64,000 nucleotides of DNA. Source: Octopus vulgaris. Its lineage: Eukaryota. The notes below the pieces were generated by a model. The model had not been told where the DNA came from. It saw nothing but the letters and a program-made list of their open reading frames with translations, and did not search any database. How positions within the stretch are numbered: position 1 is the stretch's first letter; each line of letters starts with the position of its first letter. The position numbers and the translations under genes were made by a program. The stretch lies in NCBI GenBank assembly GCA_951406725.2, contig OX597823.1, forward strand, positions 24,738,001 through 24,802,000, given 5' to 3'. Positions 1 to 64,000 of the stretch are shown piece after piece.

Positions 1-570
1 GTCAATATAATAAGTACCACCTGAGCACTCAGGTAAATGTAATCAACTAGCCCTCTCCTCACAAAATTTCAAGCTTTGTGCCAACAGTAGAAAGAATCCT
101 TAAGGCAGCAAGCCAGCAGAATCATTAGCATACCAGACATAAAGCTTACTGGCATTTCATCCATCTTTATGTTTTGAATTTGAATTTCCCACACGGTTGA
201 CTTTGCCTTTCATCTTTCAGCAGTCACTGAAATGAGTTGCAGTTGAGCACTGGGGTCAAAGAAACTGACTTACATCTCCTCCTCACAAAACTTCACATCT
301 TGTGCCTATAGGAAAACGAATCATCATCATCATTACAGCATTATTACTCTTTCTAAGACAAAGAGCTGGCAGAATTATTAGCAAACCAAACAAAATGCTT
401 AGTGCATTTCTTCTGGTTTTACATTCTGGGTTCAAATTCCTTTCAAATTACCTTTGCCTTTCATTATTTTGGATCAATAAAATGGATATCAGTTGATCAT
501 TGGAGCCAGTGTAATTGACTGAGCCCCTAACTGAAAAGTTCAGTCCTTGTGCCTTTAGTGGAATGAATCT
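1..570 (+). mobile_element. Three tandem degenerate copies of a SINE-like repeat (~210 nt unit)
   Basis: Recurrent motifs gcagaatcattagca / gggttcaaattcc (B-box-like) / tttgcctttcat / gagcactggggtc / cttgtgcc in units at ~1-100, ~100-325 and ~355-570. The same family recurs inverted at ~5590-5790, 23290-23480, 31350-31570 and 45990-46205. Confidence 0.6.
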
Positions 571-1570
571 TTATTTTTAACACTAATATTATGTTGTATA
601 TTTAAAACTTTAGATAATTATGTACGCCTTACAACTAAAATTTTGAAGACAATATTCGAAAGCCATTTGGTTCATTATTTTCTAAACAGACAATTTGATA
701 TAAAAATACAATACACCCATGAAATTATTTTTCTGCATGAGATACCCTTCTCAGAATTAATGTACAATCTAGTATACCATGAGACACACATGGAACCTTG
801 CCTCAGTTTTAAGTTGTAGATAATATATTTGTACACCCCTCTTCTGATGGTGTGCTTTTGTTTAAGATTAAATGACCATAAGGATACTTCACATGCTGGT
901 TGATGATCTTTTGAATTATGTTAAGATTCTACAAAAGCACACTGTTAGATAGGAAGGCACAAATGGATTACATGCAACTTAAATTTTGAAGCAAGGTTTC
1001 AAATGTGTCTGAAGATGGTCTACATTCACATGAACTATGACTAAGTTGTCATTTTGTGGATCAATTATTTGTTTATAATACAGGTATGTCCAACCCATGC
1101 TTGCATGGAAAATGAACATTAAATGATTTCTGTGATGATGATGAGGATCACCATTTAAAACAAATTATGTGACAGATATTATATAGTATCTAATATGTGT
1201 GTGTGAATATAAAATGTCTTTTTTGTTTTCTTTCATTCCTTTTTTATCTAGCCGATGATGATGTTTTTACACTTAAAAGGACTACCATACCACTTCACGA
1301 TACATTTGGTCGGATTAATAGAGTCACTTTAAAGGAGTGTGAACGTGCTTGCCTTCAAATTCCAGGATGTAAATCATATGAGTATCATGAAAATAAAGAA
1401 TTCTGTAATCCATCTAATGAAACTCACCTGACTAATGACCTTAAACCTGACAAAGATGGATGGGATATATATATCATGAACCCAGGTCAGTGGAGTGTAT
1501 TCATTTAATTTTATGTGTGTCTGCATGCATGTACATGTCAGGTTGTCTGCATCTACATTTGCACATATGT
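570..1570 (+). repeat. Segmental duplicate (intron + exon B1) of ~15460-16460
   Basis: Colinear similarity, e.g. gagacacacatggaaccttgcctca and ggatacttcacatgctggttg occur in both copies. Confidence 0.9.
1252..1485 (+). CDS. Exon B1: PAN/Apple domain type B
   Basis: ctag|CC..CCAG|gtcagt, 234 nt; [77 protein letters not shown]. Confidence 0.9.
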
Positions 1571-4112
1571 ATTATATGTATGTTTATAATACATACACAC
1601 ACACACACATGTACATCAGTTCAAGGGAATCCTGTAGCTTATGGTCAATAGCTTATTAGTATCTAGCATACATATGGCTTGTATAGAACACTCAATGCAA
1701 AAATAACAGAAGTCTGCATTTTTAAATGAAGTAAATGATGATTGCCTACTTATAGGTAATTCTGAACCCTTTTTTTAATGCTGATTTCAAATATGTTTTT
1801 AGTTTTTTCCTATCACATACATACATTTTACACAAATGGCTGCCAAAGTTATGATTTTTCTTGTCATTCATTCCCAGTTGTGGCAGACTTTTAGATAAAA
1901 GTATGATAAAATTAAGAGCACATCACTAGAACAGTAATAAAAAAGATATGAATTGTGTGTAAGCCTACATATTGACTAAATATATTTTTTTAATGCACTT
2001 ACCATGGCTTTAAAGTAATTTTACTCCTTTTCAAACTTCTTTTACTTTGATTTCCTTCCAACTTTTGGTAGTTACTTGCAGTCTCTCTTTAATGTTCAGC
2101 AATAATCTGCCATCATGTTTATATTCCATTCCCCACCCTCTGGTACCTTCACTCCATTTATTTAAACTCCAGGTGAAATCTCTCACCACGATCTTCATTT
2201 AGATTGCCAAGGTACTCCAGAAAATAGTCAAGGTGTGAGTGCATTTTAACATTTATGTTGCACCTAAGCTTTTTGAAGTTTTGCAACATGGTATCAACTA
2301 TGACTTTGTAATTAGAACACTTATTGTTTACCAAAAATTTCGTAACAACACACTTGAAGCTTACCCATGCCTGTTTTTGAGATTCATTCATGGATTTCTC
2401 ATAATCTGGACCAACAAATATTCTGCTTTAATTTTCTCACTCGTTATATTTGGGAAATTTTTTTTGAGAGATACTGCAAACATGGTCCATATGCAAGCAA
2501 AGATTTAATGAACCATTTCATCAAACCCAGTTTGATGTGCAAAGGTGGTAGCAGTACTTTTGTAGGTTCAATCAAGGGCCAGTGCAGAATATTTTTGGAT
2601 CCGAGTAACAAACGTCTCCTTTGTGGTCAGTTTTTAACCATCCAGTGCTTTTCTATAGCTCTGCTCTCCCATTCACAAAAGAAACATGGCATTTTTGTGT
2701 GACCTGCCTGCTGGCCTAAAAGCATGCCTATCGTTTTGAAATCTCCACACACTTGCCAGTGGTATTCTGCATACTTTATATTTAACAAGTTTTTTTACGT
2801 TTTCATATGTCTCCTTTAGTTGTACAGAATGTGCCATTGGAATGGATAAATACTTATTTCCATTGTATAGCAAGGCAGCCTTCAAACTCATTTTGGAAGA
2901 ATCAATGAATAGCCTTTATTCTGTGGGATTGTTCTCAATCTCAAAATAGTTTAGTGGGTTTGGAATATTATAGCAAAACACCACTCATGCATCCTCAGCA
3001 AAAAATGGTAACAACTCATGTTCTCTGTGAATCCTTGTCTGGTACCAGATCGAACCCAATATCTAATACATTCCTTCCAGTCATGAGGCCAAACATCCCT
3101 GCAAATTTCATTGAATCTATCCAGCAGTTCTTGAGATATCTTGTCCACAGACAAACAAACAAACGCGACTGAAAACAATACCTTCACCTTCACTAAGGCA
3201 GAGGTCATAATATCGTAGTATACAATATAAAATAACTTTTCTCTTTTCTTCTCTTTTATTTCTTAATCTTTTTTGTATTTTATACCCCTCATAAAAAATT
3301 ATCTGTGTTTCTTCTTCCATTTTTCTCATTTCATTATTTTTTTCTCCCTGCAAAAAATCTATTTCTCTCTATATCCTTACTTAAATTTTTTTCTCATAAA
3401 TATTTAAATTCCTCTCTGAAGTATGCAAACTATAATTTTTCTGTGAATAATAGAATAGGTACTTTAGTACATTGAAATGCTAAATAATTAATAGTCATTA
3501 TAATTTTTCTATGAAATACATTCTAAATTACTATTTTAATATGTAATATCGAATTATTTTCCTCTTTTATATCCCAAATCATTTATGTTTACTTTTTTCC
3601 CGCCTCAAAAATCTATTTCATCTCTCAATTAGTCTTCAATACCATTAACAGCCCATATTCTAATTAAATGACTACTTTATGTCCGTTAACACTTATAGGT
3701 CTATTTTTCAAATACATCATAGTATGTTAGCAAGATTTCATTAAATAATATCTCTCCACATGACTTTGGTGTCCTAATATATTATTGTTTATGTTATTTG
3801 AATATTTGAAAATACGGTCATCATCTTACTTATTTCGTTGCTCACTACCAGAAAGTAAACGTCCACTCTGATGATATCCGCCCATAATGTGGGGTTACTT
3901 TACATCTAACATTGCTTGAATGGTGATGATCTGAAGCTATTGGCTAGATTGAAACATATGTAGGATGCTTTTATGTAGAATTCTTTTTCTTTTGTTGATT
4001 CTGTTCCTTTAAATCTCAAATCTTATATGTATTACTTTTTTTTATTGTGATACAAATAAAATTGACTAAGTATCCACTATATTTCTTCTCAATTTTATAT
4101 TATATTAACTTT

Positions 4113-4168
<56 letters not shown>

Positions 4169-4194
4169 TGCTGTACATGTATATAATGTGTGTG

Positions 4195-4229
<35 letters not shown>

Positions 4230-4247
4230 TACTGTACATGTATATAA

Positions 4248-4297
<50 letters not shown>

Positions 4298-7200
4298 TAC
4301 ATTATATACATCTACATGAATACATATATATATATATATATATAGGGAAATTTAATAAGGAGATGAACTTTCAAGATGTTGTTAAATCATTTTTATCTTG
4401 AATTCTTCTACATGTCTTCCAACGGATATACTCCAAAATGTCCAACAGGATAAATTATTGTAAGCAATGCATCAATCTCATCAAGAAGGATATACATAAC
4501 AAACTCATCAGACAGACATGTTAACAGAAATAGAAAGTCCTATCATACGTAACATATTTATATTCATATGCACACACTTGTAAACACTCAAATATTTGAC
4601 ATGTAAATATAAACATTTTATACCTACTAAAAAACACAAATGTATACAACCCCACCACACATACACATTATATACAGGTACATGCATAGATATATACATA
4701 CAAGTATGATGTATGTATTTATATCTGAATGCAAATTTCTTCTGTCTGATTCACTCAATACTATTTATTGTAATATTGCCATTTCCACCTAATTCTCATC
4801 CTCCTCTTAAGATCCACATAACATTCATATCGGTTTCTCTTTTCAATTCCAGTTTACTCAAATGTTAGCTGTGAAACTCCGAAAGATATTGCTCATACAT
4901 CAAAGTCCTACAATTCCACCAACTATAGATCTGAGGTGACCTATACTTGTCCAGGGGGAGAAAAGTTCAAGTCAATTTGTGGAAAGGACAACAAATGGAC
5001 TCCAATGATATCTCTTTGTAAAGGTAACATAAATAGCTCCTCTTTTGTTGTCTCTAGATAATTTTGTTTACTTTCTATAATAAATGTCTTTGTCAGGGGA
5101 AAACTGGTTGACTCAATATTAATTTTCTAAGTGTCTGTGGTTGGTATGTGGAAAACATTTCCACAAATTATGCAACATTAATTCTACCCAAGGGCCAGGT
5201 AATGCTATGAAATTGGGTGATGTGTTAAGTCTGCCAAACAAAAGCTGGAAGTGTAGAAACTTGTCACAAACAAGCTTCCAACATAGAGTCCATCAACCAG
5301 ATTTCATGCACAAAGCTTAGTTGTGAAGCAAATTCTTAACCTCAGACAAAACTATGCAGCTGTTAGGTAAACTTCTTACCTCTATAGCTATTCCTTGATA
5401 AATCTTGATAGTTTTTTTCTCTTAATTTCTAACTTAACCTTTTGCACCCTTGCTTTCTATTGTCATCCTAATCATTTTACAATATAATTCCATGGGTCCT
5501 CATTTCATAAAACTCGGCAGCCCTTTAAAACGACTTCTGAGACACTTGTTATTTTCCAATTCATACCCTTTAATTATATTATTAATAATAATGCTTCTTG
5601 ATTTATACACAAAGGTAAGTTTTGATGGGAGCTGTTTAGTCAACACCATCAGCCTTATAACTTGATGTAGACATTATGTCATTGACCGCCAACAAGTATG
5701 AAAGGCAAAGTGAACTCTGGATTCATTTGAACTGATATCCAAAAGTGCTGAAATACATAATTTAAAGCATTTCTTCCAATTCTCTTATTAGTATACATTG
5801 ATAATAATGTTGAAGATGATGATGCAAAATTCTTGGGTTTAAATGGATGTCAGTCTAGGGTTAATTGAAGAACCCCCATCATTGAACATTAGGCTCATCT
5901 CTCAGGACAAATGGGGAGTGTGAGGCAATTATTGGGATGGAACTCCCAAGATGAATGTTTACTCCAATTTTTGTAACCTAAACTACAGGTTTATGCACTG
6001 TGGTCCCTATCCACTCTTCCTTATCATTCTTATCTGTTTTACAAGTGTTACTTTATGACCAAAATGGAAAGTCCCAGTCATTAGATCTTTCAACTTCATC
6101 CACTATTTTTGCTATAGCTACTAGATAGCAAAACTGCCTTTTCTTCACTGTTAAAATAAGTACCAGGGTCGATAAAATCAGTACCATTTGAACACTGGGG
6201 TCTATGTAATCAACTTACCTCACTTCTGAACTTGCTGGCCTTGTGCCAAAATTTGAAACCCAAATTATTATTCTTGTTGTATTTCATTGGCCTAAATTTT
6301 ATTCTATGTCTAGATTTTAAGAATCAATTTGTGGAAGTAAATGATTCATTGCTTGATGTACCTGCAAAAAAATTGTGGAAAAAGAAAAACGTTACAGCAG
6401 AAGCCTGTGCAAAAAAATGTTTCTCTGATAAAAAGTGTTTATCATTTGAAATAAGCAAAAGAAGTGGAAAATGCTTCTTATCAAAGAACACTGCAGCTAC
6501 CTCCAACAAATTAAAGGCAGCCAAAACCAGAAATTACTACCAACGAATAAAACGTAATTATCCTTTGTATTTTATTACTGGAACTAGCTGGCCCCATGCC
6601 ATCAAAAATCACGGCTAATTGTTGTATTTTATATAGATATAAGGTATATAATAATCACATATACAAAAATTCATATACTTCCTTACTACATGCGCACACA
6701 TGTACACATATACTCACACAGCACTGAAATGTTATTTGATTTTTGTTTTCAGCATTAAATGTTCATTCACACATACAAACATTCACATTTTGCCATCACT
6801 CCTTCCTTCCTTATTCATTTATCACCTCTTTCTTCCTTTCTCATTCATATGTTGTGATGGAGAAAAACACAAGATTACAAGAGTATTATTATATCACCAT
6901 CTCACTTCCATTGCACACACACACTCACACAAATATTCACATACTTCCCTTTTTACATATACACACATAATCACACAGAGTTGAAATGCTGTTTGATTTT
7001 TTTCACCCCCCTTCCTTATTCATCTATCACCCCTTCCTTTCTCATTCATATGTTTTGACAGAGAAAGACACAAGAGTATTATTATAGTAGATTATTGTTG
7101 TTTTTACTCAGGTTTGGTCCTATTCCTAACAGTATTTATGTGGGTAGCAAGTACCACTTGTAACCTTAGGTATCCACTAGCTTTCAGTAGCCTTTCAAGT

Positions 7201-8240
7201 CTGGTAACTTTTTTGTACCACCTCGTGTAACTAATAGGCCATTTCAAAATTATACACTACATGCATTATAATATTTACTCTGTGTGTGTGTGTGCATGCA
7301 ACTGTTTTGAGTGTGGGTATAAAATTTACTCTTTGTTTTCTTTTTTCTTTCTAGCCAAAGATAGAAAAACTGTGCTTCGTAAAGTTAGCATACTTCAGCA
7401 AGATATTTTAAAACAGCTTCAGAATGTGAACTTAAAGAAGTGTAATGAAGCTTGCCATCAACATCCAGAATGTAATGCATTTGAGTACAAGAAGAGAGAA
7501 ATGGTCTGTGATTTGAGTAATGGGACTCATATGACTGATAAACTTAAACCCAATGATGGAAATGGAGATACTTATATCTTTGATAAAAGTGAGTAGAGTA
7601 TTTTCATTTTATTTTTATGTACATGCTTGTGTGTATCTTACATATTAAAATTGAAAATGTGTGTGTGTGTGTGTATTGGTTTGTCCTCATTTTGCACTAA
7701 AACGGCTCGACCGATTTTGTATGTATGTGGATGTATGTGTGTATGTTTATGTATGTATAAGTATGTACGTATTTATATGTGTGTATATCTATATATATAT
7801 ATATGTTTATATATATATGTGTGTATGTATATATATATATAAATTAGAAAAATATATATATATAAATTAGAAAATTTAAATTATACCATTTAGAAAAATT
7901 ACATATTATAGAAAGATTAAATATTAGATAAAACATATAACAATGATTCAGTAATGTGCAAAATAATAAATAAAACATATATATTTGGTATAAAATGTAT
8001 AATATATACATTTTATCTATTATTTTGCACATTACTTAATCATTGTTATATGTTTTATCTTATATTTAGTCTTTCTATGATATGTAATTTTTCTAAATGG
8101 TATAATTTAATTTTTCATTATTGAATTGATAAAAGGTGGATTTTTTTCTAATTTATATATATATATATTATATTTTGTGAAATTTGATTTAGTATTTCTA
8201 AATTGAATTTTTCCCTGTAAATTTGGAATAATATTCCTTC

Positions 8241-8284
<44 letters not shown>

Positions 8285-8547
8285 TGTATGTATGTGTCTA
8301 TATAGGCTGTGCCTTTCCACTGCCAGTATAGTGTATCTGCCTAAAATACACACACATTAGGATATTTGGACTTTTACTTATAGGAGTATGACTGATTACT
8401 TGTATATATATGAATACCTATATTTCTTTGAGTGTAGGCAACTCCTATATGTATGTAGGTGTATGTATGTGTATGGGTGTATATATGTGTATGCATGTGA
8501 ATCTGTCTACATTTGTATGTACCTGTGTAAATATGTATATATATATG

Positions 8548-8602
<55 letters not shown>

Positions 8603-8967
8603 AAAAAATATGTTAGTGTATATGTATTTTTATAAATGTGTGTATGGCTGTCCATGTATATATGTGTGTGTAATATATATGTATGTATGTCTATATATAT
8701 GTATGCATATGTATGTGGACATATATGTATGTATGCATGTAAGTGTCTATATATATATATGCATGCACTTAATTGTATATATAAATATATATTTGTAAAT
8801 GTATGTATGTGTATTTGTATATGCATATATCTATGTTTGTATATAAGTATATAGATGTATGTGTGTGTATATATATGTGGGTATATGTATGTATATATCA
8901 TAAAATAATATATACCTGAGTGTCCTGTTATGCAAGTTAGAAATCATATAAACTTTTTTTAAATGTC

Positions 8968-8999
<32 letters not shown>

Positions 9000-11900
9000 T
9001 GTATGTATGTATGTATGTACGTGTGTATGTATGTATGTATGTATGTATGTATGTATGTATGTGTGTATGTGCATAGGTGCATATATGCCCATCTGCTTGT
9101 ATATAAGTATCAAATGAGCAATATCAGATAACAATATCAAGCTGTATTGTCATAAGTCAGTTGTATTTCCCTTGGGTAAATATCAGCAGCATGAAGTGAA
9201 GAGACTTACATGTCTGGCCAACTGCATATTTTCCTCAAAATGTCTTGCATATGTTCAGAGGAAGAGTTGACTAGTCTACCTTGACTGCAGGAGGCCCTAT
9301 TAAATAAACACTTATGCAACTCTGTGTGTGTGCATACGCGTTTCATCCTCATCATCATCTTTTAACATTCATTACTCTATGCTGGCTGGCATGGATTAGA
9401 CTTTCTGACTGGAACCAGCCAGAGAGGCATGGTCAACTTCAATGTCAGCTTTGGCAGGATTTCTATAGTTGGATGCCCTTCCCAACACCAGCCACTTTAC
9501 AGATTGTGTTGGATGCTTTTGTTCTGGCACCAAGTATATGCAAAACAAGACCTCCTCATCTGAATGGGGATTAGTACTGAAGAATGTGAAAATATGATAG
9601 AGGAACAGGAAAAATTGTCTTACTGAAAAGGTGAATACAATTGCTTTGCTTGATGGAAAGAGGAAGAGAGATGGTGAGGATGCATTCTGAAGACAAAAGG
9701 TGAATATGAGTGATAAAAATAGAGGAGCAGAAAAGGTGGGCGAGTAGGTAAGTGTACACAGCATATTGCCATTCATCATGGTCCTTTGTCGTCTCCATGA
9801 AACTCAGGATCTTGAGATCAGCCTTCATTACTTCATCACATGTATTCCAGGATCTCCCCAACCATAAGTTCCATCCATTTTAAGTGACTTTGCACTTCTC
9901 TGTGCAGCTGTATTCATCCATGTGCATCACATGACTATATCAGCAGTCTTATTTCTTACACACAACATCTGATTCTTCTTATGCCTAATTATTTGCACTT
10001 TCTAAACATGCACACTGATCTTGCACATTCTTTGAAGTACTTTATCTCTAGTTTTTTCATATGCTCTAGATATATGGCCGACATCTCACTGCCATGTATT
10101 ATAGGTGGTCATATACAAGCAATATACAATCTGCCTTTCTCTCAGAGAGAGAGAGATTTTGTTGCCAAAGATGTAATTGCTCTCTGAACTTTTTCCATCT
10201 TATCCTTAGTCTAGCAACTACACATGCAGAACATTCTCCTCTACTGCTAATTAGGTCACCAATGTTACAGAAACTATCAACAACTTCTAGAGAGCCTTCT
10301 GGTCATCATCATCATCATCATCATCAACGTTTAATGTCTACCTTCTATGCTGGCATGAGTTAAATGGTTTGACAGGAGCTAGCCAAGCAGGAGCCTGCAC
10401 TGTTGCTTCTGTGTCTGTTTTTGGCATGGTTTTTATGGCTGGATGCCCTCCCTAACACCAACCACTCTGTAGAGTGGGTTGAGTGCATTTTACATGACAC
10501 TCACACAGGCAAGGTCAGTTTGGCATGGTTTTTACAGCTGGATGCCCTTCCAAATGTCAACCACTTTACAGTGTGGACTGGGTTCTTTTTAAGTGGAACC
10601 TGCACCAGTGGGGATCACCAAGTGAATTTGCAATTCAAAGAGTCTTTGAGAGCAGAAGGAGCATTGGAAGAGATGACCTTGTGTCAGAGGATGAAAGATT
10701 AGAGAGGCAGAAACATTTGTCTTGCTGCAGAGGAGGTCCATGGTTACCCAGCAAGAGAGAGAGAGAGGGAGATGAAGAGAAGAGAGAGAAAGCGAGCAAG
10801 AGTTAGCGAGAATGAGGGCAGAAACAGTTGCCTAGAGAGAGAGAGGAGTTAACAAGAAAGAAGTGTACTGTCGCAAAGGAGAAATATGGTTACCTAGCCA
10901 GAACAAGAGAAAGAAGGGGAGAGAGTGATCAAGAATGAGGGCAGAAACAGGTTTGTTGCTGTAGGAGAGATACATGATTACTCAGCTGGACAAAAGAATA
11001 AGGGAAAGAAGAGAGAGAGAGTAGGAGACAACAAGAGCAGGAGAGGGGTGGCGGCAAGTGTGTCAGGGTATACTTGCAAGGAATGGGTATCAGGGCATAG
11101 ATGGGATGGTAGAGTAAGGAAGAGGAGTGGGGGTTAGAATGGGGAATGCAGTGACTGGTGAGAATCTGGGTATATAGAGGACGAGAGGGAGGGGGAAGTA
11201 ATGATACAGTGAGTAGGGTTGTGAAGACTGGATTGAAGTGTGGAAGATAATCATAGTGTATGAAGAAGAAATATGAGGAAGAGAAGAGAAACAGTTTGGG
11301 AAGTGGGGGATGTAGTTTAGTTTGTTGGCCCAGAGTGTATAAAAGTTTTATTGTTACATGTGGATGGGACATAACGCTTCTAGAATTCAGGTTCCCTGAT
11401 GTAGGTGGGTCTTCTCTAGAATTTCATATTGCCAGACATCTCGGTCCAGTGTCAGTTCATCACTGTACTCATGGCCAACTCTCACCTTACTAACAGCCCC
11501 TCTGTGCATGGTTTTTATGGTTCTAACAAACTACTCCTCTACTCTTAACTTCCTGAGAGACCACCATATAACAGAGTGTAGGACTGTCAAAAACATCTCC
11601 AGGTTGATGAAAGCTAAGTGAAGTGGCTTAATCTTGGCCAAATACTTTTCCTGCAGCTGTCTCACTAGGAAGATGGCATCTGTAGTACTCTCCCCAGGTA
11701 CAAAACCAAACTGTATCTCATTTAGTGTAATTCTATTCTTAATCGGTTGAGCTATGACTCTCTCTGTAACTTTCATGACCTGGTTTAATACCTCTGTAGT
11801 TGTTTCTATTTAAGGCATCACTTTTAACCTTGTAGCAGCTAACTATAATACTACACCAGTCATTGCTGTAGTAATATTATAGTTAGCTGCTGATTAGCTA

Positions 11901-14900
11901 TGCGAGTGACTAGGCTGTATCCCACACATCCAGAAATTTTTATCATCTTGGCAGTGACACCCAATGGTCCAGAGGATTTCCTTGTTTTCATATCCTTAAT
12001 TGCCTTATCTACTAATCTGCTATCAACTCTGATGGATGGTTCTTCAATTGGTTCAATATTTGAAAGACTCTCCTTCTCCTATTAATTTTCCACATTTAGT
12101 AGCTTTTTGTGGTAATAGAAAATCCACTTCTGAATTCCTGATTGTTCTTAATGTTTATTATTCCTGCACATCTGTCACAAAAACTACCTCCTTAGCTTGT
12201 TACGTTAAGGTTTAAGTGTCCACATTTACTACAAATTTATATTTGTTCATTAGAAGTGATAGAAGTTAAATTATTTTAGTTTTCCAAGACAAAACATTGC
12301 AAAATAGGTATTGTGAAGGGTTATAATCCATGCTATAACTAGCCACATTTATTTATTTGCCTTTACATTCTGAGTTCAAACCCCATTGGTTGTACTTCAC
12401 ATTTCATATTTCTGAAGTTGATAAAACCAGCTCTATTCAACTACTGAGTTTCATTCATTTTCATGAATCATTGCAGAATGTGTGGCTTTATATTTAGGTT
12501 AGAAACTGTTATCATAAATATTGGTAGCATCAACAATAATTATAAATATTTTTAACCCATGCCAGCATGGACAATGGACATTAAATGATGATGATGCTGA
12601 GTAGAGATGGATTGAGAGAATCATCAGAACATCAGACAAACTGTGTTGTGGTATCTTTGACTTCTGAGTTCAGATCTGGCTGATGTCAAATTTGCTTTGT
12701 CAGGGCCAATAAAATAAAATCCCAGTCAAATGTAGGGACCAATTTAACTGATTAACTCTTACCTTAAACTTTTGTCCTTCTTTCTACATTATAAATGAAA
12801 TTATTGTTGCTGTTTCTATTCATATAAATTTGTCTTTAATTCCAGTTGCTAAGAAAAATTTTGTGAAAGTAAGAAGTGGAACTCTGGATGTACCTGAAAA
12901 ATTGTTGTGGCATAGGGAAAATGTAACAGCAGAAGACTGTGCCAAAAAATGTTTTTCTGAAAAAAATTGTTTATCATTTGAAATGAATAAAGAAAATAGA
13001 AAATGTTACCTATCAAAGGAAACTGCAGCTGCTTCCAAGAAAATAAAATCAGCCAAAGACAGAGATTACTACCAACGAGTAAAACGTAATTACTCTTTAC
13101 GTTCCTCTTTTTCTGAAATTTGTGATTCCATTTGTACTTCATAATATATAGACAACCATTTGTGTAAAGACATTGACAGGTTTATCTATAAGGACAGATA
13201 TGGACGTGGTCCTCGAAAAGAAAAGCAATATTAGGAAATGTAAATTCTGTTAAGACATTCTCATACAGAATTTGTTCACTTTAAACACTTTTATGCATGA
13301 TTGAAGTTGTTTTTCATGCAGTGGTGGCTGTAAGAAAGGACGCTCTTATATTTCTTAAATCTGCATAGTAGTGGTGGTGGTGGTGGTGGTGGTGGCAGTG
13401 GTGGTAGAAATCACTTCAAACTTTGGTACAAGGCCAGCAGTTTTGAGGGGACAGTATTAGTTCATACCTATGACCCCAATTCTTGATAGATTTAATAATT
13501 TATCAAAATCAGAAGGATGCAAAATAGTTTTTCCTGGCAGTTTGAACTTGAAATGTAATGAGATGGAAGACATACTGCTAGGTAGCATAGCTTTTGCACA
13601 GTATCTTGCTATTTGTTGCTCTCCTCTGTAATCTGATACACAAAATAACAGAAGAAAATGATTATTTCCAGATTTTGGCATGATTATTATGGCTAGATGC
13701 CCTTCTTATCACCAACAATTTTACCACATGAAAAGAGTATATTTTTTCCATGTTACTAAATTCAAAGATGCTGTCTGCTGGAACTAAAGTGTTCTTCCAA
13801 AATAGATATGAATAATTCTATACTGTTAAGAAGGCAGCCAGTAAATTCACTCACACTGACCTCAAGGATTTTGTCTTTTATTATCATAACCCTTTTCTTT
13901 TTGATACCCAGAGTTTCAGAGTAAATTCACTAGATATAGTGACCTCATGAATCTCAGGGTGTCATCACTATTATGAATTTTCAGTGTCAAAAAGAGAACT
14001 CAGCCATTTATTTTTATATCTGTGAGGAACTTTAACAGGACCAAAGTCACCAACATACATCAATATTTATCTTGGGTACCATTAAGAAGTTCAAGCACAC
14101 TCACAGATCAGGTTCATATTACTTGAAATTGCCTACCAATTTCAAGTAATATGAACAACCATGCCATCAACAGACTCAGGAAGAACTTATTAGGATTCTT
14201 GAAGAAGTTTGATTTAAACTAAGGATTACTACAAATATACTACATTCTAGGAATTGGATATCACTTTAATTTTTAAGTCATTTATCACACAAAGTATGCT
14301 CCTAAAGAATGCCTAATAAGGAGAGCAGACACCTTCATAGAGATTTCAACACCTACTCCAAAAATATAAATGAAACACAGTAACTGGCATTTGTAAAAGA
14401 ATCTCCAATTTAACCTCAAAATAAGATATTTTAGACATTTTTTACAGTACAATAGAGTTTTAGCTAGTATTGGATTTAGTAAGAAGTTATTAAAAACAGA
14501 GCATTCTCCATATCCATACCTGAATAAAATAAGTATGATAAAAATAACTCAGTCTTCCCTTCAAAATAACTCAGTCCTCCCTTCAACCTACATAAATGTG
14601 AATTCAAGTATCTTAATTCTTAGGCACACTTAAGTATCACAGGCTTATGAATGGGCATAGTATTAATGTTTGTTACTCCTGTCTGGGTAGCATGTATTGC
14701 ATGTCACATAGGAAAAGCATGCACTTATTCAGACTTTATTCCAGGCACCTACCTCTAACTGTCAAAATCAATCCAATTTTCCACTGAGAGAATTCTGCAT
14801 AAGACAGCAGTATACAGAACAACTTCCACTCCACTTGATTGTTTCTAAATGAACTACAAGAGACTTACAACTAGTTACTTCAAGGAAAATTTCATGAAGC

Positions 14901-15149
14901 TTATATAATCTTTCATGTTCATGTATAGCAAAAATTCCACTTCATTGTTCTCTTTTTCTAGAGACTCCAGAAACAGAAAAACAACCAACCCAGTATAATT
15001 TCAAGCTTATACAACATACTCCGCTCCTTATGTACCAGAGGAATATAATTTCAATTTTTGTCTTTCTGGCTAAGCCATAGACAAAAAAAACACATACATG
15101 TGTATGTATACAAGTGGCAGGATTCGCTATATATAAATATATATATTTG

Positions 15150-15198
<49 letters not shown>

Positions 15199-18100
15199 CT
15201 ATGTAGCTGTGTATGTTTCAATGCTTGGATATATTGTTCTTGAGACTTTCCAACATTGCTTCACTCTAAATCAGACATTTTTTTTTCTTGAACTGAAAGT
15301 TTTAAATGCATATCATACTTACCTACCTGCCTGTATACATGTGAATCAACATACATATATACAGTCAGACAGACAGACACAAGTTGGTAGAAAACACTAG
15401 GCCCCTAGCTTACCCATATGTTATGTACAAGCTTTACAAAAGAATTATTTTATTTCAAATACTTCTGTGATGTTATATATTTAAAACTTTAGATAATATA
15501 AGTACCTTATAACTGAAATTTTTATTTTAAATATTTGAAAGTCATCTGGTTCATTATTTTCTAAATGGACAATTTATTATAAAAATAGAATCCATCCACA
15601 AAACTATTTTTTGACATGAGATATCCTTCTCAAAATTAGTACGAATTCTAGTACATCGTGAGACACACATGGAACCTTGCCTCACTGTTTTAGGTTGTAG
15701 CCAGTACATTTGTACACCCTTCTTCTGATAGTGTGCTTTTGTTTAAGATTAAATTACCATAAGGATACTTCACATGCTGGTTGTCCATCTTTTGAACTAT
15801 GTTTAGATTCAACAAAAGTACACCATTAGATAGGAATGCAGAAATGGATTACATGCAACTTAAATTTTGAAACAATATTTCAAATGAGCCTGAAGATGTT
15901 TTATATTAACATGAATTCTAACTAAGTTGTCATTTTGTGGATCAATTATTTATTTATAATGCAGGCATGTCCAACTCATGCCTGCATGGAAAATAAATGT
16001 TAAATGATTATGATAATGATGATGATTATGATGACAACGACAACCATTGAAAACAAATAATCCACCAAATGCTTTTTATATATAATATGCATGTGTAAAT
16101 ATAAAATGTCTTTTTTGTTTTCTTTCATTTCCTTTTTATTTAGCTGATGATGATGTTTTTACATTAAAAAAAACTGCCATACCAGGGACTGATTCATCTG
16201 ATCGGATTAAAGGAATCAGTTTAAAGGAGTGTGATCGTGCTTGTCTTCAAATTCCAGGATGTAAATCTTATGAATACCACGAAAAATATAGTTACTGTGA
16301 TCCAAGTAATAAAACTCACCTGACTTATGACCTTAAACCCAACGAATATGGATGGGATATACATATCATGAACCCAGGTCAGTGGAGTGTATTCATTTAA
16401 TTTTATGTGTGTCTGCATGCATGCATGTGTCATTTCATTTGCACATATGTATTATATGAATTGGAAGACAGCACACTAGAAGTCCTCTGCAATCTATCCT
16501 TAACATTTTTTTAATAAGTCTTTTATTACCTGAATACACCCCCACCCCTTATTCCCCATAATGACAGCAATTTTTCTCTTTTTCTCTCTTTGTTCCTTCT
16601 CTCTCTACTTTTCCTCTTACCCTTTGACCCTTAACCACACCTACTCTATCCATTATTTCAGTTCAACCTTACACCAAAACATTCATTGATTGTTTAAACT
16701 TGCTTTCTTTGTTTTGTCTCATTTTTTTTTTTTTTGTGTGTGTGTGTTACTGATTTTTCTATTCTTTTGAAATTCCTAACAACAATTTAAACTTCAGTGA
16801 GGTAATTTCAGTCTGATGACTACATACACTCTGAAGAGCTGTGGAGAGTTCACTATGTAATACTTATGTAATGAGCTTCAGCTATTTAAGAAACATATGT
16901 AGTTTACATGTTACTTGCTCCACTCCTTTAAATTTTGGATTAATATTCGCATTTTTAGCAGCATTAGTTGCTAGCAGTGAGTTGTATGGAAACTATCAGT
17001 GAGTTCTATGGAAACTATCAGTTTGGATTTGTGTCAAGGAGAAGCATCATCGATGCTATCTTTCTGGTGAGGCAATGGCAGGAGAAATACTTTGCCAAAA
17101 ATAAATCTCTGTTTCTGGCTTTTCTTGACATGGAGAAATCTTTTGACAGGGTTCCCCACTCCCTGATCTGGTGAGCAATGCAGAAATTAAGGATAGATGA
17201 GTGGTTATTGAGAGCTGTAGAAGCCATGTACAGGGATGCTGTTAGTAAGGTGGAAATGTTCAAGGAGCCTGAGATGACAGCAGTAGGGGACCAAGAGCTC
17301 AGAGCCATATAGGAGCATTGTGAGGATGACAGCCATGTAGACTCTGACTTTTGTGTTGATCTTAAGATGCTTGTTGTTCCACACTTGCTTGTGCAGTCTG
17401 CCAAATGTTTTGTTTGCCTTTGCAAGTCTGTTAATTTCTTTGTCGATACTCGCATCTGATGAAATGGTACATCCAAGATAAATGAACTGCTGTACTGACT
17501 TCAGTTCTGTTTCATTAATGGTGATGTGGGGCATCCTGTACTCTTCAGGAGGTGGTTGGAGTAGGACTTCAGTCTTTTTCAAGCTTAATTCCATCCCGAA
17601 GAGCTGGGCGGCCGCTGCAAAGCAGGAAGTGATGCGCTTCAGGGCTCATTCTGTGTGTGCAACAAGTGTGGCATCATCTACAAAGAGGAGGTCCTGGATC
17701 ACTTGCTCTTGTGTCTTAGTATGGGCCAGTAGGTGCTGGAGGTTGAAAAGACTGCCATCAAGACAGTACTTGATGTAGACACCGTCTTCAGCATTGAGGT
17801 CTGCAGTGGCCTGCTTGAGCATCATGCTGAAGAGAGTAGGTGCTAGGACACAGCCCTGCTTCATGCTGTTGTTGATGAGGAATGGCTCTAATATGTCACT
17901 ATTCAGGCGGACTTATCCTTGCTGGTCTTTGTGAAGCTGGATGATCATCAGTAGGAATTTTTGGGGACAGCCAAGTCAGTTTAGGATCTGCCACAGACCT
18001 TTCCTGCTCACAGTCAAACAGTTTTGTCAGATCCATAAATGTTACATAAAGTGGTTTATTTTGCTCTCGCCACTTTTCCTGGAACTGCCTGAGAATGAAA

Positions 18101-21100
18101 ACCATATCTGTTGTGCTTCTGTTGGCTCTGAAACCACACTGGCTTTCTAGAAGATATTTTTCGGCAATGGACAGACCAAGTCTGTTGAAGAGTAGACTTG
18201 CTAGAACTTTTTCTGCAGTGGAAAGCAGGATGATCCCCCAGTAGTTTGAGCAGTCTGACTTTTTCCCTTTGTTTTTATATATTGTAATGATGACAGCATT
18301 ACACTATATACGTGTATACATACATGTATATTTGTATGTATGTATTTATATCTGAATGCAAATATTTTCTATCTGATTCACTTAATACTTTTTCTTGTGA
18401 TATTATCATTTCTTCCTCATTCTTATTGTCCTCCTAAGATTCACATACCATTCATATCAGTTTCTTTTTCCATTTCCAGTTTACTCACTTATTAATTGTG
18501 GACCTCCAAAAGATATTGATCGTGCATCGACATTCTACAATTCCACCATTTATAGATCTGAGGTGACCTATAGATGCCAAGATGGAGAAGAACTAAAGTC
18601 AGTGTGTACAAAGGACAATAAATGGACTCCAGTAACATCTATTTGTAAAGGTAACATTAATAGCTTCTCTTTGTTGTCTCTGTCTAAGTAATTTTGTTTA
18701 CTTTTTGTAATAAATGTCTTTGTCAGAGGTTGACTCCATATTAATTTTCTAAGTGTCTGTGGTTGGTATGTGGAAAACATTTCCACAAATTATGCAATAT
18801 TAATTCTACCCAAGGGCCAGGTAATGCTATGAAATTGGGTGATGTGTTAAGTCTGCCAAACAAAAGCTGGAAGTGTAGAAACTTGTCACAAACAAGCTTC
18901 CAACATAGAGTCCATCAACCAGATTTCATGCACAAAGCTTAGTTGTGAAGCAAATTCTTAACCTCAGACAAAACTACGTTGCTGTTAGGTAAACTTCTTA
19001 CCTCTATAGCTATTCCTTGGTAAATCTTGATAGTTTTTTTTCTCTTAATTTCTAACTTGCCCTTTTGCACCCTTGCTTTCTATTGTCATCCCAATCATTT
19101 TACAATATAATTCCATGGGTCCTCATTTCGTAAAACTCAGCAGCCATTTAAAACGACTTCTGAGACTCTTGTTATTTTCCAATTCATACCCTTTAATTAT
19201 ATTATTAATAATAATGCTTCTTGATTTATACACAAAGGTAAGTTTTGATGGGAGCTGTTTAGTCAACACCATCAGCCTTATAACTTGATGTAGACATTAT
19301 GTCATTGACCTCCAACAAGTATGAAAGGCAAAGTGAACTCTGGATTCATTTGAACTGATATCCAAAAGAGCCGAAATACATAATTTAAAGCATTTCTTCC
19401 AATTCTCTTATTAGTATACATTGATAATAATGTTGAAGATGATGATGCAAAATTCTTGGGTGTAAATGGATGTCGGTCTAGGGTTAATTGAAGAACCCCC
19501 AACATTGAACATTAGGCTCATCTCTCAGGACAAATGGAGAGTGTGAGGCAATTATTGGGATGGAACTCCCAGGATGAATAATTACTCCAATTTTTGTCAC
19601 CTATACTACAGGTTTATGCACTGTGGTCCCTATCCACTCTTCCTTATCATATTTATTTATTTTACAAGTGATACTTTAAAAATGCATATGAGTGATTAAC
19701 CAAACTCTATCATTAGATCTTTTAACTTCATCCACCATACAATCATTTTGCAATAACTATTAGATAGAAAAATTGCCTTTTCTTCACTGTTAAATGAGAG
19801 GATGCAATAATTATCATTATGGACTTGGCTGACAAGTTCCCTCTCCCATACAACAGCAGCTGTTACCACAAGTCATCAATGTATGAACAATGAATAAGTG
19901 CATGCAAAATGATTTTGTTGCACTGCACACATCTCAGACAGCCGTGTTTGTTGGTCTTTCCATCAATTATTTATTCATTATTTAGTGACATTACCAGTCA
20001 TCATTAGAGGAAGCAATGAGACTATGTGATATTCATGTCTTTCTCAAGGGCAGTAACTGACTATGTAATGTAAACTAATTGAAACTGAGAATCAAACCCA
20101 GATCAAACACCACTCAGCCCATATTTATACTAAAAGAACAACTAGGGGATAAATACACATCGTCACTTCCTGCATAGAAAACAAATAATAAAGTGGCTAA
20201 TTATTGAAGCAGCAAGGTGCCACACATCTATCTCTATTTGTATTTATTCACTAGTTGAGATAAGAGGAAAATTATTTTTGTTGTCTCAGGTCAAACGTCG
20301 CAAAGAATAAAGTCATTAGTTATAGTCTTTGTCATGACTAACCATATTTAGTTACATTCTGGGTTCAAATCCCACCTGAATGAACATTAATCAAGTAGTG
20401 AGATCAATTTCTTCATATACATTCTCACCACAGACAGAGTGGCCTTGTGTTTAAGTTCAGAACTATTCTTTAATATCAGTGACATCAATAATAATTATAA
20501 TTATTCTTGTCGTTAAAGATGATAGATTGACAGAATCATTAGAGCATCAGAGAACATGTGCTGTGGCTGTGGTATTTTTTCTGGCTCTTTAATGCCTGAT
20601 TTCAAATTCTACTGATGTTAAATACAATGCCAATCAAGTGTAGGCGAACAATTTAATCAACCCTCTCCTACCACAAAGATTTAAGTTTCTTTCTATAATA
20701 GAAATTATTATCATTATTCTTATATTTCATTGGTTTAAATTTTATTTTAAATCTAGATGTTAAGAACAAATTTGTGAAAGTAAATGGTGCATCTCTTGAT
20801 GTACCTGGGAAAAAATTGTTGAAGAAGAAAAACGTAACAGCAGATGAATGTGCAGAAACATGTTTGTCTGATGAAAGTTGTTTATCATTTGAAATAACCA
20901 AAAGAAATGGAAAATGCTTCTTATCAAAGAAAACTTCAGATTCCATCAAGAAAATAAAAGCGGACAAAAGCAGGGATTACTACCAAAGAATTAAATGTAA
21001 TTATTCTTTGCATTTTATCACTGGAATTTTCTTTTCTGTTATTTCTGAAATTTGTGATTCCATTTGTACTTCATAATATATAAACAACCATTTCTGTTAA

Positions 21101-24100
21101 GTCATTGACAAATTTACCTATAAAGACAGGCAAAGACATATTCCTGGTATAAGCAGTTTTTGGAACTGTAAATATTGTTAACACATTCTCAAAAAGTTCC
21201 AGGACTACTGATGTTTAATAAAAAATAACTTATTTACCTAAGTTTTAATATCATCTCCTTTGAAATAGTCACCTTACGCAGCAGTACACCGGTTCCAGTT
21301 TTCCTGCCACTCTTGGAATCCAGCCTGGAAGTCATTTTCCACAGGCAAGATGAGCACCTTCCGTGATTTGCTCTTGATCAGTGTTAAATCGGTGACCTTT
21401 ATCTAATATGCAAACTAACAGAAGTAATGCCATTTTATGTAACTGTGTAACTCCTATATTTTGTGCTAGGTTTAGTGATCACAGTATTAGAATACTCATG
21501 AATGCTAGGATGACATTGTTAATACAATGAATTCTTCTGGATCAAAAGGAAAAGTGAGCCATTCCTCTGTATATCTACAAGAAATTTTCATCAGAATTAA
21601 ATAGCAAACTTCACTGCAATATTTATCCTGGGCAGCCTCAAGAAGTGTGAGTACTTTCACAGATCAGCTTTATACAGAGACAATAGCCTAGAAATTTCAA
21701 GTAATATACCATGAAAAGATTTAGGACAAACTAGACATGAATTTTTAATAAATTGGATTCAAACATAGTGATTGCTACCAATCTAATTACATTCAACTAA
21801 GTGGACTTTACTTTAGAAATGGTGTTGGGTATCAGCTGAGTAATACTCCAAGTGAAAGTCTAACTACTAGAACACACACCTTTATGGGAGTTTCAATTCT
21901 TACTTCTAAGCTGTAATAAGAAAGTTAGTCACTGCAATTACTAAAATAAATTCCACTTTATCCTCAGGAATAAATATTTTTGATAGTATATTTTACAGTA
22001 CAAGGTGTTAGCAAAGATTGGCTTTAGTGAGAAGTGAATATAAACAGAACAACTTCCAACTCCACACCCAAAATGAATTAGAAAGGGAAGAAGTTGATTA
22101 ACTTCACCCTTCAACATAAATGTCTCCATGAGCAAAGCAAGGGAATTTTTTCTTGTATTGGACACCATTTCTCAAGCAACACATAAGCACCACAAACATA
22201 TGAGCCTGCATAGTGTTAAGGTTAGTTCCTCTTATCTGGATGACATGATACCAGCAGTGTATGTTACAATAGGAAAATTATACACTTATCCATTGTTTAC
22301 TCCAGTCACCCACCTGGAACTGCCAAACTCAATCCACCTCTGTGCAAGAAAACTAATTAATTGATTGTTTGATCAACCATTCTGATAATCAATGAATCAG
22401 TTATGTTTGTCAAGGTCCTTTCATTGCCACTCACAATCTCTTCAGTGTCATATTCCCTCTACATTATGCTTGAGTCAGGTCTGGCAGTCTTTTAGTTTTT
22501 GGTTCAACATCAGTGTGGTTGTATTGGTGTGAGGGCAAATGTATATGAGAAAGGAAGGAACACAGAAAAATGGAGTGTGTGTGTATGTGAGAATGTACAA
22601 TTATGCATGTGAGTTTTCATATGTGTGTTTGTGGTTGACTCTGTGAGTACATACATTAGAACGTGTGTGTCTACAAAGGTGTATATGTGTGTGTGGGGGG
22701 GAATGCATTCATAGCTGCACATGGTAAAATGTTTATATCATTGTATCATTTATCTTTTGGGCCTGTCTTTTTGATCGAATGGTGGTGCATCTGTAGGCAC
22801 CAGTGCATGTGATTATGTATACTGTTCTCCTCGGGCCTATCATACCCAAGAAACCCAAAAAGAGTACCTTGGGAAGCATCTAGCACATAGCCAACTTTGT
22901 CCACCAAAGCATAAAAAACAATGATAGACTACCCTACAATGCATCCAAATAATAGACTTCTTGTCCTTCATACTGAACTTTATCTAGAAACTATACACAG
23001 CAAAGTTCAGCCCCACCATTCTTATTAAATGAAATTCATGGCCCCCCTTGGTATGTAGTTCACAAGAATCCTGCTATATTGTACAATATTAAGATAAATA
23101 TACTCATAACAGTTTTAGCCAGGCTAGTGAATAACATATCTCCCTTGAGTAAACCATATGAAGTAAAGAAACATGTACGGGGCTTCATGCATTGCATGCA
23201 ATTCTCAGGCTGCTACAAAAAAGGCAGAGTCAATATGTACATGAGGGCAAAGAATAAATTAGAGGATATAAGTAAGGAAACAAATGAGAGGCACAAGGTC
23301 TCAAATTTTGTGGGAGGAGACTAGCTAATTACAACAACCCATGTCCATAACTGGTACTTATTTCACTGAACCCAAAAGAATGAAAGACAAAGTCAACCTT
23401 GATGGAATCAAACTCAGATGGATGAAATACTGCCAAGAACTTTGTCAAGCATGCTAATGAATTTGCCAGCTCAGTATCTTACACAACAACATTAATATTG
23501 AGACTAAAAATAAGGTAGATTAGTCTGAAGCTGACCTGCAATAGAGAAGGTTTGACATTGAGAGGTCACAAATGATGATGAAGGGAGACTTTGACAAGCA
23601 TAACTGTTTCATTGATTAACTGAGTCATGAATCAAACAATTGATCAGTTGGTTAAATATGTAACAAATTGACGAATAACATAGAAGTTAAATTGTAGCAG
23701 TGTGTGTTTATTTTTGGCATTATGACCCTCCAGTCAGAAAACAAAACCCTTTTCAACATACAAGTTTATGTCAAGTGTTTTACAAACCAAATACAAAAGG
23801 ATTTGAGCAGAGCTGATTCCAACATTGGGACCAACTCCATGCAAGCATGAAGGAACACTGGCAAAGTGTCCTCTAAATCAAAACCTTACCTGTCATTACA
23901 TGTCTGGTTAGTTGCTCACACTTGATCATTGTACCCCACAGGAATTTGCAATTCACATTTTTGGTGACTCCTTCTGGTGTTTTCTCATACCACATCTTTG
24001 CTCTTTGTAGGCTGTGATTTCCACAAAACTCCCAATGGAGCATTCTTGCCACATTGTCATGGTGTCTTGTATTTGTGTTGTGACAATTTCAGGCATTCAC

Positions 24101-27100
24101 CAATGATGTGCCATGCCATTTTACCCCTCTCACCACATTCTGCTTTTGCTGTTATCACTATCAGTAGTGTTGTCTATTCTGCACTTCATATAGTTGGTCC
24201 TTAACCCTTGTTCTTGAACTGCGCATATGAGTACATCTCTATCTTTAGATCACTCCTCCTCATCCATAGCCACTGGTCCTCTGTATCTATCTTGGTGTTC
24301 ACATACATCTCTTGCAAAGTGACCATACAATTTCTTTTCTTTCCATGCTTTTTATTTTTTTATTTCTTGTTTAAATTTTTCTTTTCTTACTCAATTCTCT
24401 GTGTTGATGACGCCAACCTTCTTCATGTGTTTCAACAGTGGCTCCATGACATTCTCTTATATACCACTCTAAGCTGTTTTCCTTTGCTTCGATACAATCC
24501 TGGCAACTGATCAAACTTCTTCCATTCTTTCTTCTGGACAAGTACAACATATTGGTGTCACTCTTAGGATGGCAGGCTCTATGTGCTGCCAACACTTTTC
24601 TGGTCTTGGTATCCATTTTCTTCATTTTTCTCTTTTGCCATTTTATGATTCCTGCTCCATACCAAAGTGATGCTATCACCCACATATTAACTGCTTGTCT
24701 TTTATCCCATCCAGTCAATTTTGAGTGCAACACCAATGTCAATCTTCAGAAATACTCCATCCTCAGTTGTTCTTTCGTTTCCTTTTCCATTATCCCTTTG
24801 GACTCTAGTACAACAAGATATTTGTATTCTTCCATTTCGGTTTGTTTAATCAAGTCTCTATTTGGTTATTTTACCCTTGCTAGGGACTGTACCTTGCCTC
24901 TTTTTAGTTAGATTATTCCACACTTCTTGAGTCCAAATTCCATTCTAGTATCAATACTAAAACAGTGGACCATGTTCACCAAGGAACTCACTTGTGTCTC
25001 ATCTTTGCCATACAGTTTCAAATCATCCATGAAGATGAGGTGGTTGATTATTTGGGATTTTTCCTTTAGTTGGTACCCCAGGTTCATTTTCCTAAGTACC
25101 AAGGTCAGGAGTAACATGCAAAGGACAAATAGCAATGGAGATAGGTTACCACCTTGGAAAATCCATCTTCTGATACTCAGGGTGCCCAAGCTTTTTCCAT
25201 AAGATGTCAGTTCAGTTTTTCATCCCACCATATTTCTCTTCATGAAACATGTTACATTCCTCACAATTCCAAACAGATCTAAGCACTTGATAATCCATGA
25301 ATGTGGAATCATATCAAGCTTTGCAATAGTCAATCTAAGCCATTCCCAGATTTGTTCTCCTTCATTGTTCTCTTGCATTACCATTTTGTCTATCAATAGT
25401 TGATCTTCAGCACCTCTGCATCTCCTTCTACAGCCTTTTTGCTCTGTCAGTAATATATTGTTCTTTCTGCGGTTCCTCCTGATTGTAACTTCCACATTAA
25501 TTGTAAGCAGGAAATTGGTCTGTCATTGTAAGCAGCATTTCCCTTTGATGCATCCTTCAGGCACAGCACCATTCATCCTTTTGTCAACCAGCCATGGATT
25601 TCTCCTTCTTCTTATCATTATTATTGATTTGACTCAGGCTTTGTCTTATTCTTGGCAGTATTTTTGTGGGTAATGGATACAACCTGTAACCTTAGGTATC
25701 TACTAACTTTCAATAGTCTTTCAAGTGTGGGGAGTTTTTGATATCACCTCATATGATAGATATACTATTTAAAAAAATTATGTGATGCATGCATCATGTG
25801 TTGAGTGTGTGTGGCGGGGTATAAAATGTACTTATTGTTTTCTCTTTTTTTTTTCCTTCCAGCTGATGATACGAAAATTAAGCTTTCTAAAGTTAGCGCA
25901 CCTGGACATAATGTTTTAAAGAAACTTCAGAATGTGAACTCAAAGAAGTGTAATGAAGCTTGCCTCCAACATTCAGAATGTAATTCTTATGAGTACAATA
26001 AGAAAGAAAAGGTCTGTGATTTGAGTGATGTGACTCATTTGACTGATAAACTTAAACCCAATAATGGAAATTGGGATATTTACATCATTGATACAGGTCA
26101 GTAGAGTATTACCATTTTATTTTTATATGCATGTCTGTATATCTTTATATATATGTATATGAGTGTGTCATATATATATATTTGAAAGCATTGGCAATGA
26201 TAAATCATATTACAGTACTTCAGACTCGTGGAGTGCTGTTCTAAAAGCATTTCATTTATGCTTGTGCATGCCAGGCCCTGCCCCTAAACTAATTCTGCTT
26301 CATCAAGCATTCCCAAATCTCATTACACTAACCCACCCGAACACCCATCCATTCATTATTTCTCTATTTGTAGCACTAATTGGCACCTGTAATGACTTGA
26401 GAGCAGAATTTGCATATATCATTTCCCCCATCCATTCTTTGTACTACCAGGTTCCTCCTTCCCTTCCCCCATCCCCTACTGGTACCACTTCCATCCTTCA
26501 TTCTTGTTACCTTCCCTTCCTACATTATTGACATTGGTCACTTCCTGTCTGCCACTTCACTTCTCTCTCCCTCTTCTCTGCCAAACTCCATCATAACACC
26601 TCACATATCTGCTATCAGCCAACCATAAGTACCTCAATATCTCTTTCTCCACTACTCCTACACTTTGCCCTTCCCCCCTCATCTTCTGACATCTTCCTAA
26701 GCCACATCTATCTTTCTCATCTTATACCCTCTTCATACTGACATTACCCATCAACTGCATATTCACCTTTGTTCATCACTTACTACGTTCACTTCTAGCC
26801 TCATCTGTTTCCATCATTTGCTCTCCCCTCACTTACTTATAAAATTACTTGCCCCTTTCTTCCTCCTCACTGATCCTCTGTATATATCCTCTCTTATACG
26901 CAACTTGTAAATTGTGAATTTTAATCTGGCGACCATTCACTACCATTTTTATTTTCTTCCTAGCTACACTCATCTACCCTTTCATAATGTGAAAATGTTA
27001 GCCATGCACCTATCATGTGTGTGTGTGTTTAGAAGTTTAAAAAGTAACACACATTGATATGTATAACAAAAATAAAACAAGGTAGAAAATGCTAAAATAA

Positions 27101-30100
27101 TTTTATTGCGAAGTACATTTTAGTACCAGTTTCCAGCTTTTAAACTTTTTCAACTAAGAGTAAAATACGAAAAACAATTAAATTGGAGAAAAAAATTAAG
27201 TGAAATGTTTTGTAAATATTTCCATAGTCTTCAAATAGTCTGTCTCTTGCTCTCTCTCCCTTTGTGAATACTTGGTAGGTATGCAGTAGCAAATCTGAAG
27301 AAATAGTTTTATGAGTACAAAGAATTGGTTTAGAACAAGAACAAGAATCAGGAGGAGGAGAAGATGAAGAGAAGTAGGAGTAGGGAAAGAAGGGGAAGAA
27401 GGAGAAAACAATGAAAAAGACAAGTGGTGTGACACAGTAAATTGTTCATGACCTAAAAGTGACCTTTTGTGGTCTTAACAGTGATGGTTGGAATTGTTCT
27501 AAATTCTTGTAGTAGTTTCATCTGTGGTGGAAGCATTCAAAAGAAGTTTATATTTTGCTTCTTTGCTCATGCACTGATTATAGTTTGCATTGTCCCTGAA
27601 TTTATAGAGGGGGAAAATTTTTTAAATTGGGTTAGAACAATTCCAACCACTATTTCTTCGACCACAACAGGTCACTTTTAGGTCATTTGACCATTAAAGA
27701 AGATTCCATGAACAATCTACTGTGTCACACCACTCCTGTCTTTTTCTTTTCTTTCTCCTTCTTCCTCGTCTTTCTCTGCTCCTACTTCTCTTCATCTCCT
27801 TTTTCTCCACTTCCACCTTTTCCTTCTCCTTCTTCTTGTTCCCCTTCTTCTTGTTCTCCTTCTCCTCCCTTGGCTGCTCCTGCTTAAACCATCAATTCTC
27901 TGTACTTATAAAACTATTTCTTCAGATTTGCTACTACCTACCTACCAATCATGCACAAAGGAATAGAGAGAGGGACAGACTATTTGAAGACTATGGAAAT
28001 ATTTACAAAACATTTCACATGCAGTGTGTAATGTGTGTAGGGGTGCAATGTATGTGAAGGGGTATACATTGCAGGTGATTGAAGGCAGTCTGTTTGTGGG
28101 ATGTCCACCTTATAAGGATGTGTGTGTGTGCATAGGTGTGTGCTTTAGGCAAACTTTTTGCCAGGCGCGAGGGCATTGGTGGAAGCCTGAGGCTTGAGAC
28201 CTGTGGTTGCAGTCATATTGGGGCACGCAGGTATGTTAGGATGTATTTCTTTTCATGTGGGCAGCAATCAAACACCTCACTCCTGCTTTTCAGGTAAACA
28301 TCTGAGTATTGGGTACCCTTTAAAATTGCTCTCTTCTCAGCTGGGCACACCCTCTCTGTTAACAGTTATATGAGTGCATCTTTTTCCTGATTGATGGTCT
28401 CCTAGGCAACTCATGTATATATTTATATCTATATAAATATATACATGAGTTGCCTAGGAGACCATTAATCAGGGAAAAGATGCATTCATATATTTGGATG
28501 TATGTATATGTGTGTGTGCATGTTTGTATGTGTATGTATACATATACCAGATTGAGTCAAAAGTTTTTTACCTATTTCAAGCTTTAATAAAGAGTTTGAT
28601 AAAATTACATACAAAAATAATTTATTCATCAAGCTATAACCCATCATATTCTATTGTGCCAGAATTTCAATTCAATGCTTATACCATTTGACTGGAATCT
28701 CAGTTCAACATTTATACCATTTAACTGATTTAGAGAAAGCAAATTCTCCTGGCATCCATTTTCAACCACATCTATATTATTGAACCTCCTTCTATGCAGA
28801 AAATGAACCATGGTTCAGAAAAGGTGGTAACTTGATAATGCAAGGTCTGGACTGTAGGCAGGATGATGCAGCACTTCCAGCACCTCAAATTCCTCAAGTT
28901 TGCATTTGGTCTCATTGGCAGTGTGTGCTGGGGCATTGTCATACTGTAGGAGTGCACATCTTCAATTGATCAATACCAGATAGGAGGCTTTCAAAGCATC
29001 ATATACTCACTGCAGTTGTTGAGCATAAAGGTTAGCATTCAAAGTATGACCATCTGGGACAACCTCAAAACTCTTCAAACTGCCTTTGTTTGACAACAGG
29101 TTCTGAAGCCTGGCTGGAATGAAGCCACTGGTTTCTCTTAATAGGATTATGAAAATACATCTGTCTTTCATCCACAGCTGTAATTCAATGCCAAAAATAG
29201 GCATCATGAGGAGTTGGCCACAATTGTTGGTAAATGTTCACATGTCATTGAGCCTAGTCATTGGTTCGTTCAAGAGGAACTTCTCCACAGCATCTGTTCA
29301 CAAGTCTGAGCTTATGGTGGTGTTGATTAATGGTGCTTTGCGAAGGACCAAGTTCTGCTGACCATGTATGTCTGCTTGGGCTTGGTTTTTGTTCAGCCAT
29401 TTCTAGCAAAGCAAAGTCTTCCACAACAGAAGGTCTCCCTGGCCTTGGTTTGTCTTTGAGGCTGGTGTCATCTTAAAGTGTTTAAAACAGCTTTGTGGCT
29501 GATGTTCATAAACAGTTCCTGGTCCTTCCAAATCACTAATTTCTTTTGCCATTGCCCTTACACTTAATCCTTTTTTCTACAGCTTCAATAAAATGGCTCT
29601 AATTGCAATTTTTCCACCACTCATTATCAAAGCTGTAAAATAAAGGATAACCAATTTGTGATTATATGTTCATCATTATCATCATCATCATCATCGTTTA
29701 ATGCCCGCTTTCCATGCTAGCATGGGTTGGACGATTTGACTGAAGGCTGGCGAACCAGAAAGCTGTACCAGGCTCCAATCTGATCTGGCAGAGTTTCTAC
29801 AGCTGGATGCCCTTCCTAACACCAACCACTCCGAGAGTGTAGTGGGTGCTTCTACATGCCACTGGCATGAGGGCCAGTCAGGCAGCACTGGCAATGGCCA
29901 TGCTCAAATGATGTTGTTTACGTGCCACCTGCACAGGAACCAGTCCAGCAGCACTGGCAATGACCTCACTCGAATGTCGTTTTTCACATGCCAGTAAGGT
30001 GATGCTGGTAACGATCACACTCGAATGGTGCATTTTACGTGCCACCAGCAGGGAAGCCAGTTTGCTGCTCTGGCAATGATCACACTCAGATGCCAGTCAT

Positions 30101-32452
30101 CGAATTTGATTTTGATTTCACTTGCCTCAACAGGTCTTCGCAAGCAGAGTTTAGTGTCCAATGAAGGAAAGGTATGCATAAGTGGACTGGTTACACCCCT
30201 GGCATTGGCCACAAGGTTATGGTCTCACTTGGCTTGCTGGTTCTTATCAAGCCCAGCATATTTCCAAAGATCCCGGTTACTAGTCATTGAGAAGAAAATG
30301 CATACATTCATACATACGTACGTACATACATACATACATACATACATGCATACATACATATATACATACATACATACATGCATACATACATTTTTATACG
30401 TGTGTTTGCATCTGTGTATGTATTTGTCTTTGTGAGCAGATGTCTTCAGATTATTACGCTCAATACTTTTCATCGTAAGATTGTCATTAACTCCTTATTC
30501 TCACCCTCCCCCAAACATACTCTCACCATTGACACCAGTTTCTTCTTTCAATTTCAGTTTACTCCGAAGTTAACTGTGGACCACCAAAAGACATTGTTGG
30601 TGCTGACAAGTCCTACAATAGCACCTCCTATAATTCTGAAGCGACCTACACTTGTCCAGAAGGAGACAAACTAAAGTCAAAATGTAAAAAGGATAATAAA
30701 TGGTCTCCAGTAAATTCTACATGTAAAGGTAATGTAAATAACTTCCTTTTTGTTGTCACTGTCAGGGTAATCTTATTTTATTTTTGTGCTAAATGTCTTT
30801 GCCAGAGGAAGTCAGCTGACTCTTTGACAATTTATGCAGTGTTTGTAGCTGGTGGAAGAGACAAAGGAAGTTGTCCTCAGACCAGATACTTCCCAAAATG
30901 CTTGCAACAGAGTGGACATCATTAATTCTATCCTAGGGTAAAGTATTAAATTGGGTGACAGATTAAGTCTCTCAACAGAAAATTTGAAATGTGATGGTCT
31001 GTTCCCTCCAGCAGATATCCATAGTTTCCATTTACCAGATTTCATCCTTAATTCCGAAGCAAATTTTTAACAAACTTTTCATCACATAACTAAGATTCTA
31101 CCCAGGACCACAGTATTTTGAAGTATTGTTCTTAACCTCATAGTCATACTGAGGATGTCTATGTAGATCTCTTAATTTCCAACCTAACCTTTTTCCCTTG
31201 TACCATGTATCCTCATCCAAAACTCTGTGCAATATAATGCTCCTAAGTCCTTCCTCACTAAAATTCAACAATCTTTTGAAATAGCCTTCCAATACTCTAA
31301 CAATTCTTCTAATCTACCACCCTTAATTATAATAAATGCAATTAATATCAATGATGGGTTTCTTTTAATTTATTCACAAGGCCAAGAATTTTTGATGGCA
31401 GGAGTTTAGACTTTTCCCTTGACTTCAGTACCTGAATAGTACTGACTTTTATCAATCCCCAAATGGATAACAGGCAAAGTTGACCTTTACTGGATTTGAA
31501 CGCAGAGCATAAAGAGCTTAAATATACAATGTTACAGATTTTTGCCAATGTTCTAATGATTCTTTGAGTGAACAATTCTTAATTATAAAAATATTAACAA
31601 TTATTAACATATAAAAGCAGATGGTATATATTTAAAAAGAAATGATGATGATAACAACAACAGTGATGACACCAATGATGTCATGAACAATGATAGCACC
31701 ATCAATAACAAGGGTGCCATCAACAATGACAATGGCAAGGACACTGACAAATCCACCAACAACAATGTTCATGGTGCATTCCTGCAAATACAGGAGGACT
31801 CTTCTCTATGGCTTATCAAGAAATCCCATGGTCCAAAATCACTGTATACACTGAGTAGATATATCCTCACCAATTGTCATCCTCTGACCTACAACCTCAT
31901 ACAGATTTGTCCCAATAACTCTTGTAAATTTTGCCACTTACACACACTTATGATTGAATTTACCCTTCCCACCCTCACTTTCATTTACAAGTGAAACTTT
32001 AAAACACAATGAATTATCAACCAAAGTTACAATTGGACATTTCAAACATCCACCTCCAACTTTCTTTTTTATGGCTTCACGAATATAACATCATAAATTC
32101 TAGATCTATGATAGAATGCATTCAGTATATTTTGTAATATATGTAGTAAATTAGTATTGAGATCACAGTGTTGAGAGGAACTTTATTCTTGTCTTGACCA
32201 CAGTATGATGACAACCTATGAAATACTGGTGCCATAATTAAATACACCTTGTACAATCTGTTAAGTAGTTGGTGTTCAGAAGGGGATCCAGCCAAGAAAG
32301 TATGCCAAAATAAAACATACAAGTGAGAAGTGCCCCCGATTTCTGACCAGGGTTTGAGGGGCAGTAACTTTGAATAAAAACTGACTCAGATATGACAAGC
32401 TGTCTAGTCCTAGCCAGCATCATGGAAAGAGGACATAAAATGATAATGATGA

Positions 32453-32500
<48 letters not shown>

Positions 32501-35500
32501 GGTTTTATATGTGTGTTGGTTTCTTGATACAAACAGGAAAAAATAGGGCTCAAAAGACAAACATATAAATTGATTTTTAACTGCAGAACTTGTGTGTGTG
32601 GGTGTCTCCCCACATGTTCAGATCATCACTTCTGATGGTCAAATCATTGTCAGAGTCTTCTCTTTTGCTCATTCCATCTTATTCCTCTTATACTTAAATT
32701 TTTCCTCAACACATTTGCACTTTCTATGCATGCACAATAATGTTGCACATTCATTAGATCACACTAGCTCCATTTCCTCTCTAGTCTTTGTACATCTTCT
32801 GTATTTATGGCCTTTCTCTCACTGCCATGTATTGTAGGTGATGATACACAAGTAACACACAATCTGCCTTTCACTCATAGTGAGAGACCTTTTGGTGCCA
32901 CCAGAGCTTATAGCTTTCTGAACTTTCTCCATCTTGTTATTCAACTATACATACTTAACATCCTCTTCCTCTGCTAATTAGGTCACCAAGTTAAGAGAAA
33001 CCATTTACAGCTTCCAGGGAACCTCCTGGGAATTCGAGAAAATCCAGTTCCTGTGTGTTTATTGTTTCTGCACATCTGTCACGTACAAAGACATCTTTCT
33101 TGGTTAACATTCCTGTGATTCCAGTGCATCTCTGATGTGTCCATATGTCGCACTGGGTACACCATATGGAATTCCTACCAACACCTTTCCTATATATTGG
33201 GCAGAGCACGCACATAATATACATGCAGTATTGATATCAATTTCTGTTCTCAATTTCAGCTTATGCAAATATTAACTGCGGAACTCCAAAGGAAGTTGTT
33301 GGTGCATCAAAGTCCTACAAAACAACCACCTATAAATCTGAAGTGACCTATACTTGTCCAAAGGGAGAACAACTAAAGTCAGTATGTGAAAAGAACAATA
33401 AATGGACTCCAGTGGTAGAAGCCTGTGAAGGTAACGCAAATAGCTCATCTACTGTTGTTTCTGTCTATGTAATTTTGTTTTATTTTTATGTTAAATGTGT
33501 TTGTCAGTGGAAGACTAACAGAATGCATACTAAGTTCTATTGTGCTTGTGGCTGATGATGAAGGAGAACTTGTTATCCTTGGATCAGAGATCTCACAAAT
33601 GCTTGCAACAGAGTGGACGTCATTAATTCTACCCAGGGGCCAGGTGATGGTATTAAACTAGAGAATGGATTAAGTCCAGGAAACAAGAGTTGGTAGCTTA
33701 GAAACTTGTTCTTCTCCTGCAAGCTTTCACATAACTTGTATCCACTATATTTCATTCCCAAGGCTTAGTTGTGAAGTTAATTTTTAATCATGCAGACAAA
33801 ACTCCACCCTCCTCGATATTGTTGTAATCTTATTACCTCCAAATCTTGATGGATATTCTCTTAATTTCTAACTTGATTTTTCTCACCCATTCTTTGTGGC
33901 ATCCTGCCTGTTAAGTGGGGATAAATATAATGTATGAGTTCTTCTTTACTAAAACTCTGCACTTCTCTGAAACAGTCTTCTGATGTTCTTGTTATCTTCC
34001 AATCCACCCCCCTTAATTATAATATTGCTACTAATAATAATAATAAAGATTTCTGATTTAGTCACAAACCAATTATTTCTGACATCATATTCATTACCAT
34101 CGTCATTTAACAGCTGTTTTCTATACTCACATGGCTTGGATGGTTTGACAGTGTCCAGTGAACCACAGAACTGCATCAAGCCCCAGTTTCCACAACTGGA
34201 TAACTTTCCTCACAGTAACCACTTTACAGTGTGTACTGGATCCCTTTCCTTGGTATTAGTAAGGTCACCATTAACTTGCAAGACAAAATAAAGGAAAATG
34301 AAGAAGTCCCCTTTTGAGAAAGAAGGAGCTACATTTGTGAAGGATAAAGTATAACAGAGGGAGGAGCATAGGTGTTTTACTATAGAGGGAATACATGTTT
34401 ACTCCATGTTATATGAGGGTGGGTGAGAGTAGCTGAAAGAGAGATAAAATTTGTGATGTTAAGGTGCCAGATCTCACTTTCAAGGCACAAGAAGGTTAGT
34501 ATAAGAAAGAATATAGACAGTTGATCAAGAGGGAAGGAAAGGGTGGATAATTTAATAAGAGTATGGGAAGAGAGTGTCAGATGGTTAGAGATTGGGCTAG
34601 AGGTAGGTGTAGTGAGGGATGAAAAAGGGTGAGTGTTGTTGATGGTAAATATCAGTATGGTGGGGAAGTTGAAAGATAGAAGTGGCTCAAGAAAGGCGGG
34701 GATGACAAGCAGCATCACATGAGAATTGGAGAGCAGCAGTATCATATATGAGTGGAGAAATGAGAAAGTAAGGAGATGACATGCAGTCGTTACCACACCC
34801 AATGTAGAATTCCTCACCATCCAGGTGACAGGCACAGCCGTAAGATGCATTACAAATCTATAGCAATTGGAAGGGCATGACCCAACTAAAATAAACATTA
34901 ACAACTGTGTGATGTGAGGGCTAAGGAGAAATGAAAGTGTCACCTCTGGAGTTTGCAAATGACCACTATACTGATACGTAACTGGACAGAATAAATTTAC
35001 AATCTATAAATGTTTTTGAATAACCAGTCACTCATCTGGGAAGGCCTTGAAATCAATGTTAGCATCTGGGGACTATGTGTGACCGAGTGATAATAGAAAG
35101 ACTGAAAGGAGGTCTGCAATCAAATAACTTTACTCAACACTTTGCAACTGATGCAAAGATACCTCTCAATTACTCGACAATTTATGCACCACATTGCAGA
35201 AATCCCAATGTAAGTGCATGTCAAAGCAAACTGTTACACTGTTGTACCATTGAATTAAAAATAGTGCTCAAATTTATGCTCGGGTAACCCTACAGCTTCC
35301 AAGAGCACAACTGTATTCGTTTTAGCTTAAATAAAATGACAAAATTGTGGGTGTTAAGTCCCCATGGAGGGGTCTTTCTAACTTGTAAGAAGATGAAACT
35401 TTATAAATATTACTTCATTTGTGTTTAATATCTATGGTTAAAATTTCATCAACAGCAAAAATATATGAATTGTCATGGGGGTTATGAACCTTATGCATAG

Positions 35501-35618
35501 AATATAATTTCCAAATTTCATAAAGATCCATTCAGTACTTTTGCCTAGTTTTGGATCATAAAAGAAATGACTAAAATTTGGGAGTTAAGGCTCCCATTAG
35601 GGTGTTATATATATATTT

Positions 35619-35699
<81 letters not shown>

Positions 35700-38600
35700 T
35701 ATTCACACACACACATACAAAGATAAATTGATAGATACAACTGAGTGGGCAAACAAAAATATGAGGTACAGCCTAGTGCTTTTTTTTATGTTGATAAGCC
35801 TGGTACTCATTCTATTAGTTTGTTCTTGTGAAATCAGTAAGTTATGTGGATGTAAATAAATGAACAACAGTTGTGAAGCAGTGATAAGGGCGAAACACAG
35901 AGACAAATACACACACACATACATTTACATATATACATACATATATATACGATTGATTTGTTTCAGTTCCTGTCTACGAAATCCATATATATTGTTGTTG
36001 GCATCCTTTTTGTCTCCGGAGACAATGGAGTTGCGCATAAAATAATCTAGTCCAGCTTTTACATTTCATATCCTAATACATCTCCTGCTGTAGCTGTGTA
36101 ATCCTATCCTGGACAAACACTCCCTCTGGCAAGTGCCGCAAATGTAGCAAAGACTTTGCCTGCCTGGTTGTAATGTAATAGTTTCTTGTTGACGTCTTTT
36201 CTTGTCTTTCCATTTCTCCTCTCTCTCTATGTCACTCCTTTGTGTTCCCTCTTTTATGGTACATCGCCAATCTCCATGGTTATTGGCAACTGCTTCCCAG
36301 TTGGTAATATTGATGTTGCAGGCATTCATGGTCCCTTTTGCAAACATCCTTGTATCGTAAGAACTGTCTTCCCACAGACCTAGTGCCCCTAGCAAGCTCT
36401 CCGAAGAGTATGTCCTTGAGGATTCTGCCATCTTCCATACGGCTAACATGTCCAAGCCATCTTATACATGTTTGTGTGTGGAGTGCAAACATGCTTGGTA
36501 TTCCTCCTTGCTTGAAGACATCTTTGTTGGGGACATGATTCTGCCATTTGATGTGAAGGATTTTCTGGAGGCAACGCAGGTGAAAGATATTTAGGCGATG
36601 CTCTTGGCGTGTGTATGGCGTCCAAGTCTCACTTCCATACAGTAGAGTGCTAAGTACACATGCCTGGTAAATCTTCATTTTTGTTGTCTTGGTCAGCTTA
36701 TTGTTGTCCCATGCCCATTTGGAGAGTTGGGCCATCACAGCAGCTGCCTTGCCAATGCGTATATTGAGCTCAGCATCAAGGGATAGGTTGTAGGTGACGG
36801 TAGAGCCAAGATAGGTAAACTTCTCCACCTCCTATATTCTGTGGTCTCCAATATGTATGTTTGGGTTATCCGATGTAGCCTGACCCATGATGTTGGTCTT
36901 CTTGGGGCTGATAACTAAGCCAAAGTCGCTACATGCTTGCTCAAAACAGTTGATGAGCCTTTGTAGGGCTTTTTCTGTGTGTGATACCAGAGTGGCATCA
37001 TCAGCAAATAGCATCTTCTTGATCAGGATGCTTCTGATTTTGGTCTTGGCTTGCAGACGCGAGAGATTGATCAGTTTCCCGTCACTTCTACTGTGCAGAA
37101 ACACTCCATCATCTGATGTCTCAAAGGCATATAACAGCAGCAGCAAGAAGATGCCAAATAATGTAGGAGCAAGAACACAAACTTGCTTTACCCAATTTTT
37201 TATTTGGAAGGCGGCTGATGTTGAACCATTGTGCTGTATGGTGCCTTGCATATCATCATGGAAAGATTTGATGATCCTCAGCAGCTTTGGAGCAGGATGA
37301 AGAGGCCTTTTCTACTTACCAAGTCAAAGGCCTTTGTCCGATCAATGAAGGCCATATATAATGGCCTTTTCTGCTCTCTGGACTTCTCCTGAAGTTGGCG
37401 TATGGAGAATATCATGTCAATAGTTGATCTGCTTCTTCTAAAACCACACTGTGATTCTGGATAAATTCGAGAAACAAGCAGTTGTAGCCTGGACAGGATA
37501 ACGTGAGCAAAGGCCTTTCCAACAGTGCTCAGAAGAAATATTCCACGGTAATTGTTACAATCACCACGGTCATCTTTGTTTTTGTAAAGCGTAATGATGT
37601 TAGCATCCCGCATATCCTGAGGGACTGTACCCTCTTCCCAGCTCTGACACAGAAGCTCACGAAGGTGCCAAAGCAGGATGGTGTTTTTGCCAGTTTTGAT
37701 GATCTCAAAAAGGATGCCGTCTTTTCCCGGAGCATTGGTGAGCTCTGCTATAGATAGCAGACTGTCAAGTTCACACATGACTGGCAAGATCTTGACACCC
37801 TCGATTGCAGCCTCAGCTACTGTGGTCTCCCATAAGTAGAGATCCTGGTAGTACTCCACCCATCTATCCATTTGCTTGCTTTGGTCCTTCATGATATCTC
37901 CAGTAGTTGATTTCAGAGGGGCTGACTTGGTTGCGGATGAACCGAGAGCCTTCTTCAAACTGACATACATCCCACAGGTGTCACCACTGTCAGCAGCTGA
38001 CTGGATACTCTGACAGATTTCCTGCCAATACCTATTTGCACAGCATCTGGCAGTCAGTTGGATTTTATTTCTTGCCTTTCTGAGTTCTTCGAGTGACTTT
38101 GTAGAAGAATCACTCTTGTATTGCATCAGAGCTGCACGCTTTGCTTTGATAACTGTTTCCAGCTCTTAGAGCTCAGCACTGAACCAATCTGGGTTTTGCC
38201 TTTCTCTCATGCTGAAAGTATCTATTGATGTGGTATAGAAAGCTTCCTGATATAATTCCACCTACTTTCAGCAGAGGAGATTGGGCAGCTACTGAGGGCA
38301 ACCTTGATAGAAACATATATGTATGTATATATGTAAGTGTATGTGTTTTGGTATTGGCAACATGAATGACAATGGTCAGAGACTACTTGAATTTTGCACA
38401 CACCATAACCTGTGCATCACCAACACATTCTTTGCTAACAAGACATCCCACAAGGCATCTTGGAGTTTGCCATCATGGTTTATTATTAATTAAGCTTATG
38501 TCGATTCCTCAGTGGTGTTAGTTTGCATTTATAAAAGAATAGATATATACAAATTATAAAAATGATTTTAAAAATATACAATACAGTATTATTTCTACTT

Positions 38601-40323
38601 CATGGATTTTCACCTATTGTGGGTGGTTTTGGAGCATAACACATGTGATAATCAAAGCGATTATTGTATAAAAAATTATTACTATTGTTGTTATTTACAC
38701 TCCCCTAAATTTTCCTTTAATTCCAGTTTCTCAGATCAATTTTGTGAAAGTAAAAGATGCAACTCTGGATGTATCCGGGAAAATATTGTGGAAAGAGAAA
38801 AATGTAACAGCAGATGCTTGTGCGGAAGGATGTTTGTCTAATGAAAATTGTTTATCATTTGAAATAAATAAAAATGATGGAAAATGTTACTTTTCAAGGC
38901 AAACAGCAGCTACCAACAAAAAAATGAAGACAACCAAGAGCAGAGATTACTACCAACGAGTTAAATGTAATTCCGTGCATTTTATTATTGCAATTCTCTT
39001 TTCCTCTTACTTCTAAAATTTGTGATTCCATTTGTAATTCATAATGTACAGACATTGACATGACTCTGTCTTTACAGAAAGACATAGACATATTCCTGAA
39101 AAACAATGAGCAATATTAGGAAATGGAAATACTGAATTTGTTCCTTTTGAACACTTTTATGCATGTTTCAATTGTATTTTATGTAAGTTAAGAGCATTCT
39201 GATAAGGAGAGAGCTACTTCTCCTTGAACAATTACTGCTGTGTCTGAAATAGTTGAAATAGGTCAGCTTGTGTACGTTTTTTTGTTTACTAGTCTTCAAA
39301 TGGAGAAGATCACTTTCCCAAAAGAAGTTTTCTGTCACAAGGGTACTGACCAAAAATTTCACTCTTCGAATTCAAGAAGACACCCTGATCATGCAAATTC
39401 AGTCATTGTCTTCTTGGCCAAACAAAGTTTACACCATTTACTTCCATTGAAGCATGGCACAAGTTATTCTAACAGCTTCCAAGTACCAATTGCAATTCAT
39501 AGTTGCCCCCAGCAGAACATTTTTGGGGGCTTGCTCTGCTCTCATGTCAACTCCAACTTCTCTGACATGTTTCTGTTGTTGTTGTTGTTATTGTTTCTAC
39601 TAATACTACTACTGCTGCTGCTGCTGCTGCAACTACTACAACTGCTACTTTATAGATATATCTAAAATAGATGATTATGCACATGTACCAGCAATCAAAA
39701 CTTTGAGTAAAATATGGGAAAGCCTTGTGTTGCATTATTTTATAAGTGGAGGATACATAAAAATAAAAACAGTACCCATTATTTTCCAGTGTAAGACATT
39801 GTAAGTATTGAGATATGTTTTGAAATAAGTGTCAAGATGTTCTACAGCACACATGGATTCTGATTAGGGTGACATTTTGAGAATCAATCATTTCTTTATT
39901 ATAAATCATGCATTTACATAATTTTGTACAGATACTTTACAATATCTAATGCATGAATGTGGTGTGTGTGTTTTGGGTAGTTGGAGGAGTGTAAAATGTA
40001 TTTCTTGTTCTCTCTTTCTTTTTCCAGCTGACAAACCTGTTATGTTTAGAAAAGCTAGCTTGCCAAGCAAAGCTACTTTAGGACAGCTTGAGGATAAAAC
40101 TTTAAAAGAGTGTGATAAGGCCTGTCATCACTATATAGGATGTAACTCATACCAGTACAATGCTGAAGCTAAGTTGTGTGATCTGAGTAATGTGACTCAG
40201 TTAAATAATGTACTTAAACCCAATGATGGAAATTGGGATATATTTTTGCTTAACCCAGGTGAGTAGTGTTTCCATTTTATTTATTTTGTACCTGTGAGTT
40301 TACATATATGTGTGTAGTGTGTA

Positions 40324-40355
<32 letters not shown>

Positions 40356-43300
40356 CCGTAAAAACCCAGTCTTCTCTATGTCTTGGCATCTGTATCTCTT
40401 GCAAACCAACTGTACATTTTTCTTCCATGCTGTTTCTTTTTTTGAGTTCTTTTTCTCTTTAAGTTAGCCATCTTTACACAATTCTCAGTTTTAATGATGC
40501 TGACCTTCTTCACATGTTTCAACAATGGTTCCATGGCATTTTTTAAATGCCACCCTAAGCTGTTATCCTCTGCTTCGATACAATCCTAGCAACTGATCAA
40601 ATCTCCCCCATCCTTTCTTCGGGACAAGTACAGCCTATCGGTATCACTCTCAGCGTAGAAGGCTCCATGCATTGTCCTTGTTTGTTTTCTCCTCATATTC
40701 ATTTACATCAGATCTTTCTTTTGCCATTTTATAATTCCAGCTCCATGCCGAAGTGACCTACATATTAACTTTTGCTTCTCTTGCAAACTGACCATACATT
40801 CTTTCCTAATGTGACTATGTTCCTATAGTTTTCCTCATTTACCTAATATTAATGCAACTTAGATATTGATTTCATTGTTGCTGTAACATTTTTCATGCTC
40901 ACTTAGCTAATTGTAACTACTTGAAAAGTGGGTTTTGTTCTTTATACTCAGAAGAACTCATTTCGGTAGTACTGTATGGTAATCTAGTAGCATAGCAGAA
41001 CTTTGACTCATAATAAGTTCAGAAAGATAATGATCAAAAATCTTAACTAAAACATTTCATTGACACACACGCACACGTGTCATAGTCAGTCAGTCTGTGA
41101 ATATATTTATTTATCCACTTGTCATGCCTTACTGGCACTGGAGCCCCATGCTAGTAGGGTGCTAAGAGCACCATCTGAGCATGATTGTTGCCAGAGCGGC
41201 TAACTGGCTTCCATGCCGGTGGCACATGAGAGGCACCATTTGAGCGGGATCATTACCAGTATCGCCTTACTGGCTCCTGTGCCGGTGACATGTGTAAAAA
41301 GATTCGAGCGAGGTCATTGCCAGTACCACCTGACTGGCCCCCATGCTGGTGGCACGTAAAAGCGCCCACTACACTCTTGGAGTGGTTGGCATTAGGAAGG
41401 GTATCCAGCTGTAGAAACTTTGCCAGATCAAGATTGGAGCCTGGTGCAGCCATCTGGTTCGCCAGCCCTCAGTCAAATCGTCCAACCCATGCTAGCATGG
41501 AAAGCAGACATTAAATTATAATGATGATTATTATCATCACCATCATTAACCTTCTTCCGCATTTTCTTTTTCTTCTTCTTCATCTTCTTTGTCATATAAT
41601 TATTATTATTATTATTACTATTATGTGATGAAAATTCACAGCTTATTTTGCTGGGCATGATGGAAAGTGTCGGCTGTCCGCAGCCAGCAGACTAAGATAT
41701 TCGTTCACTTGTCATAATTCAAGAACTCTGTGAAGAATTCTTCCACTTCCAAGCAATGCTGATTTTTGTAGGTGTTCTACCTTCACACTTGCACCAATCT
41801 TTTTAAACCATCATTGCTGTTGTTGTTGTTATATTTCTGGTTGGAAGGCTAGAATGTCGGTGGAAGCTTGACAGGTATTTTTGCAATCAAAGCGACTATC
41901 TTTGTTGATATTATTCTTTAAAAGGGAGCATAAGACAATAGGCTTTGTCCCCAGAAGAAAAGAACTAAATAAAATAATATTTGGGCACAAGGCCCAAATA
42001 TTAGTATTTGCGAAATATTTACATGTTCATAAGCGAAAACTGGCATGAAGGGGCATAACCTTCTAATGCAAAACAAAGCCATTTGTGAGAAAAATGTGAA
42101 TTTTTAATTATTTTCTGAGATTTTACAAAAACAACCAAAATGTAATTTTCACTGAACAGATAATAATTTCAGGGACAAAATTGACAATGAATCCAAAAGC
42201 AACACAAACTCTATAGACAGTGATAAAATTAACCACAAAGAACAAAGAAGTATTCTGACAGAGGAAAGTGACACAATGGAAAACACACAATCACCCCATA
42301 GTTGAATAGACAACAAAAATGTAACTGCCAACTCCCCAAAGAGAAATAATGTGGAAAATACCATGATGACTGATATCATCACAGAAAATAACTCCAACAA
42401 CACAGAATAGAGAAGCTTAACACAAAAAACAATAACAGAACGAATAATGACAACAAAAACATTGAAGAGAACACAACCAATACCAACATCAACACCAACA
42501 ACAGAGAGGTGTTTGTATTTGGAAGTAACAATAGCAGTAACAATGTGAACAATTACACCACCACCATCACCAGTGAGAACGGAACAAATACTTTTACAGC
42601 AGTACCTACAAAACGCCAACAAAAGTACTATGAGATAGAGAAAAAGACAAAAAAAACTGGGCTAATCTTGCAATCCCAGCTGAAGTGGAGGCAGAAAGTG
42701 AGAAGAGAACAGTAAAGTACAGGTGCATCTCAGTGCAGTCTCGGAGAGCAGAACAACCTGCCCACCTTCAAGTGGAGATGGCACTGAGATGAATTTGAGA
42801 GGATATCAAATTCATTCAAAGGGTCTGCAGAATTTCATTGGCACTTTGTTGAACTGTACAGGGCACACTTAGTGGTCCAGAGGCAGAGGTGAACTTCACT
42901 TCCTACCTCAATGGTCTGCTGGAGCTTTTGGCCAGGGATGTGGAGTTATGCAAAATGCTGATAATAGCTGAAGATATACGTGATGCATTGGTGAGTTGCA
43001 TGATGGAGAAGTCTCTGGGATTGGATGGTCTGCCCTCCAAGCTTTATATTCATATGCCAGACTTTTTCAGTGAGCTTTTGCTGGGTGTCTACCACAATTG
43101 GCAGCAGGACAGAAGAAACCCCAGATCTGTGAGCCGAGGTGTGGTGGCACTACTGAGAAAGGGTCTGAACAAGGGAGACATTGTTGATAACTTTAGGCCC
43201 ATAACTCTGCTAAATGCTGATTACAAAATTATGGCCAAGCTGTTAGCAAATAGGGTGGCATTTGTCATTGACAGACTGGTGAGTAATGCACAGACTTGCG

Positions 43301-46300
43301 CTATCCCCAACAGATCTGTCCGTGACAACCTCCACCTCATGCGATACATCATAGAGAGGGTTTGTAAAGAACCTGGCATGGGTGGGACCCTAATCAATTT
43401 GGATCGATCAAACGATTTTGACAGGGTTGACCATCAGTTCTTGGAGGCTGTCCTTAAGGTGGCTGGTTTCAGTCCCATTTTCAGAGGCTGGATTGCTGCA
43501 ATGTGCAGCAACATCTTTTTGGTGGTCAAAGTAAATGGCCTCTTGTTGGAAACGTTTAGCATCACATGTTCAGTCTGTCAAGGATGCCCTCTCTCACTCC
43601 TTCTCTACATACTGGCACTCGAGCCATTATTGCAGAAGCTGGATGTTCTGAGGGACATTTCTGGATGCATGAACTAGGATACAGAAGGTTTGTGTCAGCA
43701 TATGCAGACAACATCACTGTGATAGTTTCGGATGTCCTGGAAATCAAGATGGTCAGCACTACCCTAAAGGAATACAAAACAGTGACAGAAGCAATCATTA
43801 ACTATGAGAAGTCAGTGGGCCTACAGCTTGGCACCTGGAGAAGCAGATCCTTGCTGACCAAGCATTTCTGGAGTGCTGGACGGAAGGAACAGTTAAGTTT
43901 CTTGGGGTCTGGTTTGGTCCAGACCTCCAAGTGGACAAGAACTGGGGTGAGGTGTCAGACAGAGTAGCTAGTCTCACCCAGAAATGGGCCAAGAGGAAGC
44001 TGTTCTCAAAGGTGGGATGGAGGTGGCAAATGCGTACATCACATCCGTCATATACTACTGCCTGACTGCTGACCCTTGTCCCACTTCATGGCTGAATGTG
44101 CTGGTGCACTTACTCTTCTACTTCCTGTGGAAGGGATAGGTACCACTTGTCAGACAGACCATTTGCTGTCAGCACCTGTTGTATGGAGGACTAGGCATGC
44201 CATGGCTGATGATGTGCAAACATGTGCTGAGGCTGCAACATCTCCAGCAATACCATAATGGTGAGCAGGTGTGGTCGCCGTTTGTTGGATGCGCTTTTCC
44301 AGAGCTCGTCTCCTTGGTGGAGCGACTGTCTTGGATCAGCCATAGACCAAGACAGGGCGCTTGACGCCTAGAGTGTCTCAAATGCTCACAGCCCTCAGAG
44401 GACTTTCAGGTCGGGGCCTGTGGATAACTTACAGAAATCTCTGACCTGTCAGTGCTACTGGGGTATGGGGTGGGGAGCTCTGCTAGTTCACAATAAGCTC
44501 TACAGGCATGGATGTACAGTCAGACGGGCATTTCTGAGATGCACACAGAGCGATGCATACTCTCATACAGTGTCCATGCATTGCTGACTTGTGGAGCTTT
44601 GTCGAACAGTTATTGTCATATGTAGTACAGATCTGGTTACCATCCAAGTTCATCATGAAGATTGCCTCACTTCCTTCCTTTGCCCAGGAAGGACAGGCAG
44701 TTTTTCTCTGCCTGGTGGCTACTGCAAAAATGGTTGTTAGGTAGACACAATTGAAAGGGTTGAAGACAGGTACCTTCCTCTTTGGCCAAGGCCTCATTGG
44801 CTTTTCCAGGTTTCACCTGAAAAGGAAAGTAAGGCTGGAGATAGTGGTTCTGTCACCCAGATAGTGTGCCTGCAGTGCACATTCACCACTTATGGCTACC
44901 AGACTTCATTGGCATTACTGTTCATTCATATCTGGATCTATGTCTGGAATTCCTAGGTACATGTTGGGTATATTTTAAATGATTGATATGGAAGACAGAG
45001 TGTAACTAGAAGTTTTATTAATAAAACAATCATTTCAGCCTTCAGTCTGCACTGCTCTCAAGTGGATGTGGTACAAAGTAATGACATCAGATACCATGCA
45101 CAGTGCAGTGAGCCTCATCAGGTGTTCAGATGTCTTCAGTTTGTTTTAGTCAATATTTTTATTTCTAAATTAGTCCTTGTTCTCAGCCACTCCTGGTATA
45201 CATGTACCACTGATATCAATTTCTCTTATCTTTCAGTTTACACAAAAGTTGACTGTGGGCCTCCAAAAGATGTTGTTGATGCCAAGAAGACCTACAATAC
45301 CACCACCTTTAAATCTAAAGTAATCTACACTTGTCCAGAAGGAGAAATATTTAAATCAGTATGTAAAGAGGATCATAAATGGTCTCCTGTACCGTCCGCT
45401 TGTAAAGGTAAATTAATATAAACAGGTTCTCTCTTAATGTTTCTGTTTCGATAATTTTGTTTAATTTTTCTGAAATATCTTTGTAAGAGAAAGAAAGACT
45501 GATTCGTTGATAATTTTCATGGTGTTGTTGGCTGATGTCAGGGAAAGAGTAAGCTATCCTCAGATCAGTGACATCCCCAAATGCTTGTAACAGAATAGAC
45601 TTCATCAAACTCATCCAAGTTACAGGTTATGGTATTAAATTTGATAATGGATTAAATCTGCTAGCCAAGAGTAGCAAGTGTAGCAGCTTGTCCTCCCCAG
45701 TAGGCTTACACATAGTTTCCAGCCACCAAATTTCATTCACAAGGCTTAGTTGTGAAGCAGATACAGCCAGAAATTCTCACAATACCATATTATTGTCAAG
45801 TTATAGCTCAGCTCATCGTCATTTTCCTCTTCATTTCTAACTCTTCATTTTTCACCCATTCTTCATGTCATCATCTTAAACTCTGTACAATAAATAGCCC
45901 AGGGTACTTCTTTACTAGAATTCAGCAGCTGACTGAAGGATTTCTGATGCTTTACTGATCTTCCAGTTCACTATTTTTAATTACGATAATAATTTGAAAT
46001 TTTGGCACAAGGTCAGTAATTTTAGGGGAGGAGTAAGTCAATCACATCAACTCCAGTGCACAATGGGTATTTATTTTATTGACCCCAAAGGGGTGAGCAA
46101 CAAAGTCAGCTTTGGCAGGGTTTGAACTCAGACTGTAAAGACAGACAAAATGCTTAGCAGCAGTTTGTCTGGCATGCTAAAAATTCTGCCAACTCACCAC
46201 CTTATCCTAAATTATGGTAATACAAATAATAACAATGCTTTCTGGTTTGAAAGAAAAAAAAATTTTGATAGAAGGGGTTTAGTCACTATTATTGACTCCA

Positions 46301-49300
46301 GTGCTTGACTTGTATTACATGATACTGGTCCCCACAAGAAAGAAAAGCAAATGTGACATAAGCTAGATTTGAACTGAAAGCACGAAGAGTCTAAATACAT
46401 ACTGTGAAATATTTCTTCCAATGCCCTAATTAGTATACAAGTATCATCATCATCATCATCATCACCATCAGTTTTCCATGCTAGCATGGGTAGGACAGTT
46501 TGACAGGAACTTACAAGTCAGAAAACTTCACCAAGCTCTACTGTCTGTTTTAGCATAGTTTCTATGGCTACATGCTCTTTCTAATGCCAACAGCTTTATA
46601 GAGTCTACTGTGTGCTTTTTACATGGCTCCAACACCAATGAGACCACCACATAGCTTACAGGACAGGATCCCTCAGCTGAAGGGAGTAGTATTGAAGGAC
46701 AGAAATATTTATTGTATGTGAAACCTTCCCCCACCAATCAAAGATCACCAGGTACTCCAAGGACAAGTGCCCTCTACAATTAATATTTAAGCACTGTGGG
46801 TCACATCTACTTTCACATCAATTTCAATAATTTCCCTTGAAGTGAGCATCTTCCTCTCCATCCTCACAAGGTATAAACTTTAAAAATGCAAATTAGGGAT
46901 TGACCAAAGTGGAAGTCCCCATTATCAGACCTTTCGACCTCAAGTGGCACACAACCTCCTTTCTCAGAGCAACAAAATAGAGAAAAACTGCTTTCTCTGT
47001 TGGATTAAAAGAACGTGGGGCAACCATCATGATGGTCTTGTCTGACAGCCTAATTTGAACTACATACAAAAGCTTAAATGTTTGACCTAAATCTACAAGT
47101 CAAAAATGCCTGGACATTCAACATGTACGTGTAAAACTAGCTTGTTGCACTGTGCACATCTCAGACAGGACTGCCTGATGGCACCTCTGTGATTGTAGAT
47201 TATATCCAGAACTATTAGAGCCTTTTGGTAAAATTTGTCAAGGACTTCAGGAAGTTCTCCATAGTATTCTCAGAATAAAAAGTTATCTTTCAAATAAATT
47301 TTTCACTTCATTCTAATCAAAGCCCAGAGTGTCTCTGAGAATATCAGTGCTCTTTCCCCACCACTAATATTCTATAGGTAACTCGAGTGTAATACCTATC
47401 AATTTCATTGCCCAAGTCAGGTTTGATCCAGGATCTTTAGGACTACATTAGATAATCAAGCCTTCCTTTTTTAAGATACTTGGGTGTGATTGAGAGTGAT
47501 TTTCTTAATATGTCTAATAAGACAGGCATGCACTTAGAGGGCTTCCACCATGGTGGTCAACAGTAAATATTGAACTTAAAATTGCAAGCTAACAGATATG
47601 ACATGGTTTATCCTCTTGTATGAATTTTTAATCTTTTTTAGTACCACTTTCTGACACATCAGCTAGTCAAGGTGATGGTTGTGAACAATGCTTGATCCAA
47701 TGTAAACATATTTATTGCAATAATAGACACTGACATTGACCACCACCACCACCCCTAGATGCTCATGCAGGGCATTGATCACATTAATCTTACAAGTGTA
47801 GGAGGGAGTGTGGTTTCAGAATTTCTTGACAGCTATTTTTGCCACAACTAGCTTGTTACAAGATATAAGGACCACCTCATTGTAATAAGTTATGTATTCA
47901 TTATTAAGGTAAATGGCCAAACATAATTAGAGAAAGCAATGAAAGTGAGTGATATTCATGTCTTACTTAAGAGTAGTGACTGTCTAAGTAAAGTGAACTG
48001 ACTTGGACAGAGAATCAAATCCAGATTACTCACTCAAGCCATGTATATGTACTAAGACAACAATGCAGGAAATTACTCAGGTCATTTCCTGCATGGGAAA
48101 CAAATAGTAAAGTGGCCACTTATTGAACCAACATATTATGATTTCACCCTCAAAGTCTTGTAAAATTATTGTTAATGACTCATTCTGGTCATGAAACTCA
48201 GAAGAGACATCTTTATAAAGATAAACACTTTTTTTTCTGTTTCATTAAAAGAATAATTTTGATTAATTAATATTTATTAGTTTGGCTGTCCATATTTATT
48301 ACATATATATTTATTCACTAGACGATGGTGAGAGTGAAATTATTTTAGTTTTTCCAGGCAAAATATTGTGAAAGGTAATGGGTTGTAGGCCTTGTGATGA
48401 CCAGCCATATTTAGTTATGTCCTTTTACATTCTGGGTTCAAATCACACCTGGATGTACTTTTGGTTCATAAAGCAAATATTAGTCAAGTACTGAGATAGA
48501 TCTCTTCATATGTATTCTCAATGCAGAAAGTGTGGCCTTGGCCTCTCACACCAATCCTAAAATATCATTCTAAAGATTACCAGCCACCAATCTCATAGCT
48601 ACAAGATAATGCAAGATTAATTCAAAACTTGAATAAATAAGCTTTACATTAGATAGAATAACGTGAATGCTAAAGGGTTAAGTTGGGAACAATTATCATT
48701 AATATTGTTAACATCAGCAATAGTTATAATTATTCTTGAGTGTTGGGCCTCATGGAGGCAAAGTGGCTGAGTTCCTTTTGAGTTTTGGGCCTCACAAAGG
48801 CAATGACCAAGAGCTTTGGCATTATGTTGTGCTTTAGAAGACCTATCAAGCTGAAGAAAATCACAGTCATGGCAGATACTGATATCACACAATTGGCACC
48901 TGTGCCGGTAGCATGTAAAAGCATCCATTACACTCTCGGAGTGGTTGGCGTTATAAAACCATGCAAAACAGTCTGAATTATGGTGCAGCCCTCCAGCTTG
49001 CTAGCCCCAGTCAAACTGTCCAACCTATGCCAGCAAGGACAATGGACATTAAATGATGATGATGATGATGATTCTTCTGGTAAGGAGGTATTCATAGAAT
49101 CATTTGAGCATCAGACAAATTGTGTTGTGGTTTTAGTTCTGACTCGTTAACTTCAGAGTTCATATCATGATGATGTTAACTTTGCCCTTCCAGGGCTAAT
49201 AAAATACAATGCTACACAGGTGTAGAGACCAATTTAATTGATCACATTTTTCCTAGTTTTGGCCTTCTTTCAGTGTGAGAAATTATTATTGTTGTTCTTG

Positions 49301-52300
49301 TTTTGTTTTCAATTGTCTCAATCTTGCTTTAAATTCCAGTTGCTCAGATCCATTTTGTGAAAGTAAAAGATGCAGTTCTGGATGTATCTGGGAAAGCATT
49401 GTTGCACAAGAAAAATGTAACAGCTGATGCTTGTGGTAAAGAGTGTTTGTCTGACAAAACTTGTTTGTCATTTGAAATGAATAAAGAAAACGGAGATTGT
49501 TACTTATCAAAGCAAACTGCAACTAAATCCAAGAAAATGAAATCAGACAAAAGCAGAGATTACTACCAACGAATAAAATGTAATTATTTTTTTGTATTTT
49601 ATCGTTGGATTCCCTTTGCCTCTTTTCTCTGTAATTTGTGATTCTATTTGTACTTCATGATATGTATATACAACCATTTCTGTAAAGACATTGACAGGGT
49701 TGCCTAAAAGATCTGTGGTAGGAGTAATTAGTGCGGAGTTGGAAACTGGGATATCCAAGCATATCTAAAAGGTAAAATGTGAATAAAAGAGAGAGTGGGA
49801 ATAGATTAAGAGGAATTGATGGGGTAGAGGTTGCAAGTGTTTGGGAGCAGAGTGAGAGAAGTTAGATAGCTTGTGGATGATTATGGTGAATAGTGGTCAA
49901 GGATGGAGTGATGATTGATGATAAACATGATTTTGAGGGAAGGGGACAGGAGGTGATGGCTAGTAGTATAGAAAGGGTGAAGAACATCAGAATGTTAATT
50001 ATAAAATAATAGAAATGGGGAAGAAAACAGAGAGGGAGATTAAGGGTAGGTTTTAAGGTGTGTCTAGAGAGTGAGAGATCTTGAGTGATAGGTGGTCAGG
50101 GGTAGATAAGTGTGAGTCAACTGAAAATGGTTCAGGTGAGAGGGAAAGACAGAAAGGAAAATATGTGTGGGAAAAGACAACGTTAAGAATGAAGGATGAA
50201 TGCAAAAGGATGTGGTAATAGGGAGTGAGAGAGATAATTGATAATGCAAACAATGATGATGAAATAAGTAGTTCTAATCTCATTTAACTATAACAGCAAA
50301 ATAATGCAGATGTGAGGAGCACAATGAAGGGAAATAAGGGGTGTGGAAAGCTTAACTGTAACAAGTTTGGTGAAGGACCCAGTTGTGAGCACATACATTA
50401 TGTTTCCAGAACATTAGCTTCACCATGTTGAGCAGGTCTTGCAACCTTGTAGCAATGCGATTCATATACAATTCTCATACAATCTGATTTTTACTCTAAG
50501 AGAGAAGCCTTTTGTAAACCAAAGAAAGATAATAGCTCTCTGAACTTTCTCCAACTCTTCTTACTTTGGCTATTATTCTTTCAGTACACCCCATTCCCTT
50601 CTAATTATATCACCTAGGAACAGAAGCTATCTACTGCCTCCAGAGAGTTTCTCGGGCATTTGAGAAAATCACTTTCCTGTGCACTCTTACTGTTTATTGT
50701 TCTTGCACATCTTTCACAGACAAAGCTTACTTTCTGTTAACCAGCCTGTGATTCTACAGCACCTCTTGTGTATTCATAGTTCACTCTGATTACATGATAT
50801 AGAAGTTCTACCTGCTCCTTTTCTACATATTGAGTAATGTCATTTCCTTTATGGAGGTATAGTTGTGTCTCATTTCCTACTTATTAAAACTTAAGTGTTT
50901 ACTAAGTTAATTTTCATGCCATTTGCTTCCACACCCTGCATTTCATTTCTAATTCCACAACAGACTGGCTATTATAACAAGGTCATTAGCATAGAATGGT
51001 TTCCATGGGCATTCATTCTTAAACTTCTTTGTTATGACCAGGAGGACTACAACAAAAAGAAAAGAACTCCAAACCAAGCCCAGGTGAACTACTACCTGCA
51101 CAACAGATTTGCTACTGCACTCATTGCTAACTTTCACAATAAGCGATTTTCTTATGAACTACATTAGTTGAGTACATTAGTAACACCATATGGCTTTATC
51201 AAAGCCTCAAATATGAAGTGCAATTTAGTTGGGAAAAGAATTACATTTATGTATATTTATAGGATAAAGCATTACCAAGAAGAAAGCAAACATGTACATG
51301 GGGAGGAAAATCAAGGGCTTCTCCCATAAATAGAATAACATTAGTTTTAAGATGTGTATTAAGATGGGTGTATACAGTTTTAGATAAAGAGTAATTAGAT
51401 CTAACAGTAGAAATATATGCATGCATACACACACACACACACACACACACTCACTCATATACGAGTGTGTATGTATCTGCAGGTACTTGATAGCATCACA
51501 ATGCCAAATTGTGCTCATTTTCAAGAGACATTGCATTTAGTTACTTCTGAAGTCAGATGTCAGTTTAGTTGGAGAGAAATAATGCAGTTATTAATAAAAA
51601 CAGCTGAAATTAATACCTACGAGAATTCACAGCTCTAGTATCACTCCTTTATAGTCAGTGGAAACACCCAGCTTCACTTGTTCCAAAGAAGGCCATGGTT
51701 GTTTCATCTGTGGGGGAGGTGATGGTCTTAGTTTGTTGAGATAAAAAAGGCATTATGTTTATTGACTATCTTCAAAAGGGCCATACCATCAATGAAGAGT
51801 ACATTACCAACTTGCTGAGTCAGTTACAAAAAGCTATCATGACCAAACACCCAGGAAAACTGATGAGGTCTTGTTTCATCAGAACAATGTTCCAGCACAC
51901 AAGTCCTTGGTTTCATGGTTGCTATGTCTGGCTGTGACTTTGATCACTCTTACTATTCTCCTGATTTGGCCCCATCTGACCATCATCTATACCCCAACAG
52001 GAAAAAAACACTTGGCTGGGAACCAGTATTGCAGTGATGACATCATATCTGCCGTTGATGGCTTTTTTTTAGTAGTAGGAAGAAAGCTTCTTTACCAATG
52101 GGATCCAGAGCACTGCAATACCAGTGTAAGAAGTATATGGACCACACGGGGAACTATATTGAAAAATAAACCTCATTTGGTTAAATTCCATGAGAGTATT
52201 TTGGTCAAGGTATAAACTTTTCAGCTGACTTCGTATTTGTTATAAATAAATTCTACATTTAAAACAATTTATGAATTGGTTGCTATATAATTTTTAATTT

Positions 52301-55300
52301 GTATGTGGGAGTATAAAAAGTATTTCTTGTTTACTTTCTTATTTTTCTAGCCAAAGATGATGTTTTGGTACTTAAAAGCACTTCCATACCAGGGCATGAT
52401 AGTTTTGAGCGGCTGAAAGATGTGAGCTTAAAGGAGTGTGATCATGCTTGTCATCAAAATCCAGGATGTAACTCTTATGAGTATAATGAAAAACTTAAGT
52501 TGTGTGATCAAAGTAATGTGACTCACTTGACTCAAGACCTTCTACCCAACACATGGGAATGGAATACTTACATCATTAACCCAGGTCAGTAGAGTGTTTT
52601 TATTCTTTTGCTTTGTATGCTTACATATCTATATGTTTGTATGTATTTACATATACCTAAATGTGTGTTTATAATATATATAAACTGCACTGTGGATACC
52701 ATAACCTCAGCCCCTGTGTGAACTTGGATCCTCATAGCTTATCAGCTGGAGCACTCAGACTGCATATAGATTAATTTAGGTTACTAGTGACCTAAAATCT
52801 TCATATTCTGCATATACATATTCCACATGCTGGTAGCTGCCTGTGCTGGTGGCTGCCCATGCTGGTGCCACATAAAAAGCACCTTTGAGCATTGGGCCTC
52901 ACAGAGGCAATGTGGCTGATGTTGGTGTCATGTAACTAGCACACCAGTGACACATAAAAAGCACCTTCCATATGCTGGGCTTCACAGAGGCAATGACAAA
53001 TTACATACTTAAGAAGATCCATCAAACCAAGTGAAATCGTAGTCATGGCAGATATTGGTGTCATGCAAACTGACACCCACACCAGTGTGCATGTAAAAGC
53101 ACTTGTTACACTCTCAGAGTGGTTGGCTTTAGGAAGGGCATCCATCCACAGAAACCATATCAAATCAAACTAGAGTCTGGTGCAACCTTCAGCCTACAAG
53201 CTCCAGTCAAACTGTCAGCCCATGCTAGCATGAACAACAGATGTTAAACAATGATGATATTGATGATATGTGTGGATAGTATTTAAGGACACATGCATTT
53301 TTAGTCATTATTTTATTTGACTAATTTTTATTGAACTTCTATTTCAGAAAAAAACAATGACAGGCCATATGTTTACTAATGAACTGAAAATGCATGCTGT
53401 GATTGTGGCTCTGAAGGCTAAGCATGGTGATTTAGAAATTTCTCATTTTCTGAAAGTTGCAACATCTTTTGTCCACAAGATTCAGTGTGAGTTAGAGAAA
53501 GAAGATGGAAGCATATTACCTGTATCAAAATGTAAAAAGCATTCCAAACGCTCTGATTCTATCAGGACACCTGAATTTATTCAGAAAGTTAAGCAAAACA
53601 TTGAAGACAATCCAGGAAAATCAATGAAGTCAATTGCAAAAACATTTTGTGTACCAGAAAAAACAATCAGAAATGCTGTGCATGAAGACATCAGATACAA
53701 ATCTTAAATGATGAGGTGAGGTCAATTCATGTCAGAAAAAGCAAAAGAAAACTATTTAATTAAATCCAAAAGACTTTTGAACAAACTTAAAAATTCATCA
53801 GAAGATGGTGTGATTTGGTTTTTCTTAGATGAGAAAAACTTTGACTAGGACCAGAAACTAATAAAAGAAATGACAGATGGATATGTACAGTCCCTTCTGA
53901 GATTCCAAGAGTAATGTACACAAAATTTCCAGCAAGTGCCATGGTTTTAGGTGTTGTTAGCAATGACAGACATGTGATGCCGCCTCACTTTTTACTACAA
54001 GGCCTTAGGGTGAATGCTGCTACATGTATTGAGGTTCTGGATAAAGTTGTTAAGCCTTGGGTCAACAATGTATGCAATGGGATGCCTTATGTCTTTCAAC
54101 AAGATTCTGCACATGGCTCATATGACACAAGAATGGATGGCCAACAATTTTCATGATCACATCACCGCCAACATTTGACCTCCTAATTCTCCAGATCTCA
54201 ATCCACTGGACTACTTTGAATGGAACATCATTGAGAAAAATGTCAATTAACTCCCCCATAGCATCTTATAAAGCTAGATTTATATATCCTAAATTTGCAG
54301 AAGAATTTGTCATTGGGTCAGTTTAGCTTAATGGTAAAGCACTGTAATCACAGAGATGTGAGTTCGAGTCTCATGGGTGGCCACTAACTGATTTTTCTGC
54401 AAAATATGGATAGTTTATCCTGCATTTGAGAATAAAATTATTCCCTTATCTGTATCTTTCAATACATCTCAATGCTTCTAAATTAAACTTTGTTTGTTGA
54501 CTTTCAATGTAAGTTGAATGTAAAGTTGAATTTAGCATACATATATATTATATATAAATATAATATGTGACAAATAGTTGGTTGTCATAATAAAACTCAG
54601 AGTTTTGGATACTGGGGTTGAAGTCTGCTCTGGCATCTCATCAGTTATTAAGCCAAAAACGCTATGTAAAAACTGTTGAATAAAGATAAATTATTCCAAC
54701 AGGCATGGTGAAAGTAATACTTCATTCATAGAATCCACATATGCACACATATACACACTCACACACACATGTACGCGCACACACACACACATGTATGTCT
54801 ATATATCTAAATACATACACACTCATGTGTATATACATACAAACACACATATATACATATATACGTCTACGCATACACATACGTTCACCTACATATATGC
54901 CCATGCACGCATCATTACGCTCATATATACATCCCTACACACACACACATATATATACATACATACATGGATATACAAAATTTAGTTTATATACACATGC
55001 ATATACATATGTGGAATACATATATACAAATAAAAACACATACGCAAAAATGCACACATCATTATGTTCATATACACATCTCTATGCGCACATACACATA
55101 CATACGCAGATATACAAAATGTAGACTATACGCACATACACATATATACATGGATAGACGTATATACAAATAAAAACACATACACAAAAAACATAAACCA
55201 TAAAACATTCACATTTGCTGCGAAACTTGAATATATAAATGAGTTATATATGTATATACACAAATACACCCTCCTGTCTGTCAAATACATCTACATCTGT

Positions 55301-57709
55301 AGATATATAAACATATATACATACATATATGTATGAAGGAAGTACAACAGGTAGAGTCTTGCACTCGTATATATACTGTCATTAATACACATGTATATGT
55401 GCATGCACATATACATTAGGTGTATACTACACACATATAAGTTACACAGTTATAAAGGGTGAAAAATAATATACAGAAAAAATATATGAAGTAATAAAAT
55501 ATATAAATATGTAAGAGATATTAAGACATATGAAAGGCTTGTATGTGGACGTAATATAAAAAGCCGGTTCTATCTGTGATCTTGTTGGGTCCAGAAATGT
55601 AGCAAATATTTTGCCAGATGTGGACACGACCCAAAAAGTTCAGTTCTTGGACTTTTCCAGATAAGCCATCTTTCCATATTGCAAAAACAGAACTTTCCAC
55701 TATGAGGCTCACTGAAAGATCTTGGCCAAGTGTAAGCCTTACACCAACAGTAGTGGAAAGTGTGGTCTTTGCAATATGGAAAGATGGCTTATCTGAAAAC
55801 GTTCTTTAGAACCCGCTGGAATTTTCAGATGTGGAAGAAGTGAAGAAAAGAAACAATAGAAATGTTAAAAGGCATCACTTCACAAAAGTTCCAGCACTGC
55901 TTCAGACAGTGGAAAACACACCTGGTCTGATACATTGCTTCAAATGGAGAATACTTTGAAGGTGATAAAAGTGTAAACATGTAAAGCTAAGTGAATAAAA
56001 TAATATTTGGGTAACCCCTCATATATACATAAATACATACATTGATGCTTACATACATACATATATACATGCATACACAGTGTAAAACTCAACAATCCTC
56101 TGAAACAGATTTCCGATATTCTTGCTATCTTCCAATCTACCACCCTTACTTATAATAATATTAATGATAATTTCTGATTTAGGCACAAAGCAAACATTTT
56201 CTGACAGATGCTTTTTTTTTCAATACCTCAATCCCTACAATTTGACTAGTATATTATGTTATCTATCCCTGCAAGTAAAGTTGACCTCAGCTTGATTTTA
56301 CCTAAAAAGCAAAACATTACAAAATCAGTAAAGTTATATTTAGTTACATCTTTTAACATTGTGGCTTCAAATCCCAACAAAACATACTTCACTTGTCTTC
56401 ACTAAGGAAATAACAAGGGACCAGGAGTTGTGGCAATTTGCTGAGGATGCACCAAGATAAGTCAAGTCGCTGTTATCTATACATATAAGTTTGTCCTTTA
56501 CAGGTGCTGGTGCCACATACAATTCACTCATGCTGGTGCTGCATAAATGTACCTATGCCAGTAGCACAAACATACATTCATATGTATTTATTTGTCACTG
56601 GCATGGATGTACATACATACATTCATACACACACATACATACTTACATGTATTATATCTATGTGCAAATTTCATTAATTTGATTCACTTTGTATCTTTTA
56701 TTGTAACATTGTCATTATTTCTTTATTCTCATCCTGTTCCTAATATTGATGTCAATTTATTTCCTCAATTTCAGTTAACTCAAAAATTAACTGTGGACAA
56801 CCAAAAGACATTGTTGGTGCTGAAAAGGACTACAAATCTACCGACTATAAATCTGAAGTGACCTATACTTGTCCATCAAGTGAGACAATAAAGTCTATAT
56901 GTGAAAAGAACAGCACATGGACTCCAGTACCACCTATTTGTTACGGTAACATAAATAGCTTCTCTCTTATTGTTTTTGTCCATGTAATTTTGTTTTATTT
57001 TTGTGCTAAGTGTCTTTGTCAGAGGAGGACTGACAAACTCTATGACAATTTCCACAGTTATTGTAACTGGTAGAAGCTATCCTTAGAGAGGAATTTATCC
57101 TCAGACCAGAGACCTCACCAAATACTTGTAACAGACTGCATTCCCTTAATTCTTCCCAAGGGCAAGGTAATGCTATTTAATCAAGTGATGGATTAAGTAT
57201 GCTGATCAAGAACTGGTAGTTTGAAAGCTTCCACATTGACCTTTCTCGCCAATACTCTTTGTCATCATTACACTGTGGCTTCAAATCCCAACAAGACATA
57301 TTTTACTGGGCTTCACTAAGGAAATGAAAGGGACTAAGAGTTGTGGTAATTTGCTGTACTTAGGAGGATGTGCTTAGTTAAGTGAAATTGGTGTCATCTA
57401 TACATACAGGCTTGTCTTTTCCAGGTGCTAGTGCTGCATAACATGCACTCATGCTGGTACTGCATAAAAGCACCCATACCAGTGGCACATTAAGAGCACC
57501 CAATACACACACTGTAAAGTGTCTGGCATTAGGAAGGACATCCAGCCTGAGAAATCATGTCATAACAAACAACTGGAGTTTGGATGGCACCCTGGCTGGC
57601 AAGTTCCTGTCAAATCATCCAACCCATGCCAACATGAATGATAGACGTTAAATGATGATGATGATGATGATGATGTGTGTGTGTGTGTATATATATATGT
57701 ATTTATATT

Positions 57710-57765
<56 letters not shown>

Positions 57766-59045
57766 AATATATATATATGTGTGTGTGTGTGTACACATAC
57801 ATATATATACATACATACCAGACTGAGTCAAAATGTTTTCTGTATTTCAAGCTTTAATAGTTTTATCAAGTTACATGCAAGAACTATTTATTCATCAATT
57901 CCATGCTTATATCATTTGACTGATTTAGAGACAGAAAACTCCCTGCATCTACATTATTGAACCTCTAGCCATGCAGAAAAGGAGTCATGGTTCAACAAAG
58001 ATGGTAATCTGATGATGCAAGGTCTGGACTGTAGGCAGAGTGAGGTAGCACTTCCAGCACCTCAAATTTCTCAAGTTTGCATTTAGTCACTTTGGGAGTT
58101 TGTGCTGGGGCATTGTCATGCTGTAGGAGTGCACATCTTCAATTGATCAATGTCAGATAGCAGGCTTTCAAAGCATCATAGACTCACTGCAGTTGTTGAG
58201 CATAAAGGTTAGCATTCACAGCATGACCATCTAGGACAAGTTCAAAGTACAACACCCTCTCAAAATTCCACCAAACACACATGACCTGTTCAAACTGCCT
58301 TTGTTTGACAACAGATTCTGAAGCTTTGCTAGAATAAAGCCACTGATTTTGGAAATAGGATTTTGAAAATACATCTGTCTCTCATACCCAGTTCCAATTC
58401 AATGCTAAAAAAAAGACATCGTGAGGATTTGTCCACTGTTGTTCACAAATGTTTGCATGTCATTGAGCCTAGTCATTGGTTTGTTCATGAGGAACTTCTC
58501 CACAGCATTTGTTTACAAGGCTGAACTAATGATGGTGTTGAATAATGGTGCTTTGTGAAGAACCAGGTTCTACTGACAATGTATGAGTGATTGGGCCTGG
58601 TTGTTGTTCAACCATTTCAAGCAAAGCAGTGTCTTCCAAACAGAATGTCTGCCTGACCTTGGTTTGTCTTCAAGGCTAGTGTCACCTTCCTTGAAATGTC
58701 TGAACCAGTTTTGTGCCACATGTTTACTGACAGTTGCTCGGCCATCCACATAATTTACTTCCTTTGGCACTTACCTTGCACTTAATTATTTTTTCTATAG
58801 GTTGAATAAAATGGCTCTAATTGCAATTTTTTCACCACACATTATCAGAGCTGTAAAATAAAGAATAAGCAGTTAGTGATTATATGTTATGTATGAAAAT
58901 TAACAGTAAAAAATTCAGCAGTGATTGGACAAGTTGTTTCAAATTCCTGATAGAACATGGGGATACAAGTTACCAAATATCATCAGTGAAAATCAAAATG
59001 TTTGACACAATCTGTTATGTGTGTGTGTTTGTGTGTATGCATATG

Positions 59046-59079
<34 letters not shown>

Positions 59080-61297
59080 TGTATGTATGTATGTATGTAT
59101 ACAGATAGATAGATAAATAGATAGATAGACAGACAGACATTATTGGAGCAAAGTATGAGTGAACTTGAGATCAAGCAGAGAGAATGCAAATCCTTAATTC
59201 ATATGCTATAAATGATCATGATATCTTGGACTATAAAAATCTGCAAACCTTCTTAAGGTTTAAAGTTCCTTCACAACCTTGCTATCTTGTCAAAATCTAT
59301 TCTCAAATTAAAAGGAGAAGAAAATACACACACTCACACATACAAGGTATCCCCCCACACACACACACACCAAATGATTGATTATTAAGTTAGTATTTAT
59401 GAATAGAAATTAATAGAAAGGAATTTTTTTGTGTACAGTTATTTTCAAACTGAAGGCCATTTTGCCTAGGCACTATTGATAATGTGAAGTAATAAAATTG
59501 GAAACATAAGAAACATTTTGTTTGGTATGTGTCTATTTTTACACAACAGTTGTTTTTGGTTCATCGACTTCTGCTTGTTTTGTACCATAAATATTATTTT
59601 GTAAGCATCTGCATAAAAAAAACTGAGTGATGTAAGATTTGGAGACGGCAGAGTTTATTTTACAGAATCTCTTCTTCTTCCACTCCTCCAGTTCAGCCCC
59701 ACCTCATCAAGATTAGTCATTACTGTGATAGTCTGGGGGTGCTCTGTCTTCCTGGAAATAAAACTCCACATCTTCAAAATCCTCTTGAATGCTTGGCATG
59801 GTAGATAGTCATCGCAGGTTCAAGTAAATAAGATCGCTCACTGTACTATCAAAAAGAATGGTCTGGTTATTCAATTTGAATATAAGCTGTGCCATACTTT
59901 TAACTCCTGATAAATTAACGTGATGTTCCTCAGTAATATGTGGATTCTAAGGACCCCAGAAGGTTGACTGTGACAGCTGAGCCATTTAATTTAGATACAG
60001 CCTCATCACACTAAACAATCTTTCTTAGAATGTATGCACTTCCTATACATCTTGTCAAGTACACACACAAAACTCTGGGACTATAGAAATCTAAAGATTT
60101 AGAGGATAATGAATAAAACAAAATGCTTTCCCTTACAATCTTACTAGCAAGCAGGTGGCCAATCAAAGTGTATTCTAAATTAAAAAGAGAAAAAGAACAT
60201 GCATGCACGCACGTGCACATACACAGGCATACACACATACTTACATACATGCATACACACACACATACATACATGCATGCATGGTGGCTGCCCCCTCGTT
60301 ATCGAGTGTGGCCATTGCGCAAAGCTTAATCAATGTTGTTATCATGCAATGCCTGTGCAAGAAGATTTTTTTTAAAGTGAGGAAAGGCTGTGCACTGAGT
60401 CAGTCCCACTCACTAAGCAACAGCAGCCATAATCCAAAAAGAAGAACAAGTCAACAGCATCAGTAACCACTGAGCCACAGGTTTTATGTCAGAGTTATCC
60501 CAGTTACCTGAGTTACCTTCTCCTCGAAGGATGCCCTAACAAACGCTAGAAGTTCTTCACTCCCAATGGTTTAACCGCATGGTCGGGTATTCAGTCCAAT
60601 TATTTCTATGTCCCCACGCATGATACAGCCTTAAGACATTTATTGGATGGCCGTTGACTCTCAAGAGTTCCTCCACCCTTTGACGGGTTTTGTTTTTCAT
60701 CCCGCAGGGTGTCCAATAAACACCCTCCTCACCAAGCAAGCAAGCTTGGTGGGGTTGCCGGTTTAGTCGCTGACGACCCGACCATGCAACAGGTTGTACT
60801 GGGTTACATGTTACCAGTAGCACTCGAAAGTGACCTGACATACACATGCATGCATACATACATACATACATACATACATACATACATACACATACACACA
60901 TACATACATACATACATACACACACACACATACATACATATATACATACATACTTACATATATACATTTTTATATGTGTGCTTGCATCTAAGTATGTATT
61001 AGTATGCAGATGTCTTCAGACTGTTTCACTCAATATTTTCATTGTAACATTGTCATTATCTCCTTATTCTCACCCTCCCCCAAACATACTCTCACCATTG
61101 ACACCAGTTTCTCCTTTCAATTTCAGTTCACTCCAAAGTTAACTGTGGACCACCAAAAGACATTGTTGGTGCTGACAAGTCCTACAATAGCACCTCCTAT
61201 AATTCTGAAGTGACCTACACTTGTCCAGAAGGAGAACACTTTAAGTCAATATGTAAAAAGGATAATAAATGGTCTCCAGTAAATTCTTCATGTAAAG
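1252..61297 (+). CDS. Partial multi-exon gene (18 exons in window) encoding a large extracellular-type mosaic protein of tandem PAN/Apple and Sushi/CCP domains; 5' and 3' ends lie outside the window
   Basis: 18 exons with polypyrimidine tract + AG acceptors and GT donors. All are phase 1-1 with lengths 240/234/231/171 nt, all are open, and junction codons are sense (GTT, GAT, CCC, ATT, CCT, TCT, GCT, TCC). Cys spacing matches PAN (C-x3-C-x5-C-x11-C) and CCP (C..PP...Y..EVTYTC...C....W......C). That they form one transcript is inferred. Confidence 0.85.
1689..2945 (-). mobile_element. Degenerate DNA transposon, CMC/Chapaev3-like transposase remnant
   Basis: Minus-strand fragments [45 protein letters not shown] and [22 protein letters not shown], with frameshifts; terminus begins CAC. 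Family assignment is from motif recall. Confidence 0.55.
2952..3212. mobile_element. Short non-autonomous interspersed element (possibly Helentron-associated)
   Basis: gcaaatttcattgaatctatccagcagttcttgagatatc followed by acagacaaacaaacaaac and an imperfect terminal hairpin accttc..gaggt; abuts the Chapaev-like remnant. Confidence 0.35.
4110..4345. repeat. (AT)n microsatellite with a duplicated ~63-nt spacer unit
   Basis: Long TA runs separated by two copies of tggt(g/a)ctgtacatgtatataatgtgtgtg. Confidence 0.9.
4700..6150 (+). repeat. Segmental duplicate (S1 and flanking introns) of ~18320-19795
   Basis: Intron ~5120-6030 is nearly identical to ~18740-19650; this explains the twin ORFs 5450..5665 and 19073..19288. 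Confidence 0.92.
4853..5023 (+). CDS. Exon S1: short Sushi/CCP domain
   Basis: ccag|TT..AAAG|gtaaca, 171 nt; [56 protein letters not shown] (not in the ORF track; translated by hand). Confidence 0.88.
6314..6553 (+). CDS. Exon A1: PAN/Apple domain type A (Lys-rich)
   Basis: ctag|AT..AAAC|gtaatt, 240 nt; [79 protein letters not shown]. Confidence 0.88.
6584..7091 (-). mobile_element. Non-autonomous Helitron-like element inserted 30 nt downstream of exon A1
   Basis: On the minus strand it begins TCTACTATAAT and ends with a GC-rich imperfect hairpin then CTAG, inserted at A|T. It has an internal direct duplication. The paralogous position after A3 (cactggaatttt) lacks it. Confidence 0.55.
7355..7588 (+). 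CDS. Exon B2: PAN/Apple domain type B
   Basis: ctag|CC..AAAA|gtgagt, 234 nt; [77 protein letters not shown]. Confidence 0.85.
7850..8170. repeat. AT-rich inverted repeat (MITE/foldback-like)
   Basis: aaattataccatttagaaaaattacata...gtaatgtgcaaaataata (~7878-7968) is the reverse complement of tattattttgcacattac...tatgtaatttttctaaatggtataattt (~8018-8108); flanked by (TA)n. Confidence 0.75.
8225..9075. repeat. Compound (TA)n/(TG)n/(TATG)n low-complexity tract
   Basis: Direct inspection: (GT)n at ~8558-8598, (TATG)n at ~8968-9060. Confidence 0.9.
9750..10282 (-). mobile_element. Degenerate RTE-like LINE 3' fragment
   Basis: Minus-strand [22 protein letters not shown]; similar sequence at ~32600-33200 and ~50480-50950. 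Confidence 0.5.
11380..12100 (-). mobile_element. RTE-like LINE reverse transcriptase fragment
   Basis: [45 protein letters not shown]. Confidence 0.75.
12846..13085 (+). CDS. Exon A2: PAN/Apple domain type A
   Basis: ccag|TT..AAAC|gtaatt, 240 nt; [79 protein letters not shown]. Confidence 0.88.
13830..15080 (+). mobile_element. Highly decayed Penelope-like retroelement remnant
   Basis: Similar to ~21430-22350, which encodes a degenerate [19 protein letters not shown] motif resembling the Penelope KIFNRNTVKVSYSC region. Confidence 0.35.
16144..16377 (+). CDS. Exon B3: PAN/Apple domain type B (closest paralog of B1)
   Basis: ttag|CT..CCAG|gtcagt, 234 nt; [77 protein letters not shown] (translated by hand). 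Confidence 0.9.
16990..17255 (+). mobile_element. RTE-like LINE RT fragment (same family as 11380-12100)
   Basis: [51 protein letters not shown]. Confidence 0.75.
17256..18300 (-). mobile_element. RTE (BovB-like) LINE RT fragment, frameshifted
   Basis: [28 protein letters not shown]; [12 protein letters not shown]; LLFVDDATL; FIYLGCTIS. Confidence 0.85.
18480..18650 (+). CDS. Exon S2: short Sushi/CCP domain (paralog of S1)
   Basis: ccag|TT..AAAG|gtaaca, 171 nt; [56 protein letters not shown]. Confidence 0.88.
20757..20996 (+). CDS. Exon A3: PAN/Apple domain type A (paralog of A1)
   Basis: ctag|AT..AAAT|gtaatt, 240 nt; [79 protein letters not shown]. Confidence 0.88.
21430..22350 (+). mobile_element. 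Highly decayed Penelope-like retroelement remnant
   Basis: ORF 22128..22364 [33 protein letters not shown]; sits in the paralogous position to 13830-15080 (after a PAN-A exon). Confidence 0.4.
23780..25500 (-). mobile_element. Degenerate non-LTR retrotransposon, R4/Dong-like RT
   Basis: [20 protein letters not shown]; [14 protein letters not shown]; [13 protein letters not shown]; MEFGLKKC; [21 protein letters not shown] second fragment lies at ~40370-40770. Confidence 0.75.
25863..26096 (+). CDS. Exon B4: PAN/Apple domain type B (paralog of B2)
   Basis: ccag|CT..ACAG|gtcagt, 234 nt; [77 protein letters not shown]. Confidence 0.9.
27199..28020. repeat. Long inverted repeat (foldback), arms ~300-390 nt, spacer ~130 nt
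   Basis: gtgaaatgttttgtaaatatttccatagtcttcaaatagtctgtc (27200) pairs with gacagactatttgaagactatggaaatatttacaaaacatttcac (ends ~28019); inner pairs gacctaaaagtgacct/aggtcacttttaggtc and ggttggaattgttctaa/ttagaacaattccaacc. Confidence 0.9.
28367..28492. repeat. Near-perfect 62-bp-arm palindrome
   Basis: tatatgagtgcatctttttcctgattgatggtctcctaggcaactcatgtatatatttatat - ct - atataaatatatacatgagttgcctaggagaccattaatcagggaaaagatgcattcatata. Confidence 0.92.
28546..29665 (-). mobile_element. Degenerate mariner (Tc1/mariner) transposon
   Basis: Minus-strand remnants of LLQ(H)[20 protein letters not shown] and [10 protein letters not shown]; paralogous copy at 57817-58985. Confidence 0.75.
29670..30290 (-). 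mobile_element. SINE-like repeat with (TGA)n tail (family also at ~9345-9560, 10305-10620, 41120-41530, 46440-46690, 48740-49072, 52830-53270, 57300-57675, 61900-62056, 63972-64000)
   Basis: Shared core catcatcgtttaa.g.ccgctttccatgctagcatgggttggac...ctggatgcccttcctaac.ccaaccactcc in many copies on both strands. Confidence 0.8.
30300..32460 (+). repeat. Segmental duplicate (S3 and flanks) of ~60845-63150
   Basis: Colinear; the first ~560 nt after the exon differ at about 9 positions by hand count. This explains twin ORFs such as 31098..31292 and 61601..61861. Confidence 0.92.
30558..30728 (+). CDS. Exon S3: short Sushi/CCP domain
   Basis: tcag|TT..AAAG|gtaatg, 171 nt; [56 protein letters not shown]. 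Confidence 0.88.
33260..33430 (+). CDS. Exon S4: short Sushi/CCP domain
   Basis: tcag|CT..GAAG|gtaacg, 171 nt; [56 protein letters not shown]. Confidence 0.88.
35605..35702. repeat. (AT)n/(AGAT)n microsatellite
   Basis: Direct inspection. Confidence 0.9.
36030..38310 (-). mobile_element. RTE (BovB-like) LINE, 5'-truncated and frameshifted, including RT and 3' end
   Basis: ORFs 37278..38126, 36832..37251, 36280..36828 and 36066..36455: [57 protein letters not shown]-terminal [17 protein letters not shown]. Confidence 0.9.
38727..38966 (+). CDS. Exon A4: PAN/Apple domain type A
   Basis: ccag|TT..AAAT|gtaatt, 240 nt; [79 protein letters not shown]. Confidence 0.88.
40028..40258 (+). CDS. Exon B5: PAN/Apple domain type B
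   Basis: ccag|CT..CCAG|gtgagt, 231 nt (one codon shorter, frame kept); [76 protein letters not shown]. Confidence 0.9.
42700..44860 (+). mobile_element. L1/Tx1-like LINE RT remnant
   Basis: [64 protein letters not shown], and later GGLGMP; frameshifted. Confidence 0.85.
45237..45407 (+). CDS. Exon S5: short Sushi/CCP domain
   Basis: tcag|TT..AAAG|gtaaat, 171 nt; [56 protein letters not shown]. Confidence 0.88.
49340..49579 (+). CDS. Exon A5: PAN/Apple domain type A
   Basis: ccag|TT..AAAT|gtaatt, 240 nt; [79 protein letters not shown]. Confidence 0.88.
51660..52232 (+). mobile_element. Mariner transposase 3' fragment
   Basis: [16 protein letters not shown]; FHQNNVPAH; degenerate YSPDLAPSD. 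Confidence 0.7.
52351..52584 (+). CDS. Exon B6: PAN/Apple domain type B
   Basis: ctag|CC..CCAG|gtcagt, 234 nt; [77 protein letters not shown]. Confidence 0.9.
53290..54265 (+). mobile_element. Degenerate IS630/Tc1/mariner (maT/DD37D-like) transposon
   Basis: HTH region [14 protein letters not shown]; WFFLDEKNF; MVLGVVS; YVFQQDSA; [12 protein letters not shown]; internal stops. Confidence 0.75.
54316..54383 (+). pseudogene. tRNA-like sequence (tRNA pseudogene or SINE head)
   Basis: A-box TAGCTTAATGG, D-stem GCTT/AAGC, T-arm GTGAG-TTCGAGT-CTCAT, imperfect acceptor stem; the anticodon arm is too short for a functional tRNA. Confidence 0.45.
54735..55440. repeat. (CA)/(TA)/(TACA) low-complexity tract with an internal duplication
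   Basis: Direct inspection; tatatacaaataaaaacacatac occurs twice. Confidence 0.85.
55653..55799. repeat. Inverted repeat, ~48-nt arms and 48-nt loop
   Basis: cagataagccatctttccatattgcaaa..actttccacta pairs with tagtggaaagt..tttgcaatatggaaagatggcttatctg. Confidence 0.85.
56775..56945 (+). CDS. Exon S6: short Sushi/CCP domain
   Basis: tcag|TT..TACG|gtaaca, 171 nt; [56 protein letters not shown]. Confidence 0.86.
57817..58985 (-). mobile_element. Degenerate mariner transposon (paralog of 28546-29665)
   Basis: [22 protein letters not shown]; same terminus taccaga(c/t)tgagtcaaaa as the 28546 copy. Confidence 0.8.
61127..61297 (+). CDS. Exon S7: short Sushi/CCP domain (close paralog of S3)
   Basis: tcag|TT..AAAG|gtaatg, 171 nt; [56 protein letters not shown]. 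Confidence 0.88.
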
Positions 61298-63151
61298 GTA
61301 ATGTAAATAACTTCCTTTTTGTTGTCATTGTCAGGGTAATCTTATTTTATTTTTGTGCTAAATGTCTTTGCCAGAGGAAGTCAGCTGACTCTTTGACAAT
61401 TTATGCAGTGTTTGTAGCTGGTGGAAGAGACAAAGGAAGTTGTCCTCAGACCAGATACTTCCCAAAATGCTTGCAACAGAGTGGACATCATTAATTCTAT
61501 CCAAGGGTAAAGTATTAAATTGGGTGACAGATTAAGTCTCCCAACAGAAAATTTGAAATGTGATAGTCTGTTCCCTCCAGCAGATATCCATAGTTTCCAT
61601 TTACCAGATTTCATCCTTAATTCTGAAGCAAATTTTTAATAAACTTTTCACCACATAACTAATATTCCACCCAGGACCACAGTATTTTGAAGTATTGTTC
61701 TTAACCTCATAGTCATACTGAGGATGTCTATGTAGATCTCTTAATTTCCAACCTAACCTTTTTCCCTTGTACCATGTATCCTCATCCAAAACTCTGTGCA
61801 ATATAATGCTCCTAAGTCCTTCCTCACTAAAATTCAACAATCTTTTGAAATAGCCTTCCAATATTCTAACAATCCTTCTAATCCACCAACCTTAATTATC
61901 ATCATCATCATCATCATCGTTTAACGTCCGCTTTCTATGCTAGCATGGGTTGGACAGTTCGACTGGGGTCTGGGAATCCAGGAGGCTGCACCAGGCCCAG
62001 TCTGATTTGGCAGTGTTTCTACAGCTGGATGCCATTCCTAACGCCAACCACTCCGTGATTATAATAATTATAATAAATGCAATTAATATCAATGATGGGT
62101 TTCTTTTAATTTATTCACAAGACCAAAAATTTTTGATGGCAGGTGTTTAGTCTTTACGCTTGACTTCAGTACTTGACTGGTACTGAATTTTATCAATCCC
62201 CAAATGGATAACAGACAAAGTTGACCTTTTCTGGATTTGAACTCAGAAAATAAAAAGCTTGAATACATAATGCAACAGCTTCTTGTCAATGTTCTAACGA
62301 TTCTTTGAGTGAACAATTCTTAATAATAAAAATGATAATAACAATTATTAACATATAATTGCAGATGACATACATTTTAAAAGGGATGATGGTGATGGTG
62401 ATGGTGATGTCAATGACAGCAATAATGACAACAATGATGTCATTTACAATAATGATAATGATGCAATTCTACTGATACAGGAGTACTTCTCTCTAGGGCT
62501 TATAAAGTAATCCCATGGTCCAACATCACTATGTTCACTGAGTAGATATGTCCTCACCAATTGTCATCCTCTGATCTCCAACCTTATACAGATTTGTCCA
62601 AATAACTCTTGTAAATTTTGCCACTTACACACACTTTTCAATGAATTTACCCTTCCCACCTTCACTTTTATTTACAAGTGAAACTTTGCAAGATGATGAT
62701 TTAATAACCAAATATAAAAGTCACAGCTGTTTCTAGACATTTCAAACTTATCCGCCTCCAACTTACTTTTTTACAGCTTCATTAATATAACATCATAAAT
62801 TCTAGATCTATGATAGAATGCACTCAGTATATTCCATAATATGTTTAGTAAATGAGTACTGAGATCACAGTGTTGAGAAGAACTTTATTCTTGTCTTGAC
62901 CGCAATATGATGACAATTTATGAAATGCTGGTGCCATAATTAAATACACCTTATACACTCTGTAAAGTAGTTGGTGTTCAGAAAGGGATCCAGCCAAGAA
63001 AGTATGCCAAAATAAAACATACAAGTGAGAAGTGACCCTCAATTCTGACCAGAGTGTGAAGGGCAGTAACTTTGAATAAAAACTGACCCAGATGCTGTCC
63101 AGTCTTATCCAGCATCATGGAAAGTGGACATAAAATGATAATGACAATATA

Positions 63152-63969
63152 TCTATATATATAAAACTCAACTTGTGTGTGTGTGTGTCTGTGTGTTTAA
63201 CTTCCCAGCACATCTCCTCCTAGCCAACAAATCGTAGAACCACCAAAAATGGGTCACTTAAAGTTTAGGCGAATGAAAATTGAACTGTGCTATTTCTGTT
63301 CCGAAATTCATCTCACTAGTGCAAAAATCGATAATGTGCTTGTTTAGGCCTTATCCCATGCATTGAATAGTGAACTTTACTCACTCAGCTGTTTGACATG
63401 AACTGTGTTCATCACACGTGCAAGCATGCGTAAAATGCATGAAAAATAAAAAATCAAGATATAAAAACTAATCGCTGTAAACATTGTAGAAATTCGGCAA
63501 AGAAATGAATTTTCGGGATGTAGCCTGAAGGGTTTTTTCGTATTAATCGTTTGGACTTTGTGAACACATACCAATTGTTTTCATAACATTTTTAACGCTT
63601 TGAATTAAATGTGACCATTTTGCGTTGAGTCTGCAGTTTGAATCACTTTAACCAAATTTTAGCAGGCCGGATTTTTGATCATCATGATACATCACCAGCG
63701 ACTCCCTGAAACTCTCCTCTGAAATCCCCGTTGAGAAATACTGATCTAAAAGAATAATTCAACAATGCAATTATTTGATCAACAAAAATTTATGAAATGC
63801 TTCTACGTACTTCCTATTGAGGAAATGGAACACATAAGCGCAAAAAAGAGGGCATTAAATGCTTGATTTTAAAACAAAATAATTGAATTTTGATTGAACT
63901 TCATCCCAGTTTAGCTTAATTCGTGCGTGCATAGAATGCACGAGCGCACGAGCCGGGCAATACTGCTAG
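63152..63969 (+). mobile_element. Non-autonomous Helitron-like element
   Basis: Starts TCTATATATATAAAA after an A, ends with a GC-rich hairpin region (tcgtgcgtgcat..atgcacgagcgcacga) then CTAG before a T. The paralogous site at ~32455 is a plain (AT)n run. Confidence 0.6.
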
Positions 63970-64000
63970 TATCATCATCGTCGTTTAACGTCCGTTCTCC

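Follow-up and report, generated by a model that had tools for sequence, protein, structure and literature searches.

The window analysed here is a 64-kb stretch of the 2.8-Gb Octopus vulgaris genome (C10:24,738,001-24,802,000; C10 stands for contig OX597823.1). A six-frame scan with splice-site inspection reveals 18 module exons on the forward strand, all within window positions 1252..61297 (Table 1). These belong to three classes—i.e. PAN-A (A, 240 nt), PAN-B (B, 234 or 231 nt), and Sushi (S, 171 nt)—and follow the order B,S,A,B,A,B,S,A,B,S,S,A,B,S,A,B,S,S (5 PAN-A, 6 PAN-B, and 7 Sushi). Every exon has AG/GT ends and phase 1-1, and the 18 spliced together give 3,798 nt, or 1,266 codons, with zero stops. 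The original prediction had read this same set of exons, order, extent, and open codons, and it is borne out by splice sites, Pfam, and shuffled controls.

The Pfam check proposed at the time also comes out in its favor. All 11 A and B exons pass the PAN_1 cut-off (PF00024; 28.6-42.2 bits vs 21.4), and 6 of 7 S exons pass that of Sushi (PF00084), the seventh scoring 20.4 vs 20.7; four Cys and a W are invariant in all 7 Sushi exons. With profiles built from the locus itself, the real window yields 18 matches, compared with 0 in its reversed, its complemented, and each of five hexamer-shuffled versions. No module exons beyond the 18 were found in the 64-kb window.

Two blocks of the window, 4709-6155 and 18336-19794, are 90% identical, yet the Sushi exons they enclose are just 79% identical, a pattern that possibly reflects gene conversion or fast exon change. 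An exact intronic match of 178 nt is also present after Sushi exons at window positions 5177 and 18799. The idea that Sushi exons are followed by a conserved intronic splicing element was rejected, because flank similarity only falls off with distance, in line with duplication.

Table 1. Module exons of the window (window positions) and terminal exons of the giant gene (C10 positions)
Feature	Position	Strand	Evidence
PAN-B exon (unit 85)	1252..1485	+	splice sites, Pfam
Sushi exon	4853..5023	+	splice sites, Pfam
PAN-A exon (basic; unit 86)	6314..6553	+	splice sites, Pfam
PAN-B exon	7355..7588	+	splice sites, Pfam
PAN-A exon (unit 87)	12846..13085	+	splice sites, Pfam
PAN-B exon	16144..16377	+	splice sites, Pfam
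Sushi exon	18480..18650	+	splice sites, Pfam
PAN-A exon (unit 88)	20757..20996	+	splice sites, Pfam
PAN-B exon	25863..26096	+	splice sites, Pfam
Sushi exon	30558..30728	+	splice sites, Pfam
Sushi exon	33260..33430	+	splice sites, Pfam
PAN-A exon (unit 89)	38727..38966	+	splice sites, Pfam
PAN-B exon (231 nt)	40028..40258	+	splice sites, Pfam
Sushi exon	45237..45407	+	splice sites, Pfam
PAN-A exon (unit 90)	49340..49579	+	splice sites, Pfam
PAN-B exon	52351..52584	+	splice sites, Pfam
Sushi exon (Pfam 20.4, below 20.7 cut-off)	56775..56945	+	splice sites, Pfam
Sushi exon	61127..61297	+	splice sites, Pfam
Giant gene, leader exon	C10:23,362,495-549	+	homology to small paralog 5' region (DNA query)
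Giant gene, 30-nt leader exon	C10:23,363,457-486	+	homology to small paralog 5' region (DNA query)
Giant gene, GON exons	C10:24,990,060-331; 24,994,551-727; 24,997,435-576; 25,002,974-25,003,050	+	

The window within a 349-exon reading frame

When one B and one A exon of the window were used as queries, each returned at least 111 matches among the best 150 candidates scored, and 106 and 107 of these, respectively, fall in the 23.27-24.99 Mb interval of C10, always on the + strand. A 1.86-Mb block drawn from C10:23,148,001-25,062,000, analysed as one piece and containing zero N, holds 346 intact module exons, 3 of which belong to a small paralog gene; two degraded fragments and one 12-bit match were left out of these counts. 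We find that the window is interior to a frame of 349 exons (C10:23,362,495-25,003,050, + strand; 1,640,556 bp, or 1.64 Mb), within which its exons are numbers 279-296 and encode about residues 19,418-20,684 of the model. The 349 exons comprise 2 leader, 105 PAN-A, 105 PAN-B, 133 Sushi, and 4 GON exons. AG/GT ends are found in 349/349 of them, and the joined CDS of 73,059 nt has a single stop at its end. It is thus likely that the window is part of one stop-free, 349-exon gene. The giant PAN-PAN-Sushi repeat protein originally proposed is upheld, in a gene about 19 times the window's share.

Extending the locus, as had been suggested, recovers a signal-peptide-like leader at its start and a GON domain at its end. 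The O. bimaculoides model LOC106869402 pointed to the GON domain at the far end of the array, and the leaders of both the giant gene and the small paralog, missed by an ab initio signal-peptide scan, were located through homology. The predicted product has 24,352 aa, a mass of 2.75 MDa, a pI of 8.9, 1,390 Cys, and 272 N-glycan sequons. The giant's leader is only moderately hydrophobic; the highest hydropathy window of the model (1.49) is at the N-terminus. No transmembrane segment is found in the 24,352-aa model, in which no 19-residue window rises above 1.6, and a KDEL-like C-terminal end is absent. At assumed rates, the 1.64-Mb primary transcript would take ~9-27 h to transcribe, which counts against the single-chain reading.

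Several other features were observed along the frame. One B exon (C10:24,093,506-24,093,706) is divergent and shortened to 201 nt, and is also present in an O. bimaculoides model; it represents a conserved landmark within the chain. Degraded A and B exon fragments located in introns (C10:24,195,914-24,196,042 and 24,207,898-24,207,972) are leftovers of module turnover. The shortest intron, 132 nt between A and B exons (C10:24,967,916-24,968,047), is in frame and free of stops, and its retention would add 44 residues with the frame intact. Furin-type R-x-[KR]-R sites occur only three times in 24,352 residues (at 11,964, 16,693, and 22,149), and might serve as processing points. Introns also contain ORFs of up to 1,078 codons (e.g. 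C10:23,377,447-23,381,125 and 23,617,956-23,621,636; two copies are 97.8% identical), which we take to be LINE-like retrotransposon ORFs, and a GON intron presumably holds a mariner-like transposase fragment near 24,993,400. About 6 kb past the stop codon, many short repeated matches (C10:25,008,900-25,011,950) suggest a tandem repeat array.

Domains and predicted folds

The modules had been described as PAN/Apple domains, and the PAN part of this description stands, given the Pfam matches in the window. The apple part does not. Apple domains of the factor XI/prekallikrein type have six cysteines and three disulfides, whereas the PAN exons of the giant carry four, as in the HGF-N type. Specifically, with the small paralog included, four Cys are found in 106/106 A and 104/105 full-length B exons, the remaining B exon having five.

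The predicted PAN-A, taken from an O. sinensis segment, matches HGF N (3hms) with Z 12.0 and an rmsd of 1.9 over 79 aligned residues, and the predicted PAN-B matches PAN/apple chains with Z 6.4-6.7. HGF N binds heparin via a basic patch. Mean net charge is +7.4 for A, -0.6 for B, and +2.7 for S, and at 11 PAN-A columns, at least 70% of copies have K or R. Judging from fold and charge only, PAN-A is likely to bind glycans. The prediction of a PAN-A + PAN-B complex from window domains, with alignments not used, scored 0.00, which carries no weight for or against pairing, and a multi-module predicted model reached a pTM of 0.34, too low to place the domains relative to one another.

The GON domain (PF08685) is C-terminal and occupies the final four exons of the frame. 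The first of these scores 47.1 bits and the O. bimaculoides ortholog 114.8, against a cut-off of 22.6. In a model of GON-Abd-1, the GON domain has a pLDDT mostly above 90; a fold search with the whole model returned no Foldseek match at E <= 0.001, and the matches listed leave the GON domain uncovered. The start of GON resembles fibrillar collagen C-propeptides in three tests that are related to one another (5k31, E 3.4e-07; Atlas, 0.93; Pfam COLFI, under cut-off). These are leads, not proof, that GON is an oligomerising or lectin-like cap. A 2012 survey attributes an ER-export role to the domain, places it always at the C-terminus, and gives GON proteins of 219-2,289 aa (PMC3338439).

The exon inventory consists of leader, A, B, S, and GON only. 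The ADAMTS identity implied by the label on CAI9728796 was rejected, as Pfam finds neither reprolysin metalloprotease nor thrombospondin type 1 domains in the C-terminal ortholog and the paralog. The SVEP1-like label on XP_036361599 and CAI9728790 was similarly rejected, both models being composed of A, B, and S modules only, with no vWA, EGF, or pentraxin among the precomputed Pfam matches of XP_036361599.

A small paralog and molluscan relatives

A small intact paralog (C10:23,269,851-23,294,199) is present 68 kb upstream of the giant gene. It is composed of a leader at 23,269,851, a 30-nt exon, one A, one B, one S, and four GON exons, the last ending near 23,294,199. Its A exon matches GON-Abd-1 (R4G2C1, Abdopus aculeatus) at 81%, and the small gene is the ortholog of that protein. 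The original prediction recognised no named protein with the repeated PAN-PAN-CCP architecture; the unit itself does have a named relative, GON-Abd-1 (UniRef R4G2C1), which is built as leader-A-B-Sushi-GON. The public O. vulgaris model of the small paralog, CAI9728787, carries the name ADAMTS9-like and is missing both its A exon and its true leader.

The giant belongs by its parts—i.e. a paralogous leader, a 30-nt exon, and four GON exons—to the cephalopod GON-Abd/GON-Sep group, and GON-Abd-1 and its orthologs LOC106874924 (O. bimaculoides) and LOC115215708 (O. sinensis) share with it these parts, PAN-A, PAN-B, and Sushi, and the exon junctions. Between giant and small paralog, the leader region is 72% identical in DNA and GON 58% in protein; they differ in cassette number, with one A-B-S in the small gene (465 aa) and 105 in the giant (24,352 aa). 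By parts and exon structure, the giant is a member of the PAN/Sushi-GON group, and not an ADAMTS, a SVEP1, or a Dscam-type array.

Other molluscan proteins, including Sepia CAE1175485 (B-S-S-GON), GON-Sep-2 (S-GON), and PAN-GON proteins of Lottia, Patella, and Haliotis, resemble the giant in having PAN and/or Sushi ahead of a C-terminal GON. Unlike the giant, these are about 290-430 aa long and have one PAN or none. Each octopus GON is 44% identical to that of Sepia CAE1175485, and a related class combines PAN, Sushi, and fibrinogen/COLFI.

The protein group of the small paralog (group 1238; R4G2C1, A0A0L8GSV1) was detected in the O. vulgaris posterior salivary gland proteome with 18 peptides and 43% coverage (PMC7693380 Table S1). 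None of the giant's older O. bimaculoides identifiers is among the rows listed from the supplement of that study (PMC7693380), and a proteome database lacking the full 349-exon model would miss most giant peptides. Because the small paralog is in this proteome, secretion of the giant by the gland gains indirect support, and the posterior salivary gland is the leading candidate for its site.

Upstream of the small paralog is a two-pore potassium channel-like ORF (Ion_trans_2; C10:23,150,580-23,151,491). Other PAN exons, mostly as A-B-like pairs, are found at C13:19.92, 19.98, and 76.17 Mb, C17:45.99-46.00 Mb, and C6:48.62 Mb; the C17 copies are B-like and on both strands. One of these loci matches O. 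sinensis WSC-domain models at 98%, and another an Argonauta four-PAN protein at 62-73%.

Repeat grammar, age, and selection

The rule that each A is followed by a B, read from the window by the original prediction, extends to 105/105 units of the gene. Over these units (the small paralog's unit removed), the number of Sushi spacers is 0 in 3 cases, 1 in 73, 2 in 27, and 3 in 2, a range of 0-3 that replaces the 0-2 first proposed; the final S,S of the window is itself followed by a third Sushi at C10:24,803,134, 1.1 kb beyond the window end. Paralog identity is highest at a lag of 4 (A, B) or 5 (S), and clustering reveals a 13-exon super-repeat (4 A-B pairs and 5 Sushi) over units 17-33 and 61-84. 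Units 88-101 form a less regular block, with the window (units 85-90) in transition. Median identity among paralogs is 58% for A, 45% for B, and 57% for S, and certain pairs reach 94-99%.

Analyses of O. bimaculoides models reveal how this order compares between species. In four models, the domain class order agrees at 66/66 exons with 82-85% identity, and the exon in the same position is the best match at 59/66. Because the models align position by position, most of the array predates the split between O. bimaculoides and O. vulgaris. In XP_014770598, a fifth model, the matches are spread over several 3' paralogs with no fixed order, which suggests later turnover in the 3' part of the array. 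Among named proteins, multi-cassette arrays are found only in Octopus records, and single-exon matches at 55-77% suggest that arrays may exist in other octopods.

No stop is observed in the 343 repeat exons, compared with ~535 expected if they were unconstrained; this rough estimate uses terminal branch lengths and assumes equal mutation rates, and deleted exons leave no trace in it. All copies retain the four Cys, though Cys codons vary. Paralog dN/dS is 0.51-0.86, and amino-acid change (dN) is about as fast as divergence of the intron flanks. Because local alignment and the choice of partners on the flanks both push the flank distances down, these rates do not amount to evidence of positive selection. 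Frame and fold are conserved, and surfaces are loosely held or diversifying; the fast amino-acid change fits such a surface better than it fits one fixed ligand site.

The gene may have arisen when a small leader-A-B-Sushi-GON gene was duplicated in tandem. The A-B-S cassette of one copy would then have been amplified about 105 times via unequal crossing-over, and later in 13-exon blocks of 4 A-B pairs and 5 Sushi, the symmetric phase-1 exons preserving the frame throughout. This proposed birth by cassette amplification, super-repeats included, can be directly traced because the small intact parent adjoins the giant.

One gene or several

The original prediction had named first or last exons between the modules as the sign of several small tandem genes. 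We looked for these and find no extra leader or GON exon inside the array in a search for paralogous copies. Across 1.86 Mb, the leader, the 30-nt exon, and every one of the four GON exons occur exactly twice, once in each gene, and a genome-wide search with GON exon 1 also returns 2 copies. A filter for hidden Cys-rich phase-1 exons, which recovers 322/343 known exons, yields 44 intronic candidates; the top recurring ones look retrotransposon-derived or repetitive, and comparing the 44 with 19 public models gives zero matches. At this recall, there is no fourth recurring class of Cys-rich phase-1 exon in the introns. An intron could conceal a first or last exon of unrelated sequence, the searches having covered paralogous and Cys-rich phase-1 exons. 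From the DNA, we infer that the giant is quite probably one transcription unit; that its product is routinely full-length is evenly balanced.

Many of the joins recur in public models, which are predictions. Of 342 internal junctions, 155 are spelled exactly in one or more of those from O. vulgaris or O. sinensis, with O. vulgaris proteins matching the exons at 100% and those of O. sinensis at 98-100%. The last B is joined to GON in both O. bimaculoides XP_014770611 and O. vulgaris CAI9728796. A search of the open-access literature found no description of the locus. If it is one gene, it has escaped notice because public annotation breaks it up into fragments that are uncharacterised or wrongly named.

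The best surviving alternative, which we regard as unlikely, treats the single locus as a library of modules. Exon skipping and early ends would give many shorter secreted isoforms with a variable recognition repertoire, and the full chain of ~24,000 residues would be rare or never made. Every repeat exon is phase 1-1, just 0.19% of all donor-acceptor pairings would make a stop, and most A-exon donors have no G at -1, all of which favor such use. So do the high paralog dN/dS and three O. vulgaris models (CAI9728790, -92, and -96) that skip single exons or A-B pairs. However, the strict A-before-B order and the retained 13-exon super-repeats argue against it, as do O. sinensis XP_036361601, where 36 consecutive modules follow with no skip, and the order-preserving O. 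bimaculoides models. Intron similarity falls with distance from the exon and shows no separate conserved peak. The A-B-S order is also interleaved, with no AA or BB neighbors among intact exons, unlike the type-clustered, mutually exclusive arrays of the Dscam type, and the array has no internal leader copy of the kind expected from clustered protocadherins, with a promoter and signal peptide per variable exon.

The public annotation itself amounts to a second alternative, in which the locus is a cluster of several separate genes and GON is found on the last only. RefSeq and GenBank models do split the locus into several genes in three Octopus species, but their ends differ among species and fall inside ordinary 0.6-8.2 kb introns, and at both termini they carry short stubs that share no homology. 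Together with leader and GON exons that have no internal copy, this makes separate genes improbable.

Slightly less probable still is a role inside the secretory pathway, where the giant would act as a scaffold for gland cargo or help to export it, after the ER role reported for GON in ADAMTS9/GON-1. PAN and Sushi modules are typically extracellular, and both the 343 disulfide-rich beads of these types and a C-terminus with no KDEL-like end stand against this role. In its favor, PMC3338439 reports that GON works in the ER and that it invariably sits at the C-terminus, a position it also has in the giant. An assembly artefact or a decaying pseudogene array is largely refuted and hardly credible, for although two degraded fragments lie in introns and some paralog pairs are 94-99% identical, the 1.86 Mb have zero N, median paralog identity is 45-58%, the order recurs in O. 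sinensis and O. bimaculoides models that were annotated independently, the 343 exons have zero stops, and three sequencing runs (one maybe the source sample) contain 34-69% of the words of window 1200-7650. No RNA run is among those listed for window 1200-7650, which has no bearing on splicing in either direction.

Proposed role and significance

We slightly favor a secreted 2.75-MDa chain, with 105 PAN-PAN pairs, 133 Sushi, and one GON, that cross-links anionic glycans in an octopus secretion. That this chain is a single 24,352-residue polypeptide, amplified ~105-fold from a small salivary-gland gene and acting as a micrometre-long, periodic, polyvalent cross-linker, is plausible, if a little short of even. 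Directed to the ER by its leader, the chain would form about 690 disulfides there, and up to 272 N-glycan sites could be used. The product would be a protease-hardy string of beads, roughly 0.95-1.25 micrometre long as estimated from typical domain sizes. Each PAN-A, with its charge of about +7 and HGF N fold, may have a weak affinity for sulfated or acidic glycans; avidity would come from the 105 copies, which would bridge many chains into a gel, coat, or adhesive. The Sushi domains would set the spacing between PAN pairs, and GON, whose first subdomain is collagen C-propeptide-like, may seed oligomers or assist ER export.

If one transcript is made, the locus is a titin-scale gene (349 vs 363 exons) for a secreted protein, and if the proposed chain is real, it ranks among the largest secreted animal proteins. 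The gene would offer a test of how faithfully hundreds of near-identical exons are spliced, and of how a megadalton chain leaves the ER. Octopus secretions may owe part of their structure to the giant, which also opens a way to study the GON domain; in the whole-model search with GON-Abd-1, no clear structural match to that domain emerged.

Comparison with known systems

Drosophila Dumpy resembles the giant in being huge, extracellular, and Cys-rich, in its repeats and comparable mass, and in having an assembly domain at the C-terminus. It differs in its EGF/DPY modules, ZP domain, and membrane anchor, and has no PAN-Sushi cassette or GON. At the level of single modules, the apicomplexan lectins MIC4 and SML-2, which have six-Cys apple domains, match the fold of PAN-A with Z about 8 and are also found by sequence (4a5v, 2yil), but identity of HGF N, MIC4, and SML-2 to the giant's PAN is only 13-25%. 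With ADAMTS9, ADAMTS20, and GON-1, the C-terminal GON is the sole part shared.

In gene architecture, the comparison is with titin, for which PMC5498329 gives 363 exons and up to 38,000 aa. Both have hundreds of one-domain exons, super-repeats, and a micrometre-scale bead string, the giant's being predicted. By contrast, titin is intracellular, composed of Ig and Fn3 domains, and has no homology to the giant, which has a leader, PAN and Sushi domains predicted to be disulfide-bonded, and a span of 1.64 Mb. In chain length, the giant is exceeded by PKZILLA-1, which is reported at 45,212 aa (bioRxiv 2024.01.29.577497).

Follow-up and report, generated by a model that had tools for sequence, protein, structure and literature searches.

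The window, a 64,000-nucleotide stretch of the Octopus vulgaris genome, contains two Sushi exons that differ at about a fifth of their positions and are each followed by an intron tract that is nearly identical between them. Which of the two requires an explanation, the divergent exon or the conserved intron? An earlier note on this DNA allowed for either, proposing positive selection on the Sushi module, as in venom toxin families, and/or a gene-conversion tract of ~0.9 kb that stops short of the exon.

All exons discussed here lie on the plus strand. PAN-B exon 279 (1252..1485), a member of the first five-exon block, is followed by Sushi exon S1 (exon 280, 4853..5023), PAN-A exon 281 (6314..6553) and PAN-B exon 282 (7355..7588). 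The second five-exon block begins with PAN-A exon 283 (12846..13085) and continues with PAN-B exon 284 (16144..16377), Sushi exon S2 (exon 285, 18480..18650), PAN-A exon 286 (20757..20996) and PAN-B exon 287 (25863..26096). Downstream lie Sushi exons 288 (30558..30728) and 289 (33260..33430), PAN-A exon 290 (38727..38966), PAN-B exon 291 (40028..40258), Sushi exon 292 (45237..45407), PAN-A exon 293 (49340..49579), PAN-B exon 294 (52351..52584) and Sushi exons 295 (56775..56945) and 296 (61127..61297), the last within a 1.04-kb stretch that is 94% identical to that around exon 288. Pfam PAN_1 and Sushi scored above cut-off in all seven exons scanned.

Divergence of the S1 and S2 exons

S1 and S2 have AG/GT borders and phase 1-1, and both exceed the Pfam Sushi cut-off. 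Over the exon they differ at 36 of 171 positions (21%). The earlier hand count, taken over the 168 bases of complete codons, is exact at 36 differences, with 21 codons that change the amino acid and 4 that are purely synonymous, but the tally of 21 to 4 makes replacements look too dominant: with multi-hit codons resolved (NG86), synonymous changes account for 11 of the 36 and nonsynonymous ones for 25. The resulting estimates are pS 0.28, dS 0.35, pN 0.19 and dN 0.22, with dN/dS 0.64. The upstream intron (4700-4852) differs at 29 of 153 positions (19%) and is, as had been described, more diverged than the downstream tract. Exon and upstream intron do not differ in divergence (p 0.68), and thus S1/S2 show no opsin-type peak in which an exon exceeds both flanking introns. 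The combination expected of a venom gene, dN/dS above 1 with dN above intron divergence, is also absent from this pair, whose pN equals the divergence of the upstream intron.

The neighbors in the duplicated block behave in the same way. PAN-B exons 279 and 284 have pS 0.21 and pN 0.17, and PAN-A exons 281 and 286 have pS 0.21 and pN 0.16. Because the dS and dN/dS of S1/S2 resemble the upstream intron (19-24%) and these other exons of the five-exon duplicate, the S1/S2 exon is old, not fast-evolving. The nearest relative of S1 and S2 among 171-nt Sushi exons is 34 differences away, so that neither has a close one. Positive selection on this Sushi pair is therefore unsupported; the earlier note had itself named a dS equal to the older intron divergence, together with a dN/dS clearly below 1, as evidence against that reading, and this is what was found. 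An intron more conserved than its exon, taken without dS and the other flank, is no evidence of positive selection, and S1/S2 serve as a caution.

The near-identical intron tract

The tract behind S1 (5098..6026) and its copy behind S2 (18728..19648) differ at 26 of 922 positions (2.8%; 97.2% identity). Its start is as nearly identical as the earlier note reported, with one substitution (position 5176) within 5116-5354. The first 74 nt downstream of the exon carry 6 differences in 72 positions plus indels, so the tract stops ~75 nt short of the exon; beyond it, 6027-6157 differs at 17 of 122 positions. Compared with the three other segments upstream of it pooled (71/396), the tract is far more similar than its flanks (Fisher p 8e-20), and its divergence lies ~7-fold below that of its surroundings.

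Repeat arrays are prone to assembly error, and the near identity could in principle stem from faulty assembly or from two insertions of a young transposon. Read depth in independent runs argues against the former. In run X4 the tract contig has a depth of 79.2 against 50.6 for single-copy sequence (1.57x), and two copies as assembled predict 1.56x. In run X1 the depths are 89.6 and 48.8; as regards polymorphism shared by the copies, the X1 tract contig is all S1-type at 1.84x, where 1.57x is expected for two types and 1.79x for three of four, the contigs merging copies. Contigs over S1 have single depth in both runs. The comparison covers the S1 unit, with contigs that merge near-identical copies, and 40 of 222 difference rows, and extends to 76% for X1. 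The two-copy depth largely refutes the artefact reading, and the 26 sites at which the copies differ also speak against it. As for a transposon, all 42 matches to the tract lie inside the array; among the scored candidates no match came from another part of the genome, and diverged copies (65-72% identical) lie behind other Sushi exons. An artefact or transposon is hardly credible as the source of the tract.

A functional intronic element conserved by selection would also produce similarity, and tract homologues are recognizable behind ~40 other Sushi exons. However, these are only 65-80% identical, the tract holds no long open reading frame and no Rfam match near gathering score, and it has diverged ~7% from organism E, the same as the exons. 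The run data already suggest that the tract diverges between species as neutral intron does, and this explanation is very improbable.

Organism E (run X15, ~7% diverged) provides a second lineage. Depth reaches 28.4 and 29.5 over its tract pieces but 13.5 over its exon contigs, and the pieces are unlike the window at 14 of 188 and 10 of 158 letters; positions 5131-5261 are covered by two contigs, each with a 12-nt gap. The two tract copies in the window are 2.8% apart, whereas the double-depth pieces of organism E, which are merged contigs, stand ~6-7% from the window, so that, by this indirect measure, copies are closer within a species than between species. That both organism E copies are closer to each other than to the window is the signature of concerted evolution, and the tract has apparently been homogenized separately in the two lineages.

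The tract is thus likely a gene-conversion patch copied between two old repeats and not a sign of an exon driven apart; taken alone, the contrast between exon and intron is ordinary gene conversion. Of the two halves of the earlier proposal, conversion is supported, given a tract ~7-fold less diverged than its surroundings, at two-copy depth and not a transposable element, and positive selection is unsupported for S1/S2. We consider it probable that S1 and S2 are old copies of a five-exon tandem duplication whose downstream intron was re-homogenized by conversion, within a locus predicted to encode one secreted PAN/Sushi chain of 24,329 residues with a GON end. The exon structure, open frame, divergence pattern and cross-species exon order behind this reading are observed. 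After duplication, drift would have taken the two blocks ~20% apart, and insertions would have destroyed their shared flanks. One intron island of ~930 nt may have stayed similar enough to go on pairing and converting, with the exon and upstream intron presumably already past the point where conversion extends into them.

Conversion and selection across the array

The pattern at S1/S2 can be set against the whole array, which holds 128 patches of at least 88% identity at homologous positions. Among 31 disjoint pairs that have one near-identical flank as anchor, divergence climbs with distance from it (anchor 0.025, exon pS 0.077 and pN 0.078, far flank 0.121), and crossing an exon did not differ significantly from remaining in the intron (p 0.66). 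Exons do not act as conversion barriers across the locus. Figures from pairs with near-identical introns on both sides of the exon (16 disjoint pairs: intron 534/9127, pS 58/859, pN 168/2483) were set aside, since choosing pairs on intron identity biases them.

These results bear on the reading in which selection keeps S1 and S2 different, either by removing conversions that enter the exon or, as in the venom-gene proposal, by driving the exon apart after a recent duplication. The exon has stayed distinct even though the tract was apparently homogenized in two lineages. Moreover, robust site models, which allow synonymous-rate variation and double hits, find a class with omega above 1 in disjoint Sushi pairs (LRT 8.2 and 7.6, omega 1.5-1.6), against a maximum LRT of 2.5 in 12 null simulations. 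PAN-A gives robust LRTs of 7.8 and 3.5, and omega over the domains is 1.2-1.6. Exons 288 and 296 differ by 9 replacement changes and 1 silent change. In three close pairs the exon has diverged further than either flank (S238/251, p 0.005; A308/328, p 0.004; A298/328, p 0.04), these being drawn from 24 pairs that are not independent, with p uncorrected. On the other hand, PAN-B is not significant (3.6 and 1.6), and naive codon site models (LRT 14-120) were rejected as largely artefact after null simulations that incorporated rate variation, double hits and mosaic pairs yielded LRTs of 3-22. For S1/S2 themselves, the missing exon peak, the dN/dS of 0.64 and a tract that ends ~75 nt before the exon all oppose selection, as does the absence of an exon barrier in the 31 pairs, only 2 of which resemble S1/S2. 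Selection as the cause of the S1/S2 difference is accordingly improbable. Over the whole array, a modest signal suggests that certain Sushi sites outpace neutral change, and on this modest evidence the positive-selection idea survives for the gene as a whole and not for the S1/S2 contrast.

A predicted gene of 348 exons

The window is part of a much larger locus, and this context outweighs the S1/S2 contrast in importance. A scan of 1.862 Mb found 346 repeat exons, all on the plus strand with AG/GT borders, phase 1-1 and no stop; exactly 4 cysteines are encoded in 343 of them and 5 in the other 3. The first three repeat exons are part of a separate small paralog and were left out of the gene statistics. 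Two partial matches, at C10:24,195,884 (PAN-A-like) and C10:24,207,880 (PAN-B-like), are weak, lack splice sites and were not counted as exons. The array proper comprises 343 intact phase-1 PAN/Sushi exons over 1.635 Mb, including 133 Sushi exons with S1 and S2 among them, and no two domains are identical.

The 343 repeat exons run from a single signal-peptide-like pair of exons to a single GON end, neither of which recurs inside, and the region has no assembly gaps. Joined in frame, the 348 exons of this predicted locus give an uninterrupted reading frame of 24,329 codons (~2.7 MDa). The GON domain (PF08685) at C10:24,990,062 continues in frame through to the stop. The leader consists of two small phase-1 exons, common to the small paralog, that give 28 residues; the putative signal peptide was judged by eye and has a weak hydrophobic core. 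A hydrophobicity scan of the locus did not flag the leader exon, which was recognized through its homology to the small paralog. The predicted protein has a pI of 8.9 and 271 sequons, and PAN-A carries a net charge of +7.4 per domain.

Module order is strictly A-B-S, with 13-exon higher-order repeats, and is conserved between species. Octopus bimaculoides protein models keep this order: P0004 matches exons 144-200, P0001 exons 106-125, and P0007 exons 335-345 plus the same GON end. Across 77 orthologous exons, 896 of 5036 non-cysteine residues differ (18%) against 1 of 309 cysteines, and non-cysteine residues evolve at about the neutral rate. Public protein models cut the locus into pieces of 380-4470 aa. 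In P0003, P0005 and P0006, whatever falls beyond the mapped exons consists of PAN fragments or short termini, and the scan of P0007 gave PAN, Sushi, GON and a weak MBD overlap. ESM Atlas matches all scored below 0.9 and serve as leads only.

One start and one GON end could instead be spliced to different small sets drawn from the 343 exons, yielding many medium-sized secreted variants. This would concern the product and is compatible with conversion as the cause of the tract. Any subset of phase 1-1 exons stays in frame, the residues diversify fast with no two domains alike, and some small relatives carry just one or a few modules together with GON. Alternative exons usually cluster by same type, as in Dscam, and for this reason the strict A-B-S order and the 13-exon repeats conserved across species fit an ordered chain better than a pool of alternatives. 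Such a cassette system is rather unlikely.

Under the ordered-chain reading, the array may have grown through unequal crossing-over, visible as 13-exon higher-order repeats, with patchy homogenization. The product would likely resemble a string of beads of great length, lysine-rich, glycosylated and stapled by disulfides, that acts in bulk as extracellular matrix or a gland-secretion scaffold. We propose that, given such a role, selection would retain cysteines, frame and splice sites and leave surface residues free to evolve about neutrally or a little faster. With every exon in phase 1, exon skipping could also yield shorter isoforms. A bolder reading, tentative though quite possible, is that octopuses secrete a single ~2.7-MDa, micrometre-long protein encoded by a 1.6-Mb gene in which each of 343 exons supplies one PAN or Sushi domain. 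It would rank among the largest animal extracellular proteins, and its ancestor would have been a small Sushi-GON protein of coleoid gland type, its binding surfaces being diversified by selection and shuffled by conversion and its length tuned by frame-neutral skipping. The making and secretion of a 73-kb message and a 2.7-MDa disulfide-rich chain raise testable questions, and 343 domain copies with alignable introns offer a direct measure of conversion, unequal crossing-over and selection.

Relation to known systems

Literature searches on octopus PAN/Sushi proteins and on giant PAN/GON or GON/apple mollusc proteins returned nothing relevant among papers outside subscription, and searches on intron conservation with conversion and on record ids returned no papers. 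The main text of the cephalopod or venom papers checked held no GON passage. The closest known proteins are small molluscan and coleoid PAN/Sushi-GON secreted proteins, which have Sushi and/or PAN modules, a C-terminal GON (46% identity to P0020 over 186 aa) and a signal peptide, the last being putative in the octopus array. They have ~290-360 aa and 1-3 modules, in contrast to the 343 modules of the octopus array. This set includes cuttlefish GON-Sep-2 (UniRef R4FJA6 cluster) and the small paralog at C10:23.27-23.29 Mb. The GON-Sep name reportedly comes from a posterior venom gland survey by Ruder et al. in 2013.

Sushi repeats and a GON domain are also found in SVEP1/polydom and ADAMTS20. 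Unlike these, the octopus array has no recognized vWA, EGF, pentraxin, metalloprotease or thrombospondin domain; vWA, EGF, pentraxin, metalloprotease and TSP1 were absent from the Pfam accession lists of P0001-P0007 (PF28171 on P0005 left out). The SVEP1/polydom and ADAMTS20 names on public O. vulgaris fragments are similarity labels. Fragments of the locus are already in public protein records, and joining them as one giant predicted gene is the larger result.

For the tract, Fawcett and Innan (2011, PMC3924837) describe interlocus conversion, with and without selection, that goes on until substitutions, transposon insertions or large indels block pairing, with patchy near-identity among close tandem copies as seen here. 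Red/green opsin exon 5, the case under selection presented there, is a peak with both flanking introns low, whereas S1/S2 form a step, low on one side.

For the gene, Drosophila Dumpy (PMC2930355 and PMC7266619) is a gigantic extracellular chain (2.5 MDa) built from over 300 cysteine modules and closed by a single C-terminal domain; it shows concerted evolution internally and is alternatively spliced. The octopus chain, as predicted, shares the extracellular cysteine-module architecture, module number, single C-terminal domain and concerted evolution. The two are not homologous: Dumpy has 78 coding exons with EGF/DPY modules and a ZP domain, the octopus locus 348 exons with one PAN or Sushi domain per exon, a GON end and ~2.7 MDa. 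Titin (PMC6892752), with 364 exons and 27,000-33,000 aa, is on the scale of the octopus locus with its 348 exons and predicted 24,329 aa, and both are organized in super-repeats. Unlike titin, with its intracellular Ig/Fn3 domains, the octopus chain is predicted to be secreted, disulfide-bonded and fast-evolving. If transcribed whole, it would be a titin-scale secreted protein, larger than Dumpy, concealed by fragmented annotation in three Octopus species.

An old exon beside a young intron tract

The window occupies positions 24,738,001-24,802,000 of contig C10. Of the 168 coding bases compared, 36 differ between the Sushi exons S1 (window 4853-5023) and S2 (window 18480-18650), both of phase 1-1, and a recount of their codons returns the 21 replacement and 4 silent changes of the earlier note. 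When codons hit more than once are resolved, there are 25 nonsynonymous and 11 synonymous differences (pS 0.28, pN 0.19; pairwise dS 0.35, dN 0.22, ratio 0.64). The upstream intron differs between the copies at 29/153 sites, a divergence indistinguishable from that of the exon (p 0.68). Along 922 aligned sites, the downstream tract (window 5098-6026) and its second copy show 26 differences, and this low divergence relative to its surroundings far exceeds chance (p 8e-20). The near-identity of the tract and the greater divergence of the upstream intron, both claimed before, are upheld (26/922 against 29/153), whereas the claim that the exon is far more diverged than its neighbouring intron holds against the downstream tract but not against the upstream intron. 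S1 and S2 belong to a five-exon duplicate (A278-B279-S280-A281-B282, then A283-B284-S285-A286-B287, where A is PAN-A, B is PAN-B and S is Sushi) in which B279/284 and A281/286 have pS 0.21 and pN 0.16-0.17, and A278/283 has pS 0.15. No close relative of S1 or S2 was found elsewhere, the nearest having 34 differences. Since dS, the upstream intron and the duplicate neighbours are comparable and close relatives are lacking, the exon is old, and it is the young tract that is anomalous. Positive selection on this Sushi module, suggested previously, is not supported, because the dN/dS ratio is 0.64 and the upstream intron is equally diverged.

Probable gene conversion in the tract and along the array

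Contigs from four public sequencing runs were placed on window 4600-6700; near-identical copies are merged in such contigs, and the letter comparisons draw on 40 of 222 difference rows. In run X4, the tract contig has a depth of 79.2 against 50.6 over S1, or 1.57x, and two copies as assembled predict 1.56x. In run X1, the tract depth is 89.6 against 48.8, with no differences from the S1 version along 659 nt; three S1-type copies out of four would predict 1.79x, at most a hint of segregating conversion. Run X7 is too shallow for use. Run X15 comes from organism E, which differs from the window at 33/467 letters over S1 and its upstream intron and at 18/254 over the next exon. In this run, two pieces of the tract have depths of 28.4 and 29.5 against 13.5 and differ at 14/188 and 10/158 letters, and each of two contigs covering 5131-5261 has a 12-nt gap. 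The depth, the letter differences and the common gap indicate that the two copies of E are closer to each other than to either window copy. The tract is real, and repeated conversion is likely. Gene conversion, proposed in the earlier note and consistent with the roughly two-copy depth in X4 and the excess in X1, is very probably the source of the near-identical tract. Separately, a G>T difference between X1 and the assembly at window 4891 changes S1 codon 13 from Ala to Ser.

A dispersed repeat was rejected as the identity of the tract: all 42 matches lie inside this array. No long ORF was found in the tract, and an Rfam search of it gave no credible match. A very high-copy short repeat (window 6162-6303, depth 10^5-10^6) follows the end of the tract, ahead of the PAN-A exon; it is missing at the S2 position, an insertion near the homology break.

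Self-comparison of 1.64 Mb gives 633 matches (at least 250 nt and 88% identity), of which 128 are at homologous positions, many spanning exons. Thirty-one disjoint exon pairs were anchored by a flank window in which the copies differ by 6% or less; their mean divergence is 0.025 in the anchor, 0.077 for exon pS (126/1648), 0.078 for exon pN (370/4736) and 0.121 in the far flank (27 alignable pairs). Crossing the exon and remaining in the intron do not differ in divergence (p 0.66, 23 paired), which argues that exons are no general barriers to conversion. The S1/S2 pattern recurs in only one other of the 31 pairs (S11/12 besides S280/285). Fawcett and Innan (PMC3924837) describe selection against conversion as a divergence peak with both sides low; S1/S2 shows a step instead, and its exon-intron contrast is very probably ordinary conversion. 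The exon does exceed both flanks in 3 of 24 close pairs, notably S238/251 (S238 at C10:24,553,600), a true peak with 17/165 exon differences and flanks of 1.4% and 3.7%. Eight of the 17 changes are private to S238 among six paralogs, and of all exons in the array S238 is the best candidate for positive selection. A further 1.04-kb stretch, 94% identical (window 30298-31333 and 60874-61902), contains Sushi exons 288 and 296, which differ by 9 replacement changes and 1 silent change.

Selection on the modules

In close pairs, pN equals pS despite frozen cysteines. Pairwise codon models allowing synonymous-rate variation and double hits were fitted under two frequency models to disjoint pairs (44 Sushi, 39 PAN-A, 26 PAN-B). 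For a class with omega>1, the likelihood-ratio statistics are 8.2 and 7.6 in Sushi exons, where omega is 1.5-1.6 and the class takes up 40-54% of sites; they are 7.8 and 3.5 in PAN-A (omega 1.2-1.3) and 3.6 and 1.6 in PAN-B. None of 12 Sushi null simulations exceeds 2.5; simpler models are inflated, with null values of 3-22. Statistics this small could also come from synonymous-site constraint, for example splicing enhancers. We read about 10-18% of sites as fixed and most sites as drifting near neutrality; for Sushi surfaces, mild positive selection is a plausible reading but not a secure one.

A single giant locus

Whole-genome searches give 134 Sushi, 109 PAN-A and 110 PAN-B matches, almost all in one cluster on C10. 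In the gap-free region C10:23,200,001-25,062,000, 346 exons were mapped, all on the + strand, with AG/GT splice sites, phase 1-1 and zero stops; 343 have four cysteines and 3 have five. Leaving out the first three, the giant array has 343 exons (133 Sushi, 105 PAN-A, 105 PAN-B), preceded by two small leader exons (C10:23,362,495 and 23,363,457) and closed by three GON exons, with no additional leader or GON copy found inside it. An open frame of 24,329 codons extends across 1.635 Mb, and there is a strong case that the array is one gene. Exons follow the order A-B-S or A-B-S-S. Two zones (C10:23.66-23.92 Mb and 24.40-24.74 Mb) consist of 13-exon higher-order repeats (SSAB-SAB-SAB-SAB) and show recent copying, and an 8/18/20-exon mosaic occupies C10:24.77-24.95 Mb. 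Exons 106-200, in the middle of the array, are old and have one-to-one counterparts in O. bimaculoides.

In PAN-B exon 140 (C10:24,093,500), the N-terminal half is shortened and much changed while frame and splice sites are intact, and O. bimaculoides model P0010 carries the same odd domain (82%). The only decayed modules found are partial PAN-A and PAN-B remnants lacking usable splice sites (C10:24,195,884 and 24,207,880), which seem to mark a single site of failed duplication. Among 55 listed long intronic ORFs, the ones recognised by eye are retroelement-like or simple repeats; a retroelement-like reverse-transcriptase frame lies in the intron preceding exon 292 (window 42850-43670, C10:24,780,853).

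The first three mapped exons belong, with GON exons, to a small paralog apart from the array (C10:23,269,800-23,288,900: leader exons, PAN-A, PAN-B, Sushi, three GON exons), whose GON is 59% identical to that of the giant gene. The two are separated by exons at C10:23,310,000-23,331,000 that we take, from their peptide, to be NDUFV1-like. Apart from a few best matches that fall out of order, three O. bimaculoides models run in sequence along the array: P0004 along exons 144-200, P0001 along exons 106-125, and P0007 along exons 335-345 and GON. Across 77 orthologous exons (at least 70% identity), 896/5036 non-cysteine residues differ and 1/309 cysteines does; GON is 86% identical. O. sinensis P0008 corresponds to exons 171-206 with 98-100% identity, bar one poorly matched unit. 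Public records split the locus into fragments labelled uncharacterised, SVEP1-like and ADAMTS20-like.

Predicted product and known systems

Structure, frame, exon order and cysteine constraint are directly observed. The repeat part of the predicted protein has 2.72 MDa, pI 8.9, 14% lysine and 271 sequons; strongly basic PAN-A domains (+7.4) alternate with neutral PAN-B domains predicted to be more glycosylated. The product would be a secreted chain of disulfide-closed beads, by our estimate about one micrometre in length if each domain spans a few nanometres. The chances that a near-full-length product exists are about even; the rival is a cassette system in which subsets of the symmetric exons are used. 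Since proteins and glycans are ligands of PAN and Sushi modules, we tentatively propose a multivalent scaffold or cross-linker in matrix or gland secretion, in which the surface of any one domain would matter little. Among small proteins, the nearest relatives are Sushi-GON and PAN-Sushi-GON proteins of coleoids, one of them called GON-Sep-2, which reportedly came from a venom-gland survey; gland secretion is accordingly a lead rather than a result.

A search of openly accessible literature found no account of the locus. Domain-repeat concerted evolution is described as rare, and annotation as missing exons in such genes, in PMC5100051. The nearest analogue is Dumpy (78 exons, more than 300 EGF modules, 2.5 MDa, concerted repeats; PMC2930355, PMC7266619), and the nearest in scale is titin (364 exons, 27,000-33,000 aa; PMC6892752). 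Neither is homologous to the locus, which would encode a new and extreme form of giant modular extracellular protein.

Follow-up and report, generated by a model that had tools for sequence, protein, structure and literature searches.

Two Sushi exons of a giant octopus gene, here termed S3 and S7, raise the question of why copies of one exon should differ only in codons that alter the protein while the intron behind them has remained nearly identical. Both lie in the window, that is, the whole stretch of 64,000 nt analysed here (Octopus vulgaris assembly GCA_951406725.2, contig OX597823.1, positions 24,738,001 to 24,802,000, numbered from 1 along the forward strand), S3 at 30558-30728 and S7 at 61127-61297, each 171 nt long, bounded by AG and GT and of phase 1-1. 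A preliminary description of this DNA had reported 10 nucleotide differences in 8 codons, every one changing the residue and four of them between Cys2 and Cys3, followed by only about 9 differences in the next ~560 nt of intron, and had read the pattern as diversifying selection after duplication. Our recount returned the same numbers (S3/S7 codons TAC/CAC, GAA/AAA, GCG/GTG, GAC/GAA, AAA/CAC, CTA/TTT, AAA/ATA and ACA/TCA; 9/560 in the intron). As to their origin, we consider it probable, with some reserve, that S3 and S7 form a gene-conversion mosaic in which an old 7-nt island has survived.

Exon array and protein model

A profile search in six frames identified 18 exons on the forward strand of the window, seven Sushi and eleven PAN/apple exons of two types, arranged in the order A1 S1 B1 A2 B2 A3 S2 B3 A4 S3 S4 B4 A5 S5 B5 A6 S6 S7. 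Among the PAN/apple exons, A1 (1257-1484, given as profile-match limits) and B2 (12854-13081) were placed by the profile search, B1 (6319-6549) and A2 (7360-7587) additionally by Pfam, and A3 (16149-16376), B3 (20762-20992), A4 (25868-26092) and B5 (49345-49575) by the profile search together with a match to the O. vulgaris protein CAI9728796.1, while all three lines of evidence coincided for B4 (38732-38962), A5 (40030-40257) and A6 (52356-52583). The Sushi exons S2 (18480-18650), S5 (45237-45407) and S6 (56775-56945) were delimited by splice sites and the match to CAI9728796.1; splice sites and Pfam Sushi scores supported S1 (4853-5023; 24.4 bits), S4 (33260-33430; 21.8 bits) and S3 (29.7 bits), and S7 scored 24.4 bits. 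Pfam agreed with the domain calls in all nine exons tested, and the PF00084 gathering score of 20.7 bits was exceeded by each of the four Sushi exons tested (S1, S3, S4, S7).

CAI9728796.1 (P0009 in our protein set) comprises 4283 aa with 24 Sushi and 37 PAN matches and a C-terminal GON domain (PF08685, residues 4063-4250, 113.6 bits) that lies outside the window. Over the span from A3 to S7, each of the 14 complete window domains matches this protein at 100% identity, with S3 corresponding to residues 329-384 and S7 to residues 872-927; as it probably derives from the same assembly as the window, it does not constitute independent evidence. Eight exons (S3 S4 B4 A5 S5 B5 A6 S6) form a macro-unit that starts with S3, S7 opens the next one, and units of this S3-S6 type are present about five times in P0009. 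S3 and S7 are corresponding exons in two neighbouring macro-repeats of a PAN–Sushi–GON gene. Two further relationships were observed within the array. Positions 570-7640 and 15449-26145 are linked, in segments of 75-90% identity, by a macro-duplication that involves a different unit (A-S-B-A) and is older than the 8-exon units, which it precedes. The A6-class PAN domains of different macro-units (P0009 1159-1234, 2255-2330 and 3068-3143 versus window A6) are 83-96% alike, well above neighbouring domains, a likeness of sequence that suggests either further conversion or stronger constraint.

Across the seven Sushi exons of the window C6, C32, C42, W48 and C55 are unvarying, and the gap between Cys2 and Cys3 spans only nine residues in all of them, which we take to be shorter than in typical CCP modules. 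The predicted Sushi model (pLDDT 80.5) places residues 37-42 in a strand following the 32-36 turn that carries Cys2. A Foldseek search with this model gave no match at E<=0.001; the best 22 structural neighbours listed (VIA) are CCP-bearing by title, at low Z scores of 4.2-4.9. The C-terminus of P0009 displays no obvious membrane anchor by eye, and, considering what is generally known of PAN, CCP and GON modules, the protein is likely secreted and would serve as a multivalent binding scaffold.

Differences between S3 and S7

The earlier statement that no codon difference is purely synonymous holds codon by codon, but CTA/TTT hides one obligatory synonymous step on either mutational path, so that the count becomes 9 nonsynonymous (N) to 1 synonymous (S) change. 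Simulated sets of 10 random substitutions lacked purely synonymous codons in 7-11% of cases, and the dN/dS of the pair (2.7-3.4 by counting, 2.6 by GY94) was not different from 1 (binomial p 0.21-0.31; GY94 likelihood ratio test p 0.33). The N:S excess therefore does not sustain the proposed diversifying selection in this pair.

Comparison of exon and flanking intron led to a similar outcome. Against the 560 nt originally chosen, the exon excess was confirmed (p 0.005), but this downstream segment is the most similar flank available, and the excess disappeared with symmetric flanks (17/325; p 0.46) or when the 7-nt island described below was counted as a single event (p 0.29). The 160 aligned nt upstream of the exons hold 16 differences (10%) and all aligned S3/S7 intron 177 in 1814 (9.8%), both above the 5.8% of the exon itself.

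A homogenised tract and a 7-nt island

Change-point segmentation of the S3/S7 alignment revealed a mosaic of divergence, with 16% at 30393-30490, 2.3% at 30491-30666, 5/7 at 30667-30673, 2.3% again at 30674-31380 and 11-14% beyond; the 7-nt segment separates on its own only at the lower of the two change-point penalties. The homogenised tract thus covers 30491-31380 on the S3 side (forward strand; 2.3% divergent outside the island, in line with contig depth) and 61060-62121 on the S7 side (forward strand; from the alignment, with coordinates by offset from the S3 side). Beyond it follows old paralogous intron at 31381-32469, which differs by 11-14% from 62122-63163, a low-complexity patch excepted, and is represented by 1x contigs in the sequencing runs X3 and X4. 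The quiet intron would accordingly date the homogenisation and not the duplication, the outer paralogous intron being 11-16% diverged.

The S7 side also contains an insertion of 172 nt at 61893-62064 that is absent from S3, shows a 7-nt target-site duplication and presumably belongs to the SINE-like elements. It is situated near the 3' end of the tract, and four differences are bunched directly upstream of it, so that the tract may actually end there. Related copies occur in the window near 29669, 41337, 46443, 53069 and 57475.

The island corresponds to codons 36-38, reading D-K-L in S3 (30667-30673) and E-H-F in S7 (61236-61242, both on the forward strand). Half of the exon differences (5/10) are packed into these 7 nt (P about 0.0002-0.0005), a cluster which had previously not been singled out. 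Within the tract, the exon excess had a p of 0.025 when all 10 differences were counted, of 0.29 when the island was treated as a single event and of 0.44 when it was removed. Outside the island, 5 N changes compare with 2.9 expected at the intron rate of the tract (P 0.17); when only the three nucleotides shared with another species (see below) are subtracted, 6 N changes compare with 3.0 expected (P 0.088). Strong constraint (omega 0.2) on the lineage-specific S3/S7 changes was rejected (P 0.0003). With the exception of position 28, the eight differing positions vary above average across 78 Sushi domains (permutation p 0.017).

These observations are most readily accommodated by an old duplication that would have given rise to the two macro-repeats, whose introns still show 11-16% divergence, and by gene conversion that would later have overwritten ~0.9 kb around the exons, now 2.3% divergent. 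The seemingly recent duplication of S3 and S7 would then be a consequence of this overwriting. A patchy or double tract is the likeliest reason why codons 36-38 were spared, though selection may also have acted against their conversion. The five scattered changes would have arisen after conversion at an about neutral rate, four of them at family-variable positions. Replacement of the exon region by a short duplication of recent date would leave the same picture as conversion, and the nonsynonymous nature of all five non-island changes leans, together with the 6 N changes noted above, towards selection rather than neutrality. The search for a donor of a micro-conversion among the other copies of the window was given up, as the longest identical run through exon nucleotide 114, which S7 shares with S5 over 5 nt and S3 shares with S2 and S4 over 11 nt, was too short to call.

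Comparison with Octopus bimaculoides

The S3-class domains of predicted proteins, five from O. vulgaris and two from O. bimaculoides, were compared at the protein level. Six residues (codons 4, 16, 21, 23, 25 and 29) are exclusive to S3 and S7 among these seven domains, whereas E36-H37 is exclusive to S7 and residues 283-338 of the O. bimaculoides protein P0001. The E-H pair was found in 2 of 78 distinct Sushi domains, and D36 occurs in S3 and the other four S3-class copies, one of which has a gap of one residue next to it. The remaining six residue differences between S3 and S7 are lineage-specific, three per copy.

The unit containing P0001 283-338 is nearest to the S7 unit at the S5-class domain (86% versus 77-80%) and at the B5-class domain (86% versus 79-83%), and its assignment rests on these two neighbouring domains, the O. 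bimaculoides counterpart of S3 lying outside the model. The Sushi domain alone is closer to unit c (84% identity) than to S7 (80%), and the tree of S3-class domains gives no clear branching order. P0001 1140-1195 was considered as S3 orthologue and rejected, being 93% identical to P0009 2659-2714. As far as predicted proteins can tell, affinities change along the exon, its 5' half following the species and the island apparently following the copy, a pattern typical of conversion that spared a patch. At this protein level, the six residues joining S3 with S7, together with the 2.3% tract inside intron of 11-16% divergence, agree with a duplication older than the speciation and with flanks that group by species. 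Part of the island likely predates the split from O. bimaculoides, the age of D36-K37 being deduced from the other copies, and the conversion itself is probably younger than this split; alternatively, E36-H37 could represent parallel changes at a variable site.

Matching domains of the two species are mostly only 75-93% identical, and throughout the 18 exons divergence between copies is about that of the adjoining alignable intron. Because of these two features, the whole gene appears to be evolving fast.

A second tract at S1 and S2

The S1/S2 pair had been put forward as the first case of the same selective pattern. Its omega of 0.75 and the similar divergence of exon (36/171, 21%) and adjoining upstream intron (13/68, 19%) contradict this assignment. 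Instead, segmentation and alignment located a second homogenised tract at 5116-6055 on the forward strand (partner at about 18740-19680), which is wholly intronic, 940 nt long and 3.2% divergent and starts 93 nt past the exon. Judged by this alignment, S1/S2 is the same phenomenon as S3/S7, presumably conversion, with the exon lying outside the tract. Both tracts lie in the equivalent part of the intron that follows a Sushi exon and are of similar age. Only these two, among 44 self-alignments of at least 250 nt, contain a 100-nt stretch with fewer than four mismatches.

Possible selection on the Sushi repeats

The role of selection was assessed with codon models for the seven Sushi exons of the window, using our own implementation rather than PAML and naive empirical Bayes (NEB) posteriors, on 7 sequences of 56 codons. 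A single omega (M0) of 0.71 was not different from 1 (p 0.096). M2a was preferred over M1a (2dL 8.8, p 0.012; p 0.036 after correction for three domain classes) with 25% of codons at omega 2.6 and posteriors above 0.8 at sites 16, 18, 23, 34, 37, 38, 41, 52 and 54, the values for codons 37 and 38 being 0.99 and 0.96. For neither of the two PAN classes was M2a significantly better (p 0.13 and 0.26). Of 12 variants of the Sushi analysis (range of p 0.003-0.16), 10 kept the signal at p < 0.05, among them those lacking S3, S7 or codons 36-38, and p was 0.03 when doublet mutations were allowed; the signal failed with assumed intron-like base frequencies (p 0.093) and without S6 (p 0.16). Null simulations reached the observed value in 0/20 cases without and 1/19 with conversion. 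From these alignments, positive selection on the Sushi family appears plausible and modestly supported, and there is modest support for a range in which the variable positions would be positively selected or at least very weakly constrained.

Two explanations concern the role of selection and are both compatible with the conversion mosaic. According to the first, the Sushi modules act as spacers with neutral drift at positions outside the core, and the site signal is false, caused by conversion, base composition or clustered mutation. We regard this relaxed constraint as a serious possibility that falls somewhat short of being probable: the M0 estimate, the agreement of exon and flanking-intron divergence in 19 of 21 Sushi pairs and the two conditions under which the signal fails are what it predicts, and conversion can mimic positive selection, as described in excerpts of PMC3924837, but the persistence of the signal in most variants and its rarity in the small set of simulations with conversion speak against it.

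The second explanation holds that conversion is recurrent and that tracts running over codons 36-38 are purged, with these residues giving each repeat a binding specificity of its own, in the manner of opsin exon 5. A selected peak of this kind, a concept that excerpts of PMC3924837 and PMC2588116 describe, might explain why the strongly clustered island (P about 0.0002) holds the only two differences shared across species, why codons 37 and 38 receive such high posteriors and why they fall at the start of a predicted strand after the 32-36 turn; the S1/S2 tract, moreover, ends 93 nt short of its exon, although two tracts are too few for testing exon avoidance. We nevertheless consider it rather unlikely, given that the case comprises only 7 nt and two tracts, that the tract is already 2.3% diverged and gives no sign of frequent or ongoing conversion, that published peaks cover windows of about 200 nt (PMC2588116), and that the NEB support is partly circular with S3 and S7 in the data.

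The model proposed initially, in which diversifying selection after a recent duplication led to fixation of all eight residue changes, is very unlikely and largely refuted by the mosaic. If all changes were of the same age, 9 N changes would stand against 3.0 expected at the intron rate of the tract (P 0.004), and the family-wide M2a result with its null simulations and doublet variant points in the same direction; however, the diverged flanking intron argues against a recent duplication, two of the residues are common to another species, the exon N:S ratio is not significant and the PAN classes lack a comparable signal.

Other sequencing runs

Contigs from other runs bear on the possibility of assembly error. 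The outer intron at 31351-31640 was kept as two single-depth contigs in runs X3 and X4 (two of the four runs examined), one with 2 differences and the other with 33 differences and 3 gap positions, which is exactly the S3/S7 count of the window in this intron. The tract itself was collapsed in X3 and X4, where the single contigs that represent it stand at 1.41x, 1.87x and 1.40x the depth of single-copy sequence; two near-identical copies with popped bubbles should give ~1.5x, and X4 record 26 (1.87x) is deeper than predicted. Both copies are consequently present in other samples. One X4 contig equals S3 at all but one position over 30651-30877, island included, and S7-type island letters were absent among the contig rows listed, with 372 further rows beyond those listed; the X3 and X4 contigs cannot be phased. 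Run X18 was left out, as it contributed only pieces of 85-92% identity that are not phasable to copies, and run X13, guessed to be RNA, yielded pieces of intron but none across the exon, which makes it uninformative on expression or splicing. The G at 30566 does not serve to mark S3, since another unit also has E3.

That the tract or the exon differences are artefacts of assembly or polishing is scarcely credible: the array is highly repetitive and its summed depth indicates many related copies, but X3 and X4 reproduce both outer introns and the collapsed tract, the X4 contig matches S3 across the island, and an O. bimaculoides protein carries the E-H pair.

Relation to known systems

Mosaic divergence under conversion is well described (PMC3924837, in excerpt), as is its capacity to imitate positive selection. 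Excerpts of PMC3924837 and PMC2588116 report introns homogenised by conversion around a coding patch that remains diverged, the 'peaks of divergence' of the Teshima-Innan model, for human red/green opsin exon 5 and the Drosophila transporter pair CG18281/CG17637. As far as these excerpts go, the octopus case resembles both in its old tandem duplicates, within-species homogenisation of introns and a coding patch whose affinities between species apparently follow the copy; it differs in that the peak spans 7 nt, lies between repeats of one gene model, is judged against protein-level outgroups, rests on one or two tracts and involves no known functional difference. Homogenised repetitive introns also occur in spidroins (PMC9779670, in excerpt). 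The Argiope MaSp2 genes treated there share hierarchical exon/intron macro-repeats, a giant repetitive protein and intron homogenisation with the octopus gene; in the parts of that source considered, their introns and coding units are homogenised throughout (94-99.7%), in contrast to only two local tracts and folded modules 20-30% diverged in octopus. The process is therefore already known, while the gene is apparently unstudied.

For the analysis of other repeat arrays, a note of caution follows, as a conversion tract makes introns seem young and exons accelerated and thereby fools the exon-versus-intron test. If selection kept the island, its codons would become candidate specificity residues of a possible cephalopod recognition protein. 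Taken further, one might envisage an octopus-restricted PAN–Sushi–GON protein that functions as a diversified multivalent recognition array, directed at microbes or gametes, in which selection keeps a patch of 2-3 Sushi residues distinct against recurring intragenic conversion. We regard this as a speculative and, on balance, unlikely scenario; if true, a map of conversion would pinpoint the specificity-determining residues of the Sushi repeats.

Related Octopus models and their annotation

Named matches in length-limited homology searches were all Octopus models (2/2; 7/8, the eighth match being distant and unnamed; 9/9), a result that does not prove absence in other taxa. The domain types and macro-unit of the window gene are shared by O. 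bimaculoides LOC106869390, LOC106869402 and LOC128248837-40, by O. sinensis LOC115215518 and LOC118764741-2 and by O. vulgaris CAI9728796.1 and CAI9728789.1. Within the literature covered, which leaves most subscription journals aside, no paper was found on this Octopus PAN/Sushi/GON family or joining octopus with the GON domain, nor any mention of the family identifiers searched, LOC106869390 among them.

All of these PAN/Sushi repeat models are uncharacterised or automatically misnamed. CAI9728796.1 has the C-terminal GON domain in common with ADAMTS9/20 and GON-1, whereas the reprolysin metalloprotease and TSP1 repeats of ADAMTS20/GON-1 proteases are not among the nine Pfam families listed for it; its 'ADAMTS20-like' label is not supported by the sequence of the model, which begins mid-domain with the true N-terminus beyond it. 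Similarly, the Octopus models share many Sushi modules with SVEP1/polydom, whereas vWA, EGF and pentraxin are not listed for P0001, P0002, P0003, P0007 or P0009, and the precomputed domain list of CAI9728789.1 (P0005), named SVEP1-like, consists of PAN and Sushi only. Both names are ill-suited to models that are PAN and Sushi arrays, to which P0009 adds a C-terminal GON domain. The locus hence offers a lead to a very large, fast-evolving modular gene cluster that is apparently unstudied and mis-annotated as ADAMTS20- or SVEP1-like.

Beyond the exons, Rfam gave no match in 29000-33500. The introns of the window contain broken frames resembling LINE reverse transcriptases and mariner-type transposases, recognised by eye from their translations, on the reverse strand at 17208-18303, 24374-25522, 29010-29472 and 36283-38165 and on the forward strand at 42853-43674, 51796-52212 and 53845-54153. 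Several PAN and Sushi array models are clustered in each Octopus genome.
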